A stretch of DNA of 63,781 nucleotides, the filler included, from Stramenopiles sp. TOSAG23-6 (Eukaryota): NCBI GenBank assembly GCA_900128565.1. It is 9 parts of 9 records of this genome, joined end to end, with 100 filler letters (N's around TTAATTAATTAA, not from the genome) between each part and the next. Parts side by side here need not be neighbours in the genome. Positions count along the whole stretch, not along the records: positions 1 to 7,058 come from LT636617.1; positions 7,159 to 14,204 come from LT636618.1; positions 14,305 to 21,307 come from LT636619.1; positions 21,408 to 28,403 come from LT636620.1; positions 28,504 to 35,494 come from LT636621.1; positions 35,595 to 42,576 come from LT636622.1; positions 42,677 to 49,657 come from LT636623.1; positions 49,758 to 56,722 come from LT636624.1; 1 more part is not named here. One strand, given 5' to 3'. The notes under the pieces were generated by a model that saw only the letters and a program-made list of their open reading frames with translations, searched no databases and had not been told where the DNA came from. The translations under genes were made by a program, and so were the position numbers. Below, one piece after another: positions 1 to 63,781 of this stretch. The stretch's first letter is position 1; every line of letters starts with the position of its first letter.

Positions 1-180
1 GGTCCATTAAAATCATCACATTTGAAAGATATTGCAAAACAAAACTATTTTAGTAGGAATAAATTTAAAAAAAAATGAAATTTGAAAAATAAATTTTATT
101 TTTAATGCAGTTTAAAATATATTTATTTTATTTTTTGAAAATAAAAATGTTAGGTATAAAAATGTAAGCAAAAACAGAAT

Positions 181-851
181 TTAGAAGTAGTCATCAAGCA
201 TGTCTTTTGCATCACTATTACCTAAATTAGCAGATTTAGTATACCATTTTTTAGCTGCATTGTCGTCTTCAGCAACACCACGACCATATTTAGTCCACCA
301 CTTGAAAGCTTCTTTTCTGTCTTGATCAACACCCCAACCATGATAAAAACACCAACCTAGTCCAAATTGTCCCATACTATTACCTAAATTAGCCGATTTC
401 GTATACCACTTGAAAGCTTCTTTTTTATCTTTAGCAACACCAAAACCATAATAATAGCATCGACCAATATAATATTGAGCATAACTATAATCACTATTAT
501 CCATAAACATCTTAAATGCTTTTTTATCATCCTTTTTATAACCATTCCAGCCACTATATGTACAACAAGCAATAGCCATTGGAAAACCAGCAATAGCTGC
601 AGATTCAATCATTCGTTGTCCATTCTTTTCATCAATAGTTTGAAAGTCAGTGCCATGATATTTTGCATGACCAAGTTCAAATAAATTCCGCGCACCTTTA
701 TTTTCTATCTTTTGACACTTTACTGCGCTATTAGATGATGATGATGATGATGAACTCGATTTTCGTTTTTTTCCACTACTACTACTACTACTAATAATAA
801 TAATACCATTACTACCACTACTACTACTACTACTACTACCACTACTACTAC

Positions 852-886
<35 letters not shown>

Positions 887-1782
887 TTATTATTAGATAC
901 TGTAGGTGGTACATTCTCATCAACGATATCATCAATTTCATCCAATCTGGAATAAAGTTTTGTCTCCTCTTCTATAAATGATTTTGTCAACTTTTTAAAA
1001 CCATTCAAACAATCAATCTTCTCCATTTGTGCTTGAACAATTTCGTCATATTTCTTCTTTGTTTCTGAAATTGCACTCTCTATCCGATTCAAATTACTTT
1101 GCGCTGATCTTTTCGCTTTTGCATCTTTGAATCGTTTCTTTGCTGCTGGTAATTTCTTCTTTGCCTTTTCAAATGCAGCCTTTGCTACTTTGACTTCTTC
1201 ATCAATCTCATTTTCCAAAGCAACAACGGATTCTTCATTGACNTTTCTCATTTCTCTTATTTTAATAAGCTTTTGAAGCCATTTATCGTTCTTCTCTTTA
1301 CACATCATTTGTAGTGTATCCAATACAGATTCAACTTCTTCTGTATAATTACTGGCGGCAACGAAAACTAATTTCAACTTATCGAGACTTGACATTTGAA
1401 GAATACATGTTTCAGAGTTGGTAACCAACTCAATCATTTGTGTAATAGTGTTAATAATGTCTGCCGAATTTTTCGCTTGAAAGCATTTCAACAACAGTGA
1501 TTCGAGGTAACTCATCTTGTTATCTTGTTGTTGTTTCCATTCCAAACATAGAGATTTACAATGAAAATTTGACACAAGGTTAAAATGCGGCAACGATTCA
1601 TTTGTTAAAGGTGACGTAATTTTTGAAAATTGAAAGTGGCGCAAAATTGCAGCTCTTTCATACGTGTGACCATCTGCAGCAAAAACAGGATCTTTAAATA
1701 AGTCTTGTGTAATAGGGCATATTAGATTCTTCGGTACGTCATCCTGTGGCATTATCTCTATATTATTTTCAGAAACACGCAA
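181..1782 (-). CDS. U-box E3 ligase with coiled coil, poly-Ser linker and SEL1-like repeats
   Basis: N-terminal U-box (LICPITQDLFKDPVFAADGHTYERAAI...SPLTNE); C-terminal SEL1 repeats (AQYYIGRCYYYGFGVAKDKKEAFKWYTKSA); intronless. Confidence 0.9.
771..895. repeat. (CTA/TAG)n and (TAA)n microsatellite encoding poly-Ser
   Basis: Direct trinucleotide runs inside the U-box gene. Confidence 0.9.
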
Positions 1783-2025
1783 TGGATATATATAATAATT
1801 TAGATAAAGAAAGTATAGGGTCCAATATAATCTAAATCTGCTTAATTAACTTAAGAATGAATCTCTTTATTCTCTTTATAACATATAACAATTAGTGGCC
1901 ACACAGACACACGAATGGTATCAGATGAGTGGTGGCCGGCGTTGATGTCCATTTGAATATATGGCCAACAGTCGATTAAAATATAAATCACGAAATCTAA
2001 ATCTAACTAATTAACCTGATATTTC

Positions 2026-2706
2026 GTGTTTGGAGCCGATTTTAAAAAATATTTCTGTCAAACTTATTCTGCTATCAATCATGTCCCGAACCATAGAGAC
2101 GTAACCTTACTCTCTACTTTTTTGGGAGTTGATATGCCACCGCCTGCTTGCCCAGATGATCGTGGGAAATGTGTCCATGTGGCTCTAAAGAAGCTGCTTG
2201 GTGATGCAGCGCCAACAATAGAAGAGCTAGACCACCAGATCCCCGAAACATATACAAAACGTCAAAAAGTCTCAAGGAAACACAAAGAAAAGGATCTAAC
2301 GAGAGAGATTTGTGGGAGAGAAGGTGTCACGTGGTGTCTTGAAGCAATAGAGCGGGCATTGACAAAAAAACACAAAAGAAAGTTAATCTTCAAAACGATC
2401 AAAAATAAAGACCATAAAGCAATCATCAAATCCCACCACCTACCCCTGCTGGTAATTGGAACTTTAAACAAAGAGTGTGGGTTCGAAGATGATGGTATGC
2501 CTGAAGACAACTGGTGCCATGCAATTGCTGTTGTAAGCAAACGTCGTAAGTGGGGTAACCACTTTCGCTGGGAACGCAAATTCTTTGACAACAACTACAA
2601 AAATGGGCTAACAGTTTCAAAACTGTTAAAGGGCAATAAACCATACTTCACGAAGGTTATTTGTAAATACCACGTTGCGCTAAGAACCCACCATAGTAAA
2701 CCATAA
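2026..2706 (+). CDS. Hypothetical protein, possible papain-like (Cys-His-Asp) peptidase; likely ATG start near 2134
   Basis: Motifs GKCVHVALKKLLG, WCHAIAV and FFDN in papain-like order. Confidence 0.45.
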   Translation: MFGADFKKYFCQTYSAINHVPNHRDVTLLSTFLGVDMPPPACPDDRGKCVHVALKKLLGDAAPTIEELDHQIPETYTKRQKVSRKHKEKDLTREICGREGVTWCLEAIERALTKKHKRKLIFKTIKNKDHKAIIKSHHLPLLVIGTLNKECGFEDDGMPEDNWCHAIAVVSKRRKWGNHFRWERKFFDNNYKNGLTVSKLLKGNKPYFTKVICKYHVALRTHHSKP

Positions 2707-2815
2707 CTGAAAATAATTCAAAAAAATGTTTTTTTTGTTAGGTACAAAATTTGGTACAAAAAAAATATTGAAATTTTTATCTTAATAAAAACATTTTTTG
2801 GTAAAAAATAAATAC
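2707..2815 (-). mobile_element. Degenerate introner copy outside any recognised CDS
   Basis: Minus strand has TTTGTACCAAATTTTGTACCTAAC core with a GTATTT start. Confidence 0.6.
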
Positions 2816-2982
2816 ATATTTTTTTTGTTTCCAATCGCAATTTTGAGATTTCGACTTTCCAATTATTTCTGGTTTAAATTATATACTACTAAGAAACTTG
2901 TGCTTTTTACACCGATATCACATACACACGAAATCCTTATACTATTTATATACAATAAACAACACTATATATACAATAATTA

Positions 2983-3274
2983 GCCAACAGACAATGGTGT
3001 AGCTCCGTATGTATTTGCCTTATTGACATCAAATGGTAAGGATGAAGTAGTTCAACGACTTATCGCTGGTGGTGCTGATGCCTATGTCTTGCCAAAAGAA
3101 AAGAAAAACAAAGCACTTATCTTTGCTGTTGATAAAGGTGATGTTAAATTTATTAAAGATCTTATTGACGTCTTGTCAGAAGAAGAAATAGCAAAATTAT
3201 ACAAATTAGATGACAACGTTCTGTCGAAGGTTCTGGGCAACCTTCTGAGAAACCAAAACCAACAAAAGNAATGA
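2983..3274 (+). pseudogene. Ankyrin-repeat gene fragment
   Basis: NGKDEVVQRLIAGGAD and ALIFAVDKGDVKFIKDLI; no clear start. Confidence 0.45.
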
Positions 3275-3706
3275 AGTTTTCTCAAAAAAATTCACATTCA
3301 TCAGAGATAGTCAATTTACTTTTACAGCAGCTCAAGAAACAATAATTGGTTTGAAAATCAATGAAAAAATAGTTAAATTCAACTTTAAAACCCTACATCT
3401 GTCGGTAGTGCACCAAAATAAAATAAAATATTTTCAAACTAATAAATTTAATTCATAAAATGATAATGAAATTTCTTTTCAAAAAAAAGATAGTTTTCCG
3501 TTTCGTTTTCTTTTCACTTCATATTAATCAACCATACATAAAACCATAAAACAAAATCATGCTTTTTTTCACTTCATATTAATTAACCATACATAAAACC
3601 ATAAAACCATAAAACCACAAAAAAACATAAAACTATAAAACTATAAAACCAAAAAAATCATGTTTTTTTTAATTTGATACCAGGGTTGGGTTAGGGTTGA
3701 TACAAT

Positions 3707-5779
3707 CTATCTTTTTCCACGTTTGCCTCTTACCTTTGGTTTCAACACAAGGTCTATTGTCCCAGTAAAATTATAATGTGAAAGACTTAAATTATCTCTA
3801 AGAAATCCAAATTGAACAGATTTTAATTGTTGCTTGTTACATGGCATTTTCCCCAAATGTGTAGACAATTTCAATTTAATTTGTTTAATAGTTTCTGAAA
3901 GATTTGCATTGATTTCAATCACTTGACCATTCAATCCCCATTGTGTAGGATACATACTTCCATTTTCATCCATAGGAACTTGAATTTTAATTAAAATTTT
4001 GTCCGTATGAGTTTTTTGCCATTCAACTGCGGAAATCAATGCATTTGGATCTTTCCATTTTTCTTGAGGAGGAGGCATACTTTTCGGTTCAACAGGTACA
4101 CTTTGTGATGATGGTGGTGGTGGTTGAATTGTTTGATTTTGTTGTATTGTTTTTGGCATATTTGGTATAATCTTATGATCAATTGTATCATTGGTAGTAT
4201 TCAAGTGAGTCATTGGAGGAGGAGGCAAAATGGATTGACTCATGGCATGACTTTTCCTGAGGTTAGGGTTAGGGTTTGATGAATTGGATTGAACAACACC
4301 ACCTAGGCTATTCATTACAGAATTAATTTTCTCATCATCATCATCATCATTAGCTGCTTCTGATGTATCCATTGGATCATACCCTTTAATTTCAGCAAGT
4401 TTGTCACCAAGATTTTTTGATGAAGATTCGTCGTCTTTGTTCAAACTTTCAGCTTCTCCACGTTTTGTTTGTAATCGACGTAAATTCGAAGCAATTTGGT
4501 TGTTTGTTGCAAATGCAGTAATTTTTTGTTTAGCTATTGAGCGCTGACGCTGTTCACGCCATGTCGGATCGAGTAACTCTATCCGCATGACTTCTTCTGA
4601 TTGGTCAACGGCAATACGTCGTCCTGTTTTATCTACAAAATGTTGTTCTTCGACAGTAGCACTTTGAACTTTTGGCTTATAATCAGTTTGAACGTTTAAT
4701 TTTCGTTTTTTTCGTGTATTTTCTGAATTGGATTGACTTTGACTGCCCATCTGTTCAGAATATTTTTGCCCACGGTCATCGATATCCATTGCTGACGTTT
4801 GACGAGACGTTCTATCACTATGGCTTGAGTTGAGATTAGACTTTGTATTCGATTGATTCGAATTGTCATGGGTAGTCGAATCATCGACATCATCATATTC
4901 ATCGGATTCGTCAAACGTTATTGTCTCAACAACAACAAAATCATGCCAATCTGTAGATAAATACATAATCCTCTCAGCTCGTGCTTCTTCTTCATCTATT
5001 TTTTTTTGATCTCTTGTTCTTTGAGTATAATCCATAATGTGAACGGACCTTCGAAGAATTGGGTCAATACTTGTCACATCATTTTTTAGAGAGTCCAATA
5101 AATCTTGCGTTGGAACGACACACCTCTCATATGCTTTAATTAAGGACGTGAAATAAGGAAATAATTTATGATCCGTTTTTAAAAAGTTAAATTCTGTGTT
5201 TAACCTCTCTCTGACAACAACTTGATCTAAAAATCGCCTTCCACTGACAGCAACATGTTGAGCGACTAATTTTATGACGTCCACTAACTCAGGATCCGAG
5301 TGGATGGGATCAAATATAAGTTCTGGTTCTTCAGGTGGAACATTGGACATGCTAGCATCTAAATATCGACCCCATGACTTTGAAGTTGCTTTCTTCTGTA
5401 GCACTGTACCTATAGTAGTTGATACTGATGAACTCTCCGGACCATTCGTGTCATCCGTTGTGGAACTTTGAGGTATTTCATTTGAGGATTTTTCGGTGGT
5501 ATCATTGTTTTTGTCATCTCCATCGGCATTTGACTTTTCCTTTGTTTTATCGCCACCACCTGCAACCATGAATTTGTAATATGCATGATATGGATCATTT
5601 TTCTGAAGAAAAGCAAACTTGAGGTTACCCGACTCGCTGGCAGCGATGCGGGACTCAAATTGAACTCCATTTCTGGCTACAAATTGCGCTGTTTTATCAA
5701 CAATCGCACGGACATCAGGTGGAGGGTAAATTATACCAGATACTTCACCATCTGATTCATTATTATCCATCATCACCAT
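3707..5779 (-). CDS. SF3A1: Splicing factor 3A subunit 1 (Prp21)
   Basis: GIIYPPPDVRAIVDKTAQFVARNG SURP1, a second SURP, DWHDFVVVETITF, MRIELLDPTW and a C-terminal ubiquitin-like domain. Confidence 0.95.
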   Translation of the reverse strand: MVMMDNNESDGEVSGIIYPPPDVRAIVDKTAQFVARNGVQFESRIAASESGNLKFAFLQKNDPYHAYYKFMVAGGGDKTKEKSNADGDDKNNDTTEKSSNEIPQSSTTDDTNGPESSSVSTTIGTVLQKKATSKSWGRYLDASMSNVPPEEPELIFDPIHSDPELVDVIKLVAQHVAVSGRRFLDQVVVRERLNTEFNFLKTDHKLFPYFTSLIKAYERCVVPTQDLLDSLKNDVTSIDPILRRSVHIMDYTQRTRDQKKIDEEEARAERIMYLSTDWHDFVVVETITFDESDEYDDVDDSTTHDNSNQSNTKSNLNSSHSDRTSRQTSAMDIDDRGQKYSEQMGSQSQSNSENTRKKRKLNVQTDYKPKVQSATVEEQHFVDKTGRRIAVDQSEEVMRIELLDPTWREQRQRSIAKQKITAFATNNQIASNLRRLQTKRGEAESLNKDDESSSKNLGDKLAEIKGYDPMDTSEAANDDDDDEKINSVMNSLGGVVQSNSSNPNPNLRKSHAMSQSILPPPPMTHLNTTNDTIDHKIIPNMPKTIQQNQTIQPPPPSSQSVPVEPKSMPPPQEKWKDPNALISAVEWQKTHTDKILIKIQVPMDENGSMYPTQWGLNGQVIEINANLSETIKQIKLKLSTHLGKMPCNKQQLKSVQFGFLRDNLSLSHYNFTGTIDLVLKPKVRGKRGKR

Positions 5780-5886
5780 CTCAAAACATGAAATACACAA
5801 ATGAGTGAGGGAGAACACTTGCGTCTTTTTTTTCGCGCTTGCGGCTTTTGCTTCGCTTCGAAGGAAAATGATTACCTAAAAAAAGA

Positions 5887-5893
5887 TACCCGG
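5887..5893. promoter_or_regulatory. TACCCGG promoter motif in divergent intergenic region
   Basis: Same heptamer recurs upstream of several genes. Confidence 0.5.
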
Positions 5894-6047
5894 GACCCAA
5901 AATTATGGAATTTTTTTTTTTTTTTTGACAGTTTCATTCTGAAAATCGATCAAGTCAAAGAATACAAAATTATTTTTGTCTCTACTACAACGACATATTT
6001 GTATTTAGAAAAACTACGTTGTATTCGTTTGTATTTATTCATTAAAA

Positions 6048-6977
6048 ATGGCTCGAAGGTCTACCGAAAGTCTAAGGGATGAAATCATGGGACGTGTGTC
6101 GGAACGGGATACACTTGATAATCAAATACAACCAGAATCTGGTGAAAAATACTTGATGGCGATGCTTCGATCTGTCCAAAAGTCTCAAAGAAAACCAAAA
6201 ATGATTCATAAAGAAATAGACCTGAAAGGACCTAAACTTCATATGACCCAGAGAATGTGGATAAAGGCACATCACGCCATGCATGATGAACTCATTATGA
6301 ATGCGAAATCTTATGTGTCTCATGAAGTGCGAGAACATGAAAAAGTCGTAAAACGAAGTCGCGCTTTGCATTCCAATGATTTGTATAAAGAAATTAAGGG
6401 AAGAGCTCAGAGAAAAATTTTAAATCAAGGAAACAAGGAACTTCTTCATCTTCTTCATCGTGTTGGCGAGAGAAAAGATCAATATCATGGCTCTAAAAAT
6501 AATAGTTGGGACCAATTACGTAAACGACGAGCGAAGGCATACGTTTTTATCATGAATTTTAATTTTTTTTTTTTATACGAAATTTTGTACCTAAGAAAAA
6601 AAAAAAAAAAAAAACTAATTTTTTTTTCAATTTTTTTTCATAGTACATTTTGTATCTAACGATTTTATTTTTTTTTTAATTTCACACTTTCACACTATAC
6701 GACTACATTAGCAAAAGTCTCCGCAAAAAGAATGTATGTTTTATATGAATTTCTAATTTTTTTTTTTTTTTTTTTAAATTTTTTTTATACGAAATTTCGT
6801 ACCTAACAAATTTTTTAGAATTTTTTTTTGAAATATTTTTTCACAATACATTCTTGATGGTAAAAAACGTCAAGCTAATCAAGAAGTACTTGAAAGACTA
6901 GTTAATACAACATCTGCATTTAATCGGCGCAAATGGGAATATGATTATCAGAAACATCAGGAACGTGTTGCTTTGAT
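6048..6977 (+). CDS. CFAP97/Hemingway-like ciliary protein, 3' partial; exons 6048-6538, 6701-6733, 6852-6977
   Basis: Spliced frame gives NKELLHLLHRV and ANQEVLERLVNTTSAFNRRKWEYDYQKH. Confidence 0.55.
6539..6700 (+). mobile_element. Introner intron AT..AC with double core
   Basis: ATACGTTTT donor variant, two branch-like cores; removal restores frame. Confidence 0.6.
6734..6851 (+). mobile_element. Introner intron GT..AT, preceded by AT
   Basis: Consensus match; removal restores frame (AGA ATT CTT). Confidence 0.85.
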
Positions 6978-7058
6978 GTATGAGTTCAAGATTCACTTTT
7001 TTTTTTTTTTTTTTTTTTATTTTTTTTTTTTTAGTACAAAATTTTGTACCAAAAAAAA

Positions 7059-7158
7059 NNNNNNNNNNNNNNNNNNNNNNNNNNNNNNNNNNNNNNNNNN
7101 NNTTAATTAATTAANNNNNNNNNNNNNNNNNNNNNNNNNNNNNNNNNNNNNNNNNNNN
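7059..7158. other. Artificial contig spacer (also 14205-14304, 21308-21407, 28404-28503, 35495-35594, 42577-42676, 49658-49757, 56723-56822)
   Basis: 100-nt N blocks with central TTAATTAATTAA; contigs decrease in size from 7058 to 6959 nt. Confidence 0.98.
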
Positions 7159-7160
7159 AT

Positions 7161-7253
7161 GTATGTTTTATTTTTTTTCAAATTCGAATTTTGTTTTCGT
7201 ACGAAATTTTGTACCTAACGATTTTTTTTTTGAAATATTTTTTCATAATCCAT
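7161..7253 (+). mobile_element. Introner intron GT..AT, preceded by AT
   Basis: Consensus match, ends AATCCAT. Confidence 0.75.
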
Positions 7254-8416
7254 ATCGACGAATATCGATTGATGCTGTAGAAAAAAAATGGACAAAAATA
7301 TATAAGACATCTTTAAAACAATGTATGCATGGTATATCATGTAAACATGGTGGTCCTCCTCATTGTACTATAGGTCATCGACTTCAAAAGATTCCTATTA
7401 TTACTGGAAGTGTGACTTCTATTTGGGGAACACTTGAGCGAGCAGTCGCTGGTTTACCAAAGAAGGACTCTTCATTACGCGTAGTTCGTGTTCAAATAAA
7501 TGAAAAACAAAATACTAGAAAAAAAATTATTGGTGTTCGATTTCCTTTTCATAGATTAAAAACTCTTAGTCAAATTCTTAGTATGAATAGAAGTCGTAGA
7601 CATGGTCGAAAAGAAATTGTTGCACTTCAAACAAATTTTGGTCTAAATAATGTTTGTTTTATTTTTTTTCAAATTCGAATTTTTTTTCGTACGAAATGTT
7701 ATACCTAACGATTTTTTTTCAAATATTTTTCGAAAATACATGTAGTAGAATCTTTCAAATTGGCAAGGAAAACTGATTATGTAGTATTTGAGAAGGAAAA
7801 CAAAACCTTTGAAATACCAGCTAATTCTATTATCATTGATGTTCATGGTGTTAGTACACAATTTTCAACACCCCAACAAATATTGAATTTAATTAAAGAA
7901 CGTGGTAAAACTCGTGAAAGTATTCGATTATGCATCATTAAACCAAATTCTATTGAATTGGGAAATAAATTAGAAGAAATTACTGCAATAGACAAAAATG
8001 CAAAGAAACGGGCTTTTAATACTGTACAAAAAAAAATGACTTCATTTTTTAAGACTGGTGTTTCTAGTTCATCTATATTTACAAAAGATTTTGCAACGAA
8101 ACCTTCGAAAAAAAAAATATCAAAGAGAAAAGCCGCTCAAATGGTCAAAGCATCGTCTCAAGGGAAAACGTCGATATTTACCAAACGATCGAGACCAAAG
8201 ATTCAGTCTGCAACGTCGATCTTTGCTAAACAAACAAGAACAAAAAGGAAATCACCTGCAGCAAAGACAGTTTCAAGTGGTAAAAATGAAGTGATTGAAA
8301 TCAGTGATAGTGACGATAGTGAATATATGCCTGAATTTTGTGGAATTGATGCGAGATTTACGGAAGAAGTTTCAACAAGAAAAACTAGAAAAAAACGTAA
8401 AACTTCAACAAAGTAG
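7254..8416 (+). CDS. SBNO: Strawberry notch (SBNO/FORGETTER-like) C-terminal part, 5' partial; intron 7652-7741
   Basis: WTKIYKTSLKQCMHG..CKH..CTIGHR..ITGSVTSIWGTLE..LRVVRV..IIGVRF matches the SBNO C-terminus. Confidence 0.75.
7652..7741 (+). mobile_element. Introner intron GT..AT, preceded by AT
   Basis: Joins ORFs 7163 and 7760 in frame. Confidence 0.85.
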
Positions 8417-8566
8417 GAACAAAAGCCAATCAATTCTATGAAATATAAGTGCTTTTATAAAACAAAAAGTTGTTGATTTAGTTCGGTATTTACTTTGACT
8501 TTATTATTTCATTAATAATTTACTTGTACTTCATTTTTACTTAATTGTACAAATTACCAGAAACGT

Positions 8567-10120
8567 CTAAACTTTTTTTACTGTAGTACCTATTTCCAAT
8601 GAAATTGGACTTTGTTCATCCGAATTATTGTTGACATCTTCGTTCATATTATGATCCGGGGCGTGATCAGCATTAATTGAACAACCCACCTGTATCAACG
8701 CTGTGTACCCTTCAACTTGTTCCAATATTAAGTTCATTAATTCATCACATATCGAATTAGTAGCTAAAGATGATCTAAGAATAAGGAAGAACTCACCGAC
8801 TGATATATCTTGATCAATGTATACCATTGAAAATCCAATAATAATTGCCACAGAAAAAGTATACACTATAACTTTTGTGACAATCCTCGCCGTCAATGCC
8901 AAATAGAAATAATGTCCTGTTCGATTTCCGTGAACTGACACAACTTTATCTAGAATACATGTTATTTCATTAGCTCTATCAGCTGGTTTCTCTGAATCTA
9001 AGTGCATTTTTATGTCTTCCTTTATTCTCGCACTTGTGACTCCCCGGAAGAATTCGAGACATATATCAATCATTGAACCTAACCTCTGATCCCAGTTCGA
9101 CTGTAGAATAGATAGCCCTAGTAGTCTTTTATAGTATATTCTGAGTACTAACATTGTAAGAAGTATTCTTATCATAATTGTGGGTAAAATAAAATAAATG
9201 ATATTCCTGAGTAGGAAAGATTCGTTATCATTTCCATTTTCATCTTTCATTACAACAAGGACATATATACTCAATGCTTGATTAAAAAAAAGACGAGATA
9301 GAAAAGAACAGAATCTAAACATCCCACCCCACACTTTATTTATAGCATCATCTAGTAGAGGTCCAATTATTGCAGATGACGTGAACTCTTGTATGACTTC
9401 TTCATGACCTGTATGGGAAAAAAGTTGTATTAGCATTTGTCTTAACTGATTTAAAATACCAGGATAGCTCGGTGCCTGATACTCCAAAAGCTGCTTGAAG
9501 ATATGTAATCCAAATAAAATGCCCATCCATTTTATCAAATTGTTAAATGCAGTATAGTCAAATTGGTTATTTCGAGTCTTCACATTTTCTGTAACAGCAT
9601 CAATCGCCTTACTGAGCAAAAGCGAGACTGCAGGTTCGTAGGTCCCCAGAAGTACTTTATGCAATATTGTCTTTATGGTTTTGCTCTTGTTTCCTGGTTG
9701 ACTCCATGCAAAATGCCACAAAGCAAAATTATAAGCTACTATACCCTCAGATGGATAAATACCCATTGGCCAGGGAAACTTGTCAGTGCAACTCAGGGTT
9801 TTCGGCAGTTTCGGTGGTTCTTTATGATCAATCTTCTTTATCTGTTTAAAAGTCTTGTTGAACACAAGATGCCAAAAACGTGTTTCCATCCTAGCGTTAC
9901 GATTCAATGCTCGTGGAAGGGCCCTTACAATAGCTTTCAAACTACATGTGGTGGCAAGTTTATGGAACATATATTTTTTGTCGCTTTCAGAAAGATCATT
10001 GTGCCCCTTTTTCTGATATAACTCTTTTTCAAAAGGCATCGCTTCGCCATCACCGTCACAGTCGACTTCAAACGAGCTAGTTGATTTCTTCTTCACTGCA
10101 GCCGGATTTTTCCGCAGCAT
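8567..10120 (-). CDS. Multi-pass membrane protein resembling an ABC type-1 transmembrane domain
   Basis: About 6 hydrophobic helices, LLSKAIDAV and ISVGEFFLIL; no Walker motifs. Confidence 0.5.
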   Translation of the reverse strand: MLRKNPAAVKKKSTSSFEVDCDGDGEAMPFEKELYQKKGHNDLSESDKKYMFHKLATTCSLKAIVRALPRALNRNARMETRFWHLVFNKTFKQIKKIDHKEPPKLPKTLSCTDKFPWPMGIYPSEGIVAYNFALWHFAWSQPGNKSKTIKTILHKVLLGTYEPAVSLLLSKAIDAVTENVKTRNNQFDYTAFNNLIKWMGILFGLHIFKQLLEYQAPSYPGILNQLRQMLIQLFSHTGHEEVIQEFTSSAIIGPLLDDAINKVWGGMFRFCSFLSRLFFNQALSIYVLVVMKDENGNDNESFLLRNIIYFILPTIMIRILLTMLVLRIYYKRLLGLSILQSNWDQRLGSMIDICLEFFRGVTSARIKEDIKMHLDSEKPADRANEITCILDKVVSVHGNRTGHYFYLALTARIVTKVIVYTFSVAIIIGFSMVYIDQDISVGEFFLILRSSLATNSICDELMNLILEQVEGYTALIQVGCSINADHAPDHNMNEDVNNNSDEQSPISLEIGTTVKKV

Positions 10121-10328
10121 AGATCTCCTTCCTATGCATTAATATAAGAGTAAATATCTATGGACAGTATTTCTGAAACCTAATTTTATAAATGATATCG
10201 GGCGAGCACACACACACAATGGGGCCACAATGGGTGGAAAAACGAAGGACAATAGCCTAGATTTAACGGCTCAAACTTCCAATTCAAATTCCACGTGCAC
10301 GAAATGCGACAATTTTCGGTCGAATTTA

Positions 10329-10342
10329 GGTACCCGGGTACC
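10329..10342. promoter_or_regulatory. Palindromic double TACCCGG/CCGGGTA motif in divergent promoter
   Basis: GGTACCCGGGTACC perfect palindrome between divergent genes. Confidence 0.55.
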
Positions 10343-10518
10343 CACATATGCGACATTTCGGGACATTTCCCGGGCTCGAATTCAAAAAAATTTGAATTTT
10401 GAAAATTATTTTTCACCAGAACGACGATGTTATGTAACACTTGTACGTACAACGTGAGTGTTTTCACGCGCGGAAACTAGATACACGATTCGGAACTTGA
10501 AAATACAAAGGTTAAAGA

Positions 10519-12837
10519 ATGTACTTTAATATGCTGAAGCAAATTGCAGTATACTTTAATGTTTTACATGTTATGATCAGAGTAAATTCATTGAAGAGTA
10601 ATGTATCAGGAGATATTCCAGATACTTTATTACTCGAACAAGAAGCTGCGTTGCAGTTTCATAGATGGTGGGACAGTCCGTCCAAAAAATCACAAACAGA
10701 ATCACTAGGACTTAGTCTGCCCTCACTAGAAATGAATCCCATTTTTGCACCTCATTTATTGAATGAAAATCTTGAGTTATCTCCACATAAGAAGGATAAG
10801 AAGAGTGAAATTGGAAAGTCATCCTTTTTAGAATTTAGGGAAAACTTGCTCAAATTTAAACACGAATATAACGGGGATCCTCCCGTGCCAAGAAATCGAG
10901 AAAGTTATCTAAATTTACCTCATTTCACTTTACCACCCCCTTATTTTTTATCTTTTCTTGAAACAAATACAAATTTGGTCAAACAAGGTAACAAACCTTC
11001 TTGGTGGAACGACGTACGTTTTCAGTATGAATTTCAAATTTATTTTTTTTTTCGTACGAAATCTTGTACCTAACAAATTTCGAATTTATTTTTTTTTACA
11101 ATACATGTTCGCCCTCCAATCACTAAAGCAAGCAAACAACAGCGACAAAAGCAACAAAAAATTAAGAATGAGACAATAAATACAAAAACTAATTCTCATT
11201 CACGCGATTTCTTACAGTCAGAATATGTACCGGATGTATTTAAAGAATCTCTTCAACCAACGAGATTTCGTTTTAACGGAAACGAAATGGTTCTTGAAAA
11301 TGTAAATCTATCAAAAATATCCGATCAATACCGATTTCGTGGAGGTAACAGGGTACAATTATCTGATAATGATCCTAAGCCTTACACTCCACTGTGGGCA
11401 AAACGAGGATTGATTAACAGAGAACGACCTCCAAGTATAAATGATGGAACACTTAAACAAAAAACTTGGAAAACATTAGTAGATAATTCCCAAAGAACAA
11501 ATAGGATTGAAAAAAGTAGTAGTCAACACTTTTTACAAGCTCTTCTTCCCGATTCTGTTAGACTTGAAGGTGATCCTTTTGCAGTTGAAGGTGGTGCGCA
11601 GGGATTTCTTGAAACGCAGTCCACTACTGAAGCTCAATCCAAGGTAAGTAATCAACTACATACCAAGGTTAAATCATCGACAAACCTGTTTCTGAGGAGT
11701 AAACAAGCAAGTCAAAATAAACTCAAGGAACGTAATAAAAATATGGGATTTGGTCATGTATTTCACTTTCCAAATCATCGGCGCATGGTCGATGGTACGA
11801 ATCAAGGTAAAATGTTCCAACAACAAATAGGAAATGAAAATAAAAAAGTATCACAACAAATCATGAATGAACATTTGGGTCGAGGACAGATTTTCAATTC
11901 AAATAGCAATCAACGAGCTTTAAGTCGGTATGCATATGATGGAAATATTATTAAAAATCCATCTAAAATGTATGAAAATGCTCAATTTGGTGGCAACCCT
12001 ATTATAAATGGAATGTATGGATTAGATAAAATGCCAGACACTCGATTTGGAACAGATAAATCCAAGGTTACTATAGGCGCTGCTGAAATTATGCCAGAAC
12101 TTGGAATTGTTGGAAACTTAAATTCTGGAGGTGGTCCATTTGCGGGATCAATGTCTCCACCTTCCGCACCCAAATATAACTATTCGGCATTCAGACATGG
12201 CTCTCAGGAGCAACGTCCAGCACCACCGCCACCTGCATCTCCGATACCCGTTGGTCCTCTTGGTGGAGGTCAATTTCCATCAATTTCGAGTAGTTTGAAT
12301 AGTAGTACATCTCATTCTTCAAACGAGACAGGTCTGGTAAATAGCTATCTTCCAGTAACGAGTACTTCAAATATACATTCAGCGAAATCAAGTAAAAACT
12401 CTACTGGTGAAATGAGTATGCTACTTGAGGTCGGCGAAGGAGCTCAAGCTAGTATGAGCACAAAACAAGCTCTGACTAATGCACTTGCAGTGCGTCAAGA
12501 AGCTGAAGAAAAACAATCATTGCAGATTCTACAAGAGAATGCACTTGCTGCGTCATCAAATACAGGCACAAAACATAAAATACAATCAAGGAATAACATA
12601 TCAATGTCTTTTCAATCAAACAGAGAACTACCATCACTTTTCGATAAAAATTTAGTAAAACCAGAGGAAATCGTAGTACACGATTGGGGTGGCTTTAAAT
12701 TGAACAACCATGAACTTCCTTCAGTGCCATCTTTAGAATTAGGAAGGAAGATGCCGAATCATCCTATTCCTCATATGCATAGTTTACCTCCTCCAATGAG
12801 AGGTGCAGGCCCACCATTGCCTCAAGTACCGGTATAA
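10519..12837 (+). CDS. Hypothetical, possibly secreted low-complexity protein; intron 11014-11106
   Basis: Splicing joins ORF 10519 to ORF 11287 in frame; hydrophobic N-terminus; recurring SFLE-like motifs. Confidence 0.7.
11014..11106 (+). mobile_element. Introner intron GT..AT, preceded by AC
   Basis: Phase-0 join GAC|GTT; open frame to 11287. Confidence 0.85.
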
Positions 12838-12959
12838 TATAAAAGATAATTAAATCTTACGGAATAAGCACAAAATAGTAGATTGAAAGATAGTATTTGA
12901 AGTATTTGAATATAAAAAAGGATTTCTTTATATATCTATATTAATAAAACTATATATTT

Positions 12960-14150
12960 TTAAGATGCAACAACATCATCCCACTTTTGTGCTTCATCGC
13001 TTTCACACCATACTTTGAAATCTTTCATGTTTATATCTAAATGTCCTATGTATTTTTGAAAAATATTTAAAAAAAAAAAATGTTAGGTACAAAATTTCGT
13101 ACTTAAAAAAAAGAAAAAAAAATGGAAAAAACTAAAACATACATGTTATGAGGATTTCGAATTACGCGTATTGGAGGATTTAATTGTTCTTGCATAAATT
13201 TTTGTGTAAATGTCGCCAACACTGGCATAGGTGAATGAAACATTTTTGCATGTATCATATAATTTTCATCAATTCGATTATGATAAATGTCCCATTCGAT
13301 ACCATTCAAATCATTGGCTCTTTTTGAACCATACCATGAGGCTGGATGTCTAGCCTGACCAGAATGTTTACCTTTACCAACACGAAAATTCACTTGAAAA
13401 TCTATATTATATCCAGTGTTTAAAATTAATTTTCTAAATTTCAATAAACAATCCGAAATTTTCACTATTGCGACACCTCTGGATAATCCACGTAACTGTA
13501 CAATCACAGATGTTGAGATTTTATTTGAATTATTATTATTATATCCATAATTGCAATATTTACGATATATCAATAAAGGTCGAGGATCCTTCAAAACAGT
13601 CCAATTATATTCTACTGTTGGAAGGACTATCGCATCAATTACACAAGAATAATGTTGTCTTGTTAAAATACCCGAATTATTTAGTTTTTCAATAAATACT
13701 ATAGCAGCATTGATACCTTCTGAGCCTTCTCTTGCCATATTCCATATTACTTTCGTCCTATGAGCTGATAGTTCAGTTGTTTTATTTTCTCCAAATTCAT
13801 TTTTGTTTTTCGCAGTTTCTAATTCCATTTTCGATAAATCAAAGTACCTTGTATATCTTGGAGAGATAACACAATTTATGTTATCATGTATTCGGCTTGC
13901 CGCTTTGATATTTCCTTCTAAAATGTATTTGAATGCAACCATCCAAAAAGAATGATGATCTATTTCTGCACCTCGTGCTTCCATCGCAAGTAAGTATTGT
14001 GAAAAAATATGTCAAAATTGAAATTCATTAGGTACAAAATTTTCTATGAAAAAGAAAAAATTGAAATTAAATTGGATAACTTACAAAAAATCCTCACTTT
14101 CTTGACCAGACCAACACGCTTTCAACATTACACCAATATGTTGACAGTTC
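12960..14150 (-). CDS. PPR-like plus SMR domain protein, 5' partial; introns 13048-13142 and 13992-14084
   Basis: VQLRGLSRGVA, RVGKGKHS and spliced NPHNIGHLDI SMR motifs; MLKAC and HYSCVIDA PPR-like helices. Confidence 0.7.
13048..13142 (-). mobile_element. Introner intron GT..AT, preceded by AT
   Basis: Removal restores SMR C-terminal N-I-G-H-L. Confidence 0.85.
13992..14084 (-). mobile_element. Introner intron GTAAGT..TT, preceded by TT
   Basis: Join TTT TT|A CTT GCG ATG is in frame. Confidence 0.8.
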
Positions 14151-14392
14151 ATATATTGTAAAAAAAATTAAATTCGAAATTTGTTAGGTACAAAATTTCG
14201 TACGNNNNNNNNNNNNNNNNNNNNNNNNNNNNNNNNNNNNNNNNNNNNTTAATTAATTAANNNNNNNNNNNNNNNNNNNNNNNNNNNNNNNNNNNNNNNN
14301 NNNNAATATTTCAAAAAAAAAAACTAAAATTTGTTAGGTACAAAATTTCGTACGAAAAATAAATTGGAATTTGAAAAAAAATTTAAACATAC

Positions 14393-16283
14393 ATGCCTCT
14401 TTCGAAGAGATAATTTGGAATCAAGATTATCCCTCTCCTGGCTCCAGTTAGGAAGGTCAACTAAATTTTCTTTCTGAAGATCTGTTTTTTTACTTTCAAT
14501 CATTTCGATATCTGACATTTTTTTGTTTTTTTCTTCTTCTGTACGAATCGTGATATGAATTTCAGGTTTTCCTGAGATTGATTTGTACGCTGCTACGGCA
14601 GTTTTTTCAGCCCAACTTTTATCATTATTAGTATTGTCAAATTCTTTATTTTTGTGGTTGTGAGGTTTGTTCATTGATGAACTACTTGGACACGAAATAC
14701 GACTACCATGATTATACAATGTAAATCCATGCTCTCGAACATCAACGCCAGATAATTGAACACAATCTGACACTCGCACACCGTATATTGTGAAAAATAT
14801 TTTTTTGTAAAAATATCGTTAGGTACAAAATTTCGTACTAAAAAATTAAATTTGAAATTAATTGTGAAAACGTACGTATACTTTATCCAATCCAAAGAAT
14901 ACAATAAACGCACAAGTTAGGGTCCAAATAGTAATACAAACAATGCCTAATAACTGTATTAAAAATTGATTACCATTTGCCAAAGAGTTCCCTTCCGGTA
15001 AACTAAGTCCAGCAGCTACTTTTTCATCAGTTGCAAAAATTCCAACAGCAAGACATCCCCAAATACCACAAAATCCATGAACTGAAGAAGCATCTAGAGG
15101 ATCATCAATTTCAAATTTTTCCAAAATCCAAGAAAAAAGTAAAAGAATTAAAGAACCAATAACACCAATACATATAGATGCAGCAGGAGATACAATGCCA
15201 CAAGATGCTGTGATAGAGACTGCTCCTGCAAGTATTGCATTAAGTGACATCTGAATATCATATACATTCCAGAAAAATTTAGTGAAAATAAGTGCTGTGA
15301 AGCAAGCACTAGCAGGAGCAAGAGTCGTATTCACAATCGCCAAAGCTGTTGTGTAAGTTCCGTTGCTCGTAACCCCTGGTCCAGAACTAGCATTAAAACT
15401 AAACCATCCAAACCAAGTATTGTGAAAAATATTTTTTTTTTTCCGTAAAAAAATCATTAGGTACAACATTTTCATGGTAAAAAAATAAATTCAAAATGAA
15501 TGATGAAAACGTACATAGAAGACCAGTACCAAGTGCGGTGAATATAATATTCTGAGGTGGTATTTTGCGACCCTTGGTAGCAAAAATAGGATATTTCTCT
15601 CCCCATCGTCCAGCTAGTTTTCGAGGATGCAACCAATTGTCTTCCGGTAAAAGAGGACCTAACAATCTGCTCATATTTCGTTGATTCGAATATTTCGTAC
15701 TAAAACGGCCCACACGAGGACCTACTAGTGTCGCGCCAACAAGACCACATAGACCTCCGACAGCGTGAACAACCCCACTACCGGCAAAGTCAATAAAACC
15801 ATAATGATCAAAACTTCGAGGCCACCTATCAGCATTTGTACCTGAAAATATTCCGTCACTACTCCATACTTGTCGAACTACTAAAGGGTAAACAAAGCCA
15901 GTTATTACTAAAGTATAGAAAAAGTATGCTGATATCTTTGTGCGTTCTGCGACAGCTCCACTGACAATAGTTGCTGACGTTGCTGCAAAAGTGAAAGAGA
16001 AAAACCAATTTGTTAATTCCGAACCTGACTTCAGATTACGCATCAAAAACGCTCCATTATCTGCATTTGCTATTGCAAAGCCTACCGCAAACCATGTAAG
16101 TGCTCCTAAACAAGTATCCGCGTAGTTTTTAAATATAATGTTGATGGCGGCCTTTTTCTGTACAGCTCCAACTTCAAGGACGAGGAAACCAACTTGCATC
16201 AAAAATACGTGCATTCCACATAGTAACAACCATACATTTTCGGAAGAAGCCACAACGTCAGTAAGGCCCTTAGAATTGGACAT
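14393..16283 (-). CDS. AMT: Ammonium transporter (Amt); introns 15415-15514 and 14783-14875; 3' partial
   Basis: FLMQVGF, TIVSGAVAER, DFAGSGVVH, spliced GLLWFGWFSFN, IDDPLDASSVHG. Confidence 0.95.
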
Positions 16284-16576
16284 CTTTCTGGTATATTATA
16301 ACTTCAAAAAATGAATGTGCTGCTTAAAATGTGTGTATCATCCAATCGGAGCATTCGTGTATATGTTTTTTTTAAAGCAATCGTTTGACAACTTGAACTG
16401 TTAAAAAATCCAATCAATCTCGAGAGAGTGTCATCGATACATACGACGAGGAGAGATTTATTTATCCGTTACAAATATTCTAGTACCGGGATCGGATGTG
16501 ATATGAAACGTTTGTAACAACTTGTGATCAAGTAGTCAAAAATGACGTAGTCACAAAAAGATACACAGACCAAAAA

Positions 16577-18776
16577 ATGTCTTATGACCAAGAAGAATAC
16601 GATTATAACAACTATCAATATGATCATAACAGTACATCACAAGAGCAATATGACTATACACAACAGTCCTACTATCAAAATGAATACGACTACAACGAAG
16701 GCTACGACGAACAGAGTGAATACGGAAATTATTACGCAGAAGGAAATTACGAAGAATCACAAGAATACTATTCTCAGGGATATGAAAATTACGAAGAAAA
16801 CACTGAGAATACGATAGATTCTAGTACTGATAACACTACACATGTTGTTGCAGTAGGTAGTCCAGTCAAGGCAATACGCGCAAATAGATTTCGTCTTGCC
16901 TCTGAAACAAGGGGGCGTTTAGAAGAACTTGTAGAGGCTGAGCCTGATAACATTCTCCATCTTGTAAAATTAGCAATAGCTTGTTCTAAATATGGCGATT
17001 CCAAAAATACAGCAAAGCATTTAGAATATGCTTTTTCTTTAGGCCTTACTGAAAGTAAATTAGTTTGCGCTGATATTGACATAAAATTAGCAAAAGTATA
17101 TAAAATATTAGGCGCAGCGCAGTTTCAGCTTTATAAAACAACAGCATATTTGAACCAAGATGTTTTATCTAAATCTTTCGATGCTTATAAATTGGCATTA
17201 AATGATCCAGAATATTCATCTGATCCTCATACGCTGCTTGAAGTATCAAATGTGTATAAATGTTTTGACTCTTATGAGGGAGCTCTTCAATGTCTAGGAG
17301 CAATAGCTAGCTCTACACCAGATTTCAAACACATTGGTACAGTTTTTATTTCAACTGCTGGAATATGGTTGAAAAAACAAAAGTGGAAAGAAACTATGCA
17401 AAGTTTGACAATGGCGAAACAATCAAAACCAAACGGATTTCAAGACTGGCATATGCTATTTCTTTTAGCGAGAGTGAACGAACTAGCAGCGATAAGCAAA
17501 TCTACAGAAAGTAGCTCTGTGGAAAAAAACGGGAAAAGTTCAAAAAATAAAAAAAGTTCCAAAAACAAAAAGCATAAGAAAAAACAAGTCAAAAACAGAT
17601 TCGTTGATCCCTCAAAGGTAAAACTTTATAACGCTGCATTTTTATCATTCAAAAAGGCAAACTCGAAACAGAAAAAAGGATCAGTGCCTATACCAAAAGA
17701 TTTGACTCAATGGCTCCACAATCCTGGCACTTGGACGTCCGTAGCAAAATTATGCGATAAATTTTTCTTTATATTTTGGTCTTTTCATTTATTCTCACAA
17801 GCACTCAATATGGCTGGAAAACAATTTCGAGACTGGTGGCCTCTAGCAAAAGCGTGCTATATTTGCCAACAAAAACAATTTGCCATTCAAGCAGTCCAAA
17901 ATCTGATCACTAGAAAACCAGCTCATTGGTTGCGATGTGTGCTCCATCAATGGAAAGGATTGCCACCTCCCACTCCTCCTTCAAAATCTGTCTCCGAATC
18001 AGAAACTCAAAAAGGGTCATCAAAAAAACTTAATATTAAGGAAAAACAACAAATAGACCGGCAAAAGCAAGCTTTGGAACAAAAAAAACAAAAGGAACAA
18101 GAAGAACAAGCAGCATGCATGTTTTATTTTTTTTCAAATTCGAATTTTTTTTCGTACGAAATTTTTTACCTAACTCTTTTTTTTTTAAATATTTTTCCAA
18201 AATACATTGGCAAAGAAAAAGAAACTTGAAGCCATTGCTGCTGCAACAAAAAAAGCTGCACAGGACGAAGGTGTAACAAAAAACGTTGAGAAATCAAATG
18301 TTAAAATAATGACACCAGAGGAAAAAGACCTTCTAGATCCAAAGTGCCCAGCTGAAACTCAAGTCGAAGAACGCGCTTACTTTCTTAAAAGACGGCGTGA
18401 AATGAGAGCAAAAGAAAAAGCACAATTTTTAGGTGCTCAGAAACTGCAAGCTTTGGTAAGAGGGCGAAAGGGTCGTCGAATAGGTCGTGAAAGATGGAGA
18501 AAACGACGCTGGGAATGTGCTATCATATGTCAAGCACAATATAGAGGAATTCTTGCTCGTAAGCGCGTTAGTAAAATGATAGAAGATTTAGACAATCCTT
18601 ATGCAGAGCTAGAAGATATGGAATCCAAAGTATCACAAAATCACCATACAACTCAATCTTCAAATAATTATCATAATGCCCAATATAATGGACAACACCA
18701 GCAAAATGGATACTGGAATAATGCAGCGACGCAAGCACAAAGCTATCAAATGCCAGCTACTCCACAACATGTGTAG
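16577..18776 (+). CDS. TPR-like plus IQ-motif protein with Tyr/Glu-rich N-terminus; intron 18117-18207; C-terminus cut by inversion junction
   Basis: Helical TPR-like repeats; LQALVRGRKGR and CQAQYRGILAR IQ motifs. Confidence 0.7.
18117..18207 (+). mobile_element. Introner intron GC..AT, preceded by AT
   Basis: Join GCA T|TG GCA links ORFs 16577 and 18207. Confidence 0.85.
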
Positions 18777-19328
18777 TGTTATCAGTACTAGAATCTATCG
18801 TATTCTCAGTGTTTTCTTCGTAATTTTCATATCCCTGAGAATAGTATTCTTGTGATTCTTCGTAATTTCCTTCTGCGTAATAATTTCCGTATTCACTCTG
18901 TTCGTCGTAGCCTTCGTTGTAGTCGTATTCATTTTGATAGTAGGACTGTTGTGTATAGTCATATTGCTCTTGTGATGTACTGTTATGATCATATTGATAG
19001 TTGTTATAATCGTATTCTTCTTGGTCATAAGACATTTTTTGGTCTGTGTATCTTTTTGTGACTACGTCATTTTTGACTACTTGATCACAAGTTGTTACAA
19101 ACGTTTCATATCACATCCGATCCCGGTACTAGAATATTTGTAACGGATAAATAAATCTCTCCTCGTCGTATGTATCGATGACACTCTCTCGAGATTGATT
19201 GGATTTTTTAACAGTTCAAGTTGTCAAACGATTGCTTTAAAAAAAACATATACACGAATGCTCCGATTGGATGATACACACATTTTAAGCAGCACATTCA
19301 TTTTTTGAAGTTATAATATACCAGAAAG

Positions 19329-21219
19329 ATGTCCAATTCTAAGGGCCTTACTGACGTTGTGGCTTCTTCCGAAAATGTATGGTTGTTACTATGTGGAATG
19401 CACGTATTTTTGATGCAAGTTGGTTTCCTCGTCCTTGAAGTTGGAGCTGTACAGAAAAAGGCCGCCATCAACATTATATTTAAAAACTACGCGGATACTT
19501 GTTTAGGAGCACTTACATGGTTTGCGGTAGGCTTTGCAATAGCAAATGCAGATAATGGAGCGTTTTTGATGCGTAATCTGAAGTCAGGTTCGGAATTAAC
19601 AAATTGGTTTTTCTCTTTCACTTTTGCAGCAACGTCAGCAACTATTGTCAGTGGAGCTGTCGCAGAACGCACAAAGATATCAGCATACTTTTTCTATACT
19701 TTAGTAATAACTGGCTTTGTTTACCCTTTAGTAGTTCGACAAGTATGGAGTAGTGACGGAATATTTTCAGGTACAAATGCTGATAGGTGGCCTCGAAGTT
19801 TTGATCATTATGGTTTTATTGACTTTGCCGGTAGTGGGGTTGTTCACGCTGTCGGAGGTCTATGTGGTCTTGTTGGCGCGACACTAGTAGGTCCTCGTGT
19901 GGGCCGTTTTAGTACGAAATATTCGAATCAACGAAATATGAGCAGATTGTTAGGTCCTCTTTTACCGGAAGACAATTGGTTGCATCCTCGAAAACTAGCT
20001 GGACGATGGGGAGAGAAATATCCTATTTTTGCTACCAAGGGTCGCAAAATACCACCTCAGAATATTATATTCACCGCACTTGGTACTGGTCTTCTATGTA
20101 CGTTTTCATCATTCATTTTGAATTTATTTTTTTACCATGAAAATGTTGTACCTAATGATTTTTTTACGGAAAAAAAAAAATATTTTTCACAATACTTGGT
20201 TTGGATGGTTTAGTTTTAATGCTAGTTCTGGACCAGGGGTTACGAGCAACGGAACTTACACAACAGCTTTGGCGATTGTGAATACGACTCTTGCTCCTGC
20301 TAGTGCTTGCTTCACAGCACTTATTTTCACTAAATTTTTCTGGAATGTATATGATATTCAGATGTCACTTAATGCAATACTTGCAGGAGCAGTCTCTATC
20401 ACAGCATCTTGTGGCATTGTATCTCCTGCTGCATCTATATGTATTGGTGTTATTGGTTCTTTAATTCTTTTACTTTTTTCTTGGATTTTGGAAAAATTTG
20501 AAATTGATGATCCTCTAGATGCTTCTTCAGTTCATGGATTTTGTGGTATTTGGGGATGTCTTGCTGTTGGAATTTTTGCAACTGATGAAAAAGTAGCTGC
20601 TGGACTTAGTTTACCGGAAGGGAACTCTTTGGCAAATGGTAATCAATTTTTAATACAGTTATTAGGCATTGTTTGTATTACTATTTGGACCCTAACTTGT
20701 GCGTTTATTGTATTCTTTGGATTGGATAAAGTATACGTACGTTTTCACAATTAATTTCAAATTTAATTTTTTAGTACGAAATTTTGTACCTAACGATATT
20801 TTTACAAAAAAATATTTTTCACAATATACGGTGTGCGAGTGTCAGATTGTGTTCAATTATCTGGCGTTGATGTTCGAGAGCATGGATTTACATTGTATAA
20901 TCATGGTAGTCGTATTTCGTGTCCAAGTAGTTCATCAATGAACAAACCTCACAACCACAAAAATAAAGAATTTGACAATACTAATAATGATAAAAGTTGG
21001 GCTGAAAAAACTGCCGTAGCAGCGTACAAATCAATCTCAGGAAAACCTGAAATTCATATCACGATTCGTACAGAAGAAGAAAAAAACAAAAAAATGTCAG
21101 ATATCGAAATGATTGAAAGTAAAAAAACAGATCTTCAGAAAGAAAATTTAGTTGACCTTCCTAACTGGAGCCAGGAGAGGGATAATCTTGATTCCAAATT
21201 ATCTCTTCGAAAGAGGCAT
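19329..21219 (+). CDS. AMT: Ammonium transporter, mirror copy; introns 20098-20197 and 20737-20829, third intron from 21220
   Basis: Identical reverse complement of 14393-16283. Confidence 0.9.
20098..20197 (+). mobile_element. Introner intron GT..TT, preceded by AT
   Basis: This removal restores the Amt GLLWFGWF motif. Confidence 0.92.
20737..20829 (+). mobile_element. Introner intron GT..AC, preceded by AC
   Basis: Restores DKVY|GVRV (Amt GLRV-like motif). Confidence 0.88.
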
Positions 21220-21618
21220 GTATGTTTAAATTTTTTTTCAAATTCCAATTTATTTTTCGTACGAAATTTTGTACCTAACAAATTTTAGTTTTTTTTTTTG
21301 AAATATTNNNNNNNNNNNNNNNNNNNNNNNNNNNNNNNNNNNNNNNNNNNNTTAATTAATTAANNNNNNNNNNNNNNNNNNNNNNNNNNNNNNNNNNNNN
21401 NNNNNNNAGGCCATGACGTATCCATACCCAATGTTCATACAGTGAAGAAAGATATAATAAAAGTGATTTGGTCTGTTTTATATTTTTCAATAATTCTAAT
21501 TATTAATGACTTGCAAAAGCTTCTTTAACAACTTTTCTTCTTCGAATATCCTTAAGACTTCGTCTCTTTCGTCTCGTCTTCTTCTTTGTACTATCACCGA
21601 TAATAGTACCATCTTCTG

Positions 21619-24600
21619 TCATGACACCACGCATTTTAATAGACTTGGTGGTTTGACATACCCTGGATGTGAGCCTCTAATTTCATAACTCCACATCATT
21701 TCGTTTGTTTCAATAACAAGTTTCCCTACTAAAATCTTGCCATAATCACTTGGAGTAAAGGACACAATGAAATTTGTACCACCAGATCCATATGGCTCAA
21801 GCACACCCTGTAGTGGATACACTTGAAATTCACTTGGTGAATTCGGAGTCATAAATGCTTTAAAGTTTGCTGTTGATTCGTCAATATTTGCAAGATCAAA
21901 CGAAATAGACGATGTTGTATGTAATGATGCTTGAATAGATATTACATCATCAACATCTGGCTCTTGAACATTTAGTATCATCTTATATCTCCATCGCCCA
22001 CCCGATTTTTTTGTAATGACAAATTCTGCAGGTTCATGAAAAGAACGCAATGGTTCAAACTTCATAAGATATTTCAAAGACTCTCCACTTTGAAAGATTT
22101 TATCCTTTAGAGCAGTGATGTGAAGTCCAGCCTTTACAAGAACTCTATTTTCATCACTACATTTCACTTCAAAATCAAATGACTCTGGTTCTGTTATTTC
22201 ATCCAAGCCTGGTAAATTAATAGTAAACTCTTTATTTATAGCATTACGAGCACGACAACGTAGTGTAATCTTTGGAGAGAATGGACAACATTCTGAAATA
22301 CCAATCAGAGGATATATCCATTGAAGTGGTGAACCATCAAAGTTTGTTGGGCCATCAATCACGCTTATTGTGACGGTGGCTCTCAATTCACATATTTTAT
22401 TAGGGGAAAACATATAAGGAATTTGTAAATTACCAAAGGGTGGAATGACACAGCGACTCCTTTTAGCAATTAATTGAAAAGAACCATTTGGTGATGGTTC
22501 AAACATCATATCACTAGCTATTGTTAATTCTTCTGGAAATGGATTTCGAAATACAAAGGAAGTCGATGTTGAATGTTCAGCTATAGCTGTGGTAGTTATT
22601 GGTTCCATCTCCATCGTTGGTGGAAGACCACGTCCACGTACGGTATACACCCATTCACCAACAGTTTTATTTGAAAATGTAACAACTGCATCTTCAATTT
22701 TCTCTGGGTCTAAAGAAGAAGGCGTGTATCGAACCATAACATTTGCAGATCCATATGGTAACAACGTAACAGCTGATGGAACGGTTGAAAAATTTGTCTT
22801 ATTATTTGTCTTTCCTTGTATCGTTAACTCAGCACCAGTTGGGTTTTCTAAATGAACTTGCTGGTCACAGTGTGCACCAACCGCACATTCCATGATTTGT
22901 AAAGGAATAGATTTTGCAGGATCCGCATCAAGTTCTAAGGCATACCAAAACTCACCAAGATCTTCATCAACAAATGTCACTGATCCATGCTGTTGACCAG
23001 CAACTAAGGGTGAGTATATCAACTCATAAGAACCTTCAGAATTTGGAGATAGTTTAAATGAACTATCACCAATTAAACCTTCACCATTTAATACTACTTC
23101 AAACTCTACTTGTTCATCTGTCGGATTTCCAAGTGATATTTCTACTGAAACAGCTTTTCGAACAGTAGCTTTAATATCAACCCTTTGTTCAGGTTCTGGA
23201 AGACTTGCTTGTACTTCAGCAGTGTACCATTGAAAACTACCATCATTGGGGTTTTTAAATGTAAGTGAACCACTGTAGGTACCACTTATTTGTGGATGTA
23301 TTACTAATTCATAATTAGATGATGAATTTGCATTAACTGTAATGGATGAAGGTCCAGATACATGTGATATATCAGATTCGACTGTAAAAGTGACTTTTTC
23401 AGCCGTTCGATTCTGTACAGTAAAAGATTTCTTCAACGTGTCTCTAGCTTGGCAATGTATGATAATATGATCTTCTGAGAGTGGCTCCTCACCAATACCT
23501 TTTAACCGAAATGAGAATTTATCTCCTGTTGGCGGGTTTAGTAATGTCAAGTTAGCATCTTCTTCACAAATCCACGTTGGTGCAAAATGTAATTCATATG
23601 TTGCAGTCGTTTTAGGTAGTACATTTAACGTACCATTGCCTTTAAATGCAGATGACCCTGTAAAAGTAGCTTTAAGAGTCCATTTGGCATCTGTATTATT
23701 TTTTATTGGGATAGATTGAGTTATGACCTTACTTGCAGGAGCAATAAATTCAAGATATTTTTCTACAGCATTTGCAGTGACAGTTACCTTTACTTCATAC
23801 ACTCTAACATCTAAGGGCGAACGTAAAATTATTTTGCAGGGATAAATACCTGGATCTCTAGGACAAAAAACGGTGCTTACTCTAGATACTCCATTTGTTG
23901 GACCGTCAACAGTTGCAAGGGACACTTCTTGTGGTGCAGAAAAAAAGGGTGAATTTATTTCAACATTAAACGGTAAACGAAAATCCCTAATTTGTTTCAA
24001 TCGTCCTCTCATTGCTTTACGAGCTCTTGAAGATAATGCATCTAAATACACATTTTTAGCTTCCTCATACATTCTATTTTCTTGTACAATTTGAATATCT
24101 TTGACCACTTGAGGTTTCATTGGGGTATTAAACTTAATACTATCCAAGCAATTAGGCAAACTAGCTGTACCCAAAATTTCATATACAAATTCACCAATCT
24201 CCTCAGCTAGAAATATAATTTTACATGAATATTCACCAACCATTAAAGGCATAAATGAAACATTTATATCAGAACTTTCGCCTACTTTTAATCGAATATC
24301 TTTTGTATTCAAAACAAAAAAATCCGGATATTTAATTTTCTTCCTTTCTTTTGTTTTTTTGTTTTTTGGACTTTTTGGACTTTTTGGACTTTTAACAGTT
24401 TTGTCGCCAGTGTCAATTCGTTCTTGAATAACTGAAATTTTAAATTTACTCGATTTTGTAAATGGATTTGTCACTGTAACATTAACCTTTTCTACCTCAT
24501 ACGTTGGGCATTTTGCACGAAATGTTAATGTTGGTTTATGACCGGCAGCTCTCGATTCCAAATTAAACACTCTGTATTTTGGAAAAATATTTCAAAATTT

Positions 24601-27600
24601 TTTTTGAAAATTTGTTAGGTACAAAATTTCCTATAAAAAAGGTTTTACCAAAAAAAAAAAAATGAAAAAATAAAACATACAATGTAGCTGCAGAAATTCC
24701 ACCATCCCGCTGACTTTGAAGAATCAATCTAGATTTCGAAGGACGCGAAAATCGAGAGCAAAACTCGACAGGAATTTCAGTTTGTTGTAAAGGTTCCAAA
24801 TGTACATTTTTACTATTTATTCGAAATGAATTTTGGAAAAATATTTCAAAATTTTCTATAAAAAAAAAATTTGTTAGGTACAAAATGTACTATAAAAAAG
24901 GTAAGACAAAAAATTGAAAAAAAAAATTAAACATACATGAATTTGAACCTTCTAAAACAGCTCGATAGTGCATTGACTCTTTGGATGGGTTTCGGAGGAC
25001 AATTTTCTTTGTTGTTGTATTTCCAAGCATACTTTTAAAGTATATTTTTGTTTTAGGTATATAATTAGGAAGCGTATTGTATAAAGACAGTAACAACAGG
25101 AGCATATCCAGTGGACTAGCATTAATTAAACTTTCCCTTGTTGGAATATATTCTAAATTCAGCGTATTTAAACCTATTAAAAAGGAATCCATATTTGTAG
25201 ATTGTTGTTCATAAAAATTTGAAGAAATTTCTTTTTTAGATCTATTAGTAGTAGACATATTGTTATCCGTGGATGATCGTGTCGTTGCTCTATCAGGTTT
25301 AAGGATTAATTCGGACATTGGTCCACCAAAATCACTTGAAAGATGAGGTGCGTGAGATAGTAATAATGAACACAGTAATACACCATCACTCAAATCTTCA
25401 TCAAAGCTAATTAAGCGCCGACGTGGTTGATCTGGATTAAACTTTGCAAAATGAAATTCAACCCACTTACATAATATATTTTCAGACAAGCTATATACAT
25501 TACTCTGTGTCAGTGAAGAATCGATATTTTTCTTTTTCTTTTTTTTACCATTTTTCTTACTATTTTGAAGCATATTGATGGAATTGCTTTTAGATGATTT
25601 AGATGATGTCATCTTTTGTGTTGTGTCGTCCTCTTCGTTAGCAGTGTCACTGACACCCACTACACCAGGTAAGTTCTCGTATTGTTTCAAATGAATTCGT
25701 GATAGCATAAACACCTTGATAATCTGAAGTGAAATAGTTGTCCAAGCTTCGAGAGACTCTTTTTTATATTGTCCATCGATTTTCTTTTTCATTTCAATTG
25801 ATTCTGGCGATGATGTATCAGGAGAAACCTTTTCATTTTCAGCCAATAGATTCATGACATGACGAGTGTATAAGGATTTTGGTAATAACGCTTCAGGCTT
25901 AACAAAGTGTAATAAGGCACCGTACCCTTTCAGCATTGTAAGCAATGCATTATGTATTTTGGAAAAATATTTCAAAAAAATAAAAAAAAATTTGTTAGGT
26001 ACAAAATTTACTATAAAAAAAAAATTCGATTTTTTTTTTTTTCGGTAAATAAAAAAAAAAAAATAAAACATACATACTGTGCTAATAATTTCTCCAAGGC
26101 TTCGCGTTTCCTTTCAATGGTAAAATTTGGTTTCACTTTATTAGTCACATGCTTACCAGATAAAGATTCAACAATGTTTATGACAGGAATGCCATGCTCT
26201 GCAACAATGCCATCTGGAAATTCAGAAATTGATTTTTGAAAAATATTTTGATTCATCCATTTTAACAAAAAAATTGTTCTTTGATTATTCCATTCAGCAT
26301 TTGCTTTCTCTACCAAAACACTATTTTGTTTTTGTAGACTTTTTTGATTTTTTGGACTTTTTTGGATGTTTTGGATCTTTTTGATCTTTTTGATCTTTTT
26401 GATGTTTTGGACTTTTTTGATGTTTTGGACTTTTTTGGTTTTTACTTTTTGTATTTTTCCGTGTCTCCTCCAAACTAGAATTTTGTTGAATAAATTGTAT
26501 TGCGCTAGTTGATGACTGTGCACTAAACATCCATGGCTTGTCAACATTTCCATCATTTCGTGCATTCCTCACAAATTGGTAATTACTGAGAACAGAGTTA
26601 TCTGAAACACCTGAAATATTAATAGAAAACCGGTTTCCTTCAGTATCCAAAAAATCAACTCGCGCAGTGAATGATAGAGATGTTTTTGATGAAAATGTGA
26701 CTTTGACTGGAAATTTTTTCCTTGTTAAACCTACAAGTTTTCCTTCTGGAAAATCTAATTTAATTGGCATTCTTTCATTATCATTTGGTAAATGATATTT
26801 TACATCAAGGTTTTCATATCCAGCATTAAGCACATAAAAGGTTGCTGAAGTTTTCACACCTAATGGTACCGGTGGTAATAACACTTCATCAACATCAAAC
26901 TCCAATCGTGGAAAAATCCCACCACCTCGTATATTCAATTCCAAATATGGTCTATCTTTATTTCCGTCAAGAAACACGGGAACAGTATTTTGACATGAAA
27001 TAGCTCCTTCAGGTAAGAATGTGATTCGAACTTTACTTGTTGAATCAGGTTCTAAGTGACCATTGGCAGGATCGATCGAAAATGGAGATTTTTGAGATGA
27101 ATTTCTTCTACTCATTAATCCACTCAGTATTGGATTAGGACCTTTTAAATTTGTTTGATCCAATTCCCAACTTAATTTACTTTCAGATGCATTTGTTATG
27201 GTAAAATTGAGGTGGTGCGGTACATGTATTTTGGAAAAATATTTCAAAATGTTTTTTGTTAGGTATGAAATTTCATAGTAAAATACAAAAAAAAAAAAAA
27301 ATTCAATTTCAAATTTAAAAAAAAAAAATAAAACATACTTTTTTCATCGGATCTCTAGAGACAACCATCTTTCCAAAATCGACACTAGATGATGACAGAA
27401 CAATACGTGGACTTACCCCAGACGCAACTACAACTCTTCTAAGCGATGCTGCGTCTTTTATTCCTACAAAGGTGAGTGGCAATTCAAAAGAGTGTTTGTT
27501 TTCGTTTTCAGGTTTATATAAGATGTCTAACATTAAAGGCATTCCAGGGCGTACTGTTAGCTTAAATTGTCTTGGTCTATGTGTATCTTCATTATTATCA

Positions 27601-28403
27601 CCACCATTGCTCTCGCCATCCTTCTCGTGAATCGAATCATCAATAGCAGTTAAAACACTCATAGTGGTAGTTGGCCGACCATCAAGACCAAGAGGTGCTG
27701 GTGCTTGCGTAATTGAAAATTCTGGAAATTTAGTCAAATTAATAAGCATTGCCGCTGGAATATTTCCATTATTTAATAATGTTAGTCTTTGTCCAACTGA
27801 AGCCCCGAGGGCTACATCTCCAAAATCAAATTCATCTTCTTGAATTCGTACTTTAGGTACCACTGCATTTGCATTTATACCTAATTTACGGGGAAGTCCA
27901 CATCGTACATTCACTACAATTAATGATGTTTTTGCATCATACACCCTCGGTTTTAATGCTTCCAAGGTAATAGTCAAGTCTTGTGTTCCACCTGGTAATA
28001 ACCGGCCTTTCTCAGGACTACACGAAATCCCAGGAATGACAGAAGATATCCAAAACACAGCTGGAGATTTCCCAATATTTCGCATTGTTATATTTTTTTG
28101 ATGTGTCAAGCCTACTGCAACTTCATCGAAATTTATTGTAGAAACTTTTTGTTTAAATCCGATTCGAGCTTCTTCCAGGACACCTCTACAAAATAAACTT
28201 TGTGATTTGCCACCTGAAATTTTCAATTCAAGAGAATCTTCCGCTTTGCCCTTTAATCGAGGGGTAAAAGTGACCCCGACATCTATGTATTTTGGGAAAA
28301 TATTTCAAAATTTTTTTACAAAAAAAAAATGTTAGGTACAAAATTTCGTACGAAAAAAAAAACTCGAATTTGAAAAAAAAAAAAAACATACATTTCTTCA
28401 AGC
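21619..28403 (-). CDS. CFAP47: Cilia- and flagella-associated protein 47-like, 5' partial; 5 introner introns and one apparent +1 frameshift near 26321
   Basis: Tandem ASH/Ig-like beta domains plus calponin-homology segments (YSLSENILCKW...FDEDLSDGVLLCSLLLSHAP). Confidence 0.85.
24572..24680 (-). mobile_element. Introner intron GT..AG, preceded by TT
   Basis: Join gives AATLVFNL. Confidence 0.9.
24826..24936 (-). mobile_element. Introner intron GT..AT, preceded by AT
   Basis: Join LEGSNSFRIN is in frame. Confidence 0.85.
25952..26073 (-). mobile_element. Introner intron GT..AT, preceded by AT
   Basis: Join LLAQY|NALLTML. Confidence 0.88.
27224..27338 (-). mobile_element. Introner intron GT..AT, preceded by AA
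   Basis: Join DPMKK|VPHHLNF. Confidence 0.85.
28285..28391 (-). mobile_element. Introner intron GT..AT, preceded by AT
   Basis: Join LEEIDVGVTFTP. Confidence 0.8.
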
Positions 28404-30208
28404 NNNNNNNNNNNNNNNNNNNNNNNNNNNNNNNNNNNNNNNNNNNNTTAATTAATTAANNNNNNNNNNNNNNNNNNNNNNNNNNNNNNNNNNNNNNNNN
28501 NNNTAGGTACAAAATTTCGTACGAAAAAAAATTCGAATTTGAAAAAAAATAAAACATACATCCTCCATTGCTTACTTCCAATGACATATTCTCGACTATC
28601 TACTTTGATGTTGTCCTTTCGAGTAAAACTTTTTTGATTTGGTGGCTTTGTTTTCATGAATTTCGTAATTCTCTTTTCAGGTACATCATTTTGCACGTTC
28701 TGTTCATTTGACTCATTTGACTCATTCGACTCATTCTGCGTGGCTCGTTCAATGGAAGAGTCGTCGTCTCGGCGACGGAGTCGGTGCCTAACTGGAGTAT
28801 ATGCAGGATTTGCATCTGGAGGATGCTTATCCGAGTTTGTCACAGTGTTTTCCTTCGTCAATACACCATCTTCCAAAGTCGAATATTTCCCTTCTACGGG
28901 AGATTGCGAAGTAACTTTAATCGTTTGAGTAGTTTGAGGAATATTTTGATCCTTCGTAAGTTTATTCATAACTTTAATATAATCAGATATTTTACCATCC
29001 ATTGATTTGTGTATTTTGTCTTTTTCTTTCGTAGCAACTTGATTTGCCATTTGGGCAAGCGCATTGGAACGCCCTTTGATGTAAGCTGCTGCAGCTCGTT
29101 TTTTTGCTGTTCTATAAAGTTCTTTTTCGCGTGTATCACTCTTCTGTTTCAGAAGATCTATTTTTTTCTTTGCTTCAGTCTCCAATTCTGTGTTTTTCTT
29201 TTTATGTTTACGTATATCTCGTTGTAGTTTTGATGTGTGATTTCTTAATTGGGTGACCTCTTTTTCGTGTGCCAAGGATTGAAAATCAATCTCATTCTTA
29301 TGTTTAGCAAGTTGAATCTTCAAATGGTTATTGTGTTTCTTTACTTCATTTAATGATGTCACTTGAGTTTCTTGTGCTATTTCGATTTCACTCTTTAAAC
29401 TTTGCATTTCCTGTTCATTTTCATATTTATGCTCATTAAATTGTTTGTTAATGTCTTTGAACTCATCAACTTTTACTCCTAATTTTATTGTATATTCTTC
29501 GTGAATCTCGTTACTTGTATTCAAATGTTTACGAGCCAAAGAAGATTCTTCGTCTCGTGATTCATGTGCTTTCAAAGTTTCATTCTCCAAATGATTTATC
29601 ATACTCGCGTGCTCAGCAAGTTGAATCTCCAATTTGCTATTATGGTTCTTTACTTCATTTAACGATGTCGCTTGAATTTCTTGTAAAATTTCAGAGTCAA
29701 ATTGTAAACTTTGTATTTCCTGTTCATGTTGATATTTATGCTCATCCAATTGTTTGTGAATATCTTTAAACTTATCAACTTGCAGTCCTAATTTTATTGT
29801 ATATTCTTCGTGAATCTCGTTACTTTTATTTAAATGTTTACGAGCCAAAGAAGATTCTTCGTCTCGTGATTCATGTGCTTTCAAAGTTTCATTCTCCAAA
29901 TGATTTATCATACTCGCGTGCTCAGCAAGTTGAATCTCTAGTAACTCGTTAACTTTTATTTGTTTACTTTTTTCATTTACTTTATTTAGTGATTTTTTTT
30001 TCTAAATATACAACACTAGCTTGTTTTGCTTCCGCGAGTTTTGTTTTGGCCGTATGAAGCTCTTGTTGTAGATCTTTATACTGTATTGCATGTTTACTTG
30101 TGATGTGTTCAATATGCTTTGTATGCTGTATGTTCTGAGCCTGTAAAGTTTCAATTTCAAAATTGGTTTTCTCACTTTCGAAAGTCATTTTATTGACCAT
30201 ATCTTTGG

Positions 30209-30850
30209 TGAAGGAGCTGGTGTTACTGGTGTTACTGGCTTCTTTGGTGAAGGAGCTGGTGTCACTGGTTTCTGCTTCTTTGGTGCAGTAGTTTTGCACT
30301 TGGAAATATTTTTATTTAAAGAGAAGTTAGTAGAAGTCTTACCTGTTGTTTGAATCATTAAAGCCTTCTTCGAATCGTACTTTGTCGTAAATTGGCAAGT
30401 TCCTTTCTTGTCTTTCGAATCTTTTTTGTCTTTCACATCTTTTGACAACACTTTTAATTCACACTTGGATTTATCATATGACAAAGTAGTGTCGCAGGAG
30501 GATTTTGGAGACGCTGGAGTTTTACAGTCATACATTACCATTTCAACATCAAATACAGTGGAATTTTTGTCTTTAACTGGACGAAATACCAATGAATTTG
30601 TACCGTGTGTGTAAGCTTTGTCCCATACAATTTGCGTGCAAGAATCATGTTTGGGATTTACACCGAGTGCCTTTGTTACAAAATAACCAGCGGCGCCGAT
30701 AATAAGAGCCAAAAGCGTCGTCAAAATAAAACACTTCGATGAACAGCGGCAAGAACCTTCCTCTCCGCGACGTTTCCCAAGCAATTCTTCGAGGTGGTCA
30801 TTGTTACGATGATCCATTTTTCTGTTTTTGTGTTGATTTTTTATGGCCAC
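30209..30850 (-). CDS. Single-pass membrane protein with Cys-containing ectodomain and PVTPAPSPK repeats, truncated by the chimeric junction
   Basis: TM segment FILTTLLALIIGAAGYFV; Pro-rich repeats. Confidence 0.6.
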
Positions 30851-30944
30851 TCAACAAAACATCCTTTTTCAATTTGTTTGTTTTTGACTTTTTTTGTTGT
30901 TCAAAAAAATAGCAAATAGCAAAAATTAATTTCGAGCAAATAAA

Positions 30945-30951
30945 TACCCGG
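30945..30951. promoter_or_regulatory. TACCCGG promoter motif
   Basis: Lies in divergent intergenic region. Confidence 0.5.
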
Positions 30952-31101
30952 TACCATATAAAAAAATTGACAATTCAATTATTTCGTGTGTATGTATTGT
31001 AACCGTAATCTAATCAGATGCGCCGTGTTGCATATTATTATAAATGCTGTAGTAGTGAAATATTCTGCTTTACGAGACGAGTGGCAAAAAAACACGTACG
31101 A

Positions 31102-34100
31102 ATGACGCAGGTGAGTCACTCAAGTCGCTTTACAAATAAAGAATGGAAACTCCACTTAAAGTTCCAAGAAGCTGCTTCAAGAAATCAAACTGAACTACTT
31201 GAACATGTTTTGATACCAACGCGTGAACGTATGCCCCAAGTGTCCGTTTTATTTCATTTTATCTTATCCATCATATCAATGCTGCAATATTTTCTGATAA
31301 GATTATTTTTTAACTATTTTGTAATTTACATATTTTTCACATTCTATACGTTTGAAACTTGGGCTAACGCATAATGTATCTCGTGACAGTAGCCAATGTA
31401 TAGATGCTTTATATATTGCAGAACAGCTTTTACGTACTGCTCACCAACTTGTCCTGGAGTATCCACCACCATTGAGTCGAATGCAATTTCAGATACGACA
31501 TCGGCGATTAACCCGTATTTTGTATTTCCAAGCAATACACTACATTCCCATTTCCTTTTAAGGCTTTTAAGTCGTTTTAAGTATCATTTATTTATCATTA
31601 TTCCAATTATCGCATTTGAATTATTCATTGATTTTTTGTTTGACATATTTTTCGCGGTATAAGTATTAGTGAATCCGCTGCCGAGGCCGTGTTTAATCTA
31701 TTAATAGAATATGTAGAAGATGATGAAAGACTTAAGCCAATGAGTACAATTTCAATGATTGGATACGATTTGATACGAGCTGCACAGCGAGGTGATATTG
31801 TGACGGTTCAAGATTTACTCCAGAAAAACCCTAACCCTAATAATAATGTATGTTTTCAATTTCGAATTTCGATGTTTTTTTTGGGTTTCGTACGAAACTT
31901 TGTACCAAACAATTTTTTTTTTTTAATATTTTCCAAAAATACAGAATGATCACCTACCGATACATAAATGGTTAAACTATCGCGGAAAAGATGGTGATGG
32001 TTTAACGCCACTCGTTGAAGCTGTGTATGTTTTATATGAATTTCTAATTTAATGTTTTTTTCATACGAAATTTCGTACCTAACGATTTTTTTTTTGAAAT
32101 ATTTTTTTACAATACGTGCTCGGAGGTTATATAGATATTGTAGAGGCACTACTATCAGCTGGTGCTGATTTAGATGCTGTTAAAGGAGGTATATTAAAGA
32201 GGGAAGTGCTCGGAGAAGGAGTCCAAACTAACATAGATGTACACGTATGTTTTATTTTTTTTTTTACTATGAATTTTTTTTTATAGTAAATTTTGTACCT
32301 AACATATTTAAGGTGTTTTTTTTGAAATATTTTTCCAAAATACACTATACGATTGAAGATATTTGTCAGTCAACGAATAATAAAAACATGTTATGCCTGA
32401 TTCAAAAATATCGAAAGACAAGTAAAAATGAAAAATCATCTGTAAAAGAATTACCTCATGTACAATCTGATTTCCGACGTTCAGCATTTCAGAAATTAAA
32501 ACCATTTGAACCGAATATGAAAGATATTCTTGGAGAACTTGAGTTTGAGAAAGAATTAGCGAAAGCTAACATGAATAAGTTTATGCATTTGGAGGAAATA
32601 TTACAAGAAGAAGTTAATACTCTCCAAAATTCATTGAATAATTCGAAAGTTGAAATTTCCAAATATGTAGAAATGCATAAAGTTGCATCCGATAATACGT
32701 CCAAAGTCAAAACGAAGGCAAAAAAAGATATAGAGTCATTACAAATGAAACACGACAATCTCGTTGCGCTCCAGCATGTAAACGAAACGAAGCACTCCAC
32801 AGAAATGTATGTTTTATTTTTTTTCAAATTCGATTTTTTTTTCGTACGAAATGTTGTACCTAACAAATGTAGGGTTTTTTTTTTTCAAATATTTTTCCAA
32901 AATACATGGGTATTTATGCCGATTTAGTAGAGGAACATAATGTAGCACAAACGAGAATAAATGAATATGAGTTAAACGCTGTAGAGCATATATCGCAAAT
33001 TCAAGAATTGTCAAAGCAATTTGAAGAATACAAAGTAAAGAAAACAAATGAAACTACAATGTATGTTTTATTTATTTTTTTTAAATTTGAAATTGAGTTT
33101 TTTTTTCGTACGAAATTTTGTACCTAACGATTTTTTTAGATTTTTTTGAAATATTTTTCCAAAATACATGATTCCCAATGATACAGAAAAAAAGGATTCA
33201 AAAGATATAGCTTTGGAATCTGCAAAACAGCAAACGTATGCTCTACAAATTCAGCTTCAAGAAGGCAAAAAGATGCACATGTCTTCAGAAATTATGCTTG
33301 ATAATGCTCAAAATGAAATAAAGGCTCTTCGAAAGGATCATGTGATAAAATGCAGAACATTTCAAGACAAGATTGGAACCAAAAACCAAATGTACGAAGA
33401 TTTATTACAAAAGCATCATTCAATTGAACATACAATTAACAAAGGAAATATTTCTGTAAACGACGAAACAAGAGACCAAAAGCTGAAGAAAGATGAACAA
33501 ACGTATTTAGAACAATCTCAAATTTTGAGAGAAAAAATTAAAAGTTTAGAACAGAATCATGAAGATAATATTTTGAAAGCTCATAATGACAGTGCACTTG
33601 AGGTAACCTCAATTGCCGAAGCTGCAAAGATTCAGGAAAAATCTATGGAAGCTTTAATTGAAAAATTGAAAAAACAAAATAATTATGTTCCAAATGTTTC
33701 TGGGATGGATTCACGGATGATGAGGATGAAATCAGCTTATAATAATGAGGTATCTATCGCTTTGAAACACTCAAATGAAGTCAAGGAAGCCAAAGATATG
33801 GTCAATAAAATGACTTTCGAAAGTGAGAAAACCAATTTTGAAATTGAAACTTTACAGGCTCAGAACATACAGCATACAAAGCATATTGAACACATCACAA
33901 GTAAACATGCAATACAGTATAAAGATCTACAACAAGAGCTTCATACGGCCAAAACAAAACTCGCGGAAGCAAAACAAGCTAGTGTTGTATATTTAGAAAA
34001 AAAAATCACTAAATAAAGTAAATGAAAAAAGTAAACAAATAAAAGTTAACGAGTTACTAGAGATTCAACTTGCTGAGCACGCGAGTATGATAAATCATTT

Positions 34101-35438
34101 GGAGAATGAAACTTTGAAAGCACATGAATCACGAGACGAAGAATCTTCTTTGGCTCGTAAACATTTAAATAAAAGTAACGAGATTCACGAAGAATATACA
34201 ATAAAATTAGGACTGCAAGTTGATAAGTTTAAAGATATTCACAAACAATTGGATGAGCATAAATATCAACATGAACAGGAAATACAAAGTTTACAATTTG
34301 ACTCTGAAATTTTACAAGAAATTCAAGCGACATCGTTAAATGAAGTAAAGAACCATAATAGCAAATTGGAGATTCAACTTGCTGAGCACGCGAGTATGAT
34401 AAATCATTTGGAGAATGAAACTTTGAAAGCACATGAATCACGAGACGAAGAATCTTCTTTGGCTCGTAAACATTTGAATACAAGTAACGAGATTCACGAA
34501 GAATATACAATAAAATTAGGAGTAAAAGTTGATGAGTTCAAAGACATTAACAAACAATTTAATGAGCATAAATATGAAAATGAACAGGAAATGCAAAGTT
34601 TAAAGAGTGAAATCGAAATAGCACAAGAAACTCAAGTGACATCATTAAATGAAGTAAAGAAACACAATAACCATTTGAAGATTCAACTTGCTAAACATAA
34701 GAATGAGATTGATTTTCAATCCTTGGCACACGAAAAAGAGGTCACCCAATTAAGAAATCACACATCAAAACTACAACGAGATATACGTAAACATAAAAAG
34801 AAAAACACAGAATTGGAGACTGAAGCAAAGAAAAAAATAGATCTTCTGAAACAGAAGAGTGATACACGCGAAAAAGAACTTTATAGAACAGCAAAAAAAC
34901 GAGCTGCAGCAGCTTACATCAAAGGGCGTTCCAATGCGCTTGCCCAAATGGCAAATCAAGTTGCTACGAAAGAAAAAGACAAAATACACAAATCAATGGA
35001 TGGTAAAATATCTGATTATATTAAAGTTATGAATAAACTTACGAAGGATCAAAATATTCCTCAAACTACTCAAACGATTAAAGTTACTTCGCAATCTCCC
35101 GTAGAAGGGAAATATTCGACTTTGGAAGATGGTGTATTGACGAAGGAAAACACTGTGACAAACTCGGATAAGCATCCTCCAGATGCAAATCCTGCATATA
35201 CTCCAGTTAGGCACCGACTCCGTCGCCGAGACGACGACTCTTCCATTGAACGAGCCACGCAGAATGAGTCGAATGAGTCAAATGAGTCAAATGAACAGAA
35301 CGTGCAAAATGATGTACCTGAAAAGAGAATTACGAAATTCATGAAAACAAAGCCACCAAATCAAAAAAGTTTTACTCGAAAGGACAACATCAAAGTAGAT
35401 AGTCGAGAATATGTCATTGGAAGTAAGCAATGGAGGAT
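31102..35438 (+). CDS. Ankyrin-repeat plus long coiled-coil protein, 3' partial; 2 ordinary GT-AG introns (31229-31403, 31522-31663), 6 introner introns, +1 frameshift near 34000
   Basis: Spliced LIRAAQRGDIVTVQDLL and GLTPLVEAVLGGYIDIVEALLSAGAD ankyrin repeats; internal ~100-aa duplication in the coiled coil. Confidence 0.75.
31848..31944 (+). mobile_element. Introner intron GT..AG, preceded by AT
   Basis: Phase-0 in-frame join. Confidence 0.88.
32025..32117 (+). mobile_element. Introner intron GT..GT, preceded by GT
   Basis: Restores ankyrin TPLVEAVLGG. Confidence 0.9.
32245..32345 (+). mobile_element. Introner intron GT..AC, preceded by AC
   Basis: Join DVH|YTIEDIC is in frame. Confidence 0.85.
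32807..32907 (+). mobile_element. Introner intron GT..AT, preceded by AT
   Basis: In-frame join to ORF 32906. Confidence 0.85.
33061..33169 (+). mobile_element. Introner intron GT..AT, preceded by AT
   Basis: In-frame join to ORF 33168. Confidence 0.85.
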
Positions 35439-35594
35439 GTATGTTTTATTTTTTTTCAAATTCGAATTTTTTTTCGTACGAAATTTTGTACCTANNNNNN
35501 NNNNNNNNNNNNNNNNNNNNNNNNNNNNNNNNNNNNNNTTAATTAATTAANNNNNNNNNNNNNNNNNNNNNNNNNNNNNNNNNNNNNNNNNNNN

Positions 35595-36194
35595 TTGCGA
35601 TCTTGCCTTTGATTATTTCTCGAAGCTAGGTAGAACCGGTGGTCGTAAAAATGTAATCAAAGAAGCTAAGATTGCATTTGTGTATGTTTTCACGATTAAT
35701 TTCAAATTATTTTTTTTTCGAATTCATTTTGATCTAACGAATTTTTTTATTGAAATATCTTTACATAATGAATAAAGAATGGTGGAACGATTGTAGAATT
35801 CGAAGAAAAAAGAAAAACTATGGGAGAGGACGAGTTTTTTTCTTTCTGTTGCGATCTTGCCTTTGATTATTTCGTGAAGCATTGCGGGGATATGGGTCGG
35901 GTTTTTCATGCTAAAGCTATTGAGCATTTCGATAAATTTACAATTTATTGTAAAATTTGCGAGACAAGTCGTGTAGGTTGGGATAACCCTGATGGTAGAT
36001 TTAAATGCAATGGATGTGATAAACATTATAAATATAAACCAGAGAATTGGTCAAATACTGCAGCAGTATGTATTAAAATACCACCAAATGTAAAAGCAAA
36101 GGATGTAATACGTGTTAAAATTGAAAACAAAATATTTGGAATTGAAGTACCCGCTGGTATGTCAAGTGGGGAAGATCTTCGTTTCTGGTGTTAG
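35595..36194 (+). CDS. Hypothetical protein, 5' partial, with repeated CDLAFDYF motif and CxxC pairs; degenerate introner near 35682-35770
   Basis: CDLAFDYF occurs in both exons; C-terminal IPP...VPAG motif. Confidence 0.5.
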
Positions 36195-36426
36195 GTTCCA
36201 ATATTTGGATATTGGCAATAATCACAATAAAATAAAGATTTAGATTGACGCAAAAATAATTCTCGTACGAGAATTACCATTTGAATCAATTCGACGTCTC
36301 TTTTGTCGAAGTTGTACACATGACACACCAAACGTTGAGATTCATGTATTCGAAAATAAAATCAAATTTGATATTGACAATAATAGGAATGCGAGTAAAA
36401 TCGTAGGGTTAATTTCTTTATTTAAA

Positions 36427-38387
36427 TTATTTCGAATTTTTATTACCACTGAGCATATCATACACGACTACTTTCATTTGCTTTTTCTTTGGAAAAACTT
36501 TTGTTTTCACTTTTTTTCTAACTTTATTCCAATGTAAATTGTTTTTGCCAGGTTTTGTTTTCAATTTTATTTTTTGAGGATTGGCGTTTTGTCTAAGTAG
36601 TAATTTTTCCCTCGTTACCTTTTTCTTCATTTGTTTGGAATTCAATTTTAGTTTTTGATCATTGGCGTTGTGTTTCAGTTGTATTGTTTTTCTTTTTACC
36701 TTTTGCTTCAAATTTTGGATATTATTTTGTTTTTTTGATTTAACTTTTCTTTTACTTTTTGCTTTCCGTTTAGTATCATGTTGGACATCATTATTTTCTA
36801 GAGGGGTTGGACCAGGTAAATCCAAAATAGTTTTTTTCTTTTTTGTGCTAAATTTCCGAGAATGACTGATATATGGCGTCTTCATATCGAACGTTGAATG
36901 TTCATCGCTCGTAGTATGGTTAAGTAATCTTCGATGTTTCTCCTCATTCTTTCTCCAATAGGTTGCCCAAACTCCATCCACAGGAGCTTCCTCCTTGATG
37001 GATAAATTGTGAAAAATATTTTTTTTTAGTAAAAAAAAATCGTTAGGTACAAAACTTTCATAGTAACAAACAAAAATGAGATTAATGATGAAAACGTACT
37101 TGGATGTCGTATTGAATTTGTCTGTGTCAAAAAAAAACTTTTACCATCATTCTCTTCAGCATCATATTGATTGTTTTTTATAGCTATGCCATCACTTATA
37201 TTCCATTTTCTTTCACAATCTTTTTCTATTTCTGAGAGTAAATTTTCAATATCCAAATCTAATGCCTCCTTTACCAAGTTTTGATCCACTTTATCATTAA
37301 GAAAATTTTCTTCACAATTCAGATTTAAACCCCTATTCGCAAATAATGAACACATTGTATCTCGAGCAGATTTTAACATTTGCTCTTGCTTTAAACGTCT
37401 ATGATGATGAATCAATCTCTTTGATCGCAGTCTATTTGGAGAAGACGTAAAATGATGTAATCTATTTCGAGAAGATTTAGGAGAAGAAGACACAATGAAA
37501 CGCCCAGATGATTTGTTGGAATACGCCGAATATGCTGATAGTGCTTTACTACCTCTATGGCGCCTATTAATACGTTTAGTATTTAGTGGTGTAGTATTAT
37601 CATCAATCCAAGATGGATGGAGCAACTCTGCGTGACTAGACCCTCGACTTGAAGAATTATTCACAACTAAATGTATCTCTCTTTTTTCTGCATCAGATGC
37701 GATTGTCTTCAACATTTGTTTACGTTGTTTCGCTGTCAACCTGAGATGTCTTGTACAAAAACCTCGCCACATTTTCTGCATTTTGGTTGCCGCTACATTT
37801 CTCTTTTTCATTAGTTTTCTTCTTTTTCTACGAGATGTCTTTTTGCGAACAAATTTTGACGCATTCCTTGTGAGAACTTTAGATGCAGCTTCATACAATC
37901 GCTTCTGTGCTTGCGCGCGAGTCCAACGTTGAATTATTTTTACAGTATCACTATAGACTTCCCGACACTGTTTTTCATATTCGGTTCGTATTTGGTGCAT
38001 AAGCCACGCCCGTTGAATTGCTCTTGCAGCAGATGTTTGACGTCGATGTTCAAGAATTAGTCGTCTAGAATCAATCGCGTCTAGAAAACGTCTTGCTTCA
38101 CTCTGAATAGTTCGTGCAGCATGATTAAGCACGAACTCAGCCTGTTTTCGACGGTCGTATCGTACCATATTACGCTGAACTCTAAGTGATAATACGCGTT
38201 CTGCTTCTTCCAATTTATCGAGTTCGCGCTGAGCAGCTTGCATGGACTCAATTGCTTTTTGTCGCAACTTCTCTGTGCGTCGCCGCTTTCTCTCTAATAA
38301 TCTCTGCACAGCTTCCTCTGAGGAGTCGTCGTAGTATTTGCCTACATTAGAACCTCTCATTTGACGAAGAGATCGAAGATGAGACAT
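36427..38387 (-). CDS. IQ-motif coiled-coil protein; intron 37002-37099
   Basis: AARTIQSEARRF, AARAIQRAW and AATKMQKMWRGFCTR. Confidence 0.75.
37002..37099 (-). mobile_element. Introner intron GT..AT, preceded by AA
   Basis: Joins ORFs 37026-38420 and 36427-36981 in frame. Confidence 0.8.
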
Positions 38388-38676
38388 CACCCCTAATAGA
38401 ACGTCTGAAAAAAAAAACAACTACAGTAATAAAGCATCGAAAGACATGACGATCGATGCAAAATATTATATAAACTATTGAAAAATTTCCGTTTTTATAT
38501 ACATTTATCAAACTTCGACGATTGCGTCTAACGACTGAAAATAAAAACAAAAATATAGCAACAGTTACGGTTTTAGACGTTTCGGAATATTTTTACATCA
38601 GTCAAAAACGAAATTACACAAGTATACTTTGCCTCTATTAAAATAACAAAGTAAACTTCTGAAACTATTTGTTGGA

Positions 38677-39231
38677 ATGGGTAAAAAGAAAAAGGGAGGG
38701 AAGAAAAAGGGAGGGAAAAAGAAAGGAGGGAAAAAAAAGAAAGGAGGAGGATCTGGTTCGAAACATGTAAATATCGGACGGCCGCCTATGAAAGCAGAAC
38801 CAGATGACTATGTTAAAATTCTAGTTAAATTGTGTCACTGGAACTTTATGGATTTTGAAATGGTTTTACCCACACATACAAAGCTTTTTATCATTAAACG
38901 AAAGCTTATTGAAAAATTTGGGAAAATGGATAACTTTAAAATGTATCGAAGTGATAAAAGTATGTCAATGTTAGAAAAAAATCTTCTTGTTGATGAATTG
39001 TCGACATTAGCTGAAAACGACTTTAAGGGTAAACCTTTCGACCCTACAAAGACGACGTCGGAAGAAGTTGAAAATAAAGTAGATGATGTTCCAGAGGAGA
39101 ATAATGAAGATGACGCAAACGTAGAAGAAATAAATGAAGGTGACGTAGATCTTCCGGAGTATGTAATAATGTTTGACTACACTCCAAACTCAAATGACGC
39201 TCCCCTCCTTCTAGCTGAGACTATATTATAA
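38677..39231 (+). CDS. Hypothetical protein with Lys/Gly-rich N-terminus and possible ubiquitin-like fold
   Basis: Intact ORF, GKKKKGG repeats, beta-grasp-like pattern. Confidence 0.6.
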   Translation: MGKKKKGGKKKGGKKKGGKKKKGGGSGSKHVNIGRPPMKAEPDDYVKILVKLCHWNFMDFEMVLPTHTKLFIIKRKLIEKFGKMDNFKMYRSDKSMSMLEKNLLVDELSTLAENDFKGKPFDPTKTTSEEVENKVDDVPEENNEDDANVEEINEGDVDLPEYVIMFDYTPNSNDAPLLLAETIL

Positions 39232-39724
39232 TTTTTTGTCTACACTCCAAATTCTTCTTTTAGCTGAGACTATATTATAATTTTTTGCCTACACTCCAAA
39301 TTCCAACAATGCTCCACTTCCTCTTGCTTGCTGAGACTGGTACATATTAATTTAAACTGGTGTAATAAATAATCATCAAATATATTTGACTTTGACACTC
39401 CTGTCATGATAAATTTCAAATTGACTTTTTTGTACTAAAATTCGTATCAAACGAATTTGTTTCTGTGACAAGAACATGAAATTCATTATATACCTAATGA
39501 ACTATATTGAGTTAGAGAAAACATTTTGTTTTGAATGTAAGACAAGAGCAACAATAATTTCAAGTAATTAGTGTTTTATATACAAATGGAAAGTACCACA
39601 ATTAACACCAGTATACTTAAATATATACAATACAAATACAAGTAACATATAAAGTCACATATTATTGTCATACTCGTGAGATACAGGTTAGTCGTACTAA
39701 CCCGTAAATTCATAAATTAAATGT

Positions 39725-42576
39725 TCATATAAGAACATCAGATCCTGAGCTACCACTCATCCACTCCATGGACTCATCTTCATCCCAAGACGATTCTTCT
39801 GACAAATCTACCACAGCCTCTTTCTTAGGATGATATTTGTCACCACCTGACATACCCTGTGCATCATCATTGGTGTGTACCTTGGCCATCGGAACTGCAT
39901 CGGCAACAGGATACCTGTCATCATAATTATTGGTGTTACTGTTGTGGCGTTGTGGTTTTCCAGCTCCTTGACCTTTATTATAAGGATTTCGATCTCTTCC
40001 TCTTGAATCTTCCTCTTCCCGTACTTTATCATAAGGATTTCGATCTCTTCTTCTTGAATCATATTCATCATCATCTCGGCCTTTATTATAAGGATTTCGA
40101 TCTCTTCTTCTTGAATCATATTCATCATCATCTTGACCTTTATTATAAGGATTTCGATCCCTTCTTCTTGAATCCTCCTCTTCCCGTACTTTATCATAAG
40201 GATTTCGATCTCTTCCTCTTGAATCATAATCATCATCATCTCGACCTTTATTATAAGGATTTCGATCCCTTCTCCTTGAATCTTCCTCTTCCCGAACTTT
40301 ATCNTAAGGATTTCGATCTCTTCCTCTTGAATCATCTTTCCCCGATCCCCAACGAGATTTCTTCTTTGCATTAGGAGTTCGCTGATCATTAGAGTGAGTA
40401 GTACTCGAAGCAACTTCCATGGCCGAAATAGGAGCAGGATATACTTTAGTACTCTTCAATTTTTCGTCAGATAATGATCCTTTATTTTGGGCCCTGATAG
40501 ATTTAGCATAGTCCTTGACTTCATTCAATTCTTTTTTTCTTTTGCGTCTTACGTAATAATCTTCCAAATAACATCGTATAGGATGATACATACATATCAA
40601 CAATATTCCACTGAGGACTAATATAATAATATTTGAACAAAGAAGAAATTGCCCTAATTTATCATCGCTACTACTTAAAGCTTTTCCAGATAGAAGCAAG
40701 TTGGTATAGTATGTTAAAAAGAGCATAATTTCCAATATTAGCTGTAAAACATTATCTACAGTCCGTTTAAATGGCTTTAAGCCAGTGAATAATGTCAAGA
40801 ACATAGTAGAGACAAACACGGCAACACCATCACGTAACACTCCCTTCTGATATGCAGCCAGCATACCTGTCATCATTACCTTACGCACCATTTCTACACA
40901 TTCATACCACCATAACTGCTGTCGATAACCCAAAAATAATATTCCATAGGCTAAAGTAACTTTTTGATGAGTGTTTCGCATTTCTTTATTTTCTGAAATA
41001 GCGTCGTACATTTCTTTTGACATTTCATCCTCCGCGATAAGCCAGTTTCTGTTTTTATATAAAGTATAGAAACAGAATAAAGGAATTCCTATGATATACA
41101 AAACTGTAAAAATAGTGGCGGACACCATCAATGTCCGGTATCTATCCCCATCACATTCTATACTAATATCAGCGCGAAGATACTCCTTATCATTTAGTGT
41201 AAAGCAGTTAAAAGTACGGAAACATCTCACTGATAAGCCAGGGTAGAGAAAGAAAACGATACCCCACATTATACGTGTCACAGTCATTCTAGCACTAAGT
41301 AAAGTAAATCGCTGTTTACCAAAATGCCTTATAATCATATATGCTGTAAAGTAAGCTAAAAAGCACATACTAACCAAAGCTGGTAACAATGACATATGCG
41401 CATAAAATGCCTCCGCAAAGTCTGCAGAAAAGTTGCAAGGGTAACACCATGCAGCAATCCTTAGTATGTCGCAGTCAAAGAAAAAGAATGAAGAATACAG
41501 TCTTTCAAATTCATGGGGGTATGCCCCCGCAGCACCAGTAGCTCCTAATTGACATATTATTTGAATATAAGACACAACAATTCTAAAGGTTCCGAAAAGT
41601 TCTTCATTGTGTTTTTGTCTGCAAGATTCCGCATGAGTTTGTGTACCTCTCGCTGATGTTGCCTCCAGGCGCTTTCGATGTTTTCGTAATTTACGATCTA
41701 AAAGTGATTCGGGATTCTGCAGTGCTTTTTGTCGTAATTTTCTCATTGTAGCTAGTTGACCTGAACTTGTGTAATTTTGTTTTTGCTCCTTTGTTGATAT
41801 GGCATAATCAAACATAAAATTTTGTTCACGTTGCTTTAGCTTTGATACTTTTGCAATTTTATTCCTTAGCTTTCGTCTCCTTTTTTCAACCATATCGCTA
41901 AACACCTTGTGGTCTGTTCTCAGTGTCATAAACATGAGAAAAACTACATATGCAATTAGACAAGTAACTCCCGCAAGTTCTAGCACACTCGAACTTTTTA
42001 AACGTTCCTTCTCCGAACAATTTGCACACTCCACATTTGAGACTGGAATGATAAATGAACGCGAACCAATTTCCCAATTGCTACCTTCTTCGCAACCAAA
42101 ATTCCACTTTTCAAAACACTGAGATTCACATTCTGCATTAGTGATATCTTTGTTTCCAGCACAAGAAGCAACACACTTGTCGTATTTCTTTTGTGAACAA
42201 CATGTTCCGCACAATGGACCTGTATGTCCTTCAGCACAATTTTGCCAAATACTTCCACCCTGACAAATAGCTTTTGATCTTGAAGCAGGGACTATGTACT
42301 CTGTACAGGCAATTGGACCATCTGTTGAAAACTTATCTGGTGTTGAATAAACGTGACTCGGTACTTGCCAATACCCTGGTGCAAGGGCCATCTTTCTCTC
42401 TTCGTGCTCGGTTACGAGTGCAATACCTTTTTTACAATGTTCAGGATCTTCTGAATTTGATGTAGCAGTTGGGTCAGTTGGGTCAATTGTAGTACATAAT
42501 CCACACATTGTGCCAATTGGACAGAGAGAGCATTGAGTTTGAAGAGTGTCTCTCCCACTAAGCTTTTCAAGTGGAA
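39725..42576 (-). CDS. Cys-rich-ectodomain multi-pass membrane protein (TRP-like C-terminal region) with DRNPY repeats, 5' partial
   Basis: CAEGHTGPLCGTC, YLRADISIEC, YGILFLGYRQQLWWYECVEMVRK; tandem RDRNPYNK repeats 39975-40335. Confidence 0.8.
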
Positions 42577-43745
42577 NNNNNNNNNNNNNNNNNNNNNNNN
42601 NNNNNNNNNNNNNNNNNNNNTTAATTAATTAANNNNNNNNNNNNNNNNNNNNNNNNNNNNNNNNNNNNNNNNNNNNTTGACACGAAATATTTTTTTTTGC
42701 TATTTTTTTTTAAATGACATAATTTATATGCAAAAAAATAGATTGTCTGGCCATTTTTGGATCATAAACTTTAAAATGACGTCATAAAACACTGTAGCTT
42801 CTACAACATGTGTTGATTATTATCATTTCAATTTTAATAATCATCAAATGAAGTTTCCTTCTTTATTGCTTTTCTTACTTTAATGTGAAATTTTTTACTA
42901 AAGTGTTGGAACTGGTACTATGGAAAAAAAATTGAATTTTTCAAACAAGTTGTGATAAAACACGAAATTCGTTAAATCTTGAGAAACCCAATTTCTGAAT
43001 TTCATCCCACGCTCAAATCAGAAAAAACGATGATGTTCACATGAGATAGTAGTCATACAAAATTAACAAGTGAAAAAAAAAACTTGACAACTTTCACGAT
43101 ACAAATGGCATCTGCTATGGATATCGATAAAGCCACAAGCTCGAGCAGCAGTGGCAAAGCTAAAGCACTTGCTCTTGAGCAACAACAACCATCATTTATA
43201 ATTGATGGAATAAACAAATTTTAATATCAGAATAATAAGCTACTATCATATTTTTTTTACGTTTACTTTTATTTTATACTTTTTACATTATTATAAAACA
43301 AAGGCTTACTTATAGTCTTGCAGTCTTCTTAATATAGTTGAATCAATTTTTTTTGACTCTTTATCTGCAATTAAAATTATTAAATAGAAGACGATGCAAC
43401 AAGTAAGTATACATCTATCTACTAGATATTATATATGTTTGTGTCAAAAGCAGCGTATTTGCTTCTTTTAAATAGAAACGTACATGCTCCATGATTACCA
43501 TCTCTCTCTAATTGCAGTTTAACTTTGATAACAACTATACCAGATTCTGCATGTATTGAGCGTTGTGCAAAAATAACATGTATCCAGCGATACAAAAATG
43601 AAACTACATAAAAACATAGACTCTGTTGAAAGGTGAGATTACATTAAGATTATAATTGATAACTCAAAATATTATTCACAGCTCAATAGGACATGTCAAA
43701 CTACACAAAAATTAAAATGAAAAAAAAATGTAGCTAACGATTTTT

Positions 43746-45206
43746 TTAACCCAGTCTGGGAGGGGTCTGTAATTTCTCTATTTCTGCGTCGGTTATTTCC
43801 TCTTTTCTTTCGTAAGCAGTTCGTAATACCTCTCGAAAAGTTGCGTCTTGCAATGTTTTTCCTCGAAGTCTAGGTGTATGTTCTTTCATCATTCGCAATA
43901 CAAAACCAGCTTTCTCTTTTTTTGAGATGTGTATATCCCTTGGGGCTGGTAGTTGCTCATCGTGTTCCAGTAACTTATGACCAATTAATTCAACAAGGTC
44001 AAAATCATCCGCTAATAATGCTAATGCACCTTTAGCAAAACTTAGACGCATTTGTGCCAATTCCAATGAATGAAGGGCATTACCATGTTCTTTCATCTTC
44101 GAAAAGATATTTCTTTTAGACCGACGAAGTGCAGTTTCTGCAATATTTCTCTTCTTATCATTTATTTTGTCATGTCGACGGCCAAAATAATCCAAAACAT
44201 CATCATAAATAAAAGTAAATGGACATAGACAACACCCATTGTCTTTCGTTGCTCCATAGCAATAGCGTACCCTGATTCCAATTAAAGTTAATGTTAGAGT
44301 CACAATGGAAAGCAAAATTCTCATTGCTTTCCATCGGACTTTTATTGTATGCCTAGGAATCATTTTACTATAAATTTGATTCCTATTAGTCCATTTTGTG
44401 CATTCTCTTCCCACTCTTCTCCAATTTGAAAATTGTAACTTGTTTTCTACACATAGATTTTGTTCTTTGTCTAAAGTTGTGCCATTCCACCAGAGAGCAC
44501 ATCTGAAACGACCTTGATCCCTTGTATGTAGTGATAAATTACTTGGGTGCAAGGTAAAATATTTACACTGACACAACGTCTGTATTCGTCTGTGTTTAGC
44601 TGTAGTTTCACAGTTTTCTAATTGCCAACTGTCGGATAATTCCTCTAAATTGACAAAAACGTCCGCAGAATGTTGCTCTACAGTTTCAGTATGTTCTAAT
44701 TGACGAGTCAGCATCAACACTGTAATGGTTGGAGAAAGAGCACAAAGACAACACACTGCGCTGGCCAAAATACAACAGACAGTGCGGATTTTTGATTTAT
44801 TACTATCAAAACGAGTAGAAATTTGCATTTTGTCTTTGCTTACTCGCTTTTCATTTCCATAAAGCCGACCCTCAAGTTGATTAATATCTGGCTCTAGGTT
44901 TAATAGTGTTAAGGCTGATGAGGTGTTAGCATGCATAGTATCGCCTGGTTCTGGATGAACACGTACATGTTCAAGAGAAATAATTTCATCGATTTCATGC
45001 GCTACTTCTGGTTTTGATGCCCTGAGCCCATTTTCTATGTCTGGGGATTTCTCCGACTGGGTAGTCAATTGAGGCTCTGGTTCTGGAAGTTCAATCACTA
45101 GTTCTTCGGTCTCTGGCTCGTTGTCTTTAGCTATCATTCCGGTTATCAGTGATTGAAAAGCAACCACTAAAAGAAACAAACGCAATAATGAACGAAGGTG
45201 AAGCAT
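43746..45206 (-). CDS. Hypothetical membrane protein (signal peptide, 2 TM)
   Basis: 486-aa ORF with three hydrophobic segments. Confidence 0.65.
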   Translation of the reverse strand: MLHLRSLLRLFLLVVAFQSLITGMIAKDNEPETEELVIELPEPEPQLTTQSEKSPDIENGLRASKPEVAHEIDEIISLEHVRVHPEPGDTMHANTSSALTLLNLEPDINQLEGRLYGNEKRVSKDKMQISTRFDSNKSKIRTVCCILASAVCCLCALSPTITVLMLTRQLEHTETVEQHSADVFVNLEELSDSWQLENCETTAKHRRIQTLCQCKYFTLHPSNLSLHTRDQGRFRCALWWNGTTLDKEQNLCVENKLQFSNWRRVGRECTKWTNRNQIYSKMIPRHTIKVRWKAMRILLSIVTLTLTLIGIRVRYCYGATKDNGCCLCPFTFIYDDVLDYFGRRHDKINDKKRNIAETALRRSKRNIFSKMKEHGNALHSLELAQMRLSFAKGALALLADDFDLVELIGHKLLEHDEQLPAPRDIHISKKEKAGFVLRMMKEHTPRLRGKTLQDATFREVLRTAYERKEEITDAEIEKLQTPPRLG

Positions 45207-45369
45207 CTCTACACAATACTTATATAACTTTAAACTCTTGAAATTGACACATGACTTTGGGCCTTGGTATATACTATATTGAAATTCACTTTAACTGGAT
45301 GGTCAAACATGAGCCAAACATGACCAGTGTTTTCAAATTATTAACTTTCAAATTTTTGCGTTTGGTGAA

Positions 45370-45376
45370 CCGGGTA
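45370..45376. promoter_or_regulatory. CCGGGTA promoter motif
   Basis: Divergent promoter upstream of BBS9. Confidence 0.5.
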
Positions 45377-45474
45377 TCAATGAAAAAAAAAGACTAAAAA
45401 CACTCGTAAAAAATTACAGGAACCTGTAGAGGATTATAATTTTTAAATTTTAGTTTATTGCAAAGACAAGAGGG

Positions 45475-48458
45475 ATGTCCCTTTTTTCTGCCCGTGAGTG
45501 GTGGTCTGTCAGAGGAAGTGCAAACGAGGAATTTGACAGTGGTTGCTTATGTGTGGGTGACGTTACTAATGAAAAAAAATACACCAACAAAATTGTCGTT
45601 GGTAATTTACAAGGAATGTTGCGTGTATATAGTCCGAATACGCAAGAATATAATATAGATCATCTTTTGCTTGAACAACAACTTTCATATCCTATATTAC
45701 AAGTAGAAGCTGGTTGTTTTTGTTCTTCACTGGGTAAAAAAACATGCATTGCAATTTTACATCCACGAAAATTAGTAGTTTATTCATTAAATCCAAAAGG
45801 AAGTTTTGAAGATCAAAAAATGGAGGAAACTGCAGCTACCAAAAGTAACGATAAATTAAGTGCAACATACTATGAATTGGTCAAGATCTACGAGCATGTG
45901 CTAGGAATTAAAGGACTCCACTTTACATCTCGAGGAATGACTTGTGGTCCATTCGGTGGTGTTACTGGTAAAGATTATATTTGCGTTCAAAGTATGGATG
46001 GCCAGCTTGCATTCTTTGAACAAGAAGTTCACGCATTTACTCGCTATTTGCAATCTTGTTTACTGCCCGGTCCAATATGTTATGTTCCTCCTACCGATAG
46101 CTTTGTGACGTGCAACTCTCGGATGGAAATCGAAAGTTACACATATCACGTACTTGCTTCGGCAGGTTCAGTGACAGAAACTGTAACAATGAAGCAAGCA
46201 AATTTGTCGGGTATTTTGAGTTCAAATGAAAGAGTTAGTGGAGGAAGAAAATTACTAAAAACAAATTGGAAGCTAAATATTGGAGAGTACGCTAATTTTA
46301 TTTCTGTGGCACATTTTTTGCCAACTATACAACCGGTTATTATTATTCTTGGAGAGAGAACATTATTTTGTGTTGACGTGGAAGGGGTACTAATGATGCA
46401 GGTAAGATTACCATACACTGCTGCGTGTATGGTGTCGTTTAAAGTAGGAATCAGTGCTGTAAAAACTAACCCAGTCATACGCTCAGATGATACTCCATTT
46501 ATCAATAATAGTTTAGATAATTTGGTAATATTAACAAATGAAGGTCGTATGATGGTTTATAGTTGTAGGCCAGATTCAAATGCGACAAATAAAGAATCTT
46601 CACTGGATCAGAAATCAAGTGGAAATGGTATTGTTTCAAATCCAAGCGGGAATTACTCAAAAAGTAAAGGTACTTCCGTTGTATGTCGTCTCATTTGGGC
46701 ATCAAAGTTGGCTGTAACTACACATTATGCAGTTGCAGTTCGCGTCGCATCATTTGGTGGATGTCGTGGTCTTATTTGTGTATTGGATGAATCCGGTACG
46801 CTTTGTCTAAGTTATTTAGGAACAACACCGCCATCAAAAAGCTCCGGCTTCCTTGGCGACTCGAAAGATTTGAACTATGATGAAATGGACATAGAACATC
46901 GCAAATTGCTAGAAAAAATACGAAAAAGTCAATCGAATATTGGTAGAATCAACAAACCATCCTCTTCATTGGTTTTAAAAGCACAAGTTCCGTCTTTAGT
47001 ATCAGTTGCTGATACATCTGTTATAGATTGTGGTCTAGTAAATACTGACGATATTACTGTCGCTGGGCAAAGACTAACTGAATCACGTACTACTGGAGAT
47101 CGTATTGTTGAGGTGATAGTGAGACTGTATGTAACNCAAACTGATACAGATACATTATATAACATTAATCTTGCTATATTCGCTCCAGTATGTGTGCTTT
47201 TACCTTCAAAGTCAATACAAATATCTTCCATTGATGGTAGCTCCAAGGAGCCTCTATTAATACCTTTGCGATTCCAAGTTTGTAAAGAATTTCTTGTCAC
47301 CCAACTAAATGTGAATATTGTTGCAGCATATACAACTAGTGATAGCCAAGAACCTCGTACAAGCAAGTGTAGCTTTCGTCTACCTTTTTGTCTTGTTTGT
47401 CGTGTTGTTCCACCAATTAAAAACACTGCATTCAAATTTACAATAAAGGTGAATCAAGAAACTCCACCATTGGGTGATATGTTTGCAGATATGCTCCAGC
47501 AACCAGAAATAGACAAAAAAATTCGCCAGAAATGCGTTCAAAATTCTGCAAATGTTATAACTTTTCTGTATAGAAATGATATTGACTGCTCTATTTTAGT
47601 ATCAAAAACAAAGGAACAAGGAACACGAAGATATCGAATACAAAGCTCTCAATTAGATGCACTTATCGTTGTTGCAGAAGAACTAATACGAAGGATAAAA
47701 AGTTCATATGATGTTGGTAAATCTTTTGATATTGGTGAGAAGAAACATGAAGATCCAATAAGCGATTTAAAAATATCATATGAAGATCCTCTCCCATTAG
47801 CAGATTTCTTTTCTAAAATTGATAATCACTTCAATTGCAGAAAAATACTCAAAGAACAATTACGTCTTTTGGAGAGTACATTTCATCATGAATTCCAGAT
47901 TTATATATATTTTTCATAGAAAATTTTGTACCTAACAATTTTTTTTACTAAACAATTTTTTTTCACAATACATGTAGAGCGCATCAGTTTCGTGTTATAC
48001 AAAAGCGAATGTTGCTTCGTTTTAAAGATAAAAATTCACCACCTTTACAGCACTTAGATGTCCTTCTAAGTAGTACACATAATGAACTCATGTCAATGGG
48101 GGACACAGTTGTGAAAAGTCAAAATGTCCTTTCTGAATCTTCACGACAATTATCATCAACGTTAATACTTCTTCTATTACTTATGAAGTATAGGTTTGAT
48201 TTATCAGATGAGGAAATGCATATACTAGAAGCTACAATATCTCCATGTATTAGTGATGACGATGAAGAGGGTTGGGAGGAAAGAACCGATGCTGCAGTGA
48301 CTCATTTACTTAGGAATGTGCTCTCCAAGACGGCTTCAAGTGAAAAGGCATCAAGTATTTCTACTTTTCTAAAAATGCCAAAAAAAACAACCAAATTGAA
48401 GAAACATATTTCTATTTTATGTGATAGGCTTTCTAAAGGTGGTAAACTTATTTCCTAA
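45475..48458 (+). CDS. BBS9: Bardet-Biedl syndrome 9 (PTHB1); intron 47876-47973
   Basis: MSLFSAREWW, ICVQSMDG, YLGT and spliced RAHQFRVIQKRMLLRFKDK, GWEE. Confidence 0.95.
47876..47973 (+). mobile_element. Introner intron GT..AT, preceded by GA
   Basis: Restores the BBS9 RAxQFR motif. Confidence 0.88.
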
Positions 48459-48647
48459 TATAAATACAACATTATTTTCAAAACATTTATCTTTTCTTCA
48501 AAAAATACAAATATTTGTTATAGTCTCAGTGACACAGGCTTGATTTTATACTTTTAGAAAGATTTCTAACCAAGAACTAGAAATGTACAAAGGTTTCAAA
48601 AGACCATCAATTTGTCGAATTTTTTATGCAAAGGTTTCAAAAGACCA

Positions 48648-48974
48648 TCAATTTGCCGTATTTTTTATAATACTCGAATACCGAGCCAAAAGAGCTTCTT
48701 TCTTTTGCTTTAAGATTAGTGATTCTATCGTAGACTGAGTTGGGACTGTTACATTCGTATGAAATACAGAGGCGTCGTCACAATCTTCTTCGGATGACGA
48801 ATAATTATCGGGGGATTCGTTTCTATGAACTTCCCACTTTGTCCTTGCTTGTGTTAAAGCCAACGATTCAGCTTCTGCTTCAACATGCAACAAAATACCA
48901 TCTTCTTCGTCGCGGTAACCATAATAATCTAAATCTATATTTTGAATTATTTCGTGTCGACTCAAAATTGTCAT
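48648..48974 (-). pseudogene. ISY1: ISY1 C-terminal fragment
   Basis: IDLDYYGYRDEEDGILL and VPTQSTIESLILKQKKEALLARY; N-terminal half absent. Confidence 0.7.
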
Positions 48975-49170
48975 GTATAGACTCTTTCTCGAGAAATATT
49001 AAACATCAATCAAATTTATAGTAGAGTTGACTCAGTAAAGTTGATGATTACAATAGGGGTATATAAAAAGCTTGTAAATAAAATTAAAACATTTAGGGTT
49101 AAAAAAAAATCTTAATTCAATCAAATTTTATTTCCCTCAAACACTGATGGATACATATATATACTACCTA

Positions 49171-49606
49171 CTAGATCCCACCATATTTTTTATGATATTT
49201 ATTCATCTTGGGCTTATTTTCATAATCATCAGACAATAAACTATTTTCTTCATTAAACCCAACCACTCCAATGTTTTCATCCTTATATAAAACTTTCTCA
49301 ATAGATGGCATGATTTGACTATTTTTCGTGCGATTATATTCTATATATGAGTACCCTAATTTTTTTAAAATATGTCAAAATTCAAAATTTGTGAATATAT
49401 TAACATTAGATACGAAATTTGGTACAAAATTAAATTTTAAAAAGAATTAAATTCAAAAAAAAAAAAATGAAAACGTACAGGTAAATCCTAAACATGCAAT
49501 TAAAATTCCTATCCAATTGTGTACAGGAAGATGAACTCCAAATAAAGGGACTGTGACTAAAACAATCAGTGGTACTTTTGCACACATTAAAACAGTGCAA
49601 TACACA
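49171..49606 (-). CDS. Nucleotide-sugar/triose-phosphate transporter C-terminus, 5' partial; intron 49356-49478
   Basis: KVPLIVLVTVPLFG...NWIGILIACLGFTWYSY after splicing. Confidence 0.7.
49356..49478 (-). mobile_element. Diverged introner intron GT..AG, preceded by CT
   Basis: GTACGTTTT donor, palindromic core; restores GFTWYS. Confidence 0.8.
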
Positions 49607-50305
49607 TTCATTATGAAAAATATTTCAAAAATTAAAATCGTTAGGTACAAAATTTCGNNNNNNNNNNNNNNNNNNNNNNNNNNNNNNNNNNNNNNNNNNN
49701 NTTAATTAATTAANNNNNNNNNNNNNNNNNNNNNNNNNNNNNNNNNNNNNNNNNNNNTATGTAATGAAAACACATTATTAAGAATAATATACTTTTGTAG
49801 TTCTTGTAGTTAGGACTACACGTAATAAGTATACTACGTAAGTTGACTCAAGTGTAAATTCTGAGATGAAATTGAAAAAGAGATTTTTGATTTGAGATTT
49901 GGCATTTCGAAAAGTTTGAAATTTTGAATTTTTTGTTTTTTTTTTCGTACGAAATTTCATAGCTAACAAAAACAATTTAAAAAAAATATATTTTCCTACA
50001 ATAAATGTAAACAGAAGTTTTACTAGATATATTCTATTTAATTTAGAATTTGGTTTAGTAGAGAAAAAGAACTCATAGCATTGAGTAAACTGTTGTAATT
50101 CATACAAAAAAGTGCTTACTATTAGATTGAATTTAAATTAGATCACAGATAAAAAAAATGAATTTCTTAATTTATAGCGGCTTTTTTTGTTTGCGTTTTT
50201 TGACCACGTGTCGTCGTGCGTACCCAACCAACAAGAACTTCGAAGTTGTTCGGTACCACCAAGGTCTTCATATTACCTAATACTTGCGCAACGTAAAAAA
50301 GCATT

Positions 50306-51415
50306 ATGTTACAAATTGAAATGAATGACCTTTGTTGTCCAATTACACTGGATATATATAAAGATCCAGTTGTTGCTGCTGATGGTCACACGTATGAACG
50401 AGCTGCAATTTTGCGCCACTTTCAAACAAAGAATACGTCGCCTTTAACAAATGAAGTGTTGCCTAATAGAAATCTAGTACCAAACTTGCATTGTAAATCT
50501 CTATGTGTTGCATGGAAAGAAAAACAAGCAAGAATGAAGAGTGATAGTGTTGCTAAAGACAAAAAAGAAGATTTCGAGCGGTATACTATAGATGCAAATG
50601 CAGGTGATAGTGACGCACAATTCAATCTTGGTTTGTGCTATTTTTATGGTGATGGTGTTGCTGTAGACAAAAAAGAAGCTTTTAAGTGGTATACTAAATC
50701 TGCGAATGCTGGTAATAGTGACGCACAAAATAATCTTGGTTGTTGCTATGAAGATGGTCATGGTGTTGCTCAAGACAAAAAAGAAGCTTTTAATTGGTAT
50801 ACTAAATCTGCAAATGCAGGTAATAGAGATGGACAACATAATCTTGGTCATTGCTATAAAAGTGGTCATGGTGTTGCTCAAGACAAAAAAGAAGCTTTCA
50901 AGTGGTATTCTAAATCAGCTAATGCTGGTAATAGTAGTGCACAATGCAGTCTTGGTTTATGCTATGAAGATGGTGTTGGTGTTGCAGTAGACAAAGAAGA
51001 AGCTTTCAAGTGGTTTACTAAATCGGCTAATGCTGGTGATAGTGACGCACAAAATTATCTTGGTTTGTGTTTTATGGATGGTGAAGGTGTTGCTAAAGAT
51101 AAAAAAGAAGCTTTCAAGTGGTTTACTAAATCTGCAAATGCTGGTGATAGTTATGCACAAAACAAACTTGGTTATTGCTATGAACATGGTAATGGTGTTG
51201 CAGTAGACAAAAAAGAAGCTTTCAAGTGGTATATGAAATCTGCTAATTCTGGTGGTAGTATGGCACAACATGATCTTGGTGTTTGCTATTTTAATGGTAT
51301 TGGTGTTGCTGAAGACAAAAAAGAAGCGTTCAANTGGTTTACTAAATCAGCTAATGCAGGTTATATACATTCAAAGGAATGGATTCGTCGTTTTTTTTCA
51401 GAAAAAAGTATATAA
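50306..51415 (+). CDS. U-box plus SEL1-repeat protein
   Basis: CCPITLDIYKDPVVAADGHTYERAAI; about seven 36-aa SEL1 repeats. Confidence 0.92.
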   Translation: MLQIEMNDLCCPITLDIYKDPVVAADGHTYERAAILRHFQTKNTSPLTNEVLPNRNLVPNLHCKSLCVAWKEKQARMKSDSVAKDKKEDFERYTIDANAGDSDAQFNLGLCYFYGDGVAVDKKEAFKWYTKSANAGNSDAQNNLGCCYEDGHGVAQDKKEAFNWYTKSANAGNRDGQHNLGHCYKSGHGVAQDKKEAFKWYSKSANAGNSSAQCSLGLCYEDGVGVAVDKEEAFKWFTKSANAGDSDAQNYLGLCFMDGEGVAKDKKEAFKWFTKSANAGDSYAQNKLGYCYEHGNGVAVDKKEAFKWYMKSANSGGSMAQHDLGVCYFNGIGVAEDKKEAFXWFTKSANAGYIHSKEWIRRFFSEKSI

Positions 51416-51708
51416 CTGTAAAGAGTAAGAATATACATAATAATTTCAAATAAAAAAAACTAGTTTTGAAGTTTTATAAAAATAATTTAAAATTTGTTTT
51501 TTTTTCATCTTCTTCTCTTCTTCAATCAACACATGTAATTGCTTTCTAATTCCAATTAGAATTTTCAAATTAATTTAAAATATATACCGTATACGCGTTA
51601 CGCAGTACCTATAACGTCTGAGATCAGCATGGCTGCTTTATTTTATCTATCAAATCTTAAAATTAAATTAATAAATCAAAAATGATTCTGCCAATCAAAA
51701 AAAAGGTA

Positions 51709-51716
51709 CCGGGTAA
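51709..51716. promoter_or_regulatory. CCGGGTAA promoter motif
   Basis: About 140 nt upstream of ATG 51853. Confidence 0.5.
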
Positions 51717-51852
51717 CGTACGAATTTCTCTATAATTTCTCAGTTCCTGAGCAGTTCTTTTGGCCGGCCATCGATCAGCCTCAGGAACTCAAAAACAACT
51801 ATAAACAAGTTTTTGTAGTTATAAAAGTTTCTTTCATCTTATCGTATAAAAG

Positions 51853-52434
51853 ATGGTAATGGTAACTAAAGCTATGTTGCATGCACATTATGTCGCTAGA
51901 CGTGCTGTTGATCTAATGGTCTTTTCCATTCTTGCAATTGCAATGACTGGAATATTTTGCTGGCAATATGATCTGGATTTTCTTAAATTTGTGACGCATG
52001 GTGGCTCAAAAATTGCGGAAACTCGAACCCGCACAAGTTTTATCTTTTGGTGTTTAGCATTTTTTGCTGGTGTTGGTTCATATGTTGCATCAAAGAATCG
52101 TGATTATTATCTGTACATGGTTAACTTTATTACACTTTGCCTCGTATCTGCGTGGGGTAAATGGACCATGGTAACTTGGTTCGTATTCTTCAAAAAATGG
52201 CACGGACTTCGACATGCTGAGTCTGATTACAAGAAACATACTGTTCATTTTGTCTTGGAGTTTCTTGTCGATTTCCTTATCCTTGTGGATACCGTATGGG
52301 CATGTTATACTGTGTATCGCGCAATGAAGCATGCTAAGCAGTGGGGTGGACGGTTACCTCTCAAATCTGAAAAGCATGAAGGAGGAGTGTTGGTTACTCC
52401 TCAACCACAATTGGTTGCTGTTGTTGCTGCATAA
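51853..52434 (+). CDS. Hypothetical 4-TM membrane protein
   Basis: Four hydrophobic helices. Confidence 0.65.
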   Translation: MVMVTKAMLHAHYVARRAVDLMVFSILAIAMTGIFCWQYDLDFLKFVTHGGSKIAETRTRTSFIFWCLAFFAGVGSYVASKNRDYYLYMVNFITLCLVSAWGKWTMVTWFVFFKKWHGLRHAESDYKKHTVHFVLEFLVDFLILVDTVWACYTVYRAMKHAKQWGGRLPLKSEKHEGGVLVTPQPQLVAVVAA

Positions 52435-53124
52435 ATATTCCATAGTGATTATTTATAATATGGGGGTTTTCTTTTATGAAAAAATAAAGAAAACTGTACA
52501 ATCCTTTGGATGCTGAGATATACTAATTTTATATATAATAAAAGATTGTCGTTCGACATTGAAAAACCAATTTTTGTTTTTTTCAGCTCATATTTTATTG
52601 ATTATTTTATTGATTTTGTACCAATTAACTACGAAATATACAAATCGGACACCAAACGCACATACAACACGCCTATTAACAATATAAAAAAGCTTGGAAC
52701 ACCCTATCCATATGCATGGGGTGTAATATATAATATATATAATATAATATATGAGTCTTGTAGAGTTCAATTTATTTTGTATTTATTTTCACATTGATAA
52801 TAAAAAAAAAATTACATATGTACACGGGTATCAGGTAGGTATATTANACTATAGTCTANTATAAAGTCTTTGAACGTCTTTTTGTGAAATTTTAATGTAA
52901 ACAACACGAAATAGAAAAAAAAAAAAAAAACGTAACTGTTACTAGTACCAATAACAGTCACACAGTTCGAGTTGTGTCAGATCAAGTCTCAACAAGCCTC
53001 AACATCCAATCAAAAACCAGTAAAAAAAACGTTTTTATACTATTAAAAAATGAGCCATGAACCGAAATTTTCATTGGATGTATAATAAATAGTATTCATC
53101 AAGTATATTTTATAGTATAGTAAC

Positions 53125-55488
53125 ATGTCTGTGCATAGACGAATACCAAGGTTAAATAACAGTCAAATAGAGAAAACGAAAAAAAACATGACAAAATTAA
53201 AAAACACACCGAAAAATGAATTCTTCTCGTTCGACGACTCAAAAGGAATTCTACAACGTTTTTATCCATCAAACAATAGTATATGGAATATATTTATATT
53301 TGTGTGTTTTGTTCTCATCATATCTCTCTGTAACGAACGTATTAGTACAGCGTTTATAGTTAAAAACCAAGAGAATACTATAGAACAACCAGGGATTGTA
53401 TATACCAGAATTGATCAAACATATAACTGGGAATATGAAGAAACTGGAAATGGACAGAGATTTAGTGAGCAAAAAACAATGTTTGATCCAACGGAAACTA
53501 ATACGGGTGATGACTTAAACAACATTGCTAAAGGAAACGATCCAAATAGTGGAGTAGAAGATTTTTGTTTTGAACAATTAAAAAGTCCTTCAGGCAATTC
53601 GACTGTCATTTGGGTTGAAACAACTCGTTGCTCCACCGTACTCGCTGATTACTTGTTACTATCTACTGTTTTACTTTTTATTATATTAACTCTATATTGC
53701 TTTTGTAGATACGGACGAGTATCATGGAGTACTGAAGGTCATACTAAATCTATACAAGCTTTGTGTTGTAGTGAAGATGGTTATACACTCTACTCAGCAT
53801 CATTAGATGGAACAGTTAAAATTTGGAATGTTGAAGATGGGGTTTGCATTAAAACTCTTAGAGGACACAAAGGTAAACCTGTTTTGGCTTTATGTTTAGG
53901 CAAAAAAAGTACCAAAACATATCTATTTACAGGCGGTGCTGGCGGTATGGCTTTAATGTGGGATGTTAAAAATATTGCTGCATGGCGTGGTGCTCTCCAT
54001 GAAGCACCAAAGTCCCATTTGACGCAAGGTACAGTTCAATTAAATATTACTGCACATGCTCCATATCCAATAACATCTTTATTCGTAAGTATTGATGGTT
54101 GTTCGTTAATTACTGGTGGTGGTGATGGGTATTTAAGAGCGTGGAATTTAGTCTCAGGCGATTGTACGTTTGCAATTTCAAAATTTTAATTTTTTTTTTT
54201 CGTACGAAATTTTGTACCTAATGATTTTTTTACAAAAAAATATTTTTTCACAATACTTTAATTAAAACAATTAGAGGTCATGATTTTTTTGTGCGTCAAG
54301 TTTTATGTGATGACTCTATCAATACAGTTTATTCTTGTAGTGATGATTTAACAATAAGAGCATGGAATGCTACGAGTGGAGGTTGTTTGCATACCCTAGC
54401 ATGTATGTTTTATTTTTTTTTTTCCGGTAAAAAAAAAATCAAATTTTTTTTTCGTACGAAATTTTGTACCTAACGATTTTTTTACAAAAAAATATTTTTC
54501 AGAATACATCACATAAAGATGCAGTTACATGTATTTGTTTAACTAAAGATGATCAAATTATAATATCTGGATCTAGAGATGATTCAATTAAATTATGGAA
54601 TGCTAAAACAGGACTTCTCTTACGTACTTTAATGGGACATGATGAGGATGTATGTTTTATTTATTTTTTTTTTTTAACCGGAAAAAAAAAAATCAAAAAT
54701 TTTTTTTTTTGAAAAATTTTGTACCTAACAGTTTTTTTTTGATTTTTTACTAAAAAAATATTTCTCCAAAATACATGTACAATGTTTATGTTCATCAACA
54801 AATCCTAAAGATAGATTTTTTTCTGGATCTCGAGATAATACAATAAAAATCTGGTCCATTACAACTGGAAAGTGTCTTCAAACACTCCGCGGTCATTGCA
54901 TGTTTTATTTTTTTTTTTTTCATACGAAATTTCGTACCTAACAAATTTTTTATTTTTTTTTTAACAAAAAAATCAATTTTTTTTTTCGTACGAAATGTTG
55001 TACCTAACAAATTTAAGGTTTTTTTTTGAAATATTTTTCCAAAATACTTGTATTGATACAACATCAATGAATTATTTTACAGATAATTCATATACTTCAC
55101 ATAAAAACACTAAAAATACACAATTTAAAAAAGATGATGTTGGTGGTGTATTTGCTATTATTGCGAGTATAGATGGTAATACATTATATAGTGGAGGAAG
55201 TGACTCTAAAATTATTATTTGGGATATTTCAACGCCTCTGATGAAGACGGGGAAAATATTGCTACAATTTGATATTAATGATGTTAAAAAAAATTGGTCA
55301 TTCTGATTCAATACTCTGTTTTGCATTACATTCAATGAAAAACACGAAACCTAAATATTTATTTTCTGGTTCTGCTGATCAAACAATTATCATATGGGAT
55401 GTTAATGAGCCTAAAAATATTAAAATTTTGAATCGAAAATTAAAAGTGTTGAGAGGTCATACAGCAGTTACAAGTTTACAAGTTGATT
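53125..55488 (+). CDS. Membrane-anchored (2 TM) WD40-repeat protein; 4 introner introns and +1 frameshift near 55290
   Basis: GHTKSIQALC...SASLDGTVKIW; GH..WD repeats restored by splicing. Confidence 0.85.
54164..54258 (+). mobile_element. Introner intron GT..TT, preceded by TT
   Basis: Restores GDLIKTIRGH. Confidence 0.9.
54403..54509 (+). mobile_element. Introner intron GT..AT, preceded by AT
   Basis: Restores HTLASHKDAV. Confidence 0.9.
54650..54776 (+). mobile_element. Introner intron GT..AT, preceded by AT
   Basis: Restores GHDED|VQCL. Confidence 0.9.
54898..55049 (+). mobile_element. Introner intron GC..TT, preceded by TT, double core
   Basis: In-frame join LRGHCIDT. Confidence 0.82.
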
Positions 55489-55580
55489 GTATGTTTTATA
55501 TGAATTTCTAATTTAATTTTTTTTCATACGAAATTTCGTACCTAACGATTATTTTTTTGAAATATTTTTTCACAACTCAT
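55489..55580 (+). mobile_element. Introner copy GT..AT whose flanking exons are out of phase
   Basis: Consensus match; donor is phase 1, acceptor is phase 2. Confidence 0.7.
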
Positions 55581-56540
55581 TATCACCTGTGCACGATTCA
55601 AAAAGAGTACAAAAATTGTAAACGATAAAAATAAATCTGAACTTTTTGCTGTAGGCGATTCAATAGGCGCTGTGATGATTTGTAGTGCTGATACTAAGAA
55701 CCCTGGTCCAATTGCTACTTGTAATGGTCATTCTGGAGAAATTAATGATTTGGATTGGGATTCGACTGGTCAATATTTGTTAACAGCGTCGTCTGATTTT
55801 ACTGTACGAGTACGTTTTCATTATGAATTTATGAATTTATTATTTTTTTGGTACGAAATTTTGTACCTAAACAAATTTTTGATTTTTTTTTTTTTTGCCA
55901 TGTACGTTTTCATCATGAATTTCAAATTTATTTTTTTTCATACGAAATTTTAATTTTTGTGTTTGCACGCAATTCTGTAGCTAACAAATTTTGAATGTAG
56001 AACATAGTTTTTAATTCCACAGATTTGGGATCTCAGATCACAATCTGTCACAGAAAAAATGTTAGGTACAAAATTGGGTACGAAAACAGAGTACACGAAA
56101 TCTCAGGATTTGAATGAAAATAAAAAAAATACAGAAAATACATTGATTCGGTTGACTGCTTTAAAAATAATTTATACTCATGGAAAAATCAGCTGTTGTC
56201 GATTTTGTCCGGAAAATAATAATTGCTTTGTTGCGGGTATTTCATGTAAAGGCGGAAAGAATTCACTACGTGTATACAATATCTGTCCTGATGTATGTTT
56301 TCATCATGAATTTCGAATTTATTTTTTTTTCATAGGAAATTTTGTACCTAACAAAAAACCAAAAAAAAATGTAAATATTTTCACAAAATCCATGTTACAC
56401 TTAAATCTGAAATGATAACTTCACATCTCTCTCCAGGTCCTGAATATATTGAAATGCGTATAAAGGATAGTATGACCTCTCTGGAATTTTCTTCGGCATC
56501 TCAATTATTATTCTCTGACCAGAGAGGGCTCATTTGGTCT
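55581..56540 (+). CDS. WDR13-like WD40 protein, partial; introns 55810-56022, 56293-56393 and from 56541
   Basis: ITCARF, GHSGEINDLDW...ASSDFTVRIWD, CCRFCPENNN. Confidence 0.65.
55810..56022 (+). mobile_element. Compound introner intron GT..AG with a second copy starting at 55902
   Basis: Two GTACGTTTT starts; restores TVR|IWD. Confidence 0.8.
56045..56141 (-). mobile_element. Antisense introner copy inside WD40 exon, flanked by AT/AT
   Basis: Minus strand reads GTATTTT...TTTTCGTACCCAATTTTGTACCTAAC...GACAG. Confidence 0.7.
56293..56393 (+). mobile_element. Introner intron GT..AT, preceded by AT
   Basis: In-frame join to ORF 56412. Confidence 0.85.
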
Positions 56541-56823
56541 GTATGTTTCATTTTTTTTAATTTCCTCTTTATTTGTATTTTCTTCTGTAGTATTATTTGT
56601 TGAATTCATTTTATCTAGTTCAGTTGAATTTGAAATAATTTGAAAATCTCTAGCAAACGATATTGACAAATGATCTACAGCACTTGATGAATTTGGAATT
56701 TCTGTATGATGCATCCAAAGACNNNNNNNNNNNNNNNNNNNNNNNNNNNNNNNNNNNNNNNNNNNNTTAATTAATTAANNNNNNNNNNNNNNNNNNNNNN
56801 NNNNNNNNNNNNNNNNNNNNNNT

Positions 56824-59800
56824 GGGCGAATCACAGTAAGTGCAGGACATTCAACTACATCTACTGGTGCTACAGGAGGTGCAATCTCCATAATCACTGG
56901 TTATGGTGTTTTATCTTCAAGTGGATCATTTAGCATAAAGACAGGTAATGCTGGTACAGTAGAAGGTGTATCAGGTTCCATCCATATTAGTTCAGGAAGT
57001 GCTAAAAGTTCTAGTGGTCATATTGTAATGCGTTCTGGAAGCGCGGTAAGCGGAGCCGGGGGTAGTATCAGTGTTGTTGTCGGAACTGGAACAGCATCAC
57101 AAGGTGGCCGTGTTATCATTAAAGCAGGTGAATCATCCTCCGCAACAGATGGCACTGGTGGTTCATTATCGATCATTTCAGGTTACAGTACTTCATCATC
57201 AAGCGGTGCATTTAGTATTCGCACAGCAAATGCAGGATCTCTTGGTGTCAGTGGATCTCTTCAATTGATGTCGGGAACTAGTTCAAAAGGTCGTAGTGGT
57301 GAAATAATATTGAGAAGTGGGAATGCAACATCCGGGGCTGGTGGTAGTGTAAGTTTAGCCGTTGGTGTAGGTACAAGCTCTTCAGGTGGGCGGGTCACAG
57401 TTAGTGCAGGAAAAGTTCAAAATTCTACTAATGTTGGTGGTTCAATATCTTTGATATCTGGTTATGGTGGAAGTGTGGCAGATAGTGGTTCGTTTAGTAT
57501 AAAATCTGCATCTGGTGATAATAGTGGTATCTTGAATATAAGTACAGGATCCTCTAGTGATACAAGTAGTGGAGATGTCATTATTCGGTCAGGTGATGCT
57601 ACAAATGGCAGTGTATCTGGTAGTGTTTCTATATATGCTGGAAGTTCAGTGTCCAGTCCGGGCACTGTGAATATATCTGGCGGCAATTCACCTGATTCTG
57701 GGGTTGGTGGAGACATATCAATGATATCTGGTTATGGGTCTACGTCATCAAGTGGATCATTTACAATACAAACTAATGATGCGGGAAGTACTGGTATTTC
57801 TGGAAGCTTAAATATTTTTACTGGTGCAGCAAATAAAGGGAGTAGTGGTTTTATCAGTATGCGGTCTGGAAATGCAACATCAGGAGCCGGTGGGAGTGTG
57901 AGTGTATCCGTTGGATCTGGAAGTGTAAATACTGGTGGTCGTATTACTTTGTCTGCTGGCGAAACTGAAGATTCAACTTCTATGACAGGAGGCGCAGTTT
58001 CTATGGTCAGTGGTTATGGAACGGCTGCATATAGCGGCACATTCAGCATTCGCACAGCAAATGCAGGATCTAGCGGCTCTAGTGGGACGATAAGAATTGT
58101 TACAGGCAGTTCATCTGCTGGAAATACTGGTGCATTGGTGTTACGAAGTGGTCGATCCTTAGGTGCTAGTGGGGGGAGTATTAGTCTCATTGTAGGAACA
58201 GGGGACACAACTTCTGGTGGTAATATTGTTATGACAGCCGGTAGATCGGATGCAGTTATTGGGGGTGACGTATCAATTGTTAGTGGGTATGGTCGAGCAA
58301 AATCAAGCGGTCACTTTTCCTTTGCAACCGCAAATGCAGGAACATCTGGTGTATCAGGGTCTATGAACATTAGTACAGGCACTGCCAGTGGAGGAAGCAG
58401 TGGGCATATTCTTCTGCATTCTGGTATATCTACAGGTGGTGCTGGTGGTAGTTTGAGTTTAGTTGTCGGTAGCGGCAGTTCTGCTCATGGGGGGCGTATT
58501 ACATTTACTGCAGGCGAATCGTCAACATCAACTGGAGGGGCGATTTCAGTGAGTTCAGGATATGGCTCCGATTCATCGAGTGGCGCTTTTAGTATTCGCA
58601 CTTCTAATGGAGGCATATCGGGAGCTTCAGGCAATATCTCATTAATCACTGGTACAACAAGTTCTGGTTCAAGTGGTGCAATTCAGCTTCTTTCTGGAAA
58701 TGCAACGGGAGGCTCAGGGGGTAGCATTCGTATTGCAGTAGGCAGTGGTAGTACTTCTCAAGGAGGTAGAATTACAATGCGTGCAGGTGGAACAGATGCT
58801 TCATCAGAAGCTACTGGTGGATCTATTTCCTTGGTTAGCGGATTTAGTAGTTTAACATCCAGTGGATCATTCAGTATAATGTCGGCGGATGGGGGCTCAA
58901 ATGGAGTGAGTGGCGATTTAAATTTTTCTACAGGTGTATCAAATAATGGAAGCAGTGGGTCTATAAAATTGACCACTGGTTTAGCTTCGAGTGGTACTAG
59001 TGCTGGTATGTCCACAACTTCATCTGGGGGGGCAATTTCTTTGGTTTCTGGGTATAGTCAAGCCACTTCAAGTGGCGCATTTAGTATCCGCACAGCAAAT
59101 GGTGGGTCAAGTGGTGTTTCTGGGTCGCTATCTTTTAGTACCGGAACAACATCCAAAGGAAGCAGTGGGTCGATAAATATAAAAAGTGGAAATGCCACGA
59201 AAGGCATGGGTGGTAGTATTAACATAACTGTTGGAACTGGTTCAATAAATCAAGGTGGACGGGTTATCATATCTGCCGGAGCAATAACCCCAGCCTCTAG
59301 TAGTTCAAGTGATACTAGCATTGCAAAAACTGGGGGCTCTCTTTCTATGACAAGTGGTTATTCGAGTGCATCCTCAAGTGGGTCGTTTAGCATCAAAACT
59401 GCAAATGCAGGCACCAATGGTGTCACTGGTTCTATTGAAATGAGTACAGGTACAACATCTCTTGGCTCTAGCGGGCATTTAATTTTACGTAGTGGGACTG
59501 CTTCAAATGGCACTGGTGGTAGTGTCAGTTTTGTTGTGGGGAGTGGAAATGCCAACACCGGAGGTCGCATTACAATATCTGCGGGGAATACGAAGACCGC
59601 AAATGGCAAAACTGGAGGCGCAGTATCAATTATTTCAGGATATGGAAGTTCATCTTCTAGTGGCGCATTTAGTATTAAAACAGCAAATGCAGGTACAACC
59701 GGGGTTAGTGGGTCATTAAGGCTTGCTACAGGTACAACAAGTTCTGGCTCAAGCGGGCATATTTTGATGCGGACTGGGAATGCTAATAAGGGCGCTGGTG

Positions 59801-62800
59801 GAAGCATTAGTATTGTAGTAGGTTCGGGAAATAAAGCAGGAGGCGGACGCATAACTTTGGTAGCAGGTAGCACATCTGACACAAACTCCAATGGTGGCTC
59901 AGTGTCCATCAATTCTGGATACGGAAACACTTCAAATAGTGGGGCTTTTAGTATTCGTACTGGAATAGGCGCATCAAGTGGCGAGGTCCATATTAGCACT
60001 GGAAATGCAACGAATGGTACAAGTGGTACAATGATACTTCGAACGGGTTCTGCAACCGGAGGTGCAGGTGGATCTATAAGTATGATGGTAGGTGCCGGTG
60101 AAGTTGATGTAGGAGGCTCTATCACAATATCGGCTGGCGAGAGCACTTCAGTGACTGGAGGTGCATTATCATTATCTTCTGGTTTTGGTAGATCAACATC
60201 AAGTGGGTCATTTACAGTGAAAACACCAGATGCAGGAATATCAACAGGGGGTGTAAGTGGTGCACTTTCATTTTATAGTGGTTCAGCTAGTAACGGAAGT
60301 AGTGGTTCTATGGCATTTACTACCGGAAGGGCAACACTTGGTGTTGGTGGCAGTATAAGCATCGCTGTTGGTGCAGGCACAGTGAATAATGGAGGCAGAA
60401 TTGTTATTTCAGCAGGTGAAAGTACAACTCAGACTGGTGGTTCTATCAGTCTCTCCTCAGGTTTCGGAACCAATAGTTCCAGTGGTGCATTTTCCATTAA
60501 AACTGCAAATGCTGGATTCGCAGGAACAAGCGGCAAAATGTATATAAAATCTGGTGATGCTTCAGCTGGAGGAAGTGGTGCTATAGCAATAAGATCGGGG
60601 AATGCGGGTACTGGTGCTGGTGGTAGTATGAGCATAGTAGTCGGTAATAGCGGATCAGCACAAGGTGGCCGTATAACTATTTCTGCCGGAGATGTTACAG
60701 GTTATTGTAGTATCGCGTCATATTTGAACAAATCCGATTGTATTGCAGGAGGAGGTAGTTGGACATCCGGTGATGCTACTGGGGGTTCAATTTCCATAGC
60801 TTCAGGTTTTAGTGTAGCCACTTCAAGTGGCGCCTTTAGCATAAAAACTGCAAATGCAGGAACTACAGGAATTAGTGGAAGTCTATATCTTGCAACAGGT
60901 ACTACAAGTAAAGGCAGCAGCGGATCTATGTTGTTTCGGACAGGTGTCGCGACATCAGGGGCTGGAGGAAGTATTAGTATTATGGTCGGCAGTGGTCAAA
61001 CAGGGTCAGGTGGCCAGATTACTATTAGCGGAGGATCGTCTTCAACCGGAAAAGGTGGCGATTTATCGCTGACATCTGGGTACGGCTCAACTTCAGGGAG
61101 TGGTTCATTTAGTATTAAAACTGCTTCGAGTTCGAGTGATGGCACCAGTGGTGGACTTCACTTATCAACTGGGAGTTCACAAAACGGCAAAAGCGGTATA
61201 GCGATTCTTCGTTCTGGTGCTGCATCTAACGGTGCTGGTGGAAATATTAGCATATCAGTCGGGAGTGGTAACGCAAACGAAGGTGGCCGTATAACAATCA
61301 GTGCGGGTGAGTCAACAGCATCTGACGGAAATGGAGGATCAATTTCAATCGCAAGTGGATTTGGACGAAATACAAATAGTGGATCATTCAGTATAAAAAC
61401 TTTGGCTGGTGGTAGTTCAGGCACAAGTGGATCTCTTCATATATCTACAGGAAATGCTAACTGTACCTCAGGTTCATACACTGATATCTCAAGTGGCGCG
61501 GTTGTAGTTCGTACAGGAAATTCAACCAATGGCAGGGGTGGAAATATTAGTCTTTTAGTTGGTGCCGCGTCAGCTGGAAGCGGTGGCAACATTGTGGTAT
61601 CTGCCGGTGCTATGACGTCCTCGTCAGCTTCAACTGGTGGAGCAGTTTCATTGACTTCAGGATATTCCTCTTATAATGATAGTGGACCATTTAGTATTCG
61701 CACCGCCGACTCTGGAAATTCGGGAGGATCTGGATCGCTTACCATTAAAACAGGAACTTCAAGTGGTGGAGCTAGTGGTGCAATTACACTACGCACGGGT
61801 TCTGCCACACTAGGTGCAGGTGGCAGCATTAGTGTCATTGTAGGCAGTGGTAATACAGCAACAGGTGGTCGAATTACAATATCTGCTGGTACCAGCGAAG
61901 AATCAACTGGTGGTTCAATATCACTATCACCTGGATATGGTAGGGCTACATCTAGTGGTTCATTCAGCATAATTACCCCAAATGCTTTTTCAGGAGTTAG
62001 CGGTTCTCTTTCATTCAAGACAGGCACCGCAAACGTTGGAAGTTCCGGTGCAATTATCTTACAAACGGGTAATGCCATTCAAGAAGATGGAACCTCAAGT
62101 GGAATGGGCGGTGGTATCAGTATCATTGTTGGAAATTCGAGTGGAAGCGGTGCGAATGGTGGAGATGTTACAATCAAAGCTGGCGACACAGATACTGGAA
62201 GTGGTGGTGGTGTACGAATTGTAACAGGAAGCGGTAATGGAGGAACCCCTGGTGATTTTGTTACAAGTCTTGGTGCTGCTGGTAGCGACAACGAACTGAA
62301 GCTAAACCCTACCAGTTCTTACTTTAAAACTGTAGGCGAATTACTTTTTGCAGCTGGTGATTATTCCAATGGTGCGTATGACGCAAGTTTGGATTTAAAA
62401 AGTTCTGGAGATATTGAATTGAAAGGCAAAGGAACAGTAGATTTCACAACTACAAATACATCTGCGGAATCATTTGTTTTAGGGACTACTGGTGTTGGAG
62501 GGACGGTGAAGGTGACTGGAAAAACATTTTTTCGCCACGGCATTGGCTTTGGCCGATACTCTGGTAGTGGGAACTTTTCTGATTCACCAATTTTGTACTA
62601 TATGAATCAGGGAGTGATAGACTTTTACGGTAGCCACTGTGAGGGAAACTATACGACAGGTTCATTTACCACCGACATAGGTGTTTCAGACTACTGTCAA
62701 ATAACATTATCGGATGGTGGCGCGTATATGCAGGCCAGACACCAACTTACTGAGCCAGATGGAGGATGGGAAGGTAGTAATACTTACTTTAAAATATTTG

Positions 62801-63132
62801 TTACACCGCCTACGAGATTGGGCACAGATAAATATGAAGAAGGGGTTACAGATTGGGCATGTGCACCATATGGTACCGACGATAGTAGTGCGACTCTTCT
62901 TGCATCTGTATCTTCTTCAACCGCAACACAATGCTCTTTGGCATGGATGTCTTGGGTACAATCTACAGACAGTTTGGATAAGGTATATGCATATATCCGT
63001 TTGATTAATGTTAAAGACGATTCATTAACTTTAAAAATTGGAGAAAATGAATGGGAATGGCAGTATCTTGCATTTGGGCATAGATGTATCGGTTCAACAT
63101 CAAGTTTAGCTTGTTATAGCAATTACGAATGA
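56824..63132 (+). CDS. Giant Gly/Ser/Thr-rich repeat protein (predicted beta-solenoid, adhesin-like), 5' partial
   Basis: >2100 codons open from contig start; recurring GGSISIxxGxG / GGRITISAG / SSSGAFSIKTANAG units. Confidence 0.85.
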   Translation, partial: GRITVSAGHSTTSTGATGGAISIITGYGVLSSSGSFSIKTGNAGTVEGVSGSIHISSGSAKSSSGHIVMRSGSAVSGAGGSISVVVGTGTASQGGRVIIKAGESSSATDGTGGSLSIISGYSTSSSSGAFSIRTANAGSLGVSGSLQLMSGTSSKGRSGEIILRSGNATSGAGGSVSLAVGVGTSSSGGRVTVSAGKVQNSTNVGGSISLISGYGGSVADSGSFSIKSASGDNSGILNISTGSSSDTSSGDVIIRSGDATNGSVSGSVSIYAGSSVSSPGTVNISGGNSPDSGVGGDISMISGYGSTSSSGSFTIQTNDAGSTGISGSLNIFTGAANKGSSGFISMRSGNATSGAGGSVSVSVGSGSVNTGGRITLSAGETEDSTSMTGGAVSMVSGYGTAAYSGTFSIRTANAGSSGSSGTIRIVTGSSSAGNTGALVLRSGRSLGASGGSISLIVGTGDTTSGGNIVMTAGRSDAVIGGDVSIVSGYGRAKSSGHFSFATANAGTSGVSGSMNISTGTASGGSSGHILLHSGISTGGAGGSLSLVVGSGSSAHGGRITFTAGESSTSTGGAISVSSGYGSDSSSGAFSIRTSNGGISGASGNISLITGTTSSGSSGAIQLLSGNATGGSGGSIRIAVGSGSTSQGGRITMRAGGTDASSEATGGSISLVSGFSSLTSSGSFSIMSADGGSNGVSGDLNFSTGVSNNGSSGSIKLTTGLASSGTSAGMSTTSSGGAISLVSGYSQATSSGAFSIRTANGGSSGVSGSLSFSTGTTSKGSSGSINIKSGNATKGMGGSINITVGTGSINQGGRVIISAGAITPASSSSSDTSIAKTGGSLSMTSGYSSASSSGSFSIKTANAGTNGVTGSIEMSTGTTSLGSSGHLILRSGTASNGTGGSVSFVVGSGNANTGGRITISAGNTKTANGKTGGAVSIISGYGSSSSSGAFSIKTANAGTTGVSGSLRLATGTTSSGSSGHILMRTGNANKGAGGSISIVVGSGNKAGGGRITLVAGSTSDTNSNGGSVSINSGYGNTSNSGAFSIRTGIGASSGEVHISTGNATNGTSGTMILRTGSATGGAGGSISMMVGAGEVDVGGSITISAGESTSVTGGALSLSSGFGRSTSSGSFTVKTPDAGISTGGVSGALSFYSGSASNGSSGSMAFTTGRATLGVGGSISIAVGAGTVNNGGRIVISAGESTTQTGGSISLSSGFGTNSSSGAFSIKTANAGFAGTSGKMYIKSGDASAGGSGAIAIRSGNAGTGAGGSMSIVVGNSGSAQGGRITISAGDVTGYCSIASYLNKSDCIAGGGSWTSGDATGGSISIASGFSVATSSGAFSIKTANAGTTGISGSLYLATGTTSKGSSGSMLFRTGVATSGAGGSISIMVGSGQTGSGGQITISGGSSSTGKGGDLSLTSGYGSTSGSGSFSIKTASSSSDGTSGGLHLSTGSSQNGKSGIAILRSGAASNGAGGNISISVGSGNANEGGRITISAGESTASDGNGGSISIASGFGRNTNSGSFSIKTLAGGSSGTSGSLHISTGNANCTSGSYTDISSGAVVVRTGNSTNGRGGNISLLVGAASAGSGGNIVVSAGAMTSSSASTGGAVSLTSGYSSYNDSGPFSIRTADSGNSGGSGSLTIKTGTSSGGASGAITLRTGSATLGAGGSISVIVGSGNTATGGRITISAGTSEESTGGSISLSPGYGRATSSGSFSIITPNAFSGVSGSLSFKTGTANVGSSGAIILQTGNAIQEDGTSSGMGGGISIIVGNSSGSGANGGDVTIKAGDTDTGSGGGVRIVTGSGNGGTPGDFVTSLGAAGSDNELKLNPTSSYFKTVGELLFAAGDYSNGAYDASLDLKSSGDIELKGKGTVDFTTTNTSAESFVLGTTGVGGTVKVTGKTFFRHGIGFGRYSGSGNFSDSPILYYMNQGVIDFYGSHCEGNYTTGSFTTDIGVSDYCQITLSDGGAYMQARHQLTEPDGGWEGSNTYFKIFVTPPTRLGTDKYEEGVTDWACAPYGTDDSSATLLASVSSSTATQCSLAWMSWVQSTDSLDKVYAYIRLINVKDDSLTLKIGENEWEWQYLAFGHRCIGSTSSLACYSNYE

Positions 63133-63380
63133 ATTTGCTTATTGTGTAATCAGGATAAACTTTATAACATAATATAATAAAATCAATATTAAAAATATAT
63201 TTAATAATTGTTTTCCATTACGTATAAATTGGAATAATTATTTTTTTTCTAAATTTTATTTTTTTGTGTTTCAAATGATTATAACTTAGTACCAACATTT
63301 TCAAATTCAATTTTTTTCATTGAATGATATAAATTAGTTTTCAGGATACTAATCTAAAGTAAATATAGTACAAATCTAGA

Positions 63381-63728
63381 TCAAACTTGCAATTCATCAG
63401 AAGTCTGAATAGACAACACCCTAACATTTTCTTTGGTGTTAATGATAGGATGTAAATGATCACGAAGGAAGTCTTCTGTTTGTTCTACACAACTACCAAT
63501 AAAAAGACTAGGATCGAGAAGATCATCCAATCGATGATGTACAGCAGAAAAAAGAGGATCTTGTGATATTCGATTCAACAGATCATTTTGAGCGCCTTCT
63601 GACTTGACACGTTCACTAGCGGCAAGGGAGTGAGTGCGGATGGCTTCATGCAGTTGTTGGCGACATCCTCCCGCTTTAACACATGCCATTAGAATTTCTT
63701 CTGTCGCCATAAAAGGAAGTTCCGCCAT
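63381..63728 (-). CDS. ADSL: Adenylosuccinate lyase, last exon; preceded by a partial introner to the window end
   Basis: ELPFMATEEILMACVKAGGCRQQLHEAIR...NDLLNRI...LLDPSLFIG. Confidence 0.92.
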   Translation of the reverse strand: MAELPFMATEEILMACVKAGGCRQQLHEAIRTHSLAASERVKSEGAQNDLLNRISQDPLFSAVHHRLDDLLDPSLFIGSCVEQTEDFLRDHLHPIINTKENVRVLSIQTSDELQV

Positions 63729-63781
63729 ATATTTTGAAAAAATATTTCAAAAAAAAATCGTTAGGTACAAAATTTCGTACG

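Follow-up and report, generated by a model that had tools for sequence, protein, structure and literature searches.

An introner-like repeat family in an uncultured stramenopile whose introns appear to end in a duplicated dinucleotide, mostly AT

We found a high-copy family of short repeats that interrupts genes throughout the 63,781-nucleotide stretch of DNA analysed here (the window) from Stramenopiles sp. TOSAG23-6. The family appears to combine textbook 5' and branch signals with intron ends set by a duplicated 2 bp (mostly AU), and to be precisely removed. Its probable origin is a transposon-derived introner that has its own 5' and branch sites, takes the duplicated dinucleotide as its 3' site and relies on a permissive U2-type second step. 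A non-autonomous, transposon-like introner of ~90–125 nt would have multiplied in this uncultured flagellated marine eukaryote, which falls among stramenopiles in a tree of one gene, BBS9. Each copy opens at its first base with a yeast-like 5' splice site (GTAYGTTTT), holds the branch site TACCTAAC and U-rich tracts, and closes with the conserved A-AATAC. On insertion, 2 bp of the target, mostly AT, would be duplicated. The major (U2-type) spliceosome would then cut at |GT and ligate past the downstream member of the duplication, excising the element together with one duplication copy and exactly restoring the original frame. The 3' splice site would be set by the duplication, as CAU in 19 of 28 copies, also as CUU, CAC or CGU and rarely as CAG, and the second catalytic step would have to accept YAU and related ends. 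We infer that removal is spliceosomal and that second-step fidelity is altered or permissive, while spread by DNA transposition is suggested by a single feature, the 2-bp repeat.

The repeat family reported in the preliminary description is genuine. Its 24-nt core, TTCGTACGAAATTTTGTACCTAAC, occurs 31 times in the window with at most 3 mismatches versus 0 times in 100 shuffles, and an nhmmer profile made from family copies gave 52 matches in the window (E<=0.01). Three of these matches echo the palindromic core on the reverse strand and four are mirrored duplicates, leaving ~45 distinct ones. The consensus given in that description was also borne out by alignment of the copies, and its count of 29 complete unique copies became 28 after curation. 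All 28 lie in sense orientation within ORFs, spread over genes for BBS9, an ammonium transporter (Amt), CFAP47, a WD40 protein, an IQ protein and others, with a nearest-copy identity of 71–94% (median only 84%). Single runs placed 2537 (X1), 7293 (X4) and 1102 (X6) contigs on one 3.6-kb stretch, with depth piled at the element bins, which points to a very high genome-wide copy number. The copies are given below with the 2 nt before the donor and the last 2 nt (flank/end), followed by the open codons upstream and downstream after removal.

6539..6648, + strand, family copy starting ATACGT (G1 to A); frame unrestored alone, restored when 6539-6851 is removed as a unit
6734..6851, + strand, family intron; AT/AT; 24/69
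7161..7253, + strand, family intron; AT/AT; upstream exon cut off by contig end; 0/151
7652..7741, + strand, family intron; AT/AT; donor GTTTGT; 164/224
11014..11106, + strand, family intron; AC/AT, difference synonymous; 166/576
13048..13142, - strand, family intron; AT/AT; 289/29
13992..14084, - strand, family intron; TT/TT; donor GTAAGT; 27/296
18117..18207, + strand, family intron; AT/AT; GC donor; 538/189
20098..20197, + strand, family intron in the Amt gene; AT/TT; mirror at 15415-15514 (-)
20737..20829, + strand, family intron; AC/AC; 205/152; mirror at 14783-14875 (-)
24572..24680, - strand, family intron in a CFAP47-like gene; TT/AG; gapless versus 6 homologs
24826..24936, - strand, family intron in the CFAP47-like gene; AT/AT; gapless versus 6 homologs
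25952..26073, - strand, family intron in the CFAP47-like gene; AT/AT; gapless versus 6 homologs
27224..27338, - strand, family intron; AA/AT; compared with CFAP47 homologs
28285..28391, - strand, family intron at contig end; AT/AT; upstream exon not judgeable
31848..31944, + strand, family intron; AT/AG; 68/35
32025..32117, + strand, family intron; GT/GT; 32/56
32245..32345, + strand, family intron; AC/AC; 49/193
32807..32907, + strand, family intron; AT/AT; 191/73
33061..33169, + strand, family intron; AT/AT; 62/282
35682..35773, + strand, degenerate family intron; GT/AT; 28/140; the AG 4 nt past its end is not in frame
37002..37099, - strand, family intron in an IQ-motif protein gene; AA/AT; 440/191
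47876..47973, + strand, family intron in the BBS9/PTHB1 gene; GA/AT; gapless versus homologs
54164..54258, + strand, family intron in a WD40 gene; TT/TT
54403..54509, + strand, family intron; AT/AT; RNA contig shows removal
54650..54776, + strand, family intron in the WD40 gene; AT/AT
54898..55049, + strand, double element spliced as a single intron; GC donor; TT/TT; RNA contig shows removal
55489..55580, + strand, family copy with decayed 3' end (ACTC); TT/AT; frame not restored; 81/13
55810..56022, + strand, composite intron of family 5' halves and an unrelated 3' part with canonical CAG end; restores SDFTVR|IWDLRS
56013..56135, - strand, diverged antisense copy inside the + strand WD40 ORF; profile match
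56293..56393, + strand, family intron; AT/AT; 95/69

The splicing signals are the best-conserved columns of the element. At the 5' end, G1 is invariant (28/28), T2 is present in 26 copies with C in the remaining 2, and G5 in 27. The donor reads GTAYGT in 23 of 28 copies, and the other five have GCATGT (2), GTTTGT, GTAAGT and GTACAT. By alignment, the branch motif CTAAC or CTAAT is found in 27 of 28 copies (25 when counted directly by script), 33–48 nt from the 3' end, and the columns of the 3' motif TAC are conserved in 27, 22 and 25 of 28 copies, respectively. Terminal inverted repeats are limited to GTA(T)/(A)TAC, 4 nt or less. Intron phases are even (10/10/8 among the 28 copies), as expected where no exon motif is required.

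Removal of the copies without an AG acceptor, as claimed previously, is supported by two RNA contigs and by seven junctions that are gapless against homologs, and no in-frame AG acceptor accounts for the junctions. In one polyA metatranscriptome contig (X7 record 26) position 54399 is followed directly by 54507, with 0 mismatches over 174 nt, and in another (X6 record 19) 54895 is followed by 55048, with 1 mismatch to the window; the two are short, have depths of 2 and 3.4 and come from a single study. The aligner placed the skips at 54400-54506 and 54896-55047, which, owing to the flanking repeats, equal removal of 54403-54509 and 54898-55049. In BBS9, 38 of the 39 aligned homologs span the junction at 47876-47973, with 0 gaps there, and removal restores RAHQFRVIQKR. 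In the Amt gene, removal of 20098-20197 restores GLLWFGWFSFN as in homologs P0122 and P0123, and the Amt Pfam profile matches on either side of the intron (1-191, then 202-376). Five CFAP47 junctions are gapless against 6 homologs, one of which is 60% identical. The frame rescue described for removal of GT..ATAC plus 2 nt holds for 24 of 28 copies, which keep at least 27 open codons on each side, and fails at one (55489-55580); among the others, one has 24/69 codons and two (7161-7253 and 28285-28391) lie at a contig end, where the upstream side is not judgeable. At 55489-55580 only 13 open codons follow, and the WD40 frame there requires a different acceptor. After intron removal the WD40 gene forms a single ORF with regular repeats.

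We then tallied the intron ends. Among the 28 copies the final dinucleotide is AT in 19, TT in 4, AC in 2, GT in 1 and AG in 2; AT is thus dominant and AG rare as stated before, with these counts replacing 17/4/3/1/4. In 19 of 28 copies the dinucleotide preceding GT is identical to the one that closes the intron, versus 11.2 expected by permutation (p=1e-4); in the other 9 the two do not match. This match is a 2-bp target-site duplication, which the preliminary description had overlooked, and it makes the 3' dinucleotide variable. Matching duplications are AT, TT, AC or GT, with AG in 0 of 19. Ends other than AT or AG (TT in four, AC in two, GT in one) have a matching flank in 6 of 7 cases, the exception being 20098-20197 (end TT, flank AT). 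Since the flanks match, GT..NN and NN..AC are equivalent in those 19 copies, and labels such as GT-AT and GT-TT denote there one of three equivalent registers.

The alternative that survives best is one of register, with the same element and the same removal by a U2-type spliceosome, but with the intron running 2 nt further upstream, from the upstream duplication copy to ...TAC, through A(+1)/C(-1) compatibility; we regard it as unlikely. The major spliceosome is known to splice some AT-AC introns, and adopting this register would turn 15 of 28 copies into AT..AC introns, put A at the first position in 20 of 28 and place the 3' cut, after TAC, right behind the conserved 3' motif. The mRNA would be identical in 19 of 28 copies. 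Both RNA-supported introns have matching flanks, so the RNA contigs, which uphold the exact skipping of two introns, fit either register and give no choice between them. However, the 5' cut would fall 2 nt before the U1/U6-matching GTAYGT, at a variable dinucleotide (AT, TT, AC, AA, GT or GA), and homologs disagree with it at three sites. At 27224-27338, GT..AT gives K and the alternative N, where the homologs have K, H, K, K, R and K (basic in 6/6). At 47876-47973, GT..AT gives S and the alternative C, which occurs in 0 of the 38 homologs spanning the site. At 24572-24680, GT..AG gives L and the alternative R, where the homologs have L, I or M (hydrophobic in 6/6). Moreover, the cut falls at |GT in the canonical intron 55810-56022, whose 5' end also belongs to the family; this gives R where the alternative gives Q, and R or K occupies 5 of 7 sister repeats. 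Where the registers differ, these single-residue comparisons of sequence favour GT..NN, which is presumably the true register, and if the homolog argument holds, the boundary at 27224-27338 is unambiguous.

Removal without the spliceosome, by an endonuclease and a ligase directed by paired intron ends, is very improbable; such a route has been proposed for the nonconventional introns of euglenids, hemistasiids and Amoebophrya. Non-canonical ends with short direct repeats are common to those systems, as far as the consulted parts of PMC7789003 and PMC12621601 describe them, and AUGUAU could pair with AUACAU in AT/AT copies. However, across 26 copies RNAalifold found 0 conserved pairs, any helix between the ends is limited to 3–4 bp and lacks compensating changes (the GTAC subfamily retains ATAC, and ATCC copies retain GTAT), and the canonical 5' site, branch site and U tracts are better kept than the rest of the element. 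We accordingly rejected a structure-defined nonconventional intron, as 23 of 28 copies carry the U1-type GTAYGT. A U12-type intron was rejected as well. The U12-type consensus has the 5' site /[AG]TATCCTT and a branch site TCCTTAAC near the 3' end. Among our copies ATCC stands at positions 3-6 in 0 of 28 and A[TC]GT in 25 of 28, /ATATCC is absent, and a U2-type branch motif, CTAAC, lies 33–48 nt from the end.

We give hardly any weight to the idea that the joined RNA contigs reflect alleles or strains lacking the introns, or elimination at the DNA level, instead of splicing. DNA can occur in RNA libraries, and the run populations differ by ~2% from the window in some exons. The RNA libraries also hold many contigs with family copies (among them the 1102 X6 contigs), which may represent unspliced precursors, intron retention or residual DNA. 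Yet every listed DNA contig across these boundaries keeps the intron, namely X1 records 2 and 3 and X4 record 11 at 54403-54509 and X1 records 4 and 6 at 54898-55049; the two RNA contigs match the window almost perfectly and come from polyA-selected libraries; and the genes would be broken in all DNA copies seen, yet long conserved frames persist. Least credible of all is the use of nearby AG acceptors with coincidentally restored frames: AG does occur within 40 nt downstream of most copies, but its use is contradicted at the nine junctions examined by RNA or homology, and 24 of 28 copies stay in frame with one common offset. There is no AG between the branch site and +40 at 27224-27338 and 56293-56393, a CAG 7 nt upstream is left unused by the RNA contig at 54403-54509, and at 47876-47973 splicing to the AG that lies 4 nt downstream would break the conserved RAHQFR block of BBS9. 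AG is still read in this genome, since the window also holds the canonical GT..AG intron 55810-56022.

The family resembles the introners of Micromonas, Aureococcus, Symbiodinium and Polarella in being short, non-autonomous and spread over many unrelated genes. According to the consulted portions of the literature, those carry one splice site and find the other in the target-site duplication, and splicing restores the mRNA (PMC11282704; 10.1101/2020.10.14.339549). Their duplication is 3–8 nt or more and must supply the canonical AG (or GY), whereas ours has 2 nt, mostly AT, and the element shows next to no inverted terminal repeats. Introners are expected to have canonical GT/GC..AG ends, and here AG is found in only 2 of 28 copies. 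The introns of Fritillaria borealis, in the sections consulted, are likewise derived from transposons (MITEs), with border duplications and removal attributed to an adapted U2 spliceosome (PMC11282704), but both of their ends are non-canonical (AG-AC, AG-AT) and they have inverted repeats, in contrast to the strong canonical GTAYGT here. Amoebophrya introners and euglenid and hemistasiid introns are also repeated and have non-canonical ends, with short direct repeats spanning their borders; unlike the present family, they are described in the excerpts at hand as having 8–20 nt inverted repeats or strong end pairing, without a U1-type 5' site. Tc1/mariner-type MITEs duplicate a 2-bp TA and bear clear terminal inverted repeats; we rejected this class, as the 2-bp duplication is never TA and the inverted repeats are minimal. 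Neither a transposase nor any autonomous element was seen within the window, nor was an snRNA found in it.

The 3' recognition called relaxed in the preliminary description may instead be a preference for YAU, as 6 of the 9 copies with differing flanks end in AT. Homologs show that exonic AA is ancestral at 27224-27338, so the intron end there changed from AA to AT. We tentatively suggest, and consider possible though somewhat short of even chances, that YAU rather than YAG is the working 3' site of most introns in this stramenopile lineage, under selection and with a shifted second-step preference. The shift would lie in Prp18, Slu7 or Prp8 contacts or in the pairing of G1 with the last base, and, if true, a transposon with a 2-bp duplication could settle at almost any exonic AT without a target AG. 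A parallel is S. cerevisiae without Prp18, in which a U2-type spliceosome ligates at non-G 3' sites: in the consulted part of that study CAU and UAU are the most-used of these, helped by poly(U), and the authors propose a U(-1)-G(+1) contact for them (PMC10711555). The commonest end of our family is likewise CAU after U-rich tracts. The yeast case concerns a mutant and minor alternative sites, whereas in our family such ends would normally serve the productive splicing of most introns seen in 57 kb from a wild organism.

A terminal AG is the most constant rule among major-spliceosome introns. To our knowledge, all introner families described to date keep it by drawing it from the target-site duplication, and a naturally permissive or YAU-retuned second step has been known only in yeast mutants. 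If our reading is correct, such a second step can exist naturally in a free-living lineage. Intron gain would also face one obstacle fewer, for an element needing no target splice motif could generate introns almost anywhere, whatever the phase. In such organisms, most genes would be mis-annotated by gene finders and spliced aligners requiring AG. The family thus bears on the origin of new introns and on how strictly spliceosomal signals are read.

Finally, the mirrored copies mentioned in the preliminary description are present, but they sit inside inverted terminal duplications of two contigs, of 2552 bp in 14305-21307 and of 1705 bp in 28504-35494. The window is composed of nine joined contigs of ~7 kb each, with N44-TTAATTAATTAA-N44 linkers at the joins, and these inverted contig-end duplications are assembly or amplification chimeras.

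The 24-nt core of the introner family has 31 matches in the window at no more than three mismatches, compared with none in 100 shuffles. With a profile made from family copies we obtained 52 matches, of which about 45 are distinct once three reverse echoes of the palindromic core and four mirrored duplicates are dropped. The mirrored copies that the preliminary description included in its count sit in inverted duplications at contig ends and hence are not independent. Curation left 28 unique complete copies, 90-152 nt long and all in sense orientation to the frame that they interrupt, on which we tested one removal rule, namely excision from GT through the conserved ...ATAC plus the next two bases. 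Such removal leaves 27 or more open codons to either side in 24 of the 28 copies, and 24 upstream and 69 downstream in one copy; two of the 28 adjoin contig ends. The copy at 55489-55580 fails, with 13 open codons downstream, and no acceptor was found there that satisfies the family rule and also keeps the WD40 frame downstream; 6539-6648 is a second exception.

The 63,781 bases comprise nine stretches of 6,959-7,058 bases each, sorted by descending size and separated by linkers, so the window strings together contigs of a fragmented assembly. Several contigs terminate within family copies, which indicates that the assembly breaks at the repeat. Inverted terminal duplications occur in two contigs, a pattern typical of the chimeras of whole-genome amplification.

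Linkers, contig ends and terminal duplications in the window
7059-7158, 14205-14304, 21308-21407, 28404-28503, 35495-35594, 42577-42676, 49658-49757 and 56723-56822: linkers, each N44-TTAATTAATTAA-N44
7023-7058, 14148-14204, 49605-49657 and 63721-63781: examples of contig ends inside family copies
14305-16856 versus 18757-21307 (contig 14305-21307): inverted terminal duplication, 2,552 bases, 99.9%
28504-30208 versus 33790-35494 (contig 28504-35494): inverted terminal duplication, 1,705 bases, 100%

In addition, an A9 run at 33997-34013, where two long frames overlap, is likely a homopolymer error. The G+C content is 30-37% across the contigs and 41% in the last one, which the partial family copy at 63721-63781 ties to the same genome. 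This last contig has a strong G skew and holds a 2102-residue open frame (56824-63129, plus strand), rich in Gly/Ser/Thr repeats and with no clear Pfam family.

The last two bases of the 28 copies are AT in 19, TT in four, AC in two, GT in one and AG in two, and the two nucleotides before GT equal them in 19 copies. Under random pairing the mean number of such matches is 11.2, and 19 or more were reached in 10 of 100,000 permutations. Among the seven copies ending in neither AT nor AG, the flank matches in six (TT 3/4, AC 2/2, GT 1/1). Such agreement is the mark that a 2-bp target-site duplication leaves, and the 3' dinucleotide varies because it is simply the duplicated target. The end dinucleotides tallied in the preliminary description are close to our recount, but the duplication behind their variation had been overlooked. 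None of the 19 matching duplications reads AG. In these 19 copies, excision from GT to the duplicated dinucleotide (GT..NN), a one-base shift and excision two nucleotides further upstream (NN..AC) all give the same mRNA.

The predicted junctions agree with homologous proteins. In BBS9, removal of 47876-47973 brings together a conserved RAHQFRVIQKRLL block that aligns without gaps with homologs (39 aligned, 38 of them spanning the junction), whereas an AG four bases downstream, taken as acceptor, would wreck this block. In the ammonium transporter, removal of 20098-20197 yields GLLWFGWFSFN, as in homologs, and brings Pfam profile positions 191 and 202 next to each other. The CFAP47-like gene without its five family introns gives two long frames of 619 and 1,535 residues, and all five junctions are gapless against six homologs, including one at 60% identity. 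A lone frameshift lies between these frames, in a lysine-rich low-complexity stretch at 26324-26568 (minus strand), and may reflect either a mistake in the assembly or an intron that escaped recognition. The WD40 gene becomes a single frame with regular repeats when four introns are removed and one base is skipped. Base 55286 is absent from a contig of X1, a source-like DNA run, the window being one base longer; as skipping it also opens the WD40 exon frame, it is likely an assembly error.

Removal was seen directly in two seawater polyA metatranscriptome runs (X6 and X7) that contain parts of the WD40 gene. Record 26 of X7 (174 nt, depth 3.4, no mismatches) joins 54334-54399 to 54507-54614, and record 19 of X6 (151 nt, depth 2, one mismatch) joins 54831-54895 to 55048-55133. 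Given the junction repeats of 3 nt and 2 nt, respectively, the skipped parts equal two predicted introns.

Introns seen removed in RNA
54403-54509: GT..AT intron, X7 record 26
54898-55049: GC..TT intron composed of two elements, X6 record 19

Both observations come from low-depth contigs of one study and concern copies with matching flanks. Contigs of two DNA runs (X1 records 2, 3, 4 and 6, and X4 record 11) cross the same exon-intron borders unspliced. The preliminary description had named the use of nearby AG acceptors as a refutation; the RNA junction of 54403-54509 bypasses a CAG situated 7 nt ahead of the intron end. Contigs bearing family copies are numerous in the RNA libraries, with 1,102 X6 contigs on the examined stretch, and could represent unspliced RNA or DNA carry-over. 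In the search for protein ORFs from spliced RNA, the only near-identical matches were P0001 and P0121; both were discarded as a guide to the register, being read-through ORFs of unspliced DNA contigs.

The registers predict different mRNAs in the nine copies with unequal flanks, two of the differences being synonymous. In six of these copies flank and end read AC/AT (11014-11106), AT/TT (20098-20197), AA/AT (27224-27338 and 37002-37099), GA/AT (47876-47973) and GT/AT (35682-35773). At 27224-27338, excision as GT..AT encodes K and the shifted register N, against K, H, K, K, R and K in the six homologs. The GT..NN register gives S at 47876-47973 and the shifted one C, a residue found in none of the 38 homologs covering the site. 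For 24572-24680, which ends in AG, the corresponding residues are L and R, against L, I or M in homologs. A further intron, 55810-56022, combines a family 5' end with an unrelated 3' part and a CAG terminus; cutting it immediately before GT yields R and a shifted cut Q, and R or K stands at this position in five of seven sister WD repeats. The family 5' end itself behaves as a real 5' splice site, with G1 in 28 of 28 copies, T2 replaced only by C, and G5 in 27 of 28. Taken together, these residues and the variation at the 5' end make GT..NN the probable register.

Conservation is highest in the 5' nonamer, in TACCTAAC and in the 3' A-AATAC, the median identity to the nearest copy is 84%, and a distance of 33-48 nt separates the branch site from the 3' end. 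No conserved secondary structure was found (0 consensus pairs among 26 copies). A helix between the intron ends was rejected, as the possible pairing is only 3-4 bp, with no compensating change and no consensus pairs. Judged from these sequence features, the conserved sites, the branch distance and the lack of structure fit a U2-type intron, and fit neither U12-type introns nor the structure-defined introns of euglenids, hemistasiids or Amoebophrya. Read as GT..NN, 19 of the 28 copies end in CAU (C at -3 in 25, A at -2 in 23 and T at -1 in 24). In yeast lacking Prp18, CAU and UAU rank first among non-G 3' sites, poly(U) helps, and a U(-1)-G(+1) contact has been proposed; the family end is exactly this type of site (PMC10711555). 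The nine copies with unequal flanks end in AT in six cases and AG in two. At 27224-27338 the exonic AA is the older state, going by homologs; the intron end therefore appears to have shifted towards AU, a hint that AU is under selection at intron ends, beyond mere tolerance.

The family follows the logic of known introners, in which one splice site belongs to the element and the second to the duplication, and splicing restores the mRNA exactly. In the known families a canonical AG or GY has to come from the duplication; in this one no matching duplication supplies AG. We found no description of a GT..AT introner in the searched literature. Introner surveys start from annotated genomes, and families with unfamiliar ends were checked by hand (PMC12130899). 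Such an introner in an unannotated single-cell assembly would have gone unnoticed. The core, for example at 7196-7219, contains two perfect palindromes, AAATTCGAATTT and TTCGTACGAA, with no conserved RNA pairing; they could be DNA-level recognition sites for the element's mover. There are no clear inverted repeats at the family ends, and no transposase was seen in the window.

A scan of metagenomes with a degenerate core gave four loci, three of them (L001-L003) chance matches. The fourth, L004 (2459-2591, minus strand), is the only true family copy, with AT/AT as flank and end, inside an open frame of a public metagenome contig in a separate record; the family is therefore present beyond the source assembly. 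A viral scan with the core gave a single match (L005), a chance match within coding DNA.

The genes in the window are eukaryotic, several of them ciliary, and include BBS9/PTHB1, a CFAP47 homolog, an ammonium transporter, a WD40 protein, U-box/Sel1 proteins and PRP21/SF3a. In a BBS9 tree (a single gene, quick search, 55 rows) the query groups with Aphanomyces (oomycete), Ectocarpus, Bolidomonas and Triparma (SH-aLRT 98), apart from Eutreptiella (euglenid) and Willaertia (heterolobosean); identity to the closest named relatives is only 36-38%. Had the organism proved to be a diplonemid, the family would have been linked with the non-canonical introns reported from marine diplonemid single cells; that origin is rejected on this single-gene placement.

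An Rfam search of the whole window at the gathering threshold gave no match. The sole spliceosomal protein in the window, which is not a second-step factor, is an intron-less homolog of PRP21/SF3a subunit 1 with Surp and PRP21_like_P domains (3707-5875, minus strand). As to introns outside the family, putative candidates lie near 2925 (minus strand) and near 43483 (minus strand), the latter located beyond the stop codon of its own gene. A diverged antisense family copy (56013-56135, minus strand) lies inside the WD40 open frame, where its translation would form about 41 residues between repeats, and may be an exonised copy. Two paralogous U-box and Sel1-repeat proteins are encoded at 181-1845 (minus strand) and 50297-51331 (plus strand), the latter gene within a tandem array with units of about 108 nt.

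What the first reader, a model, noticed from the sequence alone, without database searches (positions are those of the whole stretch)
13992..56393. Intron-terminal dinucleotide copies the upstream exon end: 2-bp TSD plus terminal inverted repeats suggest a MITE-type introner
Seen: in 19 of 25 non-AG copies the last 2 intron nt equal the 2 exon nt before the donor. This includes rare cases: TT/TT (13992, 54164, 54898), AC/AC (20737, 32245) and GT/GT (32025). Two mismatches (CTA/CTT at 20098, GAC/GAT at 11014) are synonymous third positions. Element ends GTATGTTTT and AAAATAC are imperfect inverted repeats. Inference: a non-autonomous DNA transposon with a 2-bp, AT-preferring target duplication. 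Splicing removes the element plus one TSD copy, so it can insert scarlessly without co-opting an AG. An alternative is a splicing rule that matches the 3' end to the exon-1 end.
Basis: partly seen in the sequence, partly recalled or inferred. Interest (0 to 1): 0.9.

Follow-up and report, generated by a model that had tools for sequence, protein, structure and literature searches.

The report
Transposon-born introns that lack AG ends
A marine protist's genes are packed with about 100-base copies of one mobile element that act as introns, and most end in a 2-base copy of the insertion site rather than the usual AG, so standard gene prediction gets these genes wrong.

Summary
I catalogued 28 full-length, de-duplicated copies of one ~90-150 nt element family. 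Of these, 26 do not end in AG. In 19 of those 26, the two bases after the element's ...TAC terminus repeat the two exon bases before the 5' GT. Shuffling expects 10.7 matches, and 7 of 200,000 shuffles reach 19. The match covers exactly two positions.

The copies behave as introns. The longest flanking ORFs require removal of element + 2 nt in 24 of 26 testable copies. A poly(A) metatranscriptome contig skips exactly one element plus one AT, and another shows a GT..AT intron. Three junctions in conserved proteins (BBS9, ammonium transporter) align gap-free with homologues only under element + 2.

Best reading: an introner family with a canonical-looking 5' site, an invariant branch-like motif, a 2-bp AT-preferring target-site duplication, and a 3' cut fixed two bases after TAC whatever the dinucleotide.

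The terminal inverted repeat is weak. No transposase lies in the window, so the DNA-transposon mechanism is inferred.

Closest precedents are the non-canonical transposon-derived introns of Fritillaria and Amoebophrya. I rate this a new variant of a known kind.

The parts
6734..6851 (+). copy c1a, flank AT / end AT
   Evidence: frame needs element+2
7161..7253 (+). copy c2a, AT/AT, terminus TCC; the 5' exon is cut by the contig start
   Evidence: frame not testable
7652..7741 (+). copy c2b, AT/AT, 5' GTTTGT
11014..11106 (+). copy c2c, AC/AT mismatch (synonymous third position)
13048..13142 (-). copy c2d, AT/AT
13992..14084 (-). copy c2e, TT/TT, 5' GTAAGT
18117..18207 (+). copy c3a, AT/AT, GC donor
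20098..20197 (+). copy c3b, AT/TT mismatch, in the ammonium transporter gene; mirrored at 15415-15514 (-)
   Evidence: gap-free alignment with 8 related transporters
20737..20829 (+). copy c3c, AC/AC, terminus TAT; mirrored at 14783-14875 (-)
   Evidence: gap-free alignment with 8 related transporters
24572..24680 (-). copy c4e, flank TT, ends AG at the same TAC+2 position
24826..24936 (-). copy c4d, AT/AT, terminus TTC
25952..26073 (-). copy c4c, AT/AT
27224..27338 (-). copy c4b, AA/AT mismatch
28285..28391 (-). copy c4a, AT/AT; the 5' exon is cut by the contig end
   Evidence: frame not testable
31242..31347 (+). degenerate family-like intron c5x, flank GT, ends AT
   Evidence: RNA contig X6 record 11 joins 31240 to 31347; frame
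31848..31944 (+). copy c5a, flank AT, ends AG at TAC+2
32025..32117 (+). copy c5b, GT/GT, inside an ankyrin repeat
   Evidence: Ank profile positions
32245..32345 (+). copy c5c, AC/AC
32807..32907 (+). copy c5d, AT/AT
   Evidence: RNA contig X6 record 12 joins 32804 to 32906, skipping 101 nt = element + 2; DNA contig X3 record 4 runs into the element
33061..33169 (+). copy c5e, AT/AT
35682..35773 (+). copy c6a, flank GT, degenerate 3' end (boundary uncertain)
   Evidence: frame does not fit TAC+2 as I placed it
37002..37099 (-). copy c6b, AA/AT mismatch, terminus TTT
47876..47973 (+). copy c7a, GA/AT mismatch, in BBS9
   Evidence: only element+2 gives a gap-free alignment with 12 homologues
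49356..49478 (-). family-like intron c7b without the usual 3' block; ends AG
54164..54258 (+). copy c8a, TT/TT, in a WD40 gene
   Evidence: WD-repeat spacing kept
54403..54509 (+). copy c8b, AT/AT; a CAG 7 nt upstream of the inferred end is out of frame
54650..54776 (+). copy c8c, AT/AT
54898..55049 (+). copy c8d, TT/TT, GC donor, doubled core
55489..55580 (+). copy c8e, flank TT, degenerate 3' end (boundary uncertain)
55810..56022 (+). composite of two copies; ends AG
56293..56393 (+). copy c8f, AT/AT, terminus TCC
21220..21307 (+). copy cut by the contig end (mirror 14305-14392 -); flank AT
35439..35494 (+). copy cut by the contig end (mirror 28504-28559 -); flank AT
   Evidence: RNA contig X6 record 14 stops fitting at 35438

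Best explanation
These are spliceosomal introns created by a high-copy, non-autonomous mobile element (an introner) in an AT-rich marine flagellate.

What each copy carries:
- a strong 5' splice site (GTATGT-like);
- an invariant branch-point-like TACCTAAC;
- a T-rich tract;
- a conserved 3' block ending ...AAAATAC.

Proposed sequence of events:
1. Insertion duplicated 2 bp of target, preferably AT. The element therefore sits between two copies of that dinucleotide.
2. Splicing cuts before the G of the element and exactly two bases after its TAC.
3. The element and the downstream copy of the duplication are removed, and the original coding sequence is restored.

The 3' cut is fixed by position relative to the element's 3' block, not by an AG. 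The intron ends in whatever the target was: AT, TT, AC or GT. Two copies end in AG.

Shown:
- the family itself;
- the 2-bp repeat and its register;
- removal of element + 2 from the reading frame;
- two RNA junctions;
- three junctions checked against homologues.

Inferred:
- that a transposase making a 2-bp staggered cut inserted the element;
- that the major spliceosome removes it;
- what recognises the 3' end.
For: Family. nhmmer and the core scan find about 40 copies in about 59 kb of unique sequence. At least seven lie at or within about 12 nt of a contig or window end.

Copy number. In a DNA metagenome, 8223 contigs lay on the stretch, and depth on element bins was 10^2-10^4 times that of exon bins. 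This suggests many copies, but it is not a copy number.

Conserved blocks. The 5' 9-mer, TACC.AA (26/26) and the 3' A/T block are conserved.

TSD.
- 19 of 26 match against 10.65 expected; 7 of 200,000 shuffles reach 19.
- 6 of 8 non-AT ends match; 4 of 200,000 draws do as well.
- The match is confined to 2 positions.
- The flank is AT in 15 of 28 copies against 10.2% background.
- Copies are 84.6% identical to the consensus. About half of the duplications would therefore be expected to have decayed, so 7 mismatches are unsurprising.

Removal of element + 2.
- The longest-ORF test fits in 24 of 26 copies (binomial p = 5e-10).
- Five successive introns of one gene give one open frame.
- RNA contig X6 record 12 skips 32805-32905, which is 101 nt, or element + 2. 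Record 11 skips 106 nt, which reads GT..AT or TG..TA. DNA contigs of run X3 cross from exon into the elements.
- In BBS9, only element + 2 aligns without a gap to 12 homologues.
- The two ammonium transporter junctions align gap-free with 8 related transporters, and the first restores the family's conserved tryptophan.
- The W-x12-[GS]H spacing is identical in 5 WD40 repeats, three of them split by copies.
- The Ank profile register fits.

AG is not the signal. 7 of 26 copies have an AG between the branch motif and the inferred end. One is a CAG that follows the T-tract 7 nt upstream and is out of frame.

Insertion pattern. Phases are even, 9/9/8 (my count). All 28 copies are in the sense orientation.
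Against: - Only two junctions have RNA support, and both end in AT. One is an AT/AT copy; the other is a degenerate copy with a mismatched flank.
- No RNA contig among those listed covered a TT, AC or GT end.
- A search for RNA-derived peptides across 32025 and 32245 found nothing.
- The RNA runs are metatranscriptomes that may contain DNA. A joined contig could in principle be an empty-site allele.
- The inverted repeat is short and shows no compensatory change. RNAalifold finds no structure.
- No transposase ORF, no empty site and no insertion polymorphism were seen.
- Two copies (35682, 55489) and the composite at 6537-6700 do not fit element + 2 as I placed their ends.
- The assembly has at least two frameshifts, which can confuse frame tests.
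Confidence: 0.8

Rival explanations
1. Splicing rule rather than insertion scar. The splicing machinery requires the last two intron bases to equal the last two exon-1 bases, and selection keeps them equal.
For: It would also give the 19 of 26 match.
Against: Seven of 26 copies are mismatched, yet five of them fit removal of element + 2 between long ORFs; the other two, 35682 and 55489, have 3' ends I could not place. Two mismatched copies lie in conserved genes whose junctions align exactly with homologues: BBS9 GA/AT and the ammonium transporter AT/TT. RNA contig X6 record 11 shows a spliced intron with flank GT and end AT.
Confidence: 0.03
2. No duplication. The element itself ends in ...TACAT and inserts bluntly after an AT, so the AT/AT pairs are element end plus target preference.
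For: 18 of 28 copies end in AT, and 5 of the 7 mismatches have AT at the 3' end.
Against: The non-AT ends (TT x4, AC x2, GT x1, and one unclear) match their own flank in 6 of 8 copies. Only 4 of 200,000 random draws do as well.
Confidence: 0.05
3. RNA-mediated spread. Excised introns reverse-splice into other transcripts and are copied back into DNA, rather than moving by DNA transposition.
For: All 28 copies are sense-oriented in genes. The inverted repeat is weak. No transposase was seen.
Against: Reverse splicing would carry the donor locus's terminal dinucleotide and predicts no locus-specific match. Sense-only orientation is equally expected from selection against unspliceable antisense insertions in exons.
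Confidence: 0.07
4. The copies are cut out of DNA (ciliate-IES-like elimination) rather than spliced from RNA.
For: Precise loss of element + one repeat copy is also how TA-bounded eliminated sequences behave (recalled knowledge). Joined forms were seen only as contigs in an RNA library that might hold DNA.
Against: Single-cell-type DNA runs and a DNA metagenome carry the elements in place. The family conserves exactly the spliceosomal signals: 5' site, branch motif and T-tract. Joined forms appeared in poly(A) RNA and not among the listed DNA joints.
Confidence: 0.03
5. The introns are handled by a minor-type (U12-like) spliceosome or as AT-AC introns, which tolerate varied 3' dinucleotides.
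For: In the AT/AT class, the ambiguous register also allows AT...AC ends. The branch-like motif is one indel from both the U2-type and the U12-type consensus (recalled consensus sequences).
Against: The 5' end is GTATGTTTT-like in all copies, not the U12-type consensus. The conserved branch motif lies 33-48 nt from the 3' end. For the mismatched RNA-verified intron, the register that would end at the TAC-equivalent is excluded, because the exon-1 G is kept.
Confidence: 0.05

Closest known systems
Introner elements of Micromonas pusilla and Aureococcus anophagefferens, and the wider introner catalogue (read: passages of PMC11282704 and PMC9860276)
   Same: Many near-identical short copies create introns at unrelated positions. 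They have short target-site duplications. The element carries part of the splicing signals. The intron boundary lies so that one duplicate is removed and the mRNA is unchanged.
   Different: Those families have 3-9 bp duplications and GY-AG ends, with the AG carried or co-opted from the duplication. Here the duplication is 2 bp, is not AG in any copy (0 of 28 flanks are AG), and is used as the 3' end anyway.
Non-canonical MITE-derived introns of the tunicate Fritillaria borealis (read: passages of the review PMC11282704; the original paper was not read)
   Same: Transposon-derived introns with TIR and TSD. A duplicated target (exonic TAC) supplies a non-AG 3' end. They are removed by a permissive major spliceosome.
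   Different: There the 5' end is also non-canonical (AG-AC, AG-AT). Here the 5' site and branch motif look canonical and only the 3' dinucleotide is free. The host is a protist.
Non-canonical introns and introners of Amoebophrya (read: abstract and passages of PMC7789003)
   Same: Marine protist. Repeated introns with direct repeats that overlap the exon/intron boundaries, so the exact cut is ambiguous. Many dinucleotide combinations.
   Different: In Amoebophrya the direct repeats are 3-5 nt, the inverted repeats are 8-20 nt and form hairpins, there is no conserved 5' signal, and U1 was not found. Here the repeat is 2 nt, there is no predicted hairpin, and the 5' site is strong.
Nonconventional introns of euglenids (read: passages of PMC11282704)
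   Same: TSD-like repeats at the junctions and complementary intron ends.
   Different: Euglenid introns lack GT, a branch motif and a pyrimidine tract, and are released as circles. The family here conserves all three spliceosomal signals.
Tc1/mariner-type MITEs (2-bp TA duplication; recalled knowledge, no call)
   Same: The duplication is 2 bp.
   Different: The duplication here is AT-preferring and variable (TA in 0 of 28). The terminal inverted repeats are 3-8 bp instead of tens of bp.

Membership tests
Introner (transposon-derived intron family) | Many similar copies at unrelated positions inside genes | tested here: met
   28 full copies plus partial ones in 9 contigs and at least 8 different genes
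Introner (transposon-derived intron family) | Copies are removed from mRNA and leave the frame intact | tested here: met
   24 of 26 by ORF test; 2 RNA junctions; 3 junctions against homologues
Introner (transposon-derived intron family) | Locus-specific target-site duplication | tested here: met
   19 of 26 match; 7 of 200,000 shuffles as high; confined to 2 positions
Introner (transposon-derived intron family) | Presence/absence between strains or species (recent gain) | not testable with these tools
   No genome is held. The core 22-mer is absent from both contig collections. The listed DNA joints showed no empty site.
MITE (non-autonomous TIR DNA transposon) | Terminal inverted repeats recognised by a transposase (usually 10 bp or more) | tested here: inconclusive
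   7 pairable positions with a bulge in one subfamily, by my reading of alignment A1 only GTA/TAC in the other; no compensatory change; shuffles equal the observed value
MITE (non-autonomous TIR DNA transposon) | Cognate autonomous element with transposase | tested here: not met
   No transposase domain in any long ORF of the window. The rest of the genome could not be searched.
Tc1/mariner-type MITE | TA target-site duplication | tested here: not met
   Flanks are AT 15, TT 5, AC 3, AA 2, GT 2, GA 1, and TA 0 of 28
Canonical U2-type GT-AG intron | GT (or GC) at the 5' end with an extended 5' consensus | tested here: met
   G1 26/26, T2 25/26, positions 3-9 conserved; the full catalogue has two GC donors (alignment A1 holds one)
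Canonical U2-type GT-AG intron | Branch-point motif and pyrimidine tract | tested here: met
   TACC.AA invariant in 26/26, 33-48 nt from the end, followed by a T-rich tract. The branch itself is not mapped.
Canonical U2-type GT-AG intron | AG at the 3' end | tested here: not met
   2 of 28 catalogued copies end in AG; 26 end in AT, TT, AC, GT or an unclear dinucleotide
U12-type intron | Extended 5' consensus of the minor class and a branch motif close to the 3' end (consensus recalled) | tested here: not met
   The 5' end is GTATGTTTT-like in all copies. The conserved branch-like motif is 33-48 nt from the end.
Internal eliminated sequence (DNA-level excision) | Element absent from the DNA that is transcribed | tested here: inconclusive
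   DNA runs carry the elements in place, and joined forms were seen only in an RNA library. There are no paired DNA/RNA data from one culture.

The most novel reading that the evidence does not exclude
In this lineage the 3' splice site is not read as AG at all. It is set by position, two bases after a conserved intron-terminal block (...AAAATAC), possibly helped by complementarity between the intron's first bases (GUA) and its UAC. That would explain three things:
- a transposon with a 2-bp, non-AG duplication could become an introner;
- upstream AGs, including a CAG after the T-tract, are passed over;
- about 27 of the 31 introns whose 3' dinucleotide I tabulated in this window end without AG.

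The host spliceosome would then have lost or relaxed the AG check of the second step.
Probability: 0.4. Interest if true: 0.85.

Novelty: new variant of a known kind. Interest (0 to 1): 0.72.

Why it matters
- Mechanism. It would add a case in which only the 3' dinucleotide rule of splicing is relaxed, while the 5' site and branch motif stay canonical-looking. That is a cleaner natural experiment on 3' splice-site recognition than Fritillaria or Amoebophrya, where both ends are degenerate.
- Intron gain. It shows how the length and sequence of a transposon's target duplication need not limit intron creation.
- Annotation. The one public gene model I could compare (P0121) is identical to the window in its exons. 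Around all three element introns of the ammonium transporter gene it deletes real coding sequence or reads into the intron. Proteomes predicted for this uncultured marine group with GT-AG-only tools are therefore likely to be systematically wrong wherever these elements sit, roughly once per 1.5 kb in this window.

Tried and rejected
Searches that gave nothing useful:
- The exact 22-nt core gave 0 hits in viral contigs and 0 in metagenome contigs. So there is no larger sample of copies and no empty sites from those collections.
Among the records listed there, none bridges 32025 or 32245. Parts without cover are no evidence.
- A protein search with the 42-aa exon between 32025 and 32245 found no candidate.
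- The WD40 exon search of cluster representatives returned only generic multi-repeat proteins, which were useless for junction checks. I used the gene's own repeat spacing instead.
- P0001, a 100% BBS9 match, turned out to be a DNA-derived ORF that reads into the intron. It is not RNA evidence.
- Rfam at gathering thresholds and ARAGORN found nothing in the window, so no snRNA is at hand.
- RNAalifold predicted no consensus structure.
- A neighbouring-ORF scan for non-family introns was too noisy to use.

Models rejected:
- TA duplication inside the GTA/TAC ends with a palindromic 8-bp target. This predicts a two-codon loss at each junction, and none is seen.
- A 4-bp duplication (NN + GT). 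Only 12 of 26 and 9 of 26 copies match at the two extra positions.

Literature: searches found no paper describing these introns in marine stramenopiles. Supplementary tables of the introner surveys were not visible and could list this lineage.

Full report
WHAT THE WINDOW IS

The 63,781 bases are nine contigs of about 7 kb, ordered by falling length and joined by spacers of 44 N, a 12-base all-frame stop linker and 44 N. Contigs 3 and 5 have terminal inverted duplications of 2552 and 1705 bp, so every copy in those arms appears twice. I counted each once.

The DNA is about 33% G+C. It encodes eukaryotic ciliary and housekeeping proteins: BBS9, a HYDIN/CFAP65-like protein, SF3A1, U-box/Sel1 proteins, an ammonium transporter and a WD40 protein.

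The best named BBS9 relatives are stramenopiles at about 36% identity. One transporter gene model identical in its exons carries a EukProt label beginning GSMAST32.

The stretch is held by two small DNA runs of a coded organism, by seawater metagenomes and, in part, by poly(A) metatranscriptomes. So this is an uncultured marine flagellate, probably a stramenopile.

THE FAMILY

The 9-mer GTATGTTTT occurs 19 times, against 1.7 expected. A profile built from ten seeds, together with a core-motif scan, finds about 40 copies or fragments. At least seven lie at or within about 12 nt of a contig or window end, as expected if a high-copy repeat breaks the assembly.

I fixed both ends for 28 full copies. 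An alignment of 26 of them shows three conserved blocks:
- the 5' GTATGTTTT (a second subfamily has GTACGTTTTC...);
- a core whose TACC.AA is invariant in 26 of 26;
- a 3' block of A/T-rich sequence ending ...AAAATAC.

Introns are 90-127 nt long including the final dinucleotide.

In a DNA metagenome, 8223 contigs lay on the 5.3-kb stretch. Nearly all lay on the elements, whose summed depth was 10^2-10^4 times that of exon bins. This is not a copy number, but it indicates very many copies.

THE OBSERVATION

Of the 28 copies, 2 end in AG. Of the other 26, 19 have the two bases after TAC equal to the two exon bases before the 5' G. These are 13 AT, 3 TT, 2 AC and 1 GT.

- Shuffling the 3' dinucleotides gives 10.65 matches on average. 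Only 7 of 200,000 shuffles reach 19.
- Among the 8 copies with a non-AT end, 6 match. Only 4 of 200,000 random draws of flanks do as well.
- Sliding the comparison shows the match at two positions only: 23/26 and 21/26. The next position reaches 12/26 and the rest 6-9 of 25-26.

So the repeat is 2 bp, not 3 or 4.

ARE THEY INTRONS, AND WHERE IS THE 3' CUT?

(a) Frames. I took the longest open frame on each side of every copy. The number of bases removed beyond TAC must be 2 (mod 3) in 24 of the 26 copies with both exons present (p = 5e-10 against one-third). Removing element + 2 from five successive copies of one gene gives one open frame.

(b) RNA.
- In a poly(A) metatranscriptome, contig X6 record 12 runs 32720-32804 and continues without a break at 32906-32981. 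It skips 101 nt, which is the 99-nt copy plus one AT.
- Record 11 skips 31241-31346 (106 nt), a degenerate family-like intron. Read on the gene's strand, this is GT..AT or TG..TA.
- Its exon flank is GT, so the kept dinucleotide is the upstream one. The register that would end the intron at the TAC-equivalent is excluded.
- DNA contigs of run X3 cross from exon into the elements at the same loci (records 3 and 4).
- None of the three possible registers of the 32807 intron is GT-AG.

(c) Homologues.
- In BBS9 the copy at 47876 has a mismatched flank (GA against AT). Only removal of element + 2 gives a long frame whose product aligns without a gap to 12 homologues. Three bases more would drop a residue that all homologues have.
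- In the ammonium transporter the copies at 20098 (AT/TT) and 20737 (AC/AC) give junctions that align gap-free with 8 related transporters. The split codon at the first one restores the family's conserved tryptophan.

(d) Internal repeats. In the WD40 gene the spacing from the repeat's tryptophan to its [GS]H is identical in five consecutive repeats. This includes those interrupted by the copies at 54164 (TT/TT), 54403 and 54898 (TT/TT).

(e) Ankyrin register. The exon after the GT/GT copy starts at Ank profile position 11 by the register. With the recalled Ank consensus, that leaves room for exactly the one split codon.

Phases are even (9, 9 and 8 in phases 0, 1 and 2; my count), and all 28 copies are sense-oriented.

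WHAT THE REPEAT MEANS

A locus-specific 2-bp direct repeat at constant element ends is what a staggered 2-bp cut at insertion leaves.

- The flank is AT in 15 of 28 copies against a 10.2% background (p = 1.4e-8).
- The other duplications (TT, AC, GT) are each one change away from AT. This suggests an AT-preferring target.
- No flank is AG, so selection for a good 3' site did not shape the targets.
- Copies are 84.6% identical to the consensus in well-aligned columns. At that rate about half of the 2+2 bases would be expected to have changed, so 7 mismatches of 26 need no special explanation.

The two AG-ended copies cut at the same TAC+2 position. One differs from its flank by a single T-to-G change.

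THE INVERTED REPEAT

The consensus ends can pair over 7 positions with one bulge, and 85% of cells pair. But no pair shows a change on both sides, shuffles reach the same values, and single-sided changes are left uncompensated. In the second subfamily, by my reading of alignment A1, only GTA/TAC is complementary. RNAalifold predicts no structure.

So the complementarity is a property of the consensus. It is compatible with a short TIR but proves neither a TIR nor an RNA helix.

No long ORF of the window has a transposase domain. The rest of the genome was not available.

HOW IT MOST LIKELY WORKS

The invariant parts are just what a spliceosome reads: a yeast-like 5' site, a branch-like motif one base longer than the classical one, and a T-tract. 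The branch motif lies 33-48 nt from the end. The 3' cut is therefore not at a fixed distance from it. It is always two bases after the 3' block.

Seven of 26 copies have an AG between the branch motif and the inferred end. In the copy at 54403 a CAG directly after the T-tract, 7 nt upstream, is out of frame, while TAC+2 fits both the frame and the WD spacing. I infer that the 3' site is defined by position relative to the element's 3' block and that the AG check is relaxed in this host. What reads the block is unknown.

RIVALS

- A rule that the 3' end must copy the exon-1 end fails on the mismatched but correctly joined copies.
- A blunt-inserting element ending in AT fails on the non-AT matches.
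- Reverse splicing predicts no locus-specific repeat.
- DNA-level excision is not excluded by contigs alone. It is unlikely given conserved splicing signals and filled DNA.
- A U12-like or AT-AC reading fails on the 5' consensus, the branch distance and the register of the mismatched RNA junction.

COMPARISON WITH WHAT IS KNOWN

Introners with TSDs and splice-site co-option are well described. They have 3-9 bp duplications and GY-AG ends (passages of PMC9860276 and PMC11282704).

Transposon-derived introns with non-canonical ends are known in three groups (PMC7789003 abstract and passages; PMC11282704 passages):
- Fritillaria borealis, where the exonic TAC duplicate gives an AC end;
- Amoebophrya, with 3-5 nt direct repeats and 8-20 nt inverted repeats;
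- euglenids.

The present family differs in three ways. It keeps a canonical-looking 5' site and branch motif. It has a 2-bp duplication. And it uses that duplication, whatever it is, as the 3' end.

Five literature searches found nothing on this in marine stramenopiles. I read only passages of the stramenopile single-cell paper, PMC5778133, which mention introns only in the methods. Supplements of the introner surveys were closed and may list the lineage.

A PRACTICAL CONSEQUENCE

The public model P0121 is identical to the window in the exons it keeps. However, it:
- deletes three coding segments absent from the model, which look like forced introns;
- replaces the sequence around the 20098 and 20737 junctions;
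- runs into the element at 21220.

LIMITS

- There are only two RNA junctions, both AT-ended.
- There is no RNA for TT, AC or GT ends, and no empty site.
- No autonomous element was found.
- Two copies and one composite are unresolved.
- The assembly is fragmented and has at least two frameshifts.

Noticed in passing
whole window; 14305-16856 vs 18757-21307; 28504-30208 vs 33790-35494: The window is nine contigs joined by N44-linker-N44 spacers. Contigs 3 and 5 have perfect or near-perfect terminal inverted duplications (2552 bp at 99.9%, 1705 bp at 100%) whose outer ends lie in the near-palindromic element core. These look like fold-back chimeras of amplified DNA rather than biology.
   Followed up: partly
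19317-21307 (+) and protein P0121: A public gene model of this ammonium transporter is identical in its exons. It omits three coding segments, mis-joins around two element introns, and reads into a third. This is the pattern a GT-AG-only predictor would produce.
   Followed up: yes
56824-63132 (+): One open frame of about 2100 codons at 46% G+C, against about 33% elsewhere in the window. It has no Pfam family above threshold (only a weak sub-threshold match to a phage baseplate family). An element copy lies at the window's end just downstream. Its origin is unknown.
   Followed up: partly
56047-56143 (+), antisense copy 56047-56118: An antisense-oriented, truncated copy of the family lies inside the WD40 gene's exon and stays open in frame, adding about 30 codons between repeat elements. 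It is either an exonised antisense insertion or an unrecognised intron. The element's GTA...TAC ends mean an antisense copy also begins with GTA and ends with TAC.
   Followed up: partly
about 55270-55285 (A8 run); 26321-26568 (-): There are two apparent frameshifts inside otherwise continuous coding sequence: one at a run of eight A, and one in a lysine-rich low-complexity stretch. They are probably assembly errors, and they limit trust in single frame tests.
   Followed up: partly
6537-6700 (+); 54898-55049 (+); 55810-56022 (+): These are composite copies with two cores or two 5' ends (tandem or nested). The one at 6537 begins GCATAC and does not fit the element+2 rule as I placed its ends.
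   Followed up: partly
181-1845 (-) and 50297-51415 (+): Two paralogous U-box plus Sel1-repeat proteins lie on different contigs. The second contains about 108-bp tandem repeat units (784-1608 of contig 8).
   Followed up: no
54496-54509 (+): In the copy at 54403, a CAG that follows the T-tract lies 7 nt before the inferred AT end. Using it would hit a stop codon, so a textbook acceptor is apparently passed over.
   Followed up: yes

What the first reader, a model, noticed from the sequence alone, without database searches (positions are those of the whole stretch)
20098..20197. Amt signature motif requires a non-AG acceptor
The conserved Amt motif GLLWFGWF is split as CTT CTA T|intron|GG TTT GGA TGG. 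The intron ends AATACTT, there is no AG between the branch motif and the junction, and the next AG lies after WFGWF. The gene is otherwise intact, which argues against a dead insertion.
Basis: partly seen in the sequence, partly recalled or inferred. Interest (0 to 1): 0.75.

Follow-up and report, generated by a model that had tools for sequence, protein, structure and literature searches.

The report
Mobile intron family lacking AG ends
The odd intron in the ammonium-transporter gene is real and is one of about thirty near-identical, transposon-like introns in this marine protist DNA that start normally but mostly end in AT instead of the near-universal AG, which has misled the public gene models.

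Summary
Removing 20098-20197 (100 nt, GTACGT...AATACTT, no AG anywhere inside) joins CTA T + GG TTT GGA TGG and restores G-L-L-W-F-G-W-F without a gap against 18 Amt homologues. The next intron of the same gene (20737-20829) also cannot end in AG.

It is not a one-off. The window holds 29 complete copies of one ~90-150-nt intron family. Each has a GTAYGTTT start, a TTGTACCTAAC branch-like box 33-48 nt from the end, a UUUYCAMAAUAC box, then 2 nt. Cutting at that point joins the longest flanking reading frames in 25 of 27 informative cases.

The 3' ends are AT 20, TT 4, AC 2, AG 2, GT 1. The last 2 nt usually repeat the 2 nt before the intron, like a target-site duplication. Copies are nested, and scaffolds break inside them.

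The best protein hit is a gene model named GSMAST32, a MAST-3 stramenopile single-cell assembly. That model forced GT-AG introns and lost the WFGWF motif.

My reading is an introner-like family spliced by a spliceosome with relaxed 3' site choice. No cDNA evidence could be found. I found no report of this for MAST-3.

The parts
19329..20097 (+). Amt exon 1 (ATG to phase-1 end ...CTA T)
   Evidence: Pfam PF00909 profile 1-191, E 5.3e-44; sequence
20098..20197 (+). The finding: intron 1 of Amt, 100 nt, GTACGT...CACAATAC+TT, no AG inside. The boundary can slide by -1/+1 without changing the mRNA.
20098..20105 (+). 5' splice-site box GTACGTTT
   Evidence: GTAYGTTT has 35 hits in the window against 6 expected
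20146..20156 (+). Branch-point-like box TTGTACCTAAT (family consensus TTGTACCTAAC)
   Evidence: 53 hits against 5.65 expected; lies 33-48 nt from the 3' end across 28 copies
20180..20195 (+). Conserved 3' box ATATTTTTCACAATAC; the intron ends 2 nt later
   Evidence: alignments; position counts
20198..20736 (+). Amt exon 2 (GG TTT GGA TGG ... GTA TAC)
   Evidence: PF00909 profile 202-375, E 3.9e-40
20737..20829 (+). Amt intron 2, 93 nt, GTACGT...AATATAC. There are 7 equivalent registers because of the TATAC/TATAC repeat, and none ends in AG.
   Evidence: junction KVY|GVRVS is gapless against 18 homologues; in frame
20830..21219 (+). Amt exon 3 (C-terminal tail)
   Evidence: open frame
21220..21307 (+). 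Amt intron 3, same family, cut off by the end of the scaffold
15415..15514 (-). Exact second copy of intron 1, inside the palindromic arm of the same scaffold
   Evidence: arms 14205-16848 and 18764-21407 are 100% complementary
6734..6851 (+). family member, ends AT
7161..7253 (+). family member, ends AT (upstream exon lies in a gap, so uninformative for frame)
7652..7741 (+). family member, GTTTGT start, ends AT
11014..11106 (+). family member, ends AT
13048..13142 (-). family member, ends AT
13992..14084 (-). family member, GTAAGT start, flank and end TT/TT
18117..18207 (+). family member, GCATGT start, ends AT
24572..24680 (-). family member, ends AG (canonical)
24826..24936 (-). family member, ends AT
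25952..26073 (-). family member, ends AT
27224..27338 (-). family member, ends AT
28285..28391 (-). family member, ends AT (upstream exon lies in a gap)
31848..31944 (+). family member, ends AG (canonical)
32025..32117 (+). family member, flank and end GT/GT
32245..32345 (+). family member, flank and end AC/AC
32807..32907 (+). family member, ends AT
33061..33169 (+). family member, ends AT
35682..35773 (+). diverged family member, ends AT
37002..37099 (-). family member, ends AT
47876..47973 (+). family member in BBS9/PTHB1, GTACAT start, ends AT
   Evidence: Pfam PTHB1_hp profile continuity 24+5+1 then 31
54164..54258 (+). family member in the WD40 gene, flank and end TT/TT
   Evidence: W-to-GH spacing of 15 residues kept
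54403..54509 (+). family member in the WD40 gene, ends AT
54650..54776 (+). family member in the WD40 gene, ends AT
54898..55049 (+). composite member (two branch boxes), GCATGT start, flank and end TT/TT
55489..55580 (+). family member; exception, since the frame needs the end 1 nt earlier
55810..56143 (+). 334-nt composite of nested copies, including an antisense fragment at 56050-56118; fails the frame rule
56293..56393 (+). family member, ends AT
49930..50002 (+). degenerate copy outside any long ORF, upstream of the gene at 50306

Best explanation
20098-20197 is a genuine intron of a functional Amt gene. It is one copy of a high-copy, transposon-derived ('introner-like') intron family in the genome of an uncultured MAST-3 marine stramenopile.

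Each copy carries:
- its own yeast-like 5' splice site (GTAYGT);
- a CTAAC-type branch box;
- a U-rich tract;
- a conserved ...UUUYCAMAAUAC box.

It sits between 2-nt direct repeats, most often AT, that look like a target-site duplication.

To restore the mRNA, the spliceosome must cut before the G of GTAYGT and 2 nt past the AAUAC box. It thereby removes the element plus one repeat copy. The 3' end is therefore whatever the duplicated target was (CAU| in most copies, CUU| here), not YAG|.

Shown here: the anatomy, the repetition, and the frame and homology restoration.

Inferred: that removal is at the RNA level by a U2-type spliceosome whose 3'-site choice is set by the box or by position rather than by AG.
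For: Junction fit by homology:
- Both Amt junctions are gapless against 18 homologues.
- The BBS9 junction gives exact continuity of the Pfam PTHB1_hp profile: positions 1-24 at exon-1 residues 72-95 of the last 100, and exon 2 starting at position 31.
- Four WD40-gene junctions rebuild regular repeats. Two of them lie inside a 15-residue W...GH spacer whose length is kept.

Frame restoration:
- The rule was defined from the conserved box, not from reading frames.
- It joins the longest flanking ORFs in frame in 25 of 27 informative copies, out of 29 complete unique copies. Binomial P = 1.9e-10 against a chance rate of 1/3.

AG is not the cue:
- 3' dinucleotides are AT 20, TT 4, AC 2, AG 2, GT 1.
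- Across 24 copies, the first AG after the branch box falls as follows: at the rule position in 2, at an open in-frame alternative in 1, at a frame-breaking position in 19, and absent within 40 nt past the end in 2.

Spliceosomal signals:
- At the 5' end, G is present in 28 of 28, T in 26, A in 27, Y in 27, G in 27 and T in 28.
- The branch box lies 33-48 nt from the end.
- Intron GC is 18.5%, against 34.4% in the flanking exons.

Mobile-repeat signs:
- Mean pairwise identity is 0.60, with a maximum of 0.92.
- The 5' flank equals the last 2 nt of the intron in 19 of 29 copies (permutation mean 11.3, P = 3e-5).
- Among copies with a non-AT flank, 6 of 14 match, all as direct repeats (AC, AC, GT, TT, TT, TT); permutation mean 0.97.
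- Nested, antisense and intergenic fragments exist.
- 8 of 16 scaffold ends lie inside a copy.

The intron is also kept in a 99%-identical environmental contig.
Against: - There is no transcript evidence. Searches with exon 1 (140-448 and 449-2000 aa) and exon 2 (98-314 aa) returned only a GT-AG-forced gene model (P0001) and unspliced ORFs (P0121, P0149).
- Two of 27 informative copies break the rule: 55489 and the composite at 55810.
- I placed the 3' ends by eye on the conserved box before testing frames.
- Terminal inverted repeats are weak, and no transposase was seen in the window.
- The exact register cannot be fixed where the 2-nt repeats are identical.
- A 3' site ending in U is not known to work with a standard spliceosome (recalled knowledge).
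Confidence: 0.75

Rival explanations
1. The elements are the same, but the cut sites lie 2 nt upstream on both sides. The intron would then be NN+GTAYGT...AAUAC: AT...AC in most copies, an AT-AC-like class, always ending in the conserved AAUAC.
For: - 15 of 29 copies have AT just before GTAYGT, and 25 of 28 have C as the last base of the box.
- For identical repeats the mRNA is the same in either register.
- For Amt intron 1 this register gives CTT instead of CTA, and both codons encode Leu.
- A first-A/last-C pairing is a known compatible combination (recalled).
Against: - The 5' box is a textbook GTAYGT, not the U12-type ATATCC. The branch box lies 33-48 nt from the end, not 10-20 nt.
- The flank is not AT in 14 of 29 copies.
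- In the two copies whose end differs from the flank and reads AG (31848 and 24680), AG sits exactly at the last two intron positions of the GT register. This fits pressure acting on those positions.
Confidence: 0.1
2. The public model is right: the cell splices cryptic canonical GT-AG sites, and the Amt protein simply lacks the WFGWF segment.
For: P0001, the database gene model, does exactly this. GT and AG sites that give an open frame exist there.
Against: - The model deletes or frame-shifts a conserved transmembrane block that all 18 aligned homologues keep.
- It also removes other conserved pieces, reading VWS|TNADRW and GLS|IVCITIW.
- The model came from a pipeline built on aligners and ab initio tools; that these assume canonical sites is my inference.
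- The box + 2 rule explains 25 of 27 copies, whereas AG scanning explains 3 of 24.
Confidence: 0.05
3. These are dead MITE insertions: the interrupted genes, Amt included, are pseudogenes.
For: - The elements look like mobile DNA.
- The source paper reports pseudogenised dynein genes in one MAST-3 assembly (passages).
Against: - Every exon piece stays open and conserved.
- All copies inside genes are in the sense orientation.
- Removal restores the frame in 25 of 27 informative copies.
- Unrelated genes carry them, up to 7 in a single gene.
- Retaining intron 1 gives a stop after 38 codons.
Confidence: 0.05
4. The elements are removed at the DNA level, like ciliate internal eliminated sequences, or by a non-spliceosomal RNA pathway guided by pairing of the intron ends, as in euglenids, diplonemids or Amoebophrya.
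For: Short direct repeats at the boundaries resemble IES pointers and the repeats around Amoebophrya introners.
Against: - RNAalifold on 19 copies finds 0 conserved pairs.
- The 5' site and branch box are classical spliceosomal signals.
- The boundaries are not TA...TA.
- Nuclear dimorphism is not known in stramenopiles (recalled).
Confidence: 0.05

Closest known systems
[quoted passage not shown]
   Same: A repeated intron family in unrelated genes. The element supplies the 5' site. The 3' end lies in the duplicated target, so splicing removes the element plus one repeat copy. No clear terminal inverted repeats.
   Different: There the duplication is 4 bp and supplies a canonical AG. Here the repeat is 2 nt and is AT, TT, AC or GT in 27 of 29 copies, so the 3' end is not AG.
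Non-canonical introns and introner elements of Amoebophrya (PMC7789003, passages read)
   Same: A marine protist in which transposon-like introns with short direct repeats across the boundaries escape the GT-AG rule on a genomic scale, and where this defeated standard gene prediction.
   Different: The Amoebophrya elements have 8-20-nt inverted repeats forming a hairpin, 3-5-nt direct repeats, and no fixed dinucleotide at either end. Here the 5' site and branch box are canonical, only the 3' end deviates, and no conserved pairing is found.
Fritillaria borealis non-canonical introns (PMC13326754, abstract read; the 'AG-A(N)' pattern as quoted in PMC7789003)
   Same: The U2-type machinery is retained while most introns break the GT/AG rule. 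In that system divergent U2AF paralogues recognise non-canonical 3' ends, which offers a model for how a non-AG 3' end could be read here.
   Different: It is an animal lineage. Both ends are non-canonical (AG...AN), whereas here GT is kept. No U2AF data exist for this organism.
Nonconventional introns of euglenids and hemistasiid diplonemids (PMC12621601, abstract; PMC12501133, search listing only)
   Same: Protist introns lacking GT-AG.
   Different: Those rely on extensive base pairing that brings the intron ends together. That was not found here.
U12-type AT-AC introns (recalled consensus)
   Same: In the alternative register most copies would read AT...AC.
   Different: The 5' box is GTAYGT, not ATATCC. 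The branch box lies 33-48 nt from the end.

Membership tests
Canonical U2-type GT-AG spliceosomal intron | GT (GTRNGT-like) at the 5' end | tested here: met
   GTACGT at 20098. Across the family: G 28 of 28, T 26, A 27.
Canonical U2-type GT-AG spliceosomal intron | Branch-point motif (CTRAY) upstream of a U-rich tract | tested here: met
   CCTAAT here and CCTAAC in the consensus, 33-48 nt from the end and followed by T runs. That it serves as the branch site is inferred.
Canonical U2-type GT-AG spliceosomal intron | AG as the last two bases | tested here: not met
   The finding's intron ends TT and contains no AG. 27 of 29 family copies do not end in AG.
Canonical U2-type GT-AG spliceosomal intron | Removed from the mRNA via a lariat | not testable with these tools
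   No transcript data. Three protein searches gave only unspliced or mis-modelled forms.
U12-type (AT-AC) intron | 5' box [AG]TATCCTT, and a TCCTTAAC branch box 10-20 nt from the end (consensus recalled) | tested here: not met
   The 5' box is GTAYGTTT and the branch box lies 33-48 nt from the end.
Introner (transposon-derived intron family) | Many similar copies as introns of unrelated genes | tested here: met
   29 complete unique copies plus truncated ones in Amt, BBS9, WD40, CFAP-like and unknown genes. Mean identity 0.60, maximum 0.92. nhmmer found 49 hits.
Introner (transposon-derived intron family) | Target-site duplication | tested here: met
   A 2-nt direct repeat in 19 of 29 copies (P = 3e-5). 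6 of 14 match among copies with non-AT flanks, all as direct repeats.
Introner (transposon-derived intron family) | Terminal inverted repeats or an autonomous partner element | tested here: inconclusive
   Only GTAT...ATAC plus scattered matches by eye. No transposase domain appeared in the ORFs scanned. The surveys report that many introner families lack inverted repeats.
Introner (transposon-derived intron family) | Presence/absence differences between related genomes | not testable with these tools
   No related eukaryote DNA was on hand. The one environmental relative keeps both Amt introns.
Hairpin-type non-canonical introns (Amoebophrya, euglenids, diplonemids) | Conserved base pairing that joins the intron ends | tested here: not met
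   RNAalifold on 19 copies gave 0 pairs and an energy of 0.
Ciliate-type internal eliminated sequence | TA at both boundaries with DNA-level excision (recalled) | tested here: not met
   The boundaries are AT|GT...AT|; TA...TA is not possible at the Amt junction.
Amt/MEP ammonium transporter (the host gene) | Full-length match to PF00909, including the W-x-G-W-x-G-F-N block | tested here: met
   Profile 1-191 plus 202-375. The block is restored only by the non-AG junction. DFAGSGVVH and SVHGFCG are present.

The most novel reading that the evidence does not exclude
In this uncultured MAST-3 stramenopile, essentially all detectable introns descend from one mobile family, and the spliceosome has re-specified its 3' splice site. 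It would cut 2 nt past a conserved UUUYCAMAAUAC box, giving CAU| rather than YAG|. This would be a 'GT-AT' intron class with a canonical 5' site and branch box and no end-joining hairpin. It would be the first such case in stramenopiles. It would also have corrupted the published gene sets of these single-cell genomes, and possibly some claims of pseudogenisation.
Probability: 0.55. Interest if true: 0.8.

Novelty: new variant of a known kind. Interest (0 to 1): 0.72.

Why it matters
The AG at the intron 3' end is among the most constant signals in eukaryotic gene expression. Only a few lineages are known to escape it en masse (Fritillaria, Amoebophrya, euglenids, some diplonemids).

This case is unusually clean: only the last base or two deviate, while the 5' site and branch box stay canonical. 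It therefore isolates the question of how the 3' site is chosen. It also shows what a transposon needs in order to become an intron when the host does not insist on AG.

There is a practical side as well:
- The public Amt model of this organism is wrong in at least four places because GT-AG was forced.
- The source paper reports few predicted genes for the MAST-3 assemblies (3,289 and 2,694 genes in about 19-21 Mb).
- Functional inferences from those proteomes may need re-annotation. This last point is my inference and was not tested.

The claim can be tested directly with existing ocean metatranscriptomes.

Tried and rejected
- **cDNA-like evidence.** The only close hits were P0001, a mis-spliced model, and P0121 and P0149, two ORFs of one 2,203-bp contig that read through the intron ends.
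- **Cluster look-up.** I did not pursue it further.
- **Scan of genome contigs.** A family 20-mer gave one hit, in a Bacteroidales MAG. My own estimate for an exact 20-mer in 596 Gb is about one hit by chance, so I discarded it.
- **Rfam.** At gathering thresholds there were 0 hits in the window, so no snRNA was available to test pairing.
- **Conserved RNA structure.** None was found.
- **PDB search for the WD40 gene.** It returned only generic WD repeats, unusable for residue-level junction mapping. I used the internal repeat spacing instead.
- **Terminal inverted repeats.** I looked by eye only. The result was weak and is not claimed.
- **U12-type and IES-type readings.** Both were rejected on their motifs (see the membership tests).
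- **Literature.**
  - 'introner' + 'MAST-3' returned 0 papers.
  - 'non-canonical introns' + 'marine stramenopiles' returned 0 papers.
  - The source paper has 0 occurrences of 'splice' or 'canonical' in its text and none in the 3 supplement files held as text.
  - Two MAST papers have 0 occurrences of 'intron'.
  - Two introner surveys have 0 occurrences of 'stramenopile' or 'MAST' in the main text. I did not open their supplementary species tables, and these may bear on the novelty claim.
Full report
**The observation**

I read 18800-21800. An ORF starts at ATG 19329 and runs to ...GGT ACT GGT CTT CTA T at 20097. Then comes GTACGTTTTC...TTGTACCTAAT...ATATTTTTCACAATACTT (20098-20197, 100 nt). 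After it comes GG TTT GGA TGG TTT.

The 100 nt hold no AG at all. The next AG (20211-20212) lies after WFGWF, and using it gives T+TT and then TAA.

Pfam's ammonium-transporter model matches the two flanking pieces back to back: profile 1-191 (E 5.3e-44) and 202-375 (E 3.9e-40).

I spliced the gene in a script and aligned it with 18 homologues, hand-picked from the 148 proteins held. The block ALGTGLLW|FGWFSFNASSG aligns without any gap. The junction residue is W in 14 homologues and F in 4.

The next interruption of the same gene is 20737-20829 (GTACGT...AATATAC). It gives GLDKVY|GVRVS, again gapless. Because TATAC is repeated across that boundary there are seven equivalent registers, and none ends in AG.

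**It is one member of a family**

The three boxes of this intron recur across the window:
- TTGTACCTAA with up to 1 mismatch: 53 hits against a mean of 5.65 in shuffles.
- GTAYGTTT: 35 hits against 6.02.
- TTTTCACAATA with up to 1 mismatch: 17 hits against 6.85.

Printing the surroundings and aligning 25 copies gives this consensus: GTATGTTTTA-T(n)-...-CGTACGAAATTTTGTACCTAAC-...-T(n)-TGAAATATTTTTCCAAAATAC-AT.

A second subtype, to which the Amt introns belong, reads GTACGTTTTCATCATGAATTTC...AAAAAAATATTTTTCACAATAC-NN.

Mean pairwise identity is 0.60, ranging from 0.36 to 0.92. An HMM of the alignment finds 49 hits at E <= 0.01.

I curated 29 complete, unique copies, keeping one of each exact duplicate:
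- Lengths are 90-152 nt, plus one 334-nt composite.
- 5' hexamers are GTATGT 18, GTACGT 6, GCATGT 2, and GTTTGT, GTACAT and GTAAGT once each.
- GC is 18.5%, against 34.4% in the 100 nt of exon on either side.
- The branch-like A lies 33-48 nt from the end (28 copies).

**Where the 3' end is**

I placed each 3' end from the conserved box alone, 2 nt after ...AAUAC or its aligned equivalent. I then asked whether that cut joins the longest open frames on the two sides.

Of the 29 copies, 27 are informative (at least 20 open codons on both sides), and 25 of those join in frame. The binomial P is 1.9e-10 against a chance rate of 1/3. The two uninformative copies have their upstream exon in an assembly gap.

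The two failures are:
- the nested 334-nt composite at 55810-56143;
- 55489-55580, which needs its end 1 nt earlier. It sits in a gene stretch that also carries a frame shift at an A8 run.

The 3' dinucleotides are AT 20, TT 4, AC 2, AG 2 and GT 1. Position counts over 28 copies give C 25, A 23, T 24 for the last three bases, that is CAU|.

AG scanning does not work. I checked the first AG after the branch box in 24 copies:
- it is the rule position in 2;
- it is an open in-frame alternative in 1;
- it breaks the frame in 19;
- it is absent within 40 nt past the end in 2.

**Independent junction checks**

BBS9/PTHB1, intron 47876-47973, ending AT. Pfam's PTHB1_hp profile positions 1-24 match residues 72-95 of the last 100 residues of the upstream exon. 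The downstream exon starts at profile position 31. That is exactly 5 residues plus the split codon in between. An in-frame AG 6 nt further on exists there, so this case is supportive rather than exclusive.

WD40 gene, 53125 onward. Splicing four introns by the rule (54164, 54403, 54650 and 54898, ending TT, AT, AT and TT) yields regular WD repeats. Two junctions lie inside the 15-residue W...GH spacer, and the spacer length is kept: WNLVSGDL|IKTIRGH and WNATSGGCLHTLAS|H, compared with the uninterrupted WNVEDGVCIKTLRGH and WNAKTGLLLRTLMGH.

**Signs of mobile origin**

- The two bases before the intron equal its last two bases in 19 of 29 copies (permutation mean 11.3, P = 3e-5).
- AT is common on both sides, so the sharper test uses the 14 copies with a non-AT flank. 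Six of them match (AC, AC, GT, TT, TT, TT) against 0.97 expected (P = 1e-5). All six are direct repeats, not inverted ones. This is the footprint of a 2-nt target-site duplication.
- Copies are nested in one another. These include an antisense fragment (56050-56118) inside the 334-nt composite, and a double copy at 54898-55049.
- A degenerate copy lies outside any long ORF at 49930-50002.
- The window itself is a chain of roughly 7.0-kb scaffolds in falling order of length. They are joined by 100-nt N/TTAATTAATTAA linkers.
- Eight of the 16 scaffold ends lie inside a copy. Counting each palindromic scaffold's two identical ends once, the figure is six of 14. Copies make up only about 5% of the bases. 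This is what a high-copy repeat does to a short-read assembly.
- I saw no convincing terminal inverted repeat and no transposase domain in the ORFs scanned.

**What it is not**

- RNAalifold on 19 copies predicts no conserved pair. The end-joining hairpins of Amoebophrya introners and of diplonemid or euglenid nonconventional introns are therefore absent.
- The 5' box and the branch distance do not fit U12-type introns (the U12 consensus is recalled).
- The boundaries are not TA...TA.

**Which organism, and what the public annotation did**

The best hit of Amt exon 1 is P0001, at 94% identity and 88% coverage. Its source names it GSMAST32.ASY1.ANO1.920.1. The next hit is at 44% (2,476 proteins at E <= 0.001 among 5,989 candidates).

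The name points to the MAST-3 single-cell co-assemblies of PMC5778133. That paper's text gives N50 values of 6-7 kb for them. I did not try to go further than the name.

P0001 reads ...PEDNCWTMGREISYFCYQGFNASSG... and ...KVYVLSDCVQ.... It forces GT-AG introns, frame-shifts a stretch, loses LWFGW and GVRV, and drops two further conserved pieces. The paper's gene-prediction section (read in full) describes BLAT/Genewise, est2genome, SNAP and GAZE.

**RNA-level evidence: none found**

Exon 2 against proteins of 98-314 aa found 28 proteins among 362 candidates. The only close one is P0121 (99% identity). It begins MIFLRKKKNIFHNTWFGWF and ends KVYVRFHN, so it is an ORF reading through both intron ends.

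Exon 1 against proteins of 140-448 aa found 13 proteins at E <= 1e-40 among 3,106 candidates. It gave P0149, from a contig of the same length. P0149 reads from exon 1 into the intron, and its intron translation is identical to the window's.

So an environmental relative with 4 amino-acid differences in the exons keeps both introns. No spliced form is in the collection at the lengths searched.

**How it most likely works**

The steps shown here are:
1. The element carries GTAYGT, a CTAAC box, U runs and the AAUAC box.
2. It lies between 2-nt direct repeats.
3. Removing the element plus one repeat restores frame and homology.

The steps inferred are:
1. A U2-type spliceosome recognises the 5' site and the branch box in the normal way.
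2. It performs the second step at a position set by the conserved 3' box or by distance, tolerating U (or C) where G is normally required.
3. As a result, insertions into any AT, TT, AC or similar target are harmless.

Two copies end in AG although their upstream flank is not AG (31848 and 24680). They hint that AG is still favoured at exactly those two positions. This also argues for the GT...NN register over the NN-GT...AC register.

In Fritillaria, duplicated divergent U2AF subunits read non-canonical 3' ends (abstract). A similar change is a testable prediction here.

**Comparison and novelty**

The closest mechanism in print that I read is the Chrysochromulina introner, which carries its 5' site and takes the 3' site from a 4-bp duplication. 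The present family does the same with a 2-nt duplication that is usually not AG.

Genome-scale escape from GT-AG is known in Amoebophrya, in Fritillaria, and in diplonemids and Euglena. All of these differ in having non-canonical 5' ends and/or end-pairing.

On prior reports for MAST-3:
- The searches 'introner' + 'MAST-3' and 'non-canonical introns' + 'marine stramenopiles' returned 0 papers.
- The source paper and the supplement files held for it never mention splicing.
- Two other MAST papers do not mention introns.
- Two introner surveys do not mention stramenopiles or MAST in the main text, and one says it discarded mainly non-canonical families that lacked RNA support. I did not open their supplementary tables.

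I therefore rate this a new variant of a known kind. It is well supported in silico and still unproven at the RNA level.

Noticed in passing
window 7059-7158, 14205-14304, 21308-21407, 28404-28503, 35495-35594, 42577-42676, 49658-49757, 56723-56822: The window is not one locus. It is a chain of roughly 7.0-kb scaffolds in falling order of length (7046, 7003, 6996, 6991, 6982, 6981, 6965 nt), joined by 100-nt linkers of N with TTAATTAATTAA in the middle. Neighbouring segments are therefore not physically linked.
   Followed up: partly
window 14205-16848 vs 18764-21407; 28404-30208 vs 33790-35594: Two scaffolds are terminal palindromes whose arms are 100% complementary. The Amt gene therefore appears twice, head to head. 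This looks like the inverted chimeras made by whole-genome amplification of single cells (recalled) rather than a real duplication.
   Followed up: partly
window 55286-55293 (A8 run) and 55489-55580: The WD40 gene changes frame at an A8 run between two good WD repeats (...DINDVKK / IGHSDSILCF...). The next intron needs its 3' end 1 nt earlier than the family rule. This may be a homopolymer error in the assembly or a real deviation; it is unresolved.
   Followed up: partly
window 6540-6701: A composite family copy starts with ATACGT, so it has A instead of G at intron position 1. It ends near ...CACTATAC. The flanking frames fit an end 1 nt short of the rule (and frame reasoning). Whether this is an A-start intron is open.
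   Followed up: partly
window 57028-63132 (+): A 2,034-codon ORF with 46% GC, against about 32% elsewhere. It encodes a Ser/Gly/Thr-rich protein (S 22%, G 21%, T 10%) built of units of roughly 95-100 residues (...GGSISxxVGxGxxxxGGRITISAG...SGYG...SSGxFSIKTANAG...). Only a weak Pfam hit was found. It may be a giant surface or adhesin-like protein.
   Followed up: partly
window 3707-5818 (-) and 48651-48998 (-): Two splicing-factor genes lie in the window: an SF3a/PRP21-like protein (Surp and PRP21_like_P domains) and an Isy1-like fragment. They are useful starting points for a spliceosome inventory but have no shown link to the finding.
   Followed up: no
window 181-1782 (-) and 50306-51415 (+): Two paralogous U-box plus Sel1-repeat proteins.
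   Followed up: no
window 21619-28304 (-): A long ciliary gene (CFAP47, CH, and HYDIN/CFAP65-type Ig/ASH domains) is split by at least five family introns. The source paper reports 'advanced pseudogenization' of dynein heavy-chain genes in one MAST-3 assembly (passage). Unrecognised introns of this family could mimic that. This is my speculation and was not tested.
   Followed up: no
window 63384-63781 (-): The C-terminus of adenylosuccinate lyase is preceded by a family intron that is cut off by the end of the window.
   Followed up: no
family copies, e.g. 7190-7215, 32836-32860: Two short palindromes recur inside the elements: AAATTCGAATTT and TTTCGTACGAAA. The latter lies immediately before the branch box, and variants such as TACGAAATTTCGTA are perfect palindromes. 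RNAalifold did not call them conserved pairs. A role at the DNA level, such as transposase binding, is possible.
   Followed up: partly

What the first reader, a model, noticed from the sequence alone, without database searches (positions are those of the whole stretch)
56043..56143. Inverted element inside a WD40 exon, kept in frame
A 97-nt antisense copy sits between AT and AT, a net 99 nt or 33 codons. It reads without a stop as SVTEKMLGTKLGTKT...ENT. Removing it with one AT gives the compact IWDLRSQLIRLTALKIIYTHGKISCCRF. Insertion in either orientation supports DNA-level transposition over reverse splicing, and suggests antisense inserts survive only when frame-preserving.
Basis: partly seen in the sequence, partly recalled or inferred. 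Interest (0 to 1): 0.7.

Follow-up and report, generated by a model that had tools for sequence, protein, structure and literature searches.

The report
Reversed mobile intron read as protein
One copy of a jumping DNA element that normally forms introns sits backwards inside a protein-coding exon of an uncultured marine protist, where it lacks the signals for splicing and most likely adds 33 amino acids to a loop of the protein.

Summary
Window 56045-56141 is a diverged, reverse-oriented copy of the ~100-nt intron family that fills this window. A family profile hits it on the minus strand (E 9e-6). Its local alignment score is 43.5, against 20.1±2.6 for shuffles and 15 in the plus orientation. 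Its unusual 3' tail recurs at one other family copy. AT flanks it on both sides, so the unit is 99 nt. It lies in exon 8 (56023-56292) of an expressed multi-WD40 gene, and the reading frame stays open. Pfam places it in the linker between two WD40 repeats.

RNA contigs show two sense copies in the same gene spliced out at non-AG ends. Identical flanking dinucleotides in 17 of 24 elements (AT, TT, AC, GT) point to DNA-level insertion.

Three things are not shown:
- Retention of the 99 nt in mRNA.
- An empty site. Four searches found no orthologue.
- The rule that only frame-preserving copies survive. This is a single case.

WDR13 identity is unsupported. Earlier notes of this scan describe the GT..AT intron family on other pieces of this genome. 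None retrieved mentions a reversed exonic copy.

The parts
56045..56141 (-). Reverse-oriented, diverged copy of the ~100-nt intron element family. On the minus strand it reads GTAT...CGTACCCAATTTTGTACCTAAC...CTGTGACAG.
   Evidence: nhmmer E 9.2e-6 on the minus strand. Smith-Waterman 43.5 vs shuffles 20.1±2.6. Tail 11-mer shared with the copy at 39460-39470.
56043..56044 (.). AT beside the element's short 3' tail (minus-strand sense). Putative copy of a 2-bp target-site duplication.
   Evidence: Read from the sequence. AT is the commonest matching flank in the family (12 of 17 matching pairs).
56142..56143 (.). AT beside the element's GTAT 5' end (minus-strand sense). Putative second copy of the duplication.
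56023..56292 (+). Exon 8 of the WD40 gene, 90 codons. Codons 8-40 come from the reversed element.
   Evidence: The spliced model gives one open 818-codon frame. Pfam WD40 matches aa 47-85 of this exon at profile positions 4-38 (E 0.12, below cut-off). The exon's first three residues complete the repeat begun in exon 7.
55655..55809 (+). Exon 7, one WD40 repeat lacking its last three residues.
   Evidence: Pfam WD40 35.7 bits (cut-off 27), profile positions 3-36 of 39.
55810..56022 (+). Intron 7. Two sense family copies in tandem or nested, GT...AG ends. Boundaries inferred from the frame.
   Evidence: nhmmer hits 55810-55880 and 55902-56010. Frame continuity in the model.
56293..56393 (+). Intron 8. 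Sense family copy, GT...AT, AT on both sides. Boundaries inferred from the frame.
   Evidence: nhmmer E 1.2e-14. TSD table. Model. Predicted to pair with the reversed copy in pre-mRNA.
54403..54509 (+). Intron 2. Sense family copy, shown spliced in RNA as GT...AT (equivalently 54400-54506).
   Evidence: Poly-A metatranscriptome contig X7 record 26 joins 54399 to 54507.
54898..55049 (+). Intron 4. Sense copy with two cores, shown spliced in RNA with GC...TT ends (equivalently 54896-55047). TT is the flanking duplication.
   Evidence: Poly-A metatranscriptome contig X6 record 19 joins 54895 to 55048.
53125..56540 (+). Host gene. N-terminal hydrophobic stretches followed by about ten WD40 repeats, 9 exons. 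The 3' end runs off the piece, which ends at 56722.
   Evidence: Model. Pfam WD40 70.4 bits on exon 1. RNA contigs on exons 1-5.
39380..39477 (+). Degenerate family copy in DNA with stops in all six frames. It shares the short tail TTTCTGTGACA with the reversed copy.
   Evidence: (E 0.001).

Best explanation
A member of the genome's MITE-like intron family inserted at the DNA level, in reverse orientation, into exon 8 of a WD40-repeat gene. Family members consist of a 2-bp duplication, then GTAYG...CGTACGAAATTTTGTACCTAAC...ATAC, then the duplication again. In sense orientation they are excised as the element plus one copy of the duplication. Backwards, the copy gives the sense transcript no GTAYG donor and no CTAAC branch site, so it is not spliced. 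The inserted unit is 99 nt and the frame it hit has no stop. It is therefore read through as 33 extra, K/T/N/E-rich residues in the linker between two WD40 repeats, a place where this protein carries other long loops.

Shown: family membership and orientation, the open frame, the position in the linker, presence in an independent DNA sample, expression of the gene, and non-AG splicing of two sense copies in it.

Inferred: the insertion event itself (no empty site seen), retention in the mRNA, translation, and tolerance.
For: Homology and orientation.

Frame: the 818-codon open model needs these 99 nt read through. Only this frame of the three is stop-free.

Position: exon 7 ends at WD40 profile position 36 and exon 8 begins with the last three residues. 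The next repeat starts at exon-8 residue 47 (profile position 4, so position 1 falls near residue 44). The linker is thus about 40 residues with the insert and about 7 without it.

Plus-strand splice signals: there is no GT at 56043-56045, and the reversed branch box reads GTTAG.

Gene activity: RNA contigs from two poly-A metatranscriptomes cover exons 1-5 and carry two exact splice joints.

DNA-level insertion: matching flanks of four different kinds in 17 of 24 elements.

Age: the insert is present, with at most 1-2 differences, in contigs of a different sample. That sample's exon 1 differs from the window at 12 of 311 and 8 of 577 positions.
Against: - No read or contig was shown to run through 56043-56143 in RNA. 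One search lists only part of its tables, and both caps are spent.
- No orthologue or empty allele was found, so 'insertion' rests on homology to the mobile family alone.
- The copy lacks the family's usual 3' terminus, so the second AT cannot be proved to be a duplication.
- The window carries a 1-nt frameshift at 55286 in an A-run. It is absent from the X1 contig and is probably an assembly error, but gene decay is not fully excluded.
- This organism's 3' splice sites are unorthodox, so an unknown excision route cannot be ruled out from sequence.
Confidence: 0.6

Rival explanations
1. The 99 nt are removed from the sense mRNA after all, by a non-standard route. This could be recognition of the ...AAAATAC+AT end, which the reversed 5' terminus mimics, or excision guided by RNA pairing. 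The mature protein would then have the compact junction.
For: Sense copies in this gene are cut at ends that are not AG and follow the element's terminus plus 2 nt. The plus strand at 56132-56143 reads ...ACAGAAAATAC+AT, close to the family's 3' end. The plus-strand unit is formally AT...AC.
Against: No GTAYG or other GT at the upstream boundary and no CTAAC upstream of 56143. The U12-type boxes (recalled consensus ATATCCTT and TCCTTAAC) are absent by reading. The stop-free frame and 3n length would then be an unneeded coincidence of about 3%.
Confidence: 0.12
2. The element first inserted in sense orientation and served as an intron at this site. It was later flipped in place, by recombination between its short inverted termini or by a small inversion, and survived because the flipped unit happened to be 3n and stop-free.
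For: The family has short inverted ends (GTAT...ATAC). AT lies on both sides. The WD40 gene carries sense copies in most repeats.
Against: The reversed copy has no ATAC-type terminus on its tail side, so there is no obvious substrate for terminal recombination. It needs two rare events instead of one. Other copies lie in non-genic or reversed contexts, so orientation-free insertion does occur.
Confidence: 0.1
3. The copy is a normal sense intron of a minus-strand transcript that overlaps the WD40 gene. It would be antisense only by accident of overlap, which leaves an RNA-level insertion route open.
For: On the minus strand it is a textbook intron: GTAT...CTAAC, 16 nt, CAG, 97 nt long.
Against: No minus-strand ORF of 60 or more codons spans or flanks 55950-56300. 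No minus-strand joint was listed (table cut). The contigs carry no strand information.
Confidence: 0.06
4. The gene is decaying, so the open frame over the insert means nothing.
For: One frameshift at 55286 in the window.
Against: The X1 contig lacks the extra A (table 4). An 818-codon frame is otherwise open across 9 exons. Spliced poly-A RNA exists.
Confidence: 0.05
5. Chance resemblance of AT-rich coding sequence to the repeat.
For: Only 41 nt align in the local profile search, and the core is nearly palindromic.
Against: The Smith-Waterman score is about 9 sd above shuffles and far above the plus orientation. The exact 11-nt tail is shared with another copy at the same relative place, with about 0.04 exact occurrences expected by my own composition estimate.
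Confidence: 0.02

Closest known systems
Introner elements of Micromonas and other algae (Simmons et al. 2015, PMC4540971, passages read; Gozashti et al. 2022, PMC9860276, passages read; Huff et al. 2016, recalled only and not held)
   Same: Many near-identical short introns in unrelated genes. Target-site duplications. One splice boundary is supplied by the duplication. Non-autonomous, MITE-like.
   Different: The sense copies here end in the duplicated dinucleotide (AT, TT and others), not AG. The flagged copy is reversed, sits in an exon and is apparently not an intron at all. Simmons et al. state that each IE lies in a transcription unit in sense orientation and that IEs are always on the coding strand.
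Introners and non-canonical introns of Amoebophrya (Farhat et al. 2021, PMC7789003, passages read)
   Same: Repeated introns with inverted ends and short direct repeats that overlap the exon/intron boundaries. Non-GT/AG boundaries.
   Different: There the direct repeats are 3-5 nt and the inverted repeats 8-20 nt, with many splice motifs. Here there is one family with a 2-nt repeat, a very short inverted end, and a conserved GTAYG and CTAAC. In the passages I read, no reversed exonic copy is described.
Transposon sequence taken into coding regions (for example antisense Alu exonization; only the search listing of PMC3575813 was seen, the rest is general knowledge)
   Same: A mobile element in reverse orientation ends up as part of the protein-coding message.
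   Different: Alu exonization works by creating splice sites inside an intron. Here the element appears to have landed directly in an exon and is read through, because it lacks splice signals in that orientation.
U12-type AT-AC introns (consensus recalled)
   Same: The plus-strand unit begins AT and ends AC.
   Different: The conserved 5' box and branch box are absent by reading. This is not a member.

Membership tests
Introner / MITE-like intron-generating element family of this genome | Sequence similarity to many other copies in unrelated genes | tested here: met
   The 17-mer core has 46 matches vs 0.51 expected. The profile gives 50 hits at E<=0.001 in the window, and the target scores E 9.2e-6 on the minus strand. 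Smith-Waterman 43.5 vs 20.1±2.6.
Introner / MITE-like intron-generating element family of this genome | Flanking target-site duplication | tested here: inconclusive
   For the family, 17 of 24 elements have identical 2-nt flanks. For the target, AT lies on both sides, but the tail-side terminus is a short variant and AT is common, so duplication cannot be proved.
Introner / MITE-like intron-generating element family of this genome | Removed from the host gene's mRNA as an intron | tested here: inconclusive
   Two sense copies in the same gene are spliced in RNA contigs. For the target no RNA piece or joint was listed. The sequence lacks a donor and a branch site on the plus strand.
Introner / MITE-like intron-generating element family of this genome | Sense orientation relative to the host transcript | tested here: not met
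   The target is on the minus strand and the gene is on the plus strand. Nine plus-strand hits and this one reversed hit lie in the gene. One further minus-strand hit is an echo of a palindromic core.
WD40 repeat protein (Pfam PF00400) | Repeats scoring above Pfam's cut-off of 27 bits | tested here: met
   Exon 1 scores 70.4 bits over 3 stretches and exon 7 scores 35.7 bits. Exon 8 alone scores only 13.5 bits.
   No WDR13 model is among the Pfam hits. The best 150 phmmer hits are large generic WD40 proteins matching only residues ~195-345 of exon 1. No named WDR13 sequence was compared.
U12-type AT-AC intron (plus strand) | Conserved 5' splice box and branch box (recalled consensus) | tested here: not met
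   By reading 56043-56143 neither box is present.

The most novel reading that the evidence does not exclude
The reversed copy may be more than a tolerated passenger. In the pre-mRNA it is predicted to form a 49-bp duplex with the sense copy that is intron 8. The mean pair probability is 0.92, and the duplex energy is -39.8 kcal/mol against -17.3±3.3 for shuffles. The duplex covers that intron from just after its donor (56296) to its CTAAC branch site. A similar duplex is predicted with intron 7. A backwards introner in an exon could therefore act as a built-in brake or switch on the splicing of its neighbours, or as a source of double-stranded RNA, while also donating new coding sequence. At genome scale, such reversed survivors would be direct evidence that a family whose 3' cut site is set by its own target duplication spreads as DNA.
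Probability: 0.12. Interest if true: 0.6.

Novelty: new variant of a known kind. Interest (0 to 1): 0.4.

Why it matters
Introner families were long reported only in sense orientation, and this was used to argue for spread through RNA by reverse splicing (Simmons et al. 2015, PMC4540971, passages read). A reversed copy fixed inside a coding exon is the kind of survivor that DNA-level, orientation-blind insertion followed by selection predicts. This copy is 3n long and stop-free, in a family with variable 2-bp flanking duplications. It also shows how such elements can add protein sequence directly. As a single case without RNA proof it is an illustrative data point and not a demonstration. Its value is the clear genome-wide test it suggests. 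My searches for a published case found none, but they were keyword searches of open-access text only.

Tried and rejected
- Own genome: not held, so no genome-wide survey of reversed copies was possible.
- Orthologues: exon 8 against the 5.8-billion protein set gave nothing at near and longer lengths. The N-terminal 200 residues at longer lengths gave nothing. phmmer of exon 1 against 1.84 billion representatives gave only generic multi-WD40 giants matching residues ~195-345, none covering the N-terminus. The JGI metagenome scan gave one locus, L001, at 50% identity over 28 residues. On reading, L001 is unrelated intron-less DNA.
- RNA over the insert: laid two poly-A metatranscriptomes. The depth bins there (X6 16.2 and 1.91; X7 1.32 and 0) are mixed with repeat matches, and the piece and joint tables were cut. 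Neither retention nor removal can be read from them. No 99-nt skip was among the 15 joints shown (451 were not shown).
- Close kinship with the neighbouring element at 55902-55993: Smith-Waterman 30, lower than with distant copies. A local inverted duplication is not favoured.
- Extension of the element's 3' end into the IWD codons, as MAFFT suggested: rejected. Those codons complete a canonical WD40 repeat.
- The minus-strand ORF 49778-50137 over a plus-strand copy: it is low-complexity junk upstream of a U-box/Sel1-like gene and not a second exonic case.
- Earlier notes of this scan by words and by sequence: nothing on reversed copies.
- Huff et al. 2016 could not be read.

Full report
**Setting.** The window is nine pieces of about 7 kb joined by N-linkers. 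The finding lies in the piece 49758-56722. No whole genome is held for it. Earlier notes of this scan, made on other pieces of the same genome, describe a family of ~100-nt look-alike introns that start GT and mostly end AT, in an uncultured marine protist. I did not test the taxon. None of the notes retrieved mentions a reversed copy in an exon.

**The family in this window.**
- The 17-mer core GAAATTTTGTACCTAAC occurs 46 times with up to 3 mismatches, against 0.51 expected.
- A profile built from 25 sense copies of the window gives 50 hits at E<=0.001. This count includes the copies it was built from, duplicates caused by palindromic piece ends, and a few reverse-strand echoes of the nearly palindromic core.
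- The aligned copies read GTAYGTTTT, then a variable T-rich stretch, then TTTTCGTACGAAATTTTGTACCTAAC, then a T-rich stretch, then TGAAATATTTTTCCAAAATAC.
- One search printed 25 rows for 24 different elements. 17 have the same two bases on both sides: 12 AT, 2 TT, 2 AC, 1 GT. Seven differ. One of the seven is the nested element at 55810, whose 3' end my pattern mis-set.
- Matching non-AT pairs are what a 2-bp target-site duplication predicts. A fixed terminal AT would not give them.

**The host gene.**
- Removing seven element-bearing intervals and one extra A at 55286 gives a single open frame of 818 codons from 53125 to 56540. The extra A is absent from the X1 contig (table 4).
- Pfam finds WD40 repeats above cut-off in exon 1 (70.4 bits) and exon 7 (35.7 bits).
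- Two poly-A metatranscriptome runs hold contigs on exons 1-5.
  - X7 record 26 joins 54399 to 54507. This excises GT...AT.
  - X6 record 19 joins 54895 to 55048. This excises an element with GC...TT ends, where TT is the flanking duplication.
- The gene is therefore expressed. In this gene the unit removed is the element plus one copy of the flanking dinucleotide, whatever that dinucleotide is.
- The label WDR13 has no support.

**The flagged stretch.**
- Exon 8 runs 56023-56292. Its first three codons finish the WD40 repeat of exon 7.
- After four more codons the sequence reads AT, then 97 nt, then AT (56043-56143). The next repeat follows, matching Pfam WD40 positions 4-38 at exon residues 47-85 (E 0.12, below cut-off).
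- The reverse complement of the 97 nt is a family member.
  - nhmmer gives E 9.2e-6 on the minus strand, and no plus-strand hit.
  - The best pairwise local score is 43.5, against 20.1±2.6 (max 28) for 200 shuffles and 15 for the plus orientation.
  - The alignment covers positions 9-93.
- The copy is more diverged than most sense copies: 20.7 bits for its core-only hit, against mostly 35-64 bits for full-length sense copies.
- It lacks the usual 3' terminus and ends CTAAC-N16-CAG instead. That tail is not exon sequence. Its 11-mer occurs exactly twice in the window, the other time just after the core of a degenerate copy in non-coding DNA at 39380-39477.
- The copy is no closer to the neighbouring element at 55902-55993 than to distant ones.

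**Frame.**
- The 99-nt unit is read as 33 codons without a stop. The other two frames have 2 and 3 stops.
- Among 23 sense copies, the unit (element plus 2 nt) is a multiple of three in 5. Their reverse complements are stop-free in 10 of 69 frames.
- Roughly 3% of reversed insertions would therefore be harmless in this sense. One survivor with both properties is what selection would leave, but it is a single case.

**Independent DNA.** Contigs of a 2024 seawater metagenome (X4) cover 55965-56143 (1 other letter) and 56128-56298 (2 other letters). They cover the insert and both junctions, and the first runs across the left junction without a break. The same run differs from the window at 12 of 311 and 8 of 577 positions in exon 1. 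The insert is therefore not an assembly artefact, and it is shared by somewhat diverged populations.

**What could not be shown.**
- RNA through the insert. One search's depth bins there are dominated by repeat matches, its tables were cut, and the caps for laying reads and finding runs are used.
- Orthologues or an empty site. Searches found nothing. One search found only generic WD40 giants. One search returned one spurious locus.
- A genome-wide survey of reversed copies.

**Other reversed or non-genic copies in the window.**
- A minus-strand copy at about 2709-2811 begins a few bases after the stop codon of a 228-codon plus-strand ORF. Its host transcript is unclear.
- By my reading (not a formal count), the other strong hits run in the same direction as the long ORFs beside them.
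- In the WD40 gene, nine hits are sense and one is reversed. One further reverse-strand hit is a core echo.

**Mechanism.**
- The most likely reading is a DNA-level insertion in reverse orientation. The copy cannot be spliced from the sense transcript and is read through as a 33-residue addition to an inter-repeat linker. That linker would be about 7 residues without it and is about 40 with it.
- The rivals are excision by an unorthodox route, in-place inversion of a former sense intron, a sense intron of an overlapping antisense transcript, gene decay, and chance. They are weighed in their own section.

**A side effect worth testing.**
- RNA folding of 56023-56400 pairs the insert with intron 8 over 49 base pairs, from 56296 to the branch site. 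The mean pair probability is 0.92.
- The duplex energy is -39.8 kcal/mol, against -17.3±3.3 for shuffled inserts.
- The whole-stretch fold itself is not unusual (z -1.27). The pairing simply follows from the inverted repeat.

**Comparison with the literature.**
- Simmons et al. 2015 (PMC4540971, passages read) state that each introner element lies in a transcription unit in sense orientation. They also state that, because IEs are always on the coding strand, reverse splicing was proposed as the route of spread.
- Gozashti et al. 2022 (PMC9860276, passages read) describe target-site duplications and splice sites recruited from them.
- Farhat et al. 2021 (PMC7789003, passages read) describe non-canonical repeated introns with direct and inverted repeats.
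- In keyword searches of open-access text I found no description of a reversed introner retained in frame. Huff et al. 2016 could not be read.

**Verdict.** As a single, RNA-unverified case on top of a family this scan has already described elsewhere, it is of moderate interest.

Noticed in passing
window 7059-7158, 14205-14304, 21308-21407 and further sites about every 7.1 kb: The window is nine separate pieces joined by N44 + TTAATTAATTAA + N44 linkers. Features must not be read across them.
   Followed up: yes
window 14305-~16300 vs ~19300-21307; 28504-28559 vs 35439-35494: Piece ends are exact reverse complements of each other; coordinates of paired copies sum to 35612 in the first piece. 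This looks like chimeric inverted joins, as made by whole-genome amplification of single cells. It inflates copy counts.
   Followed up: partly
window 55279-55293: The A-run has one A too many in the window and breaks the WD40 frame. The high-depth X1 contig lacks it (table 4), so it is a likely homopolymer assembly error.
   Followed up: yes
window 54898-55049: An intron with two family cores (tandem or nested copies) is removed as one unit in RNA, with GC...TT ends. This shows that the 3' cut follows the element end plus its flanking duplication and not a fixed dinucleotide.
   Followed up: yes
window 54164-55049: Four successive WD40 repeats each carry a family copy within a few codons of the GH dipeptide, at start-to-start spacings of 252, 255 and 279 nt, but not at identical codon positions. 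This could be a regional target preference or old repeat-plus-intron duplication; it is unresolved.
   Followed up: no
window 2709-2811 (minus strand): A family copy with a GT...AG look lies reversed, a few bases after the stop codon of a 228-codon plus-strand ORF (2020-2706). It may be a second copy that is antisense to its neighbouring gene, in a harmless 3' position.
   Followed up: partly
window 55810-56022: Intron 7 holds two family copies one after the other and, judged by the reading frame, ends with an ordinary AG some 27 nt beyond the second copy's AT end.
   Followed up: partly
window 55489-55654: This intron has a family copy whose own AT end would put the next exon out of frame. 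The frame requires the AG 73 nt further on, so some copies seem to use a downstream conventional acceptor.
   Followed up: no
window 56824-63129: A 2102-codon open frame in a GC-richer piece (46%) has a ~280-nt periodic glycine-rich repeat (families D3 and D7). A family copy at 63721-63781 ties the piece to the same genome.
   Followed up: no
window 50306-51415: An intron-less gene with a U-box-like start followed by many Sel1-like repeats (KKEAFKWYTKSANAG...). A degenerate family copy lies upstream at 49916-50008 in non-coding DNA.
   Followed up: no
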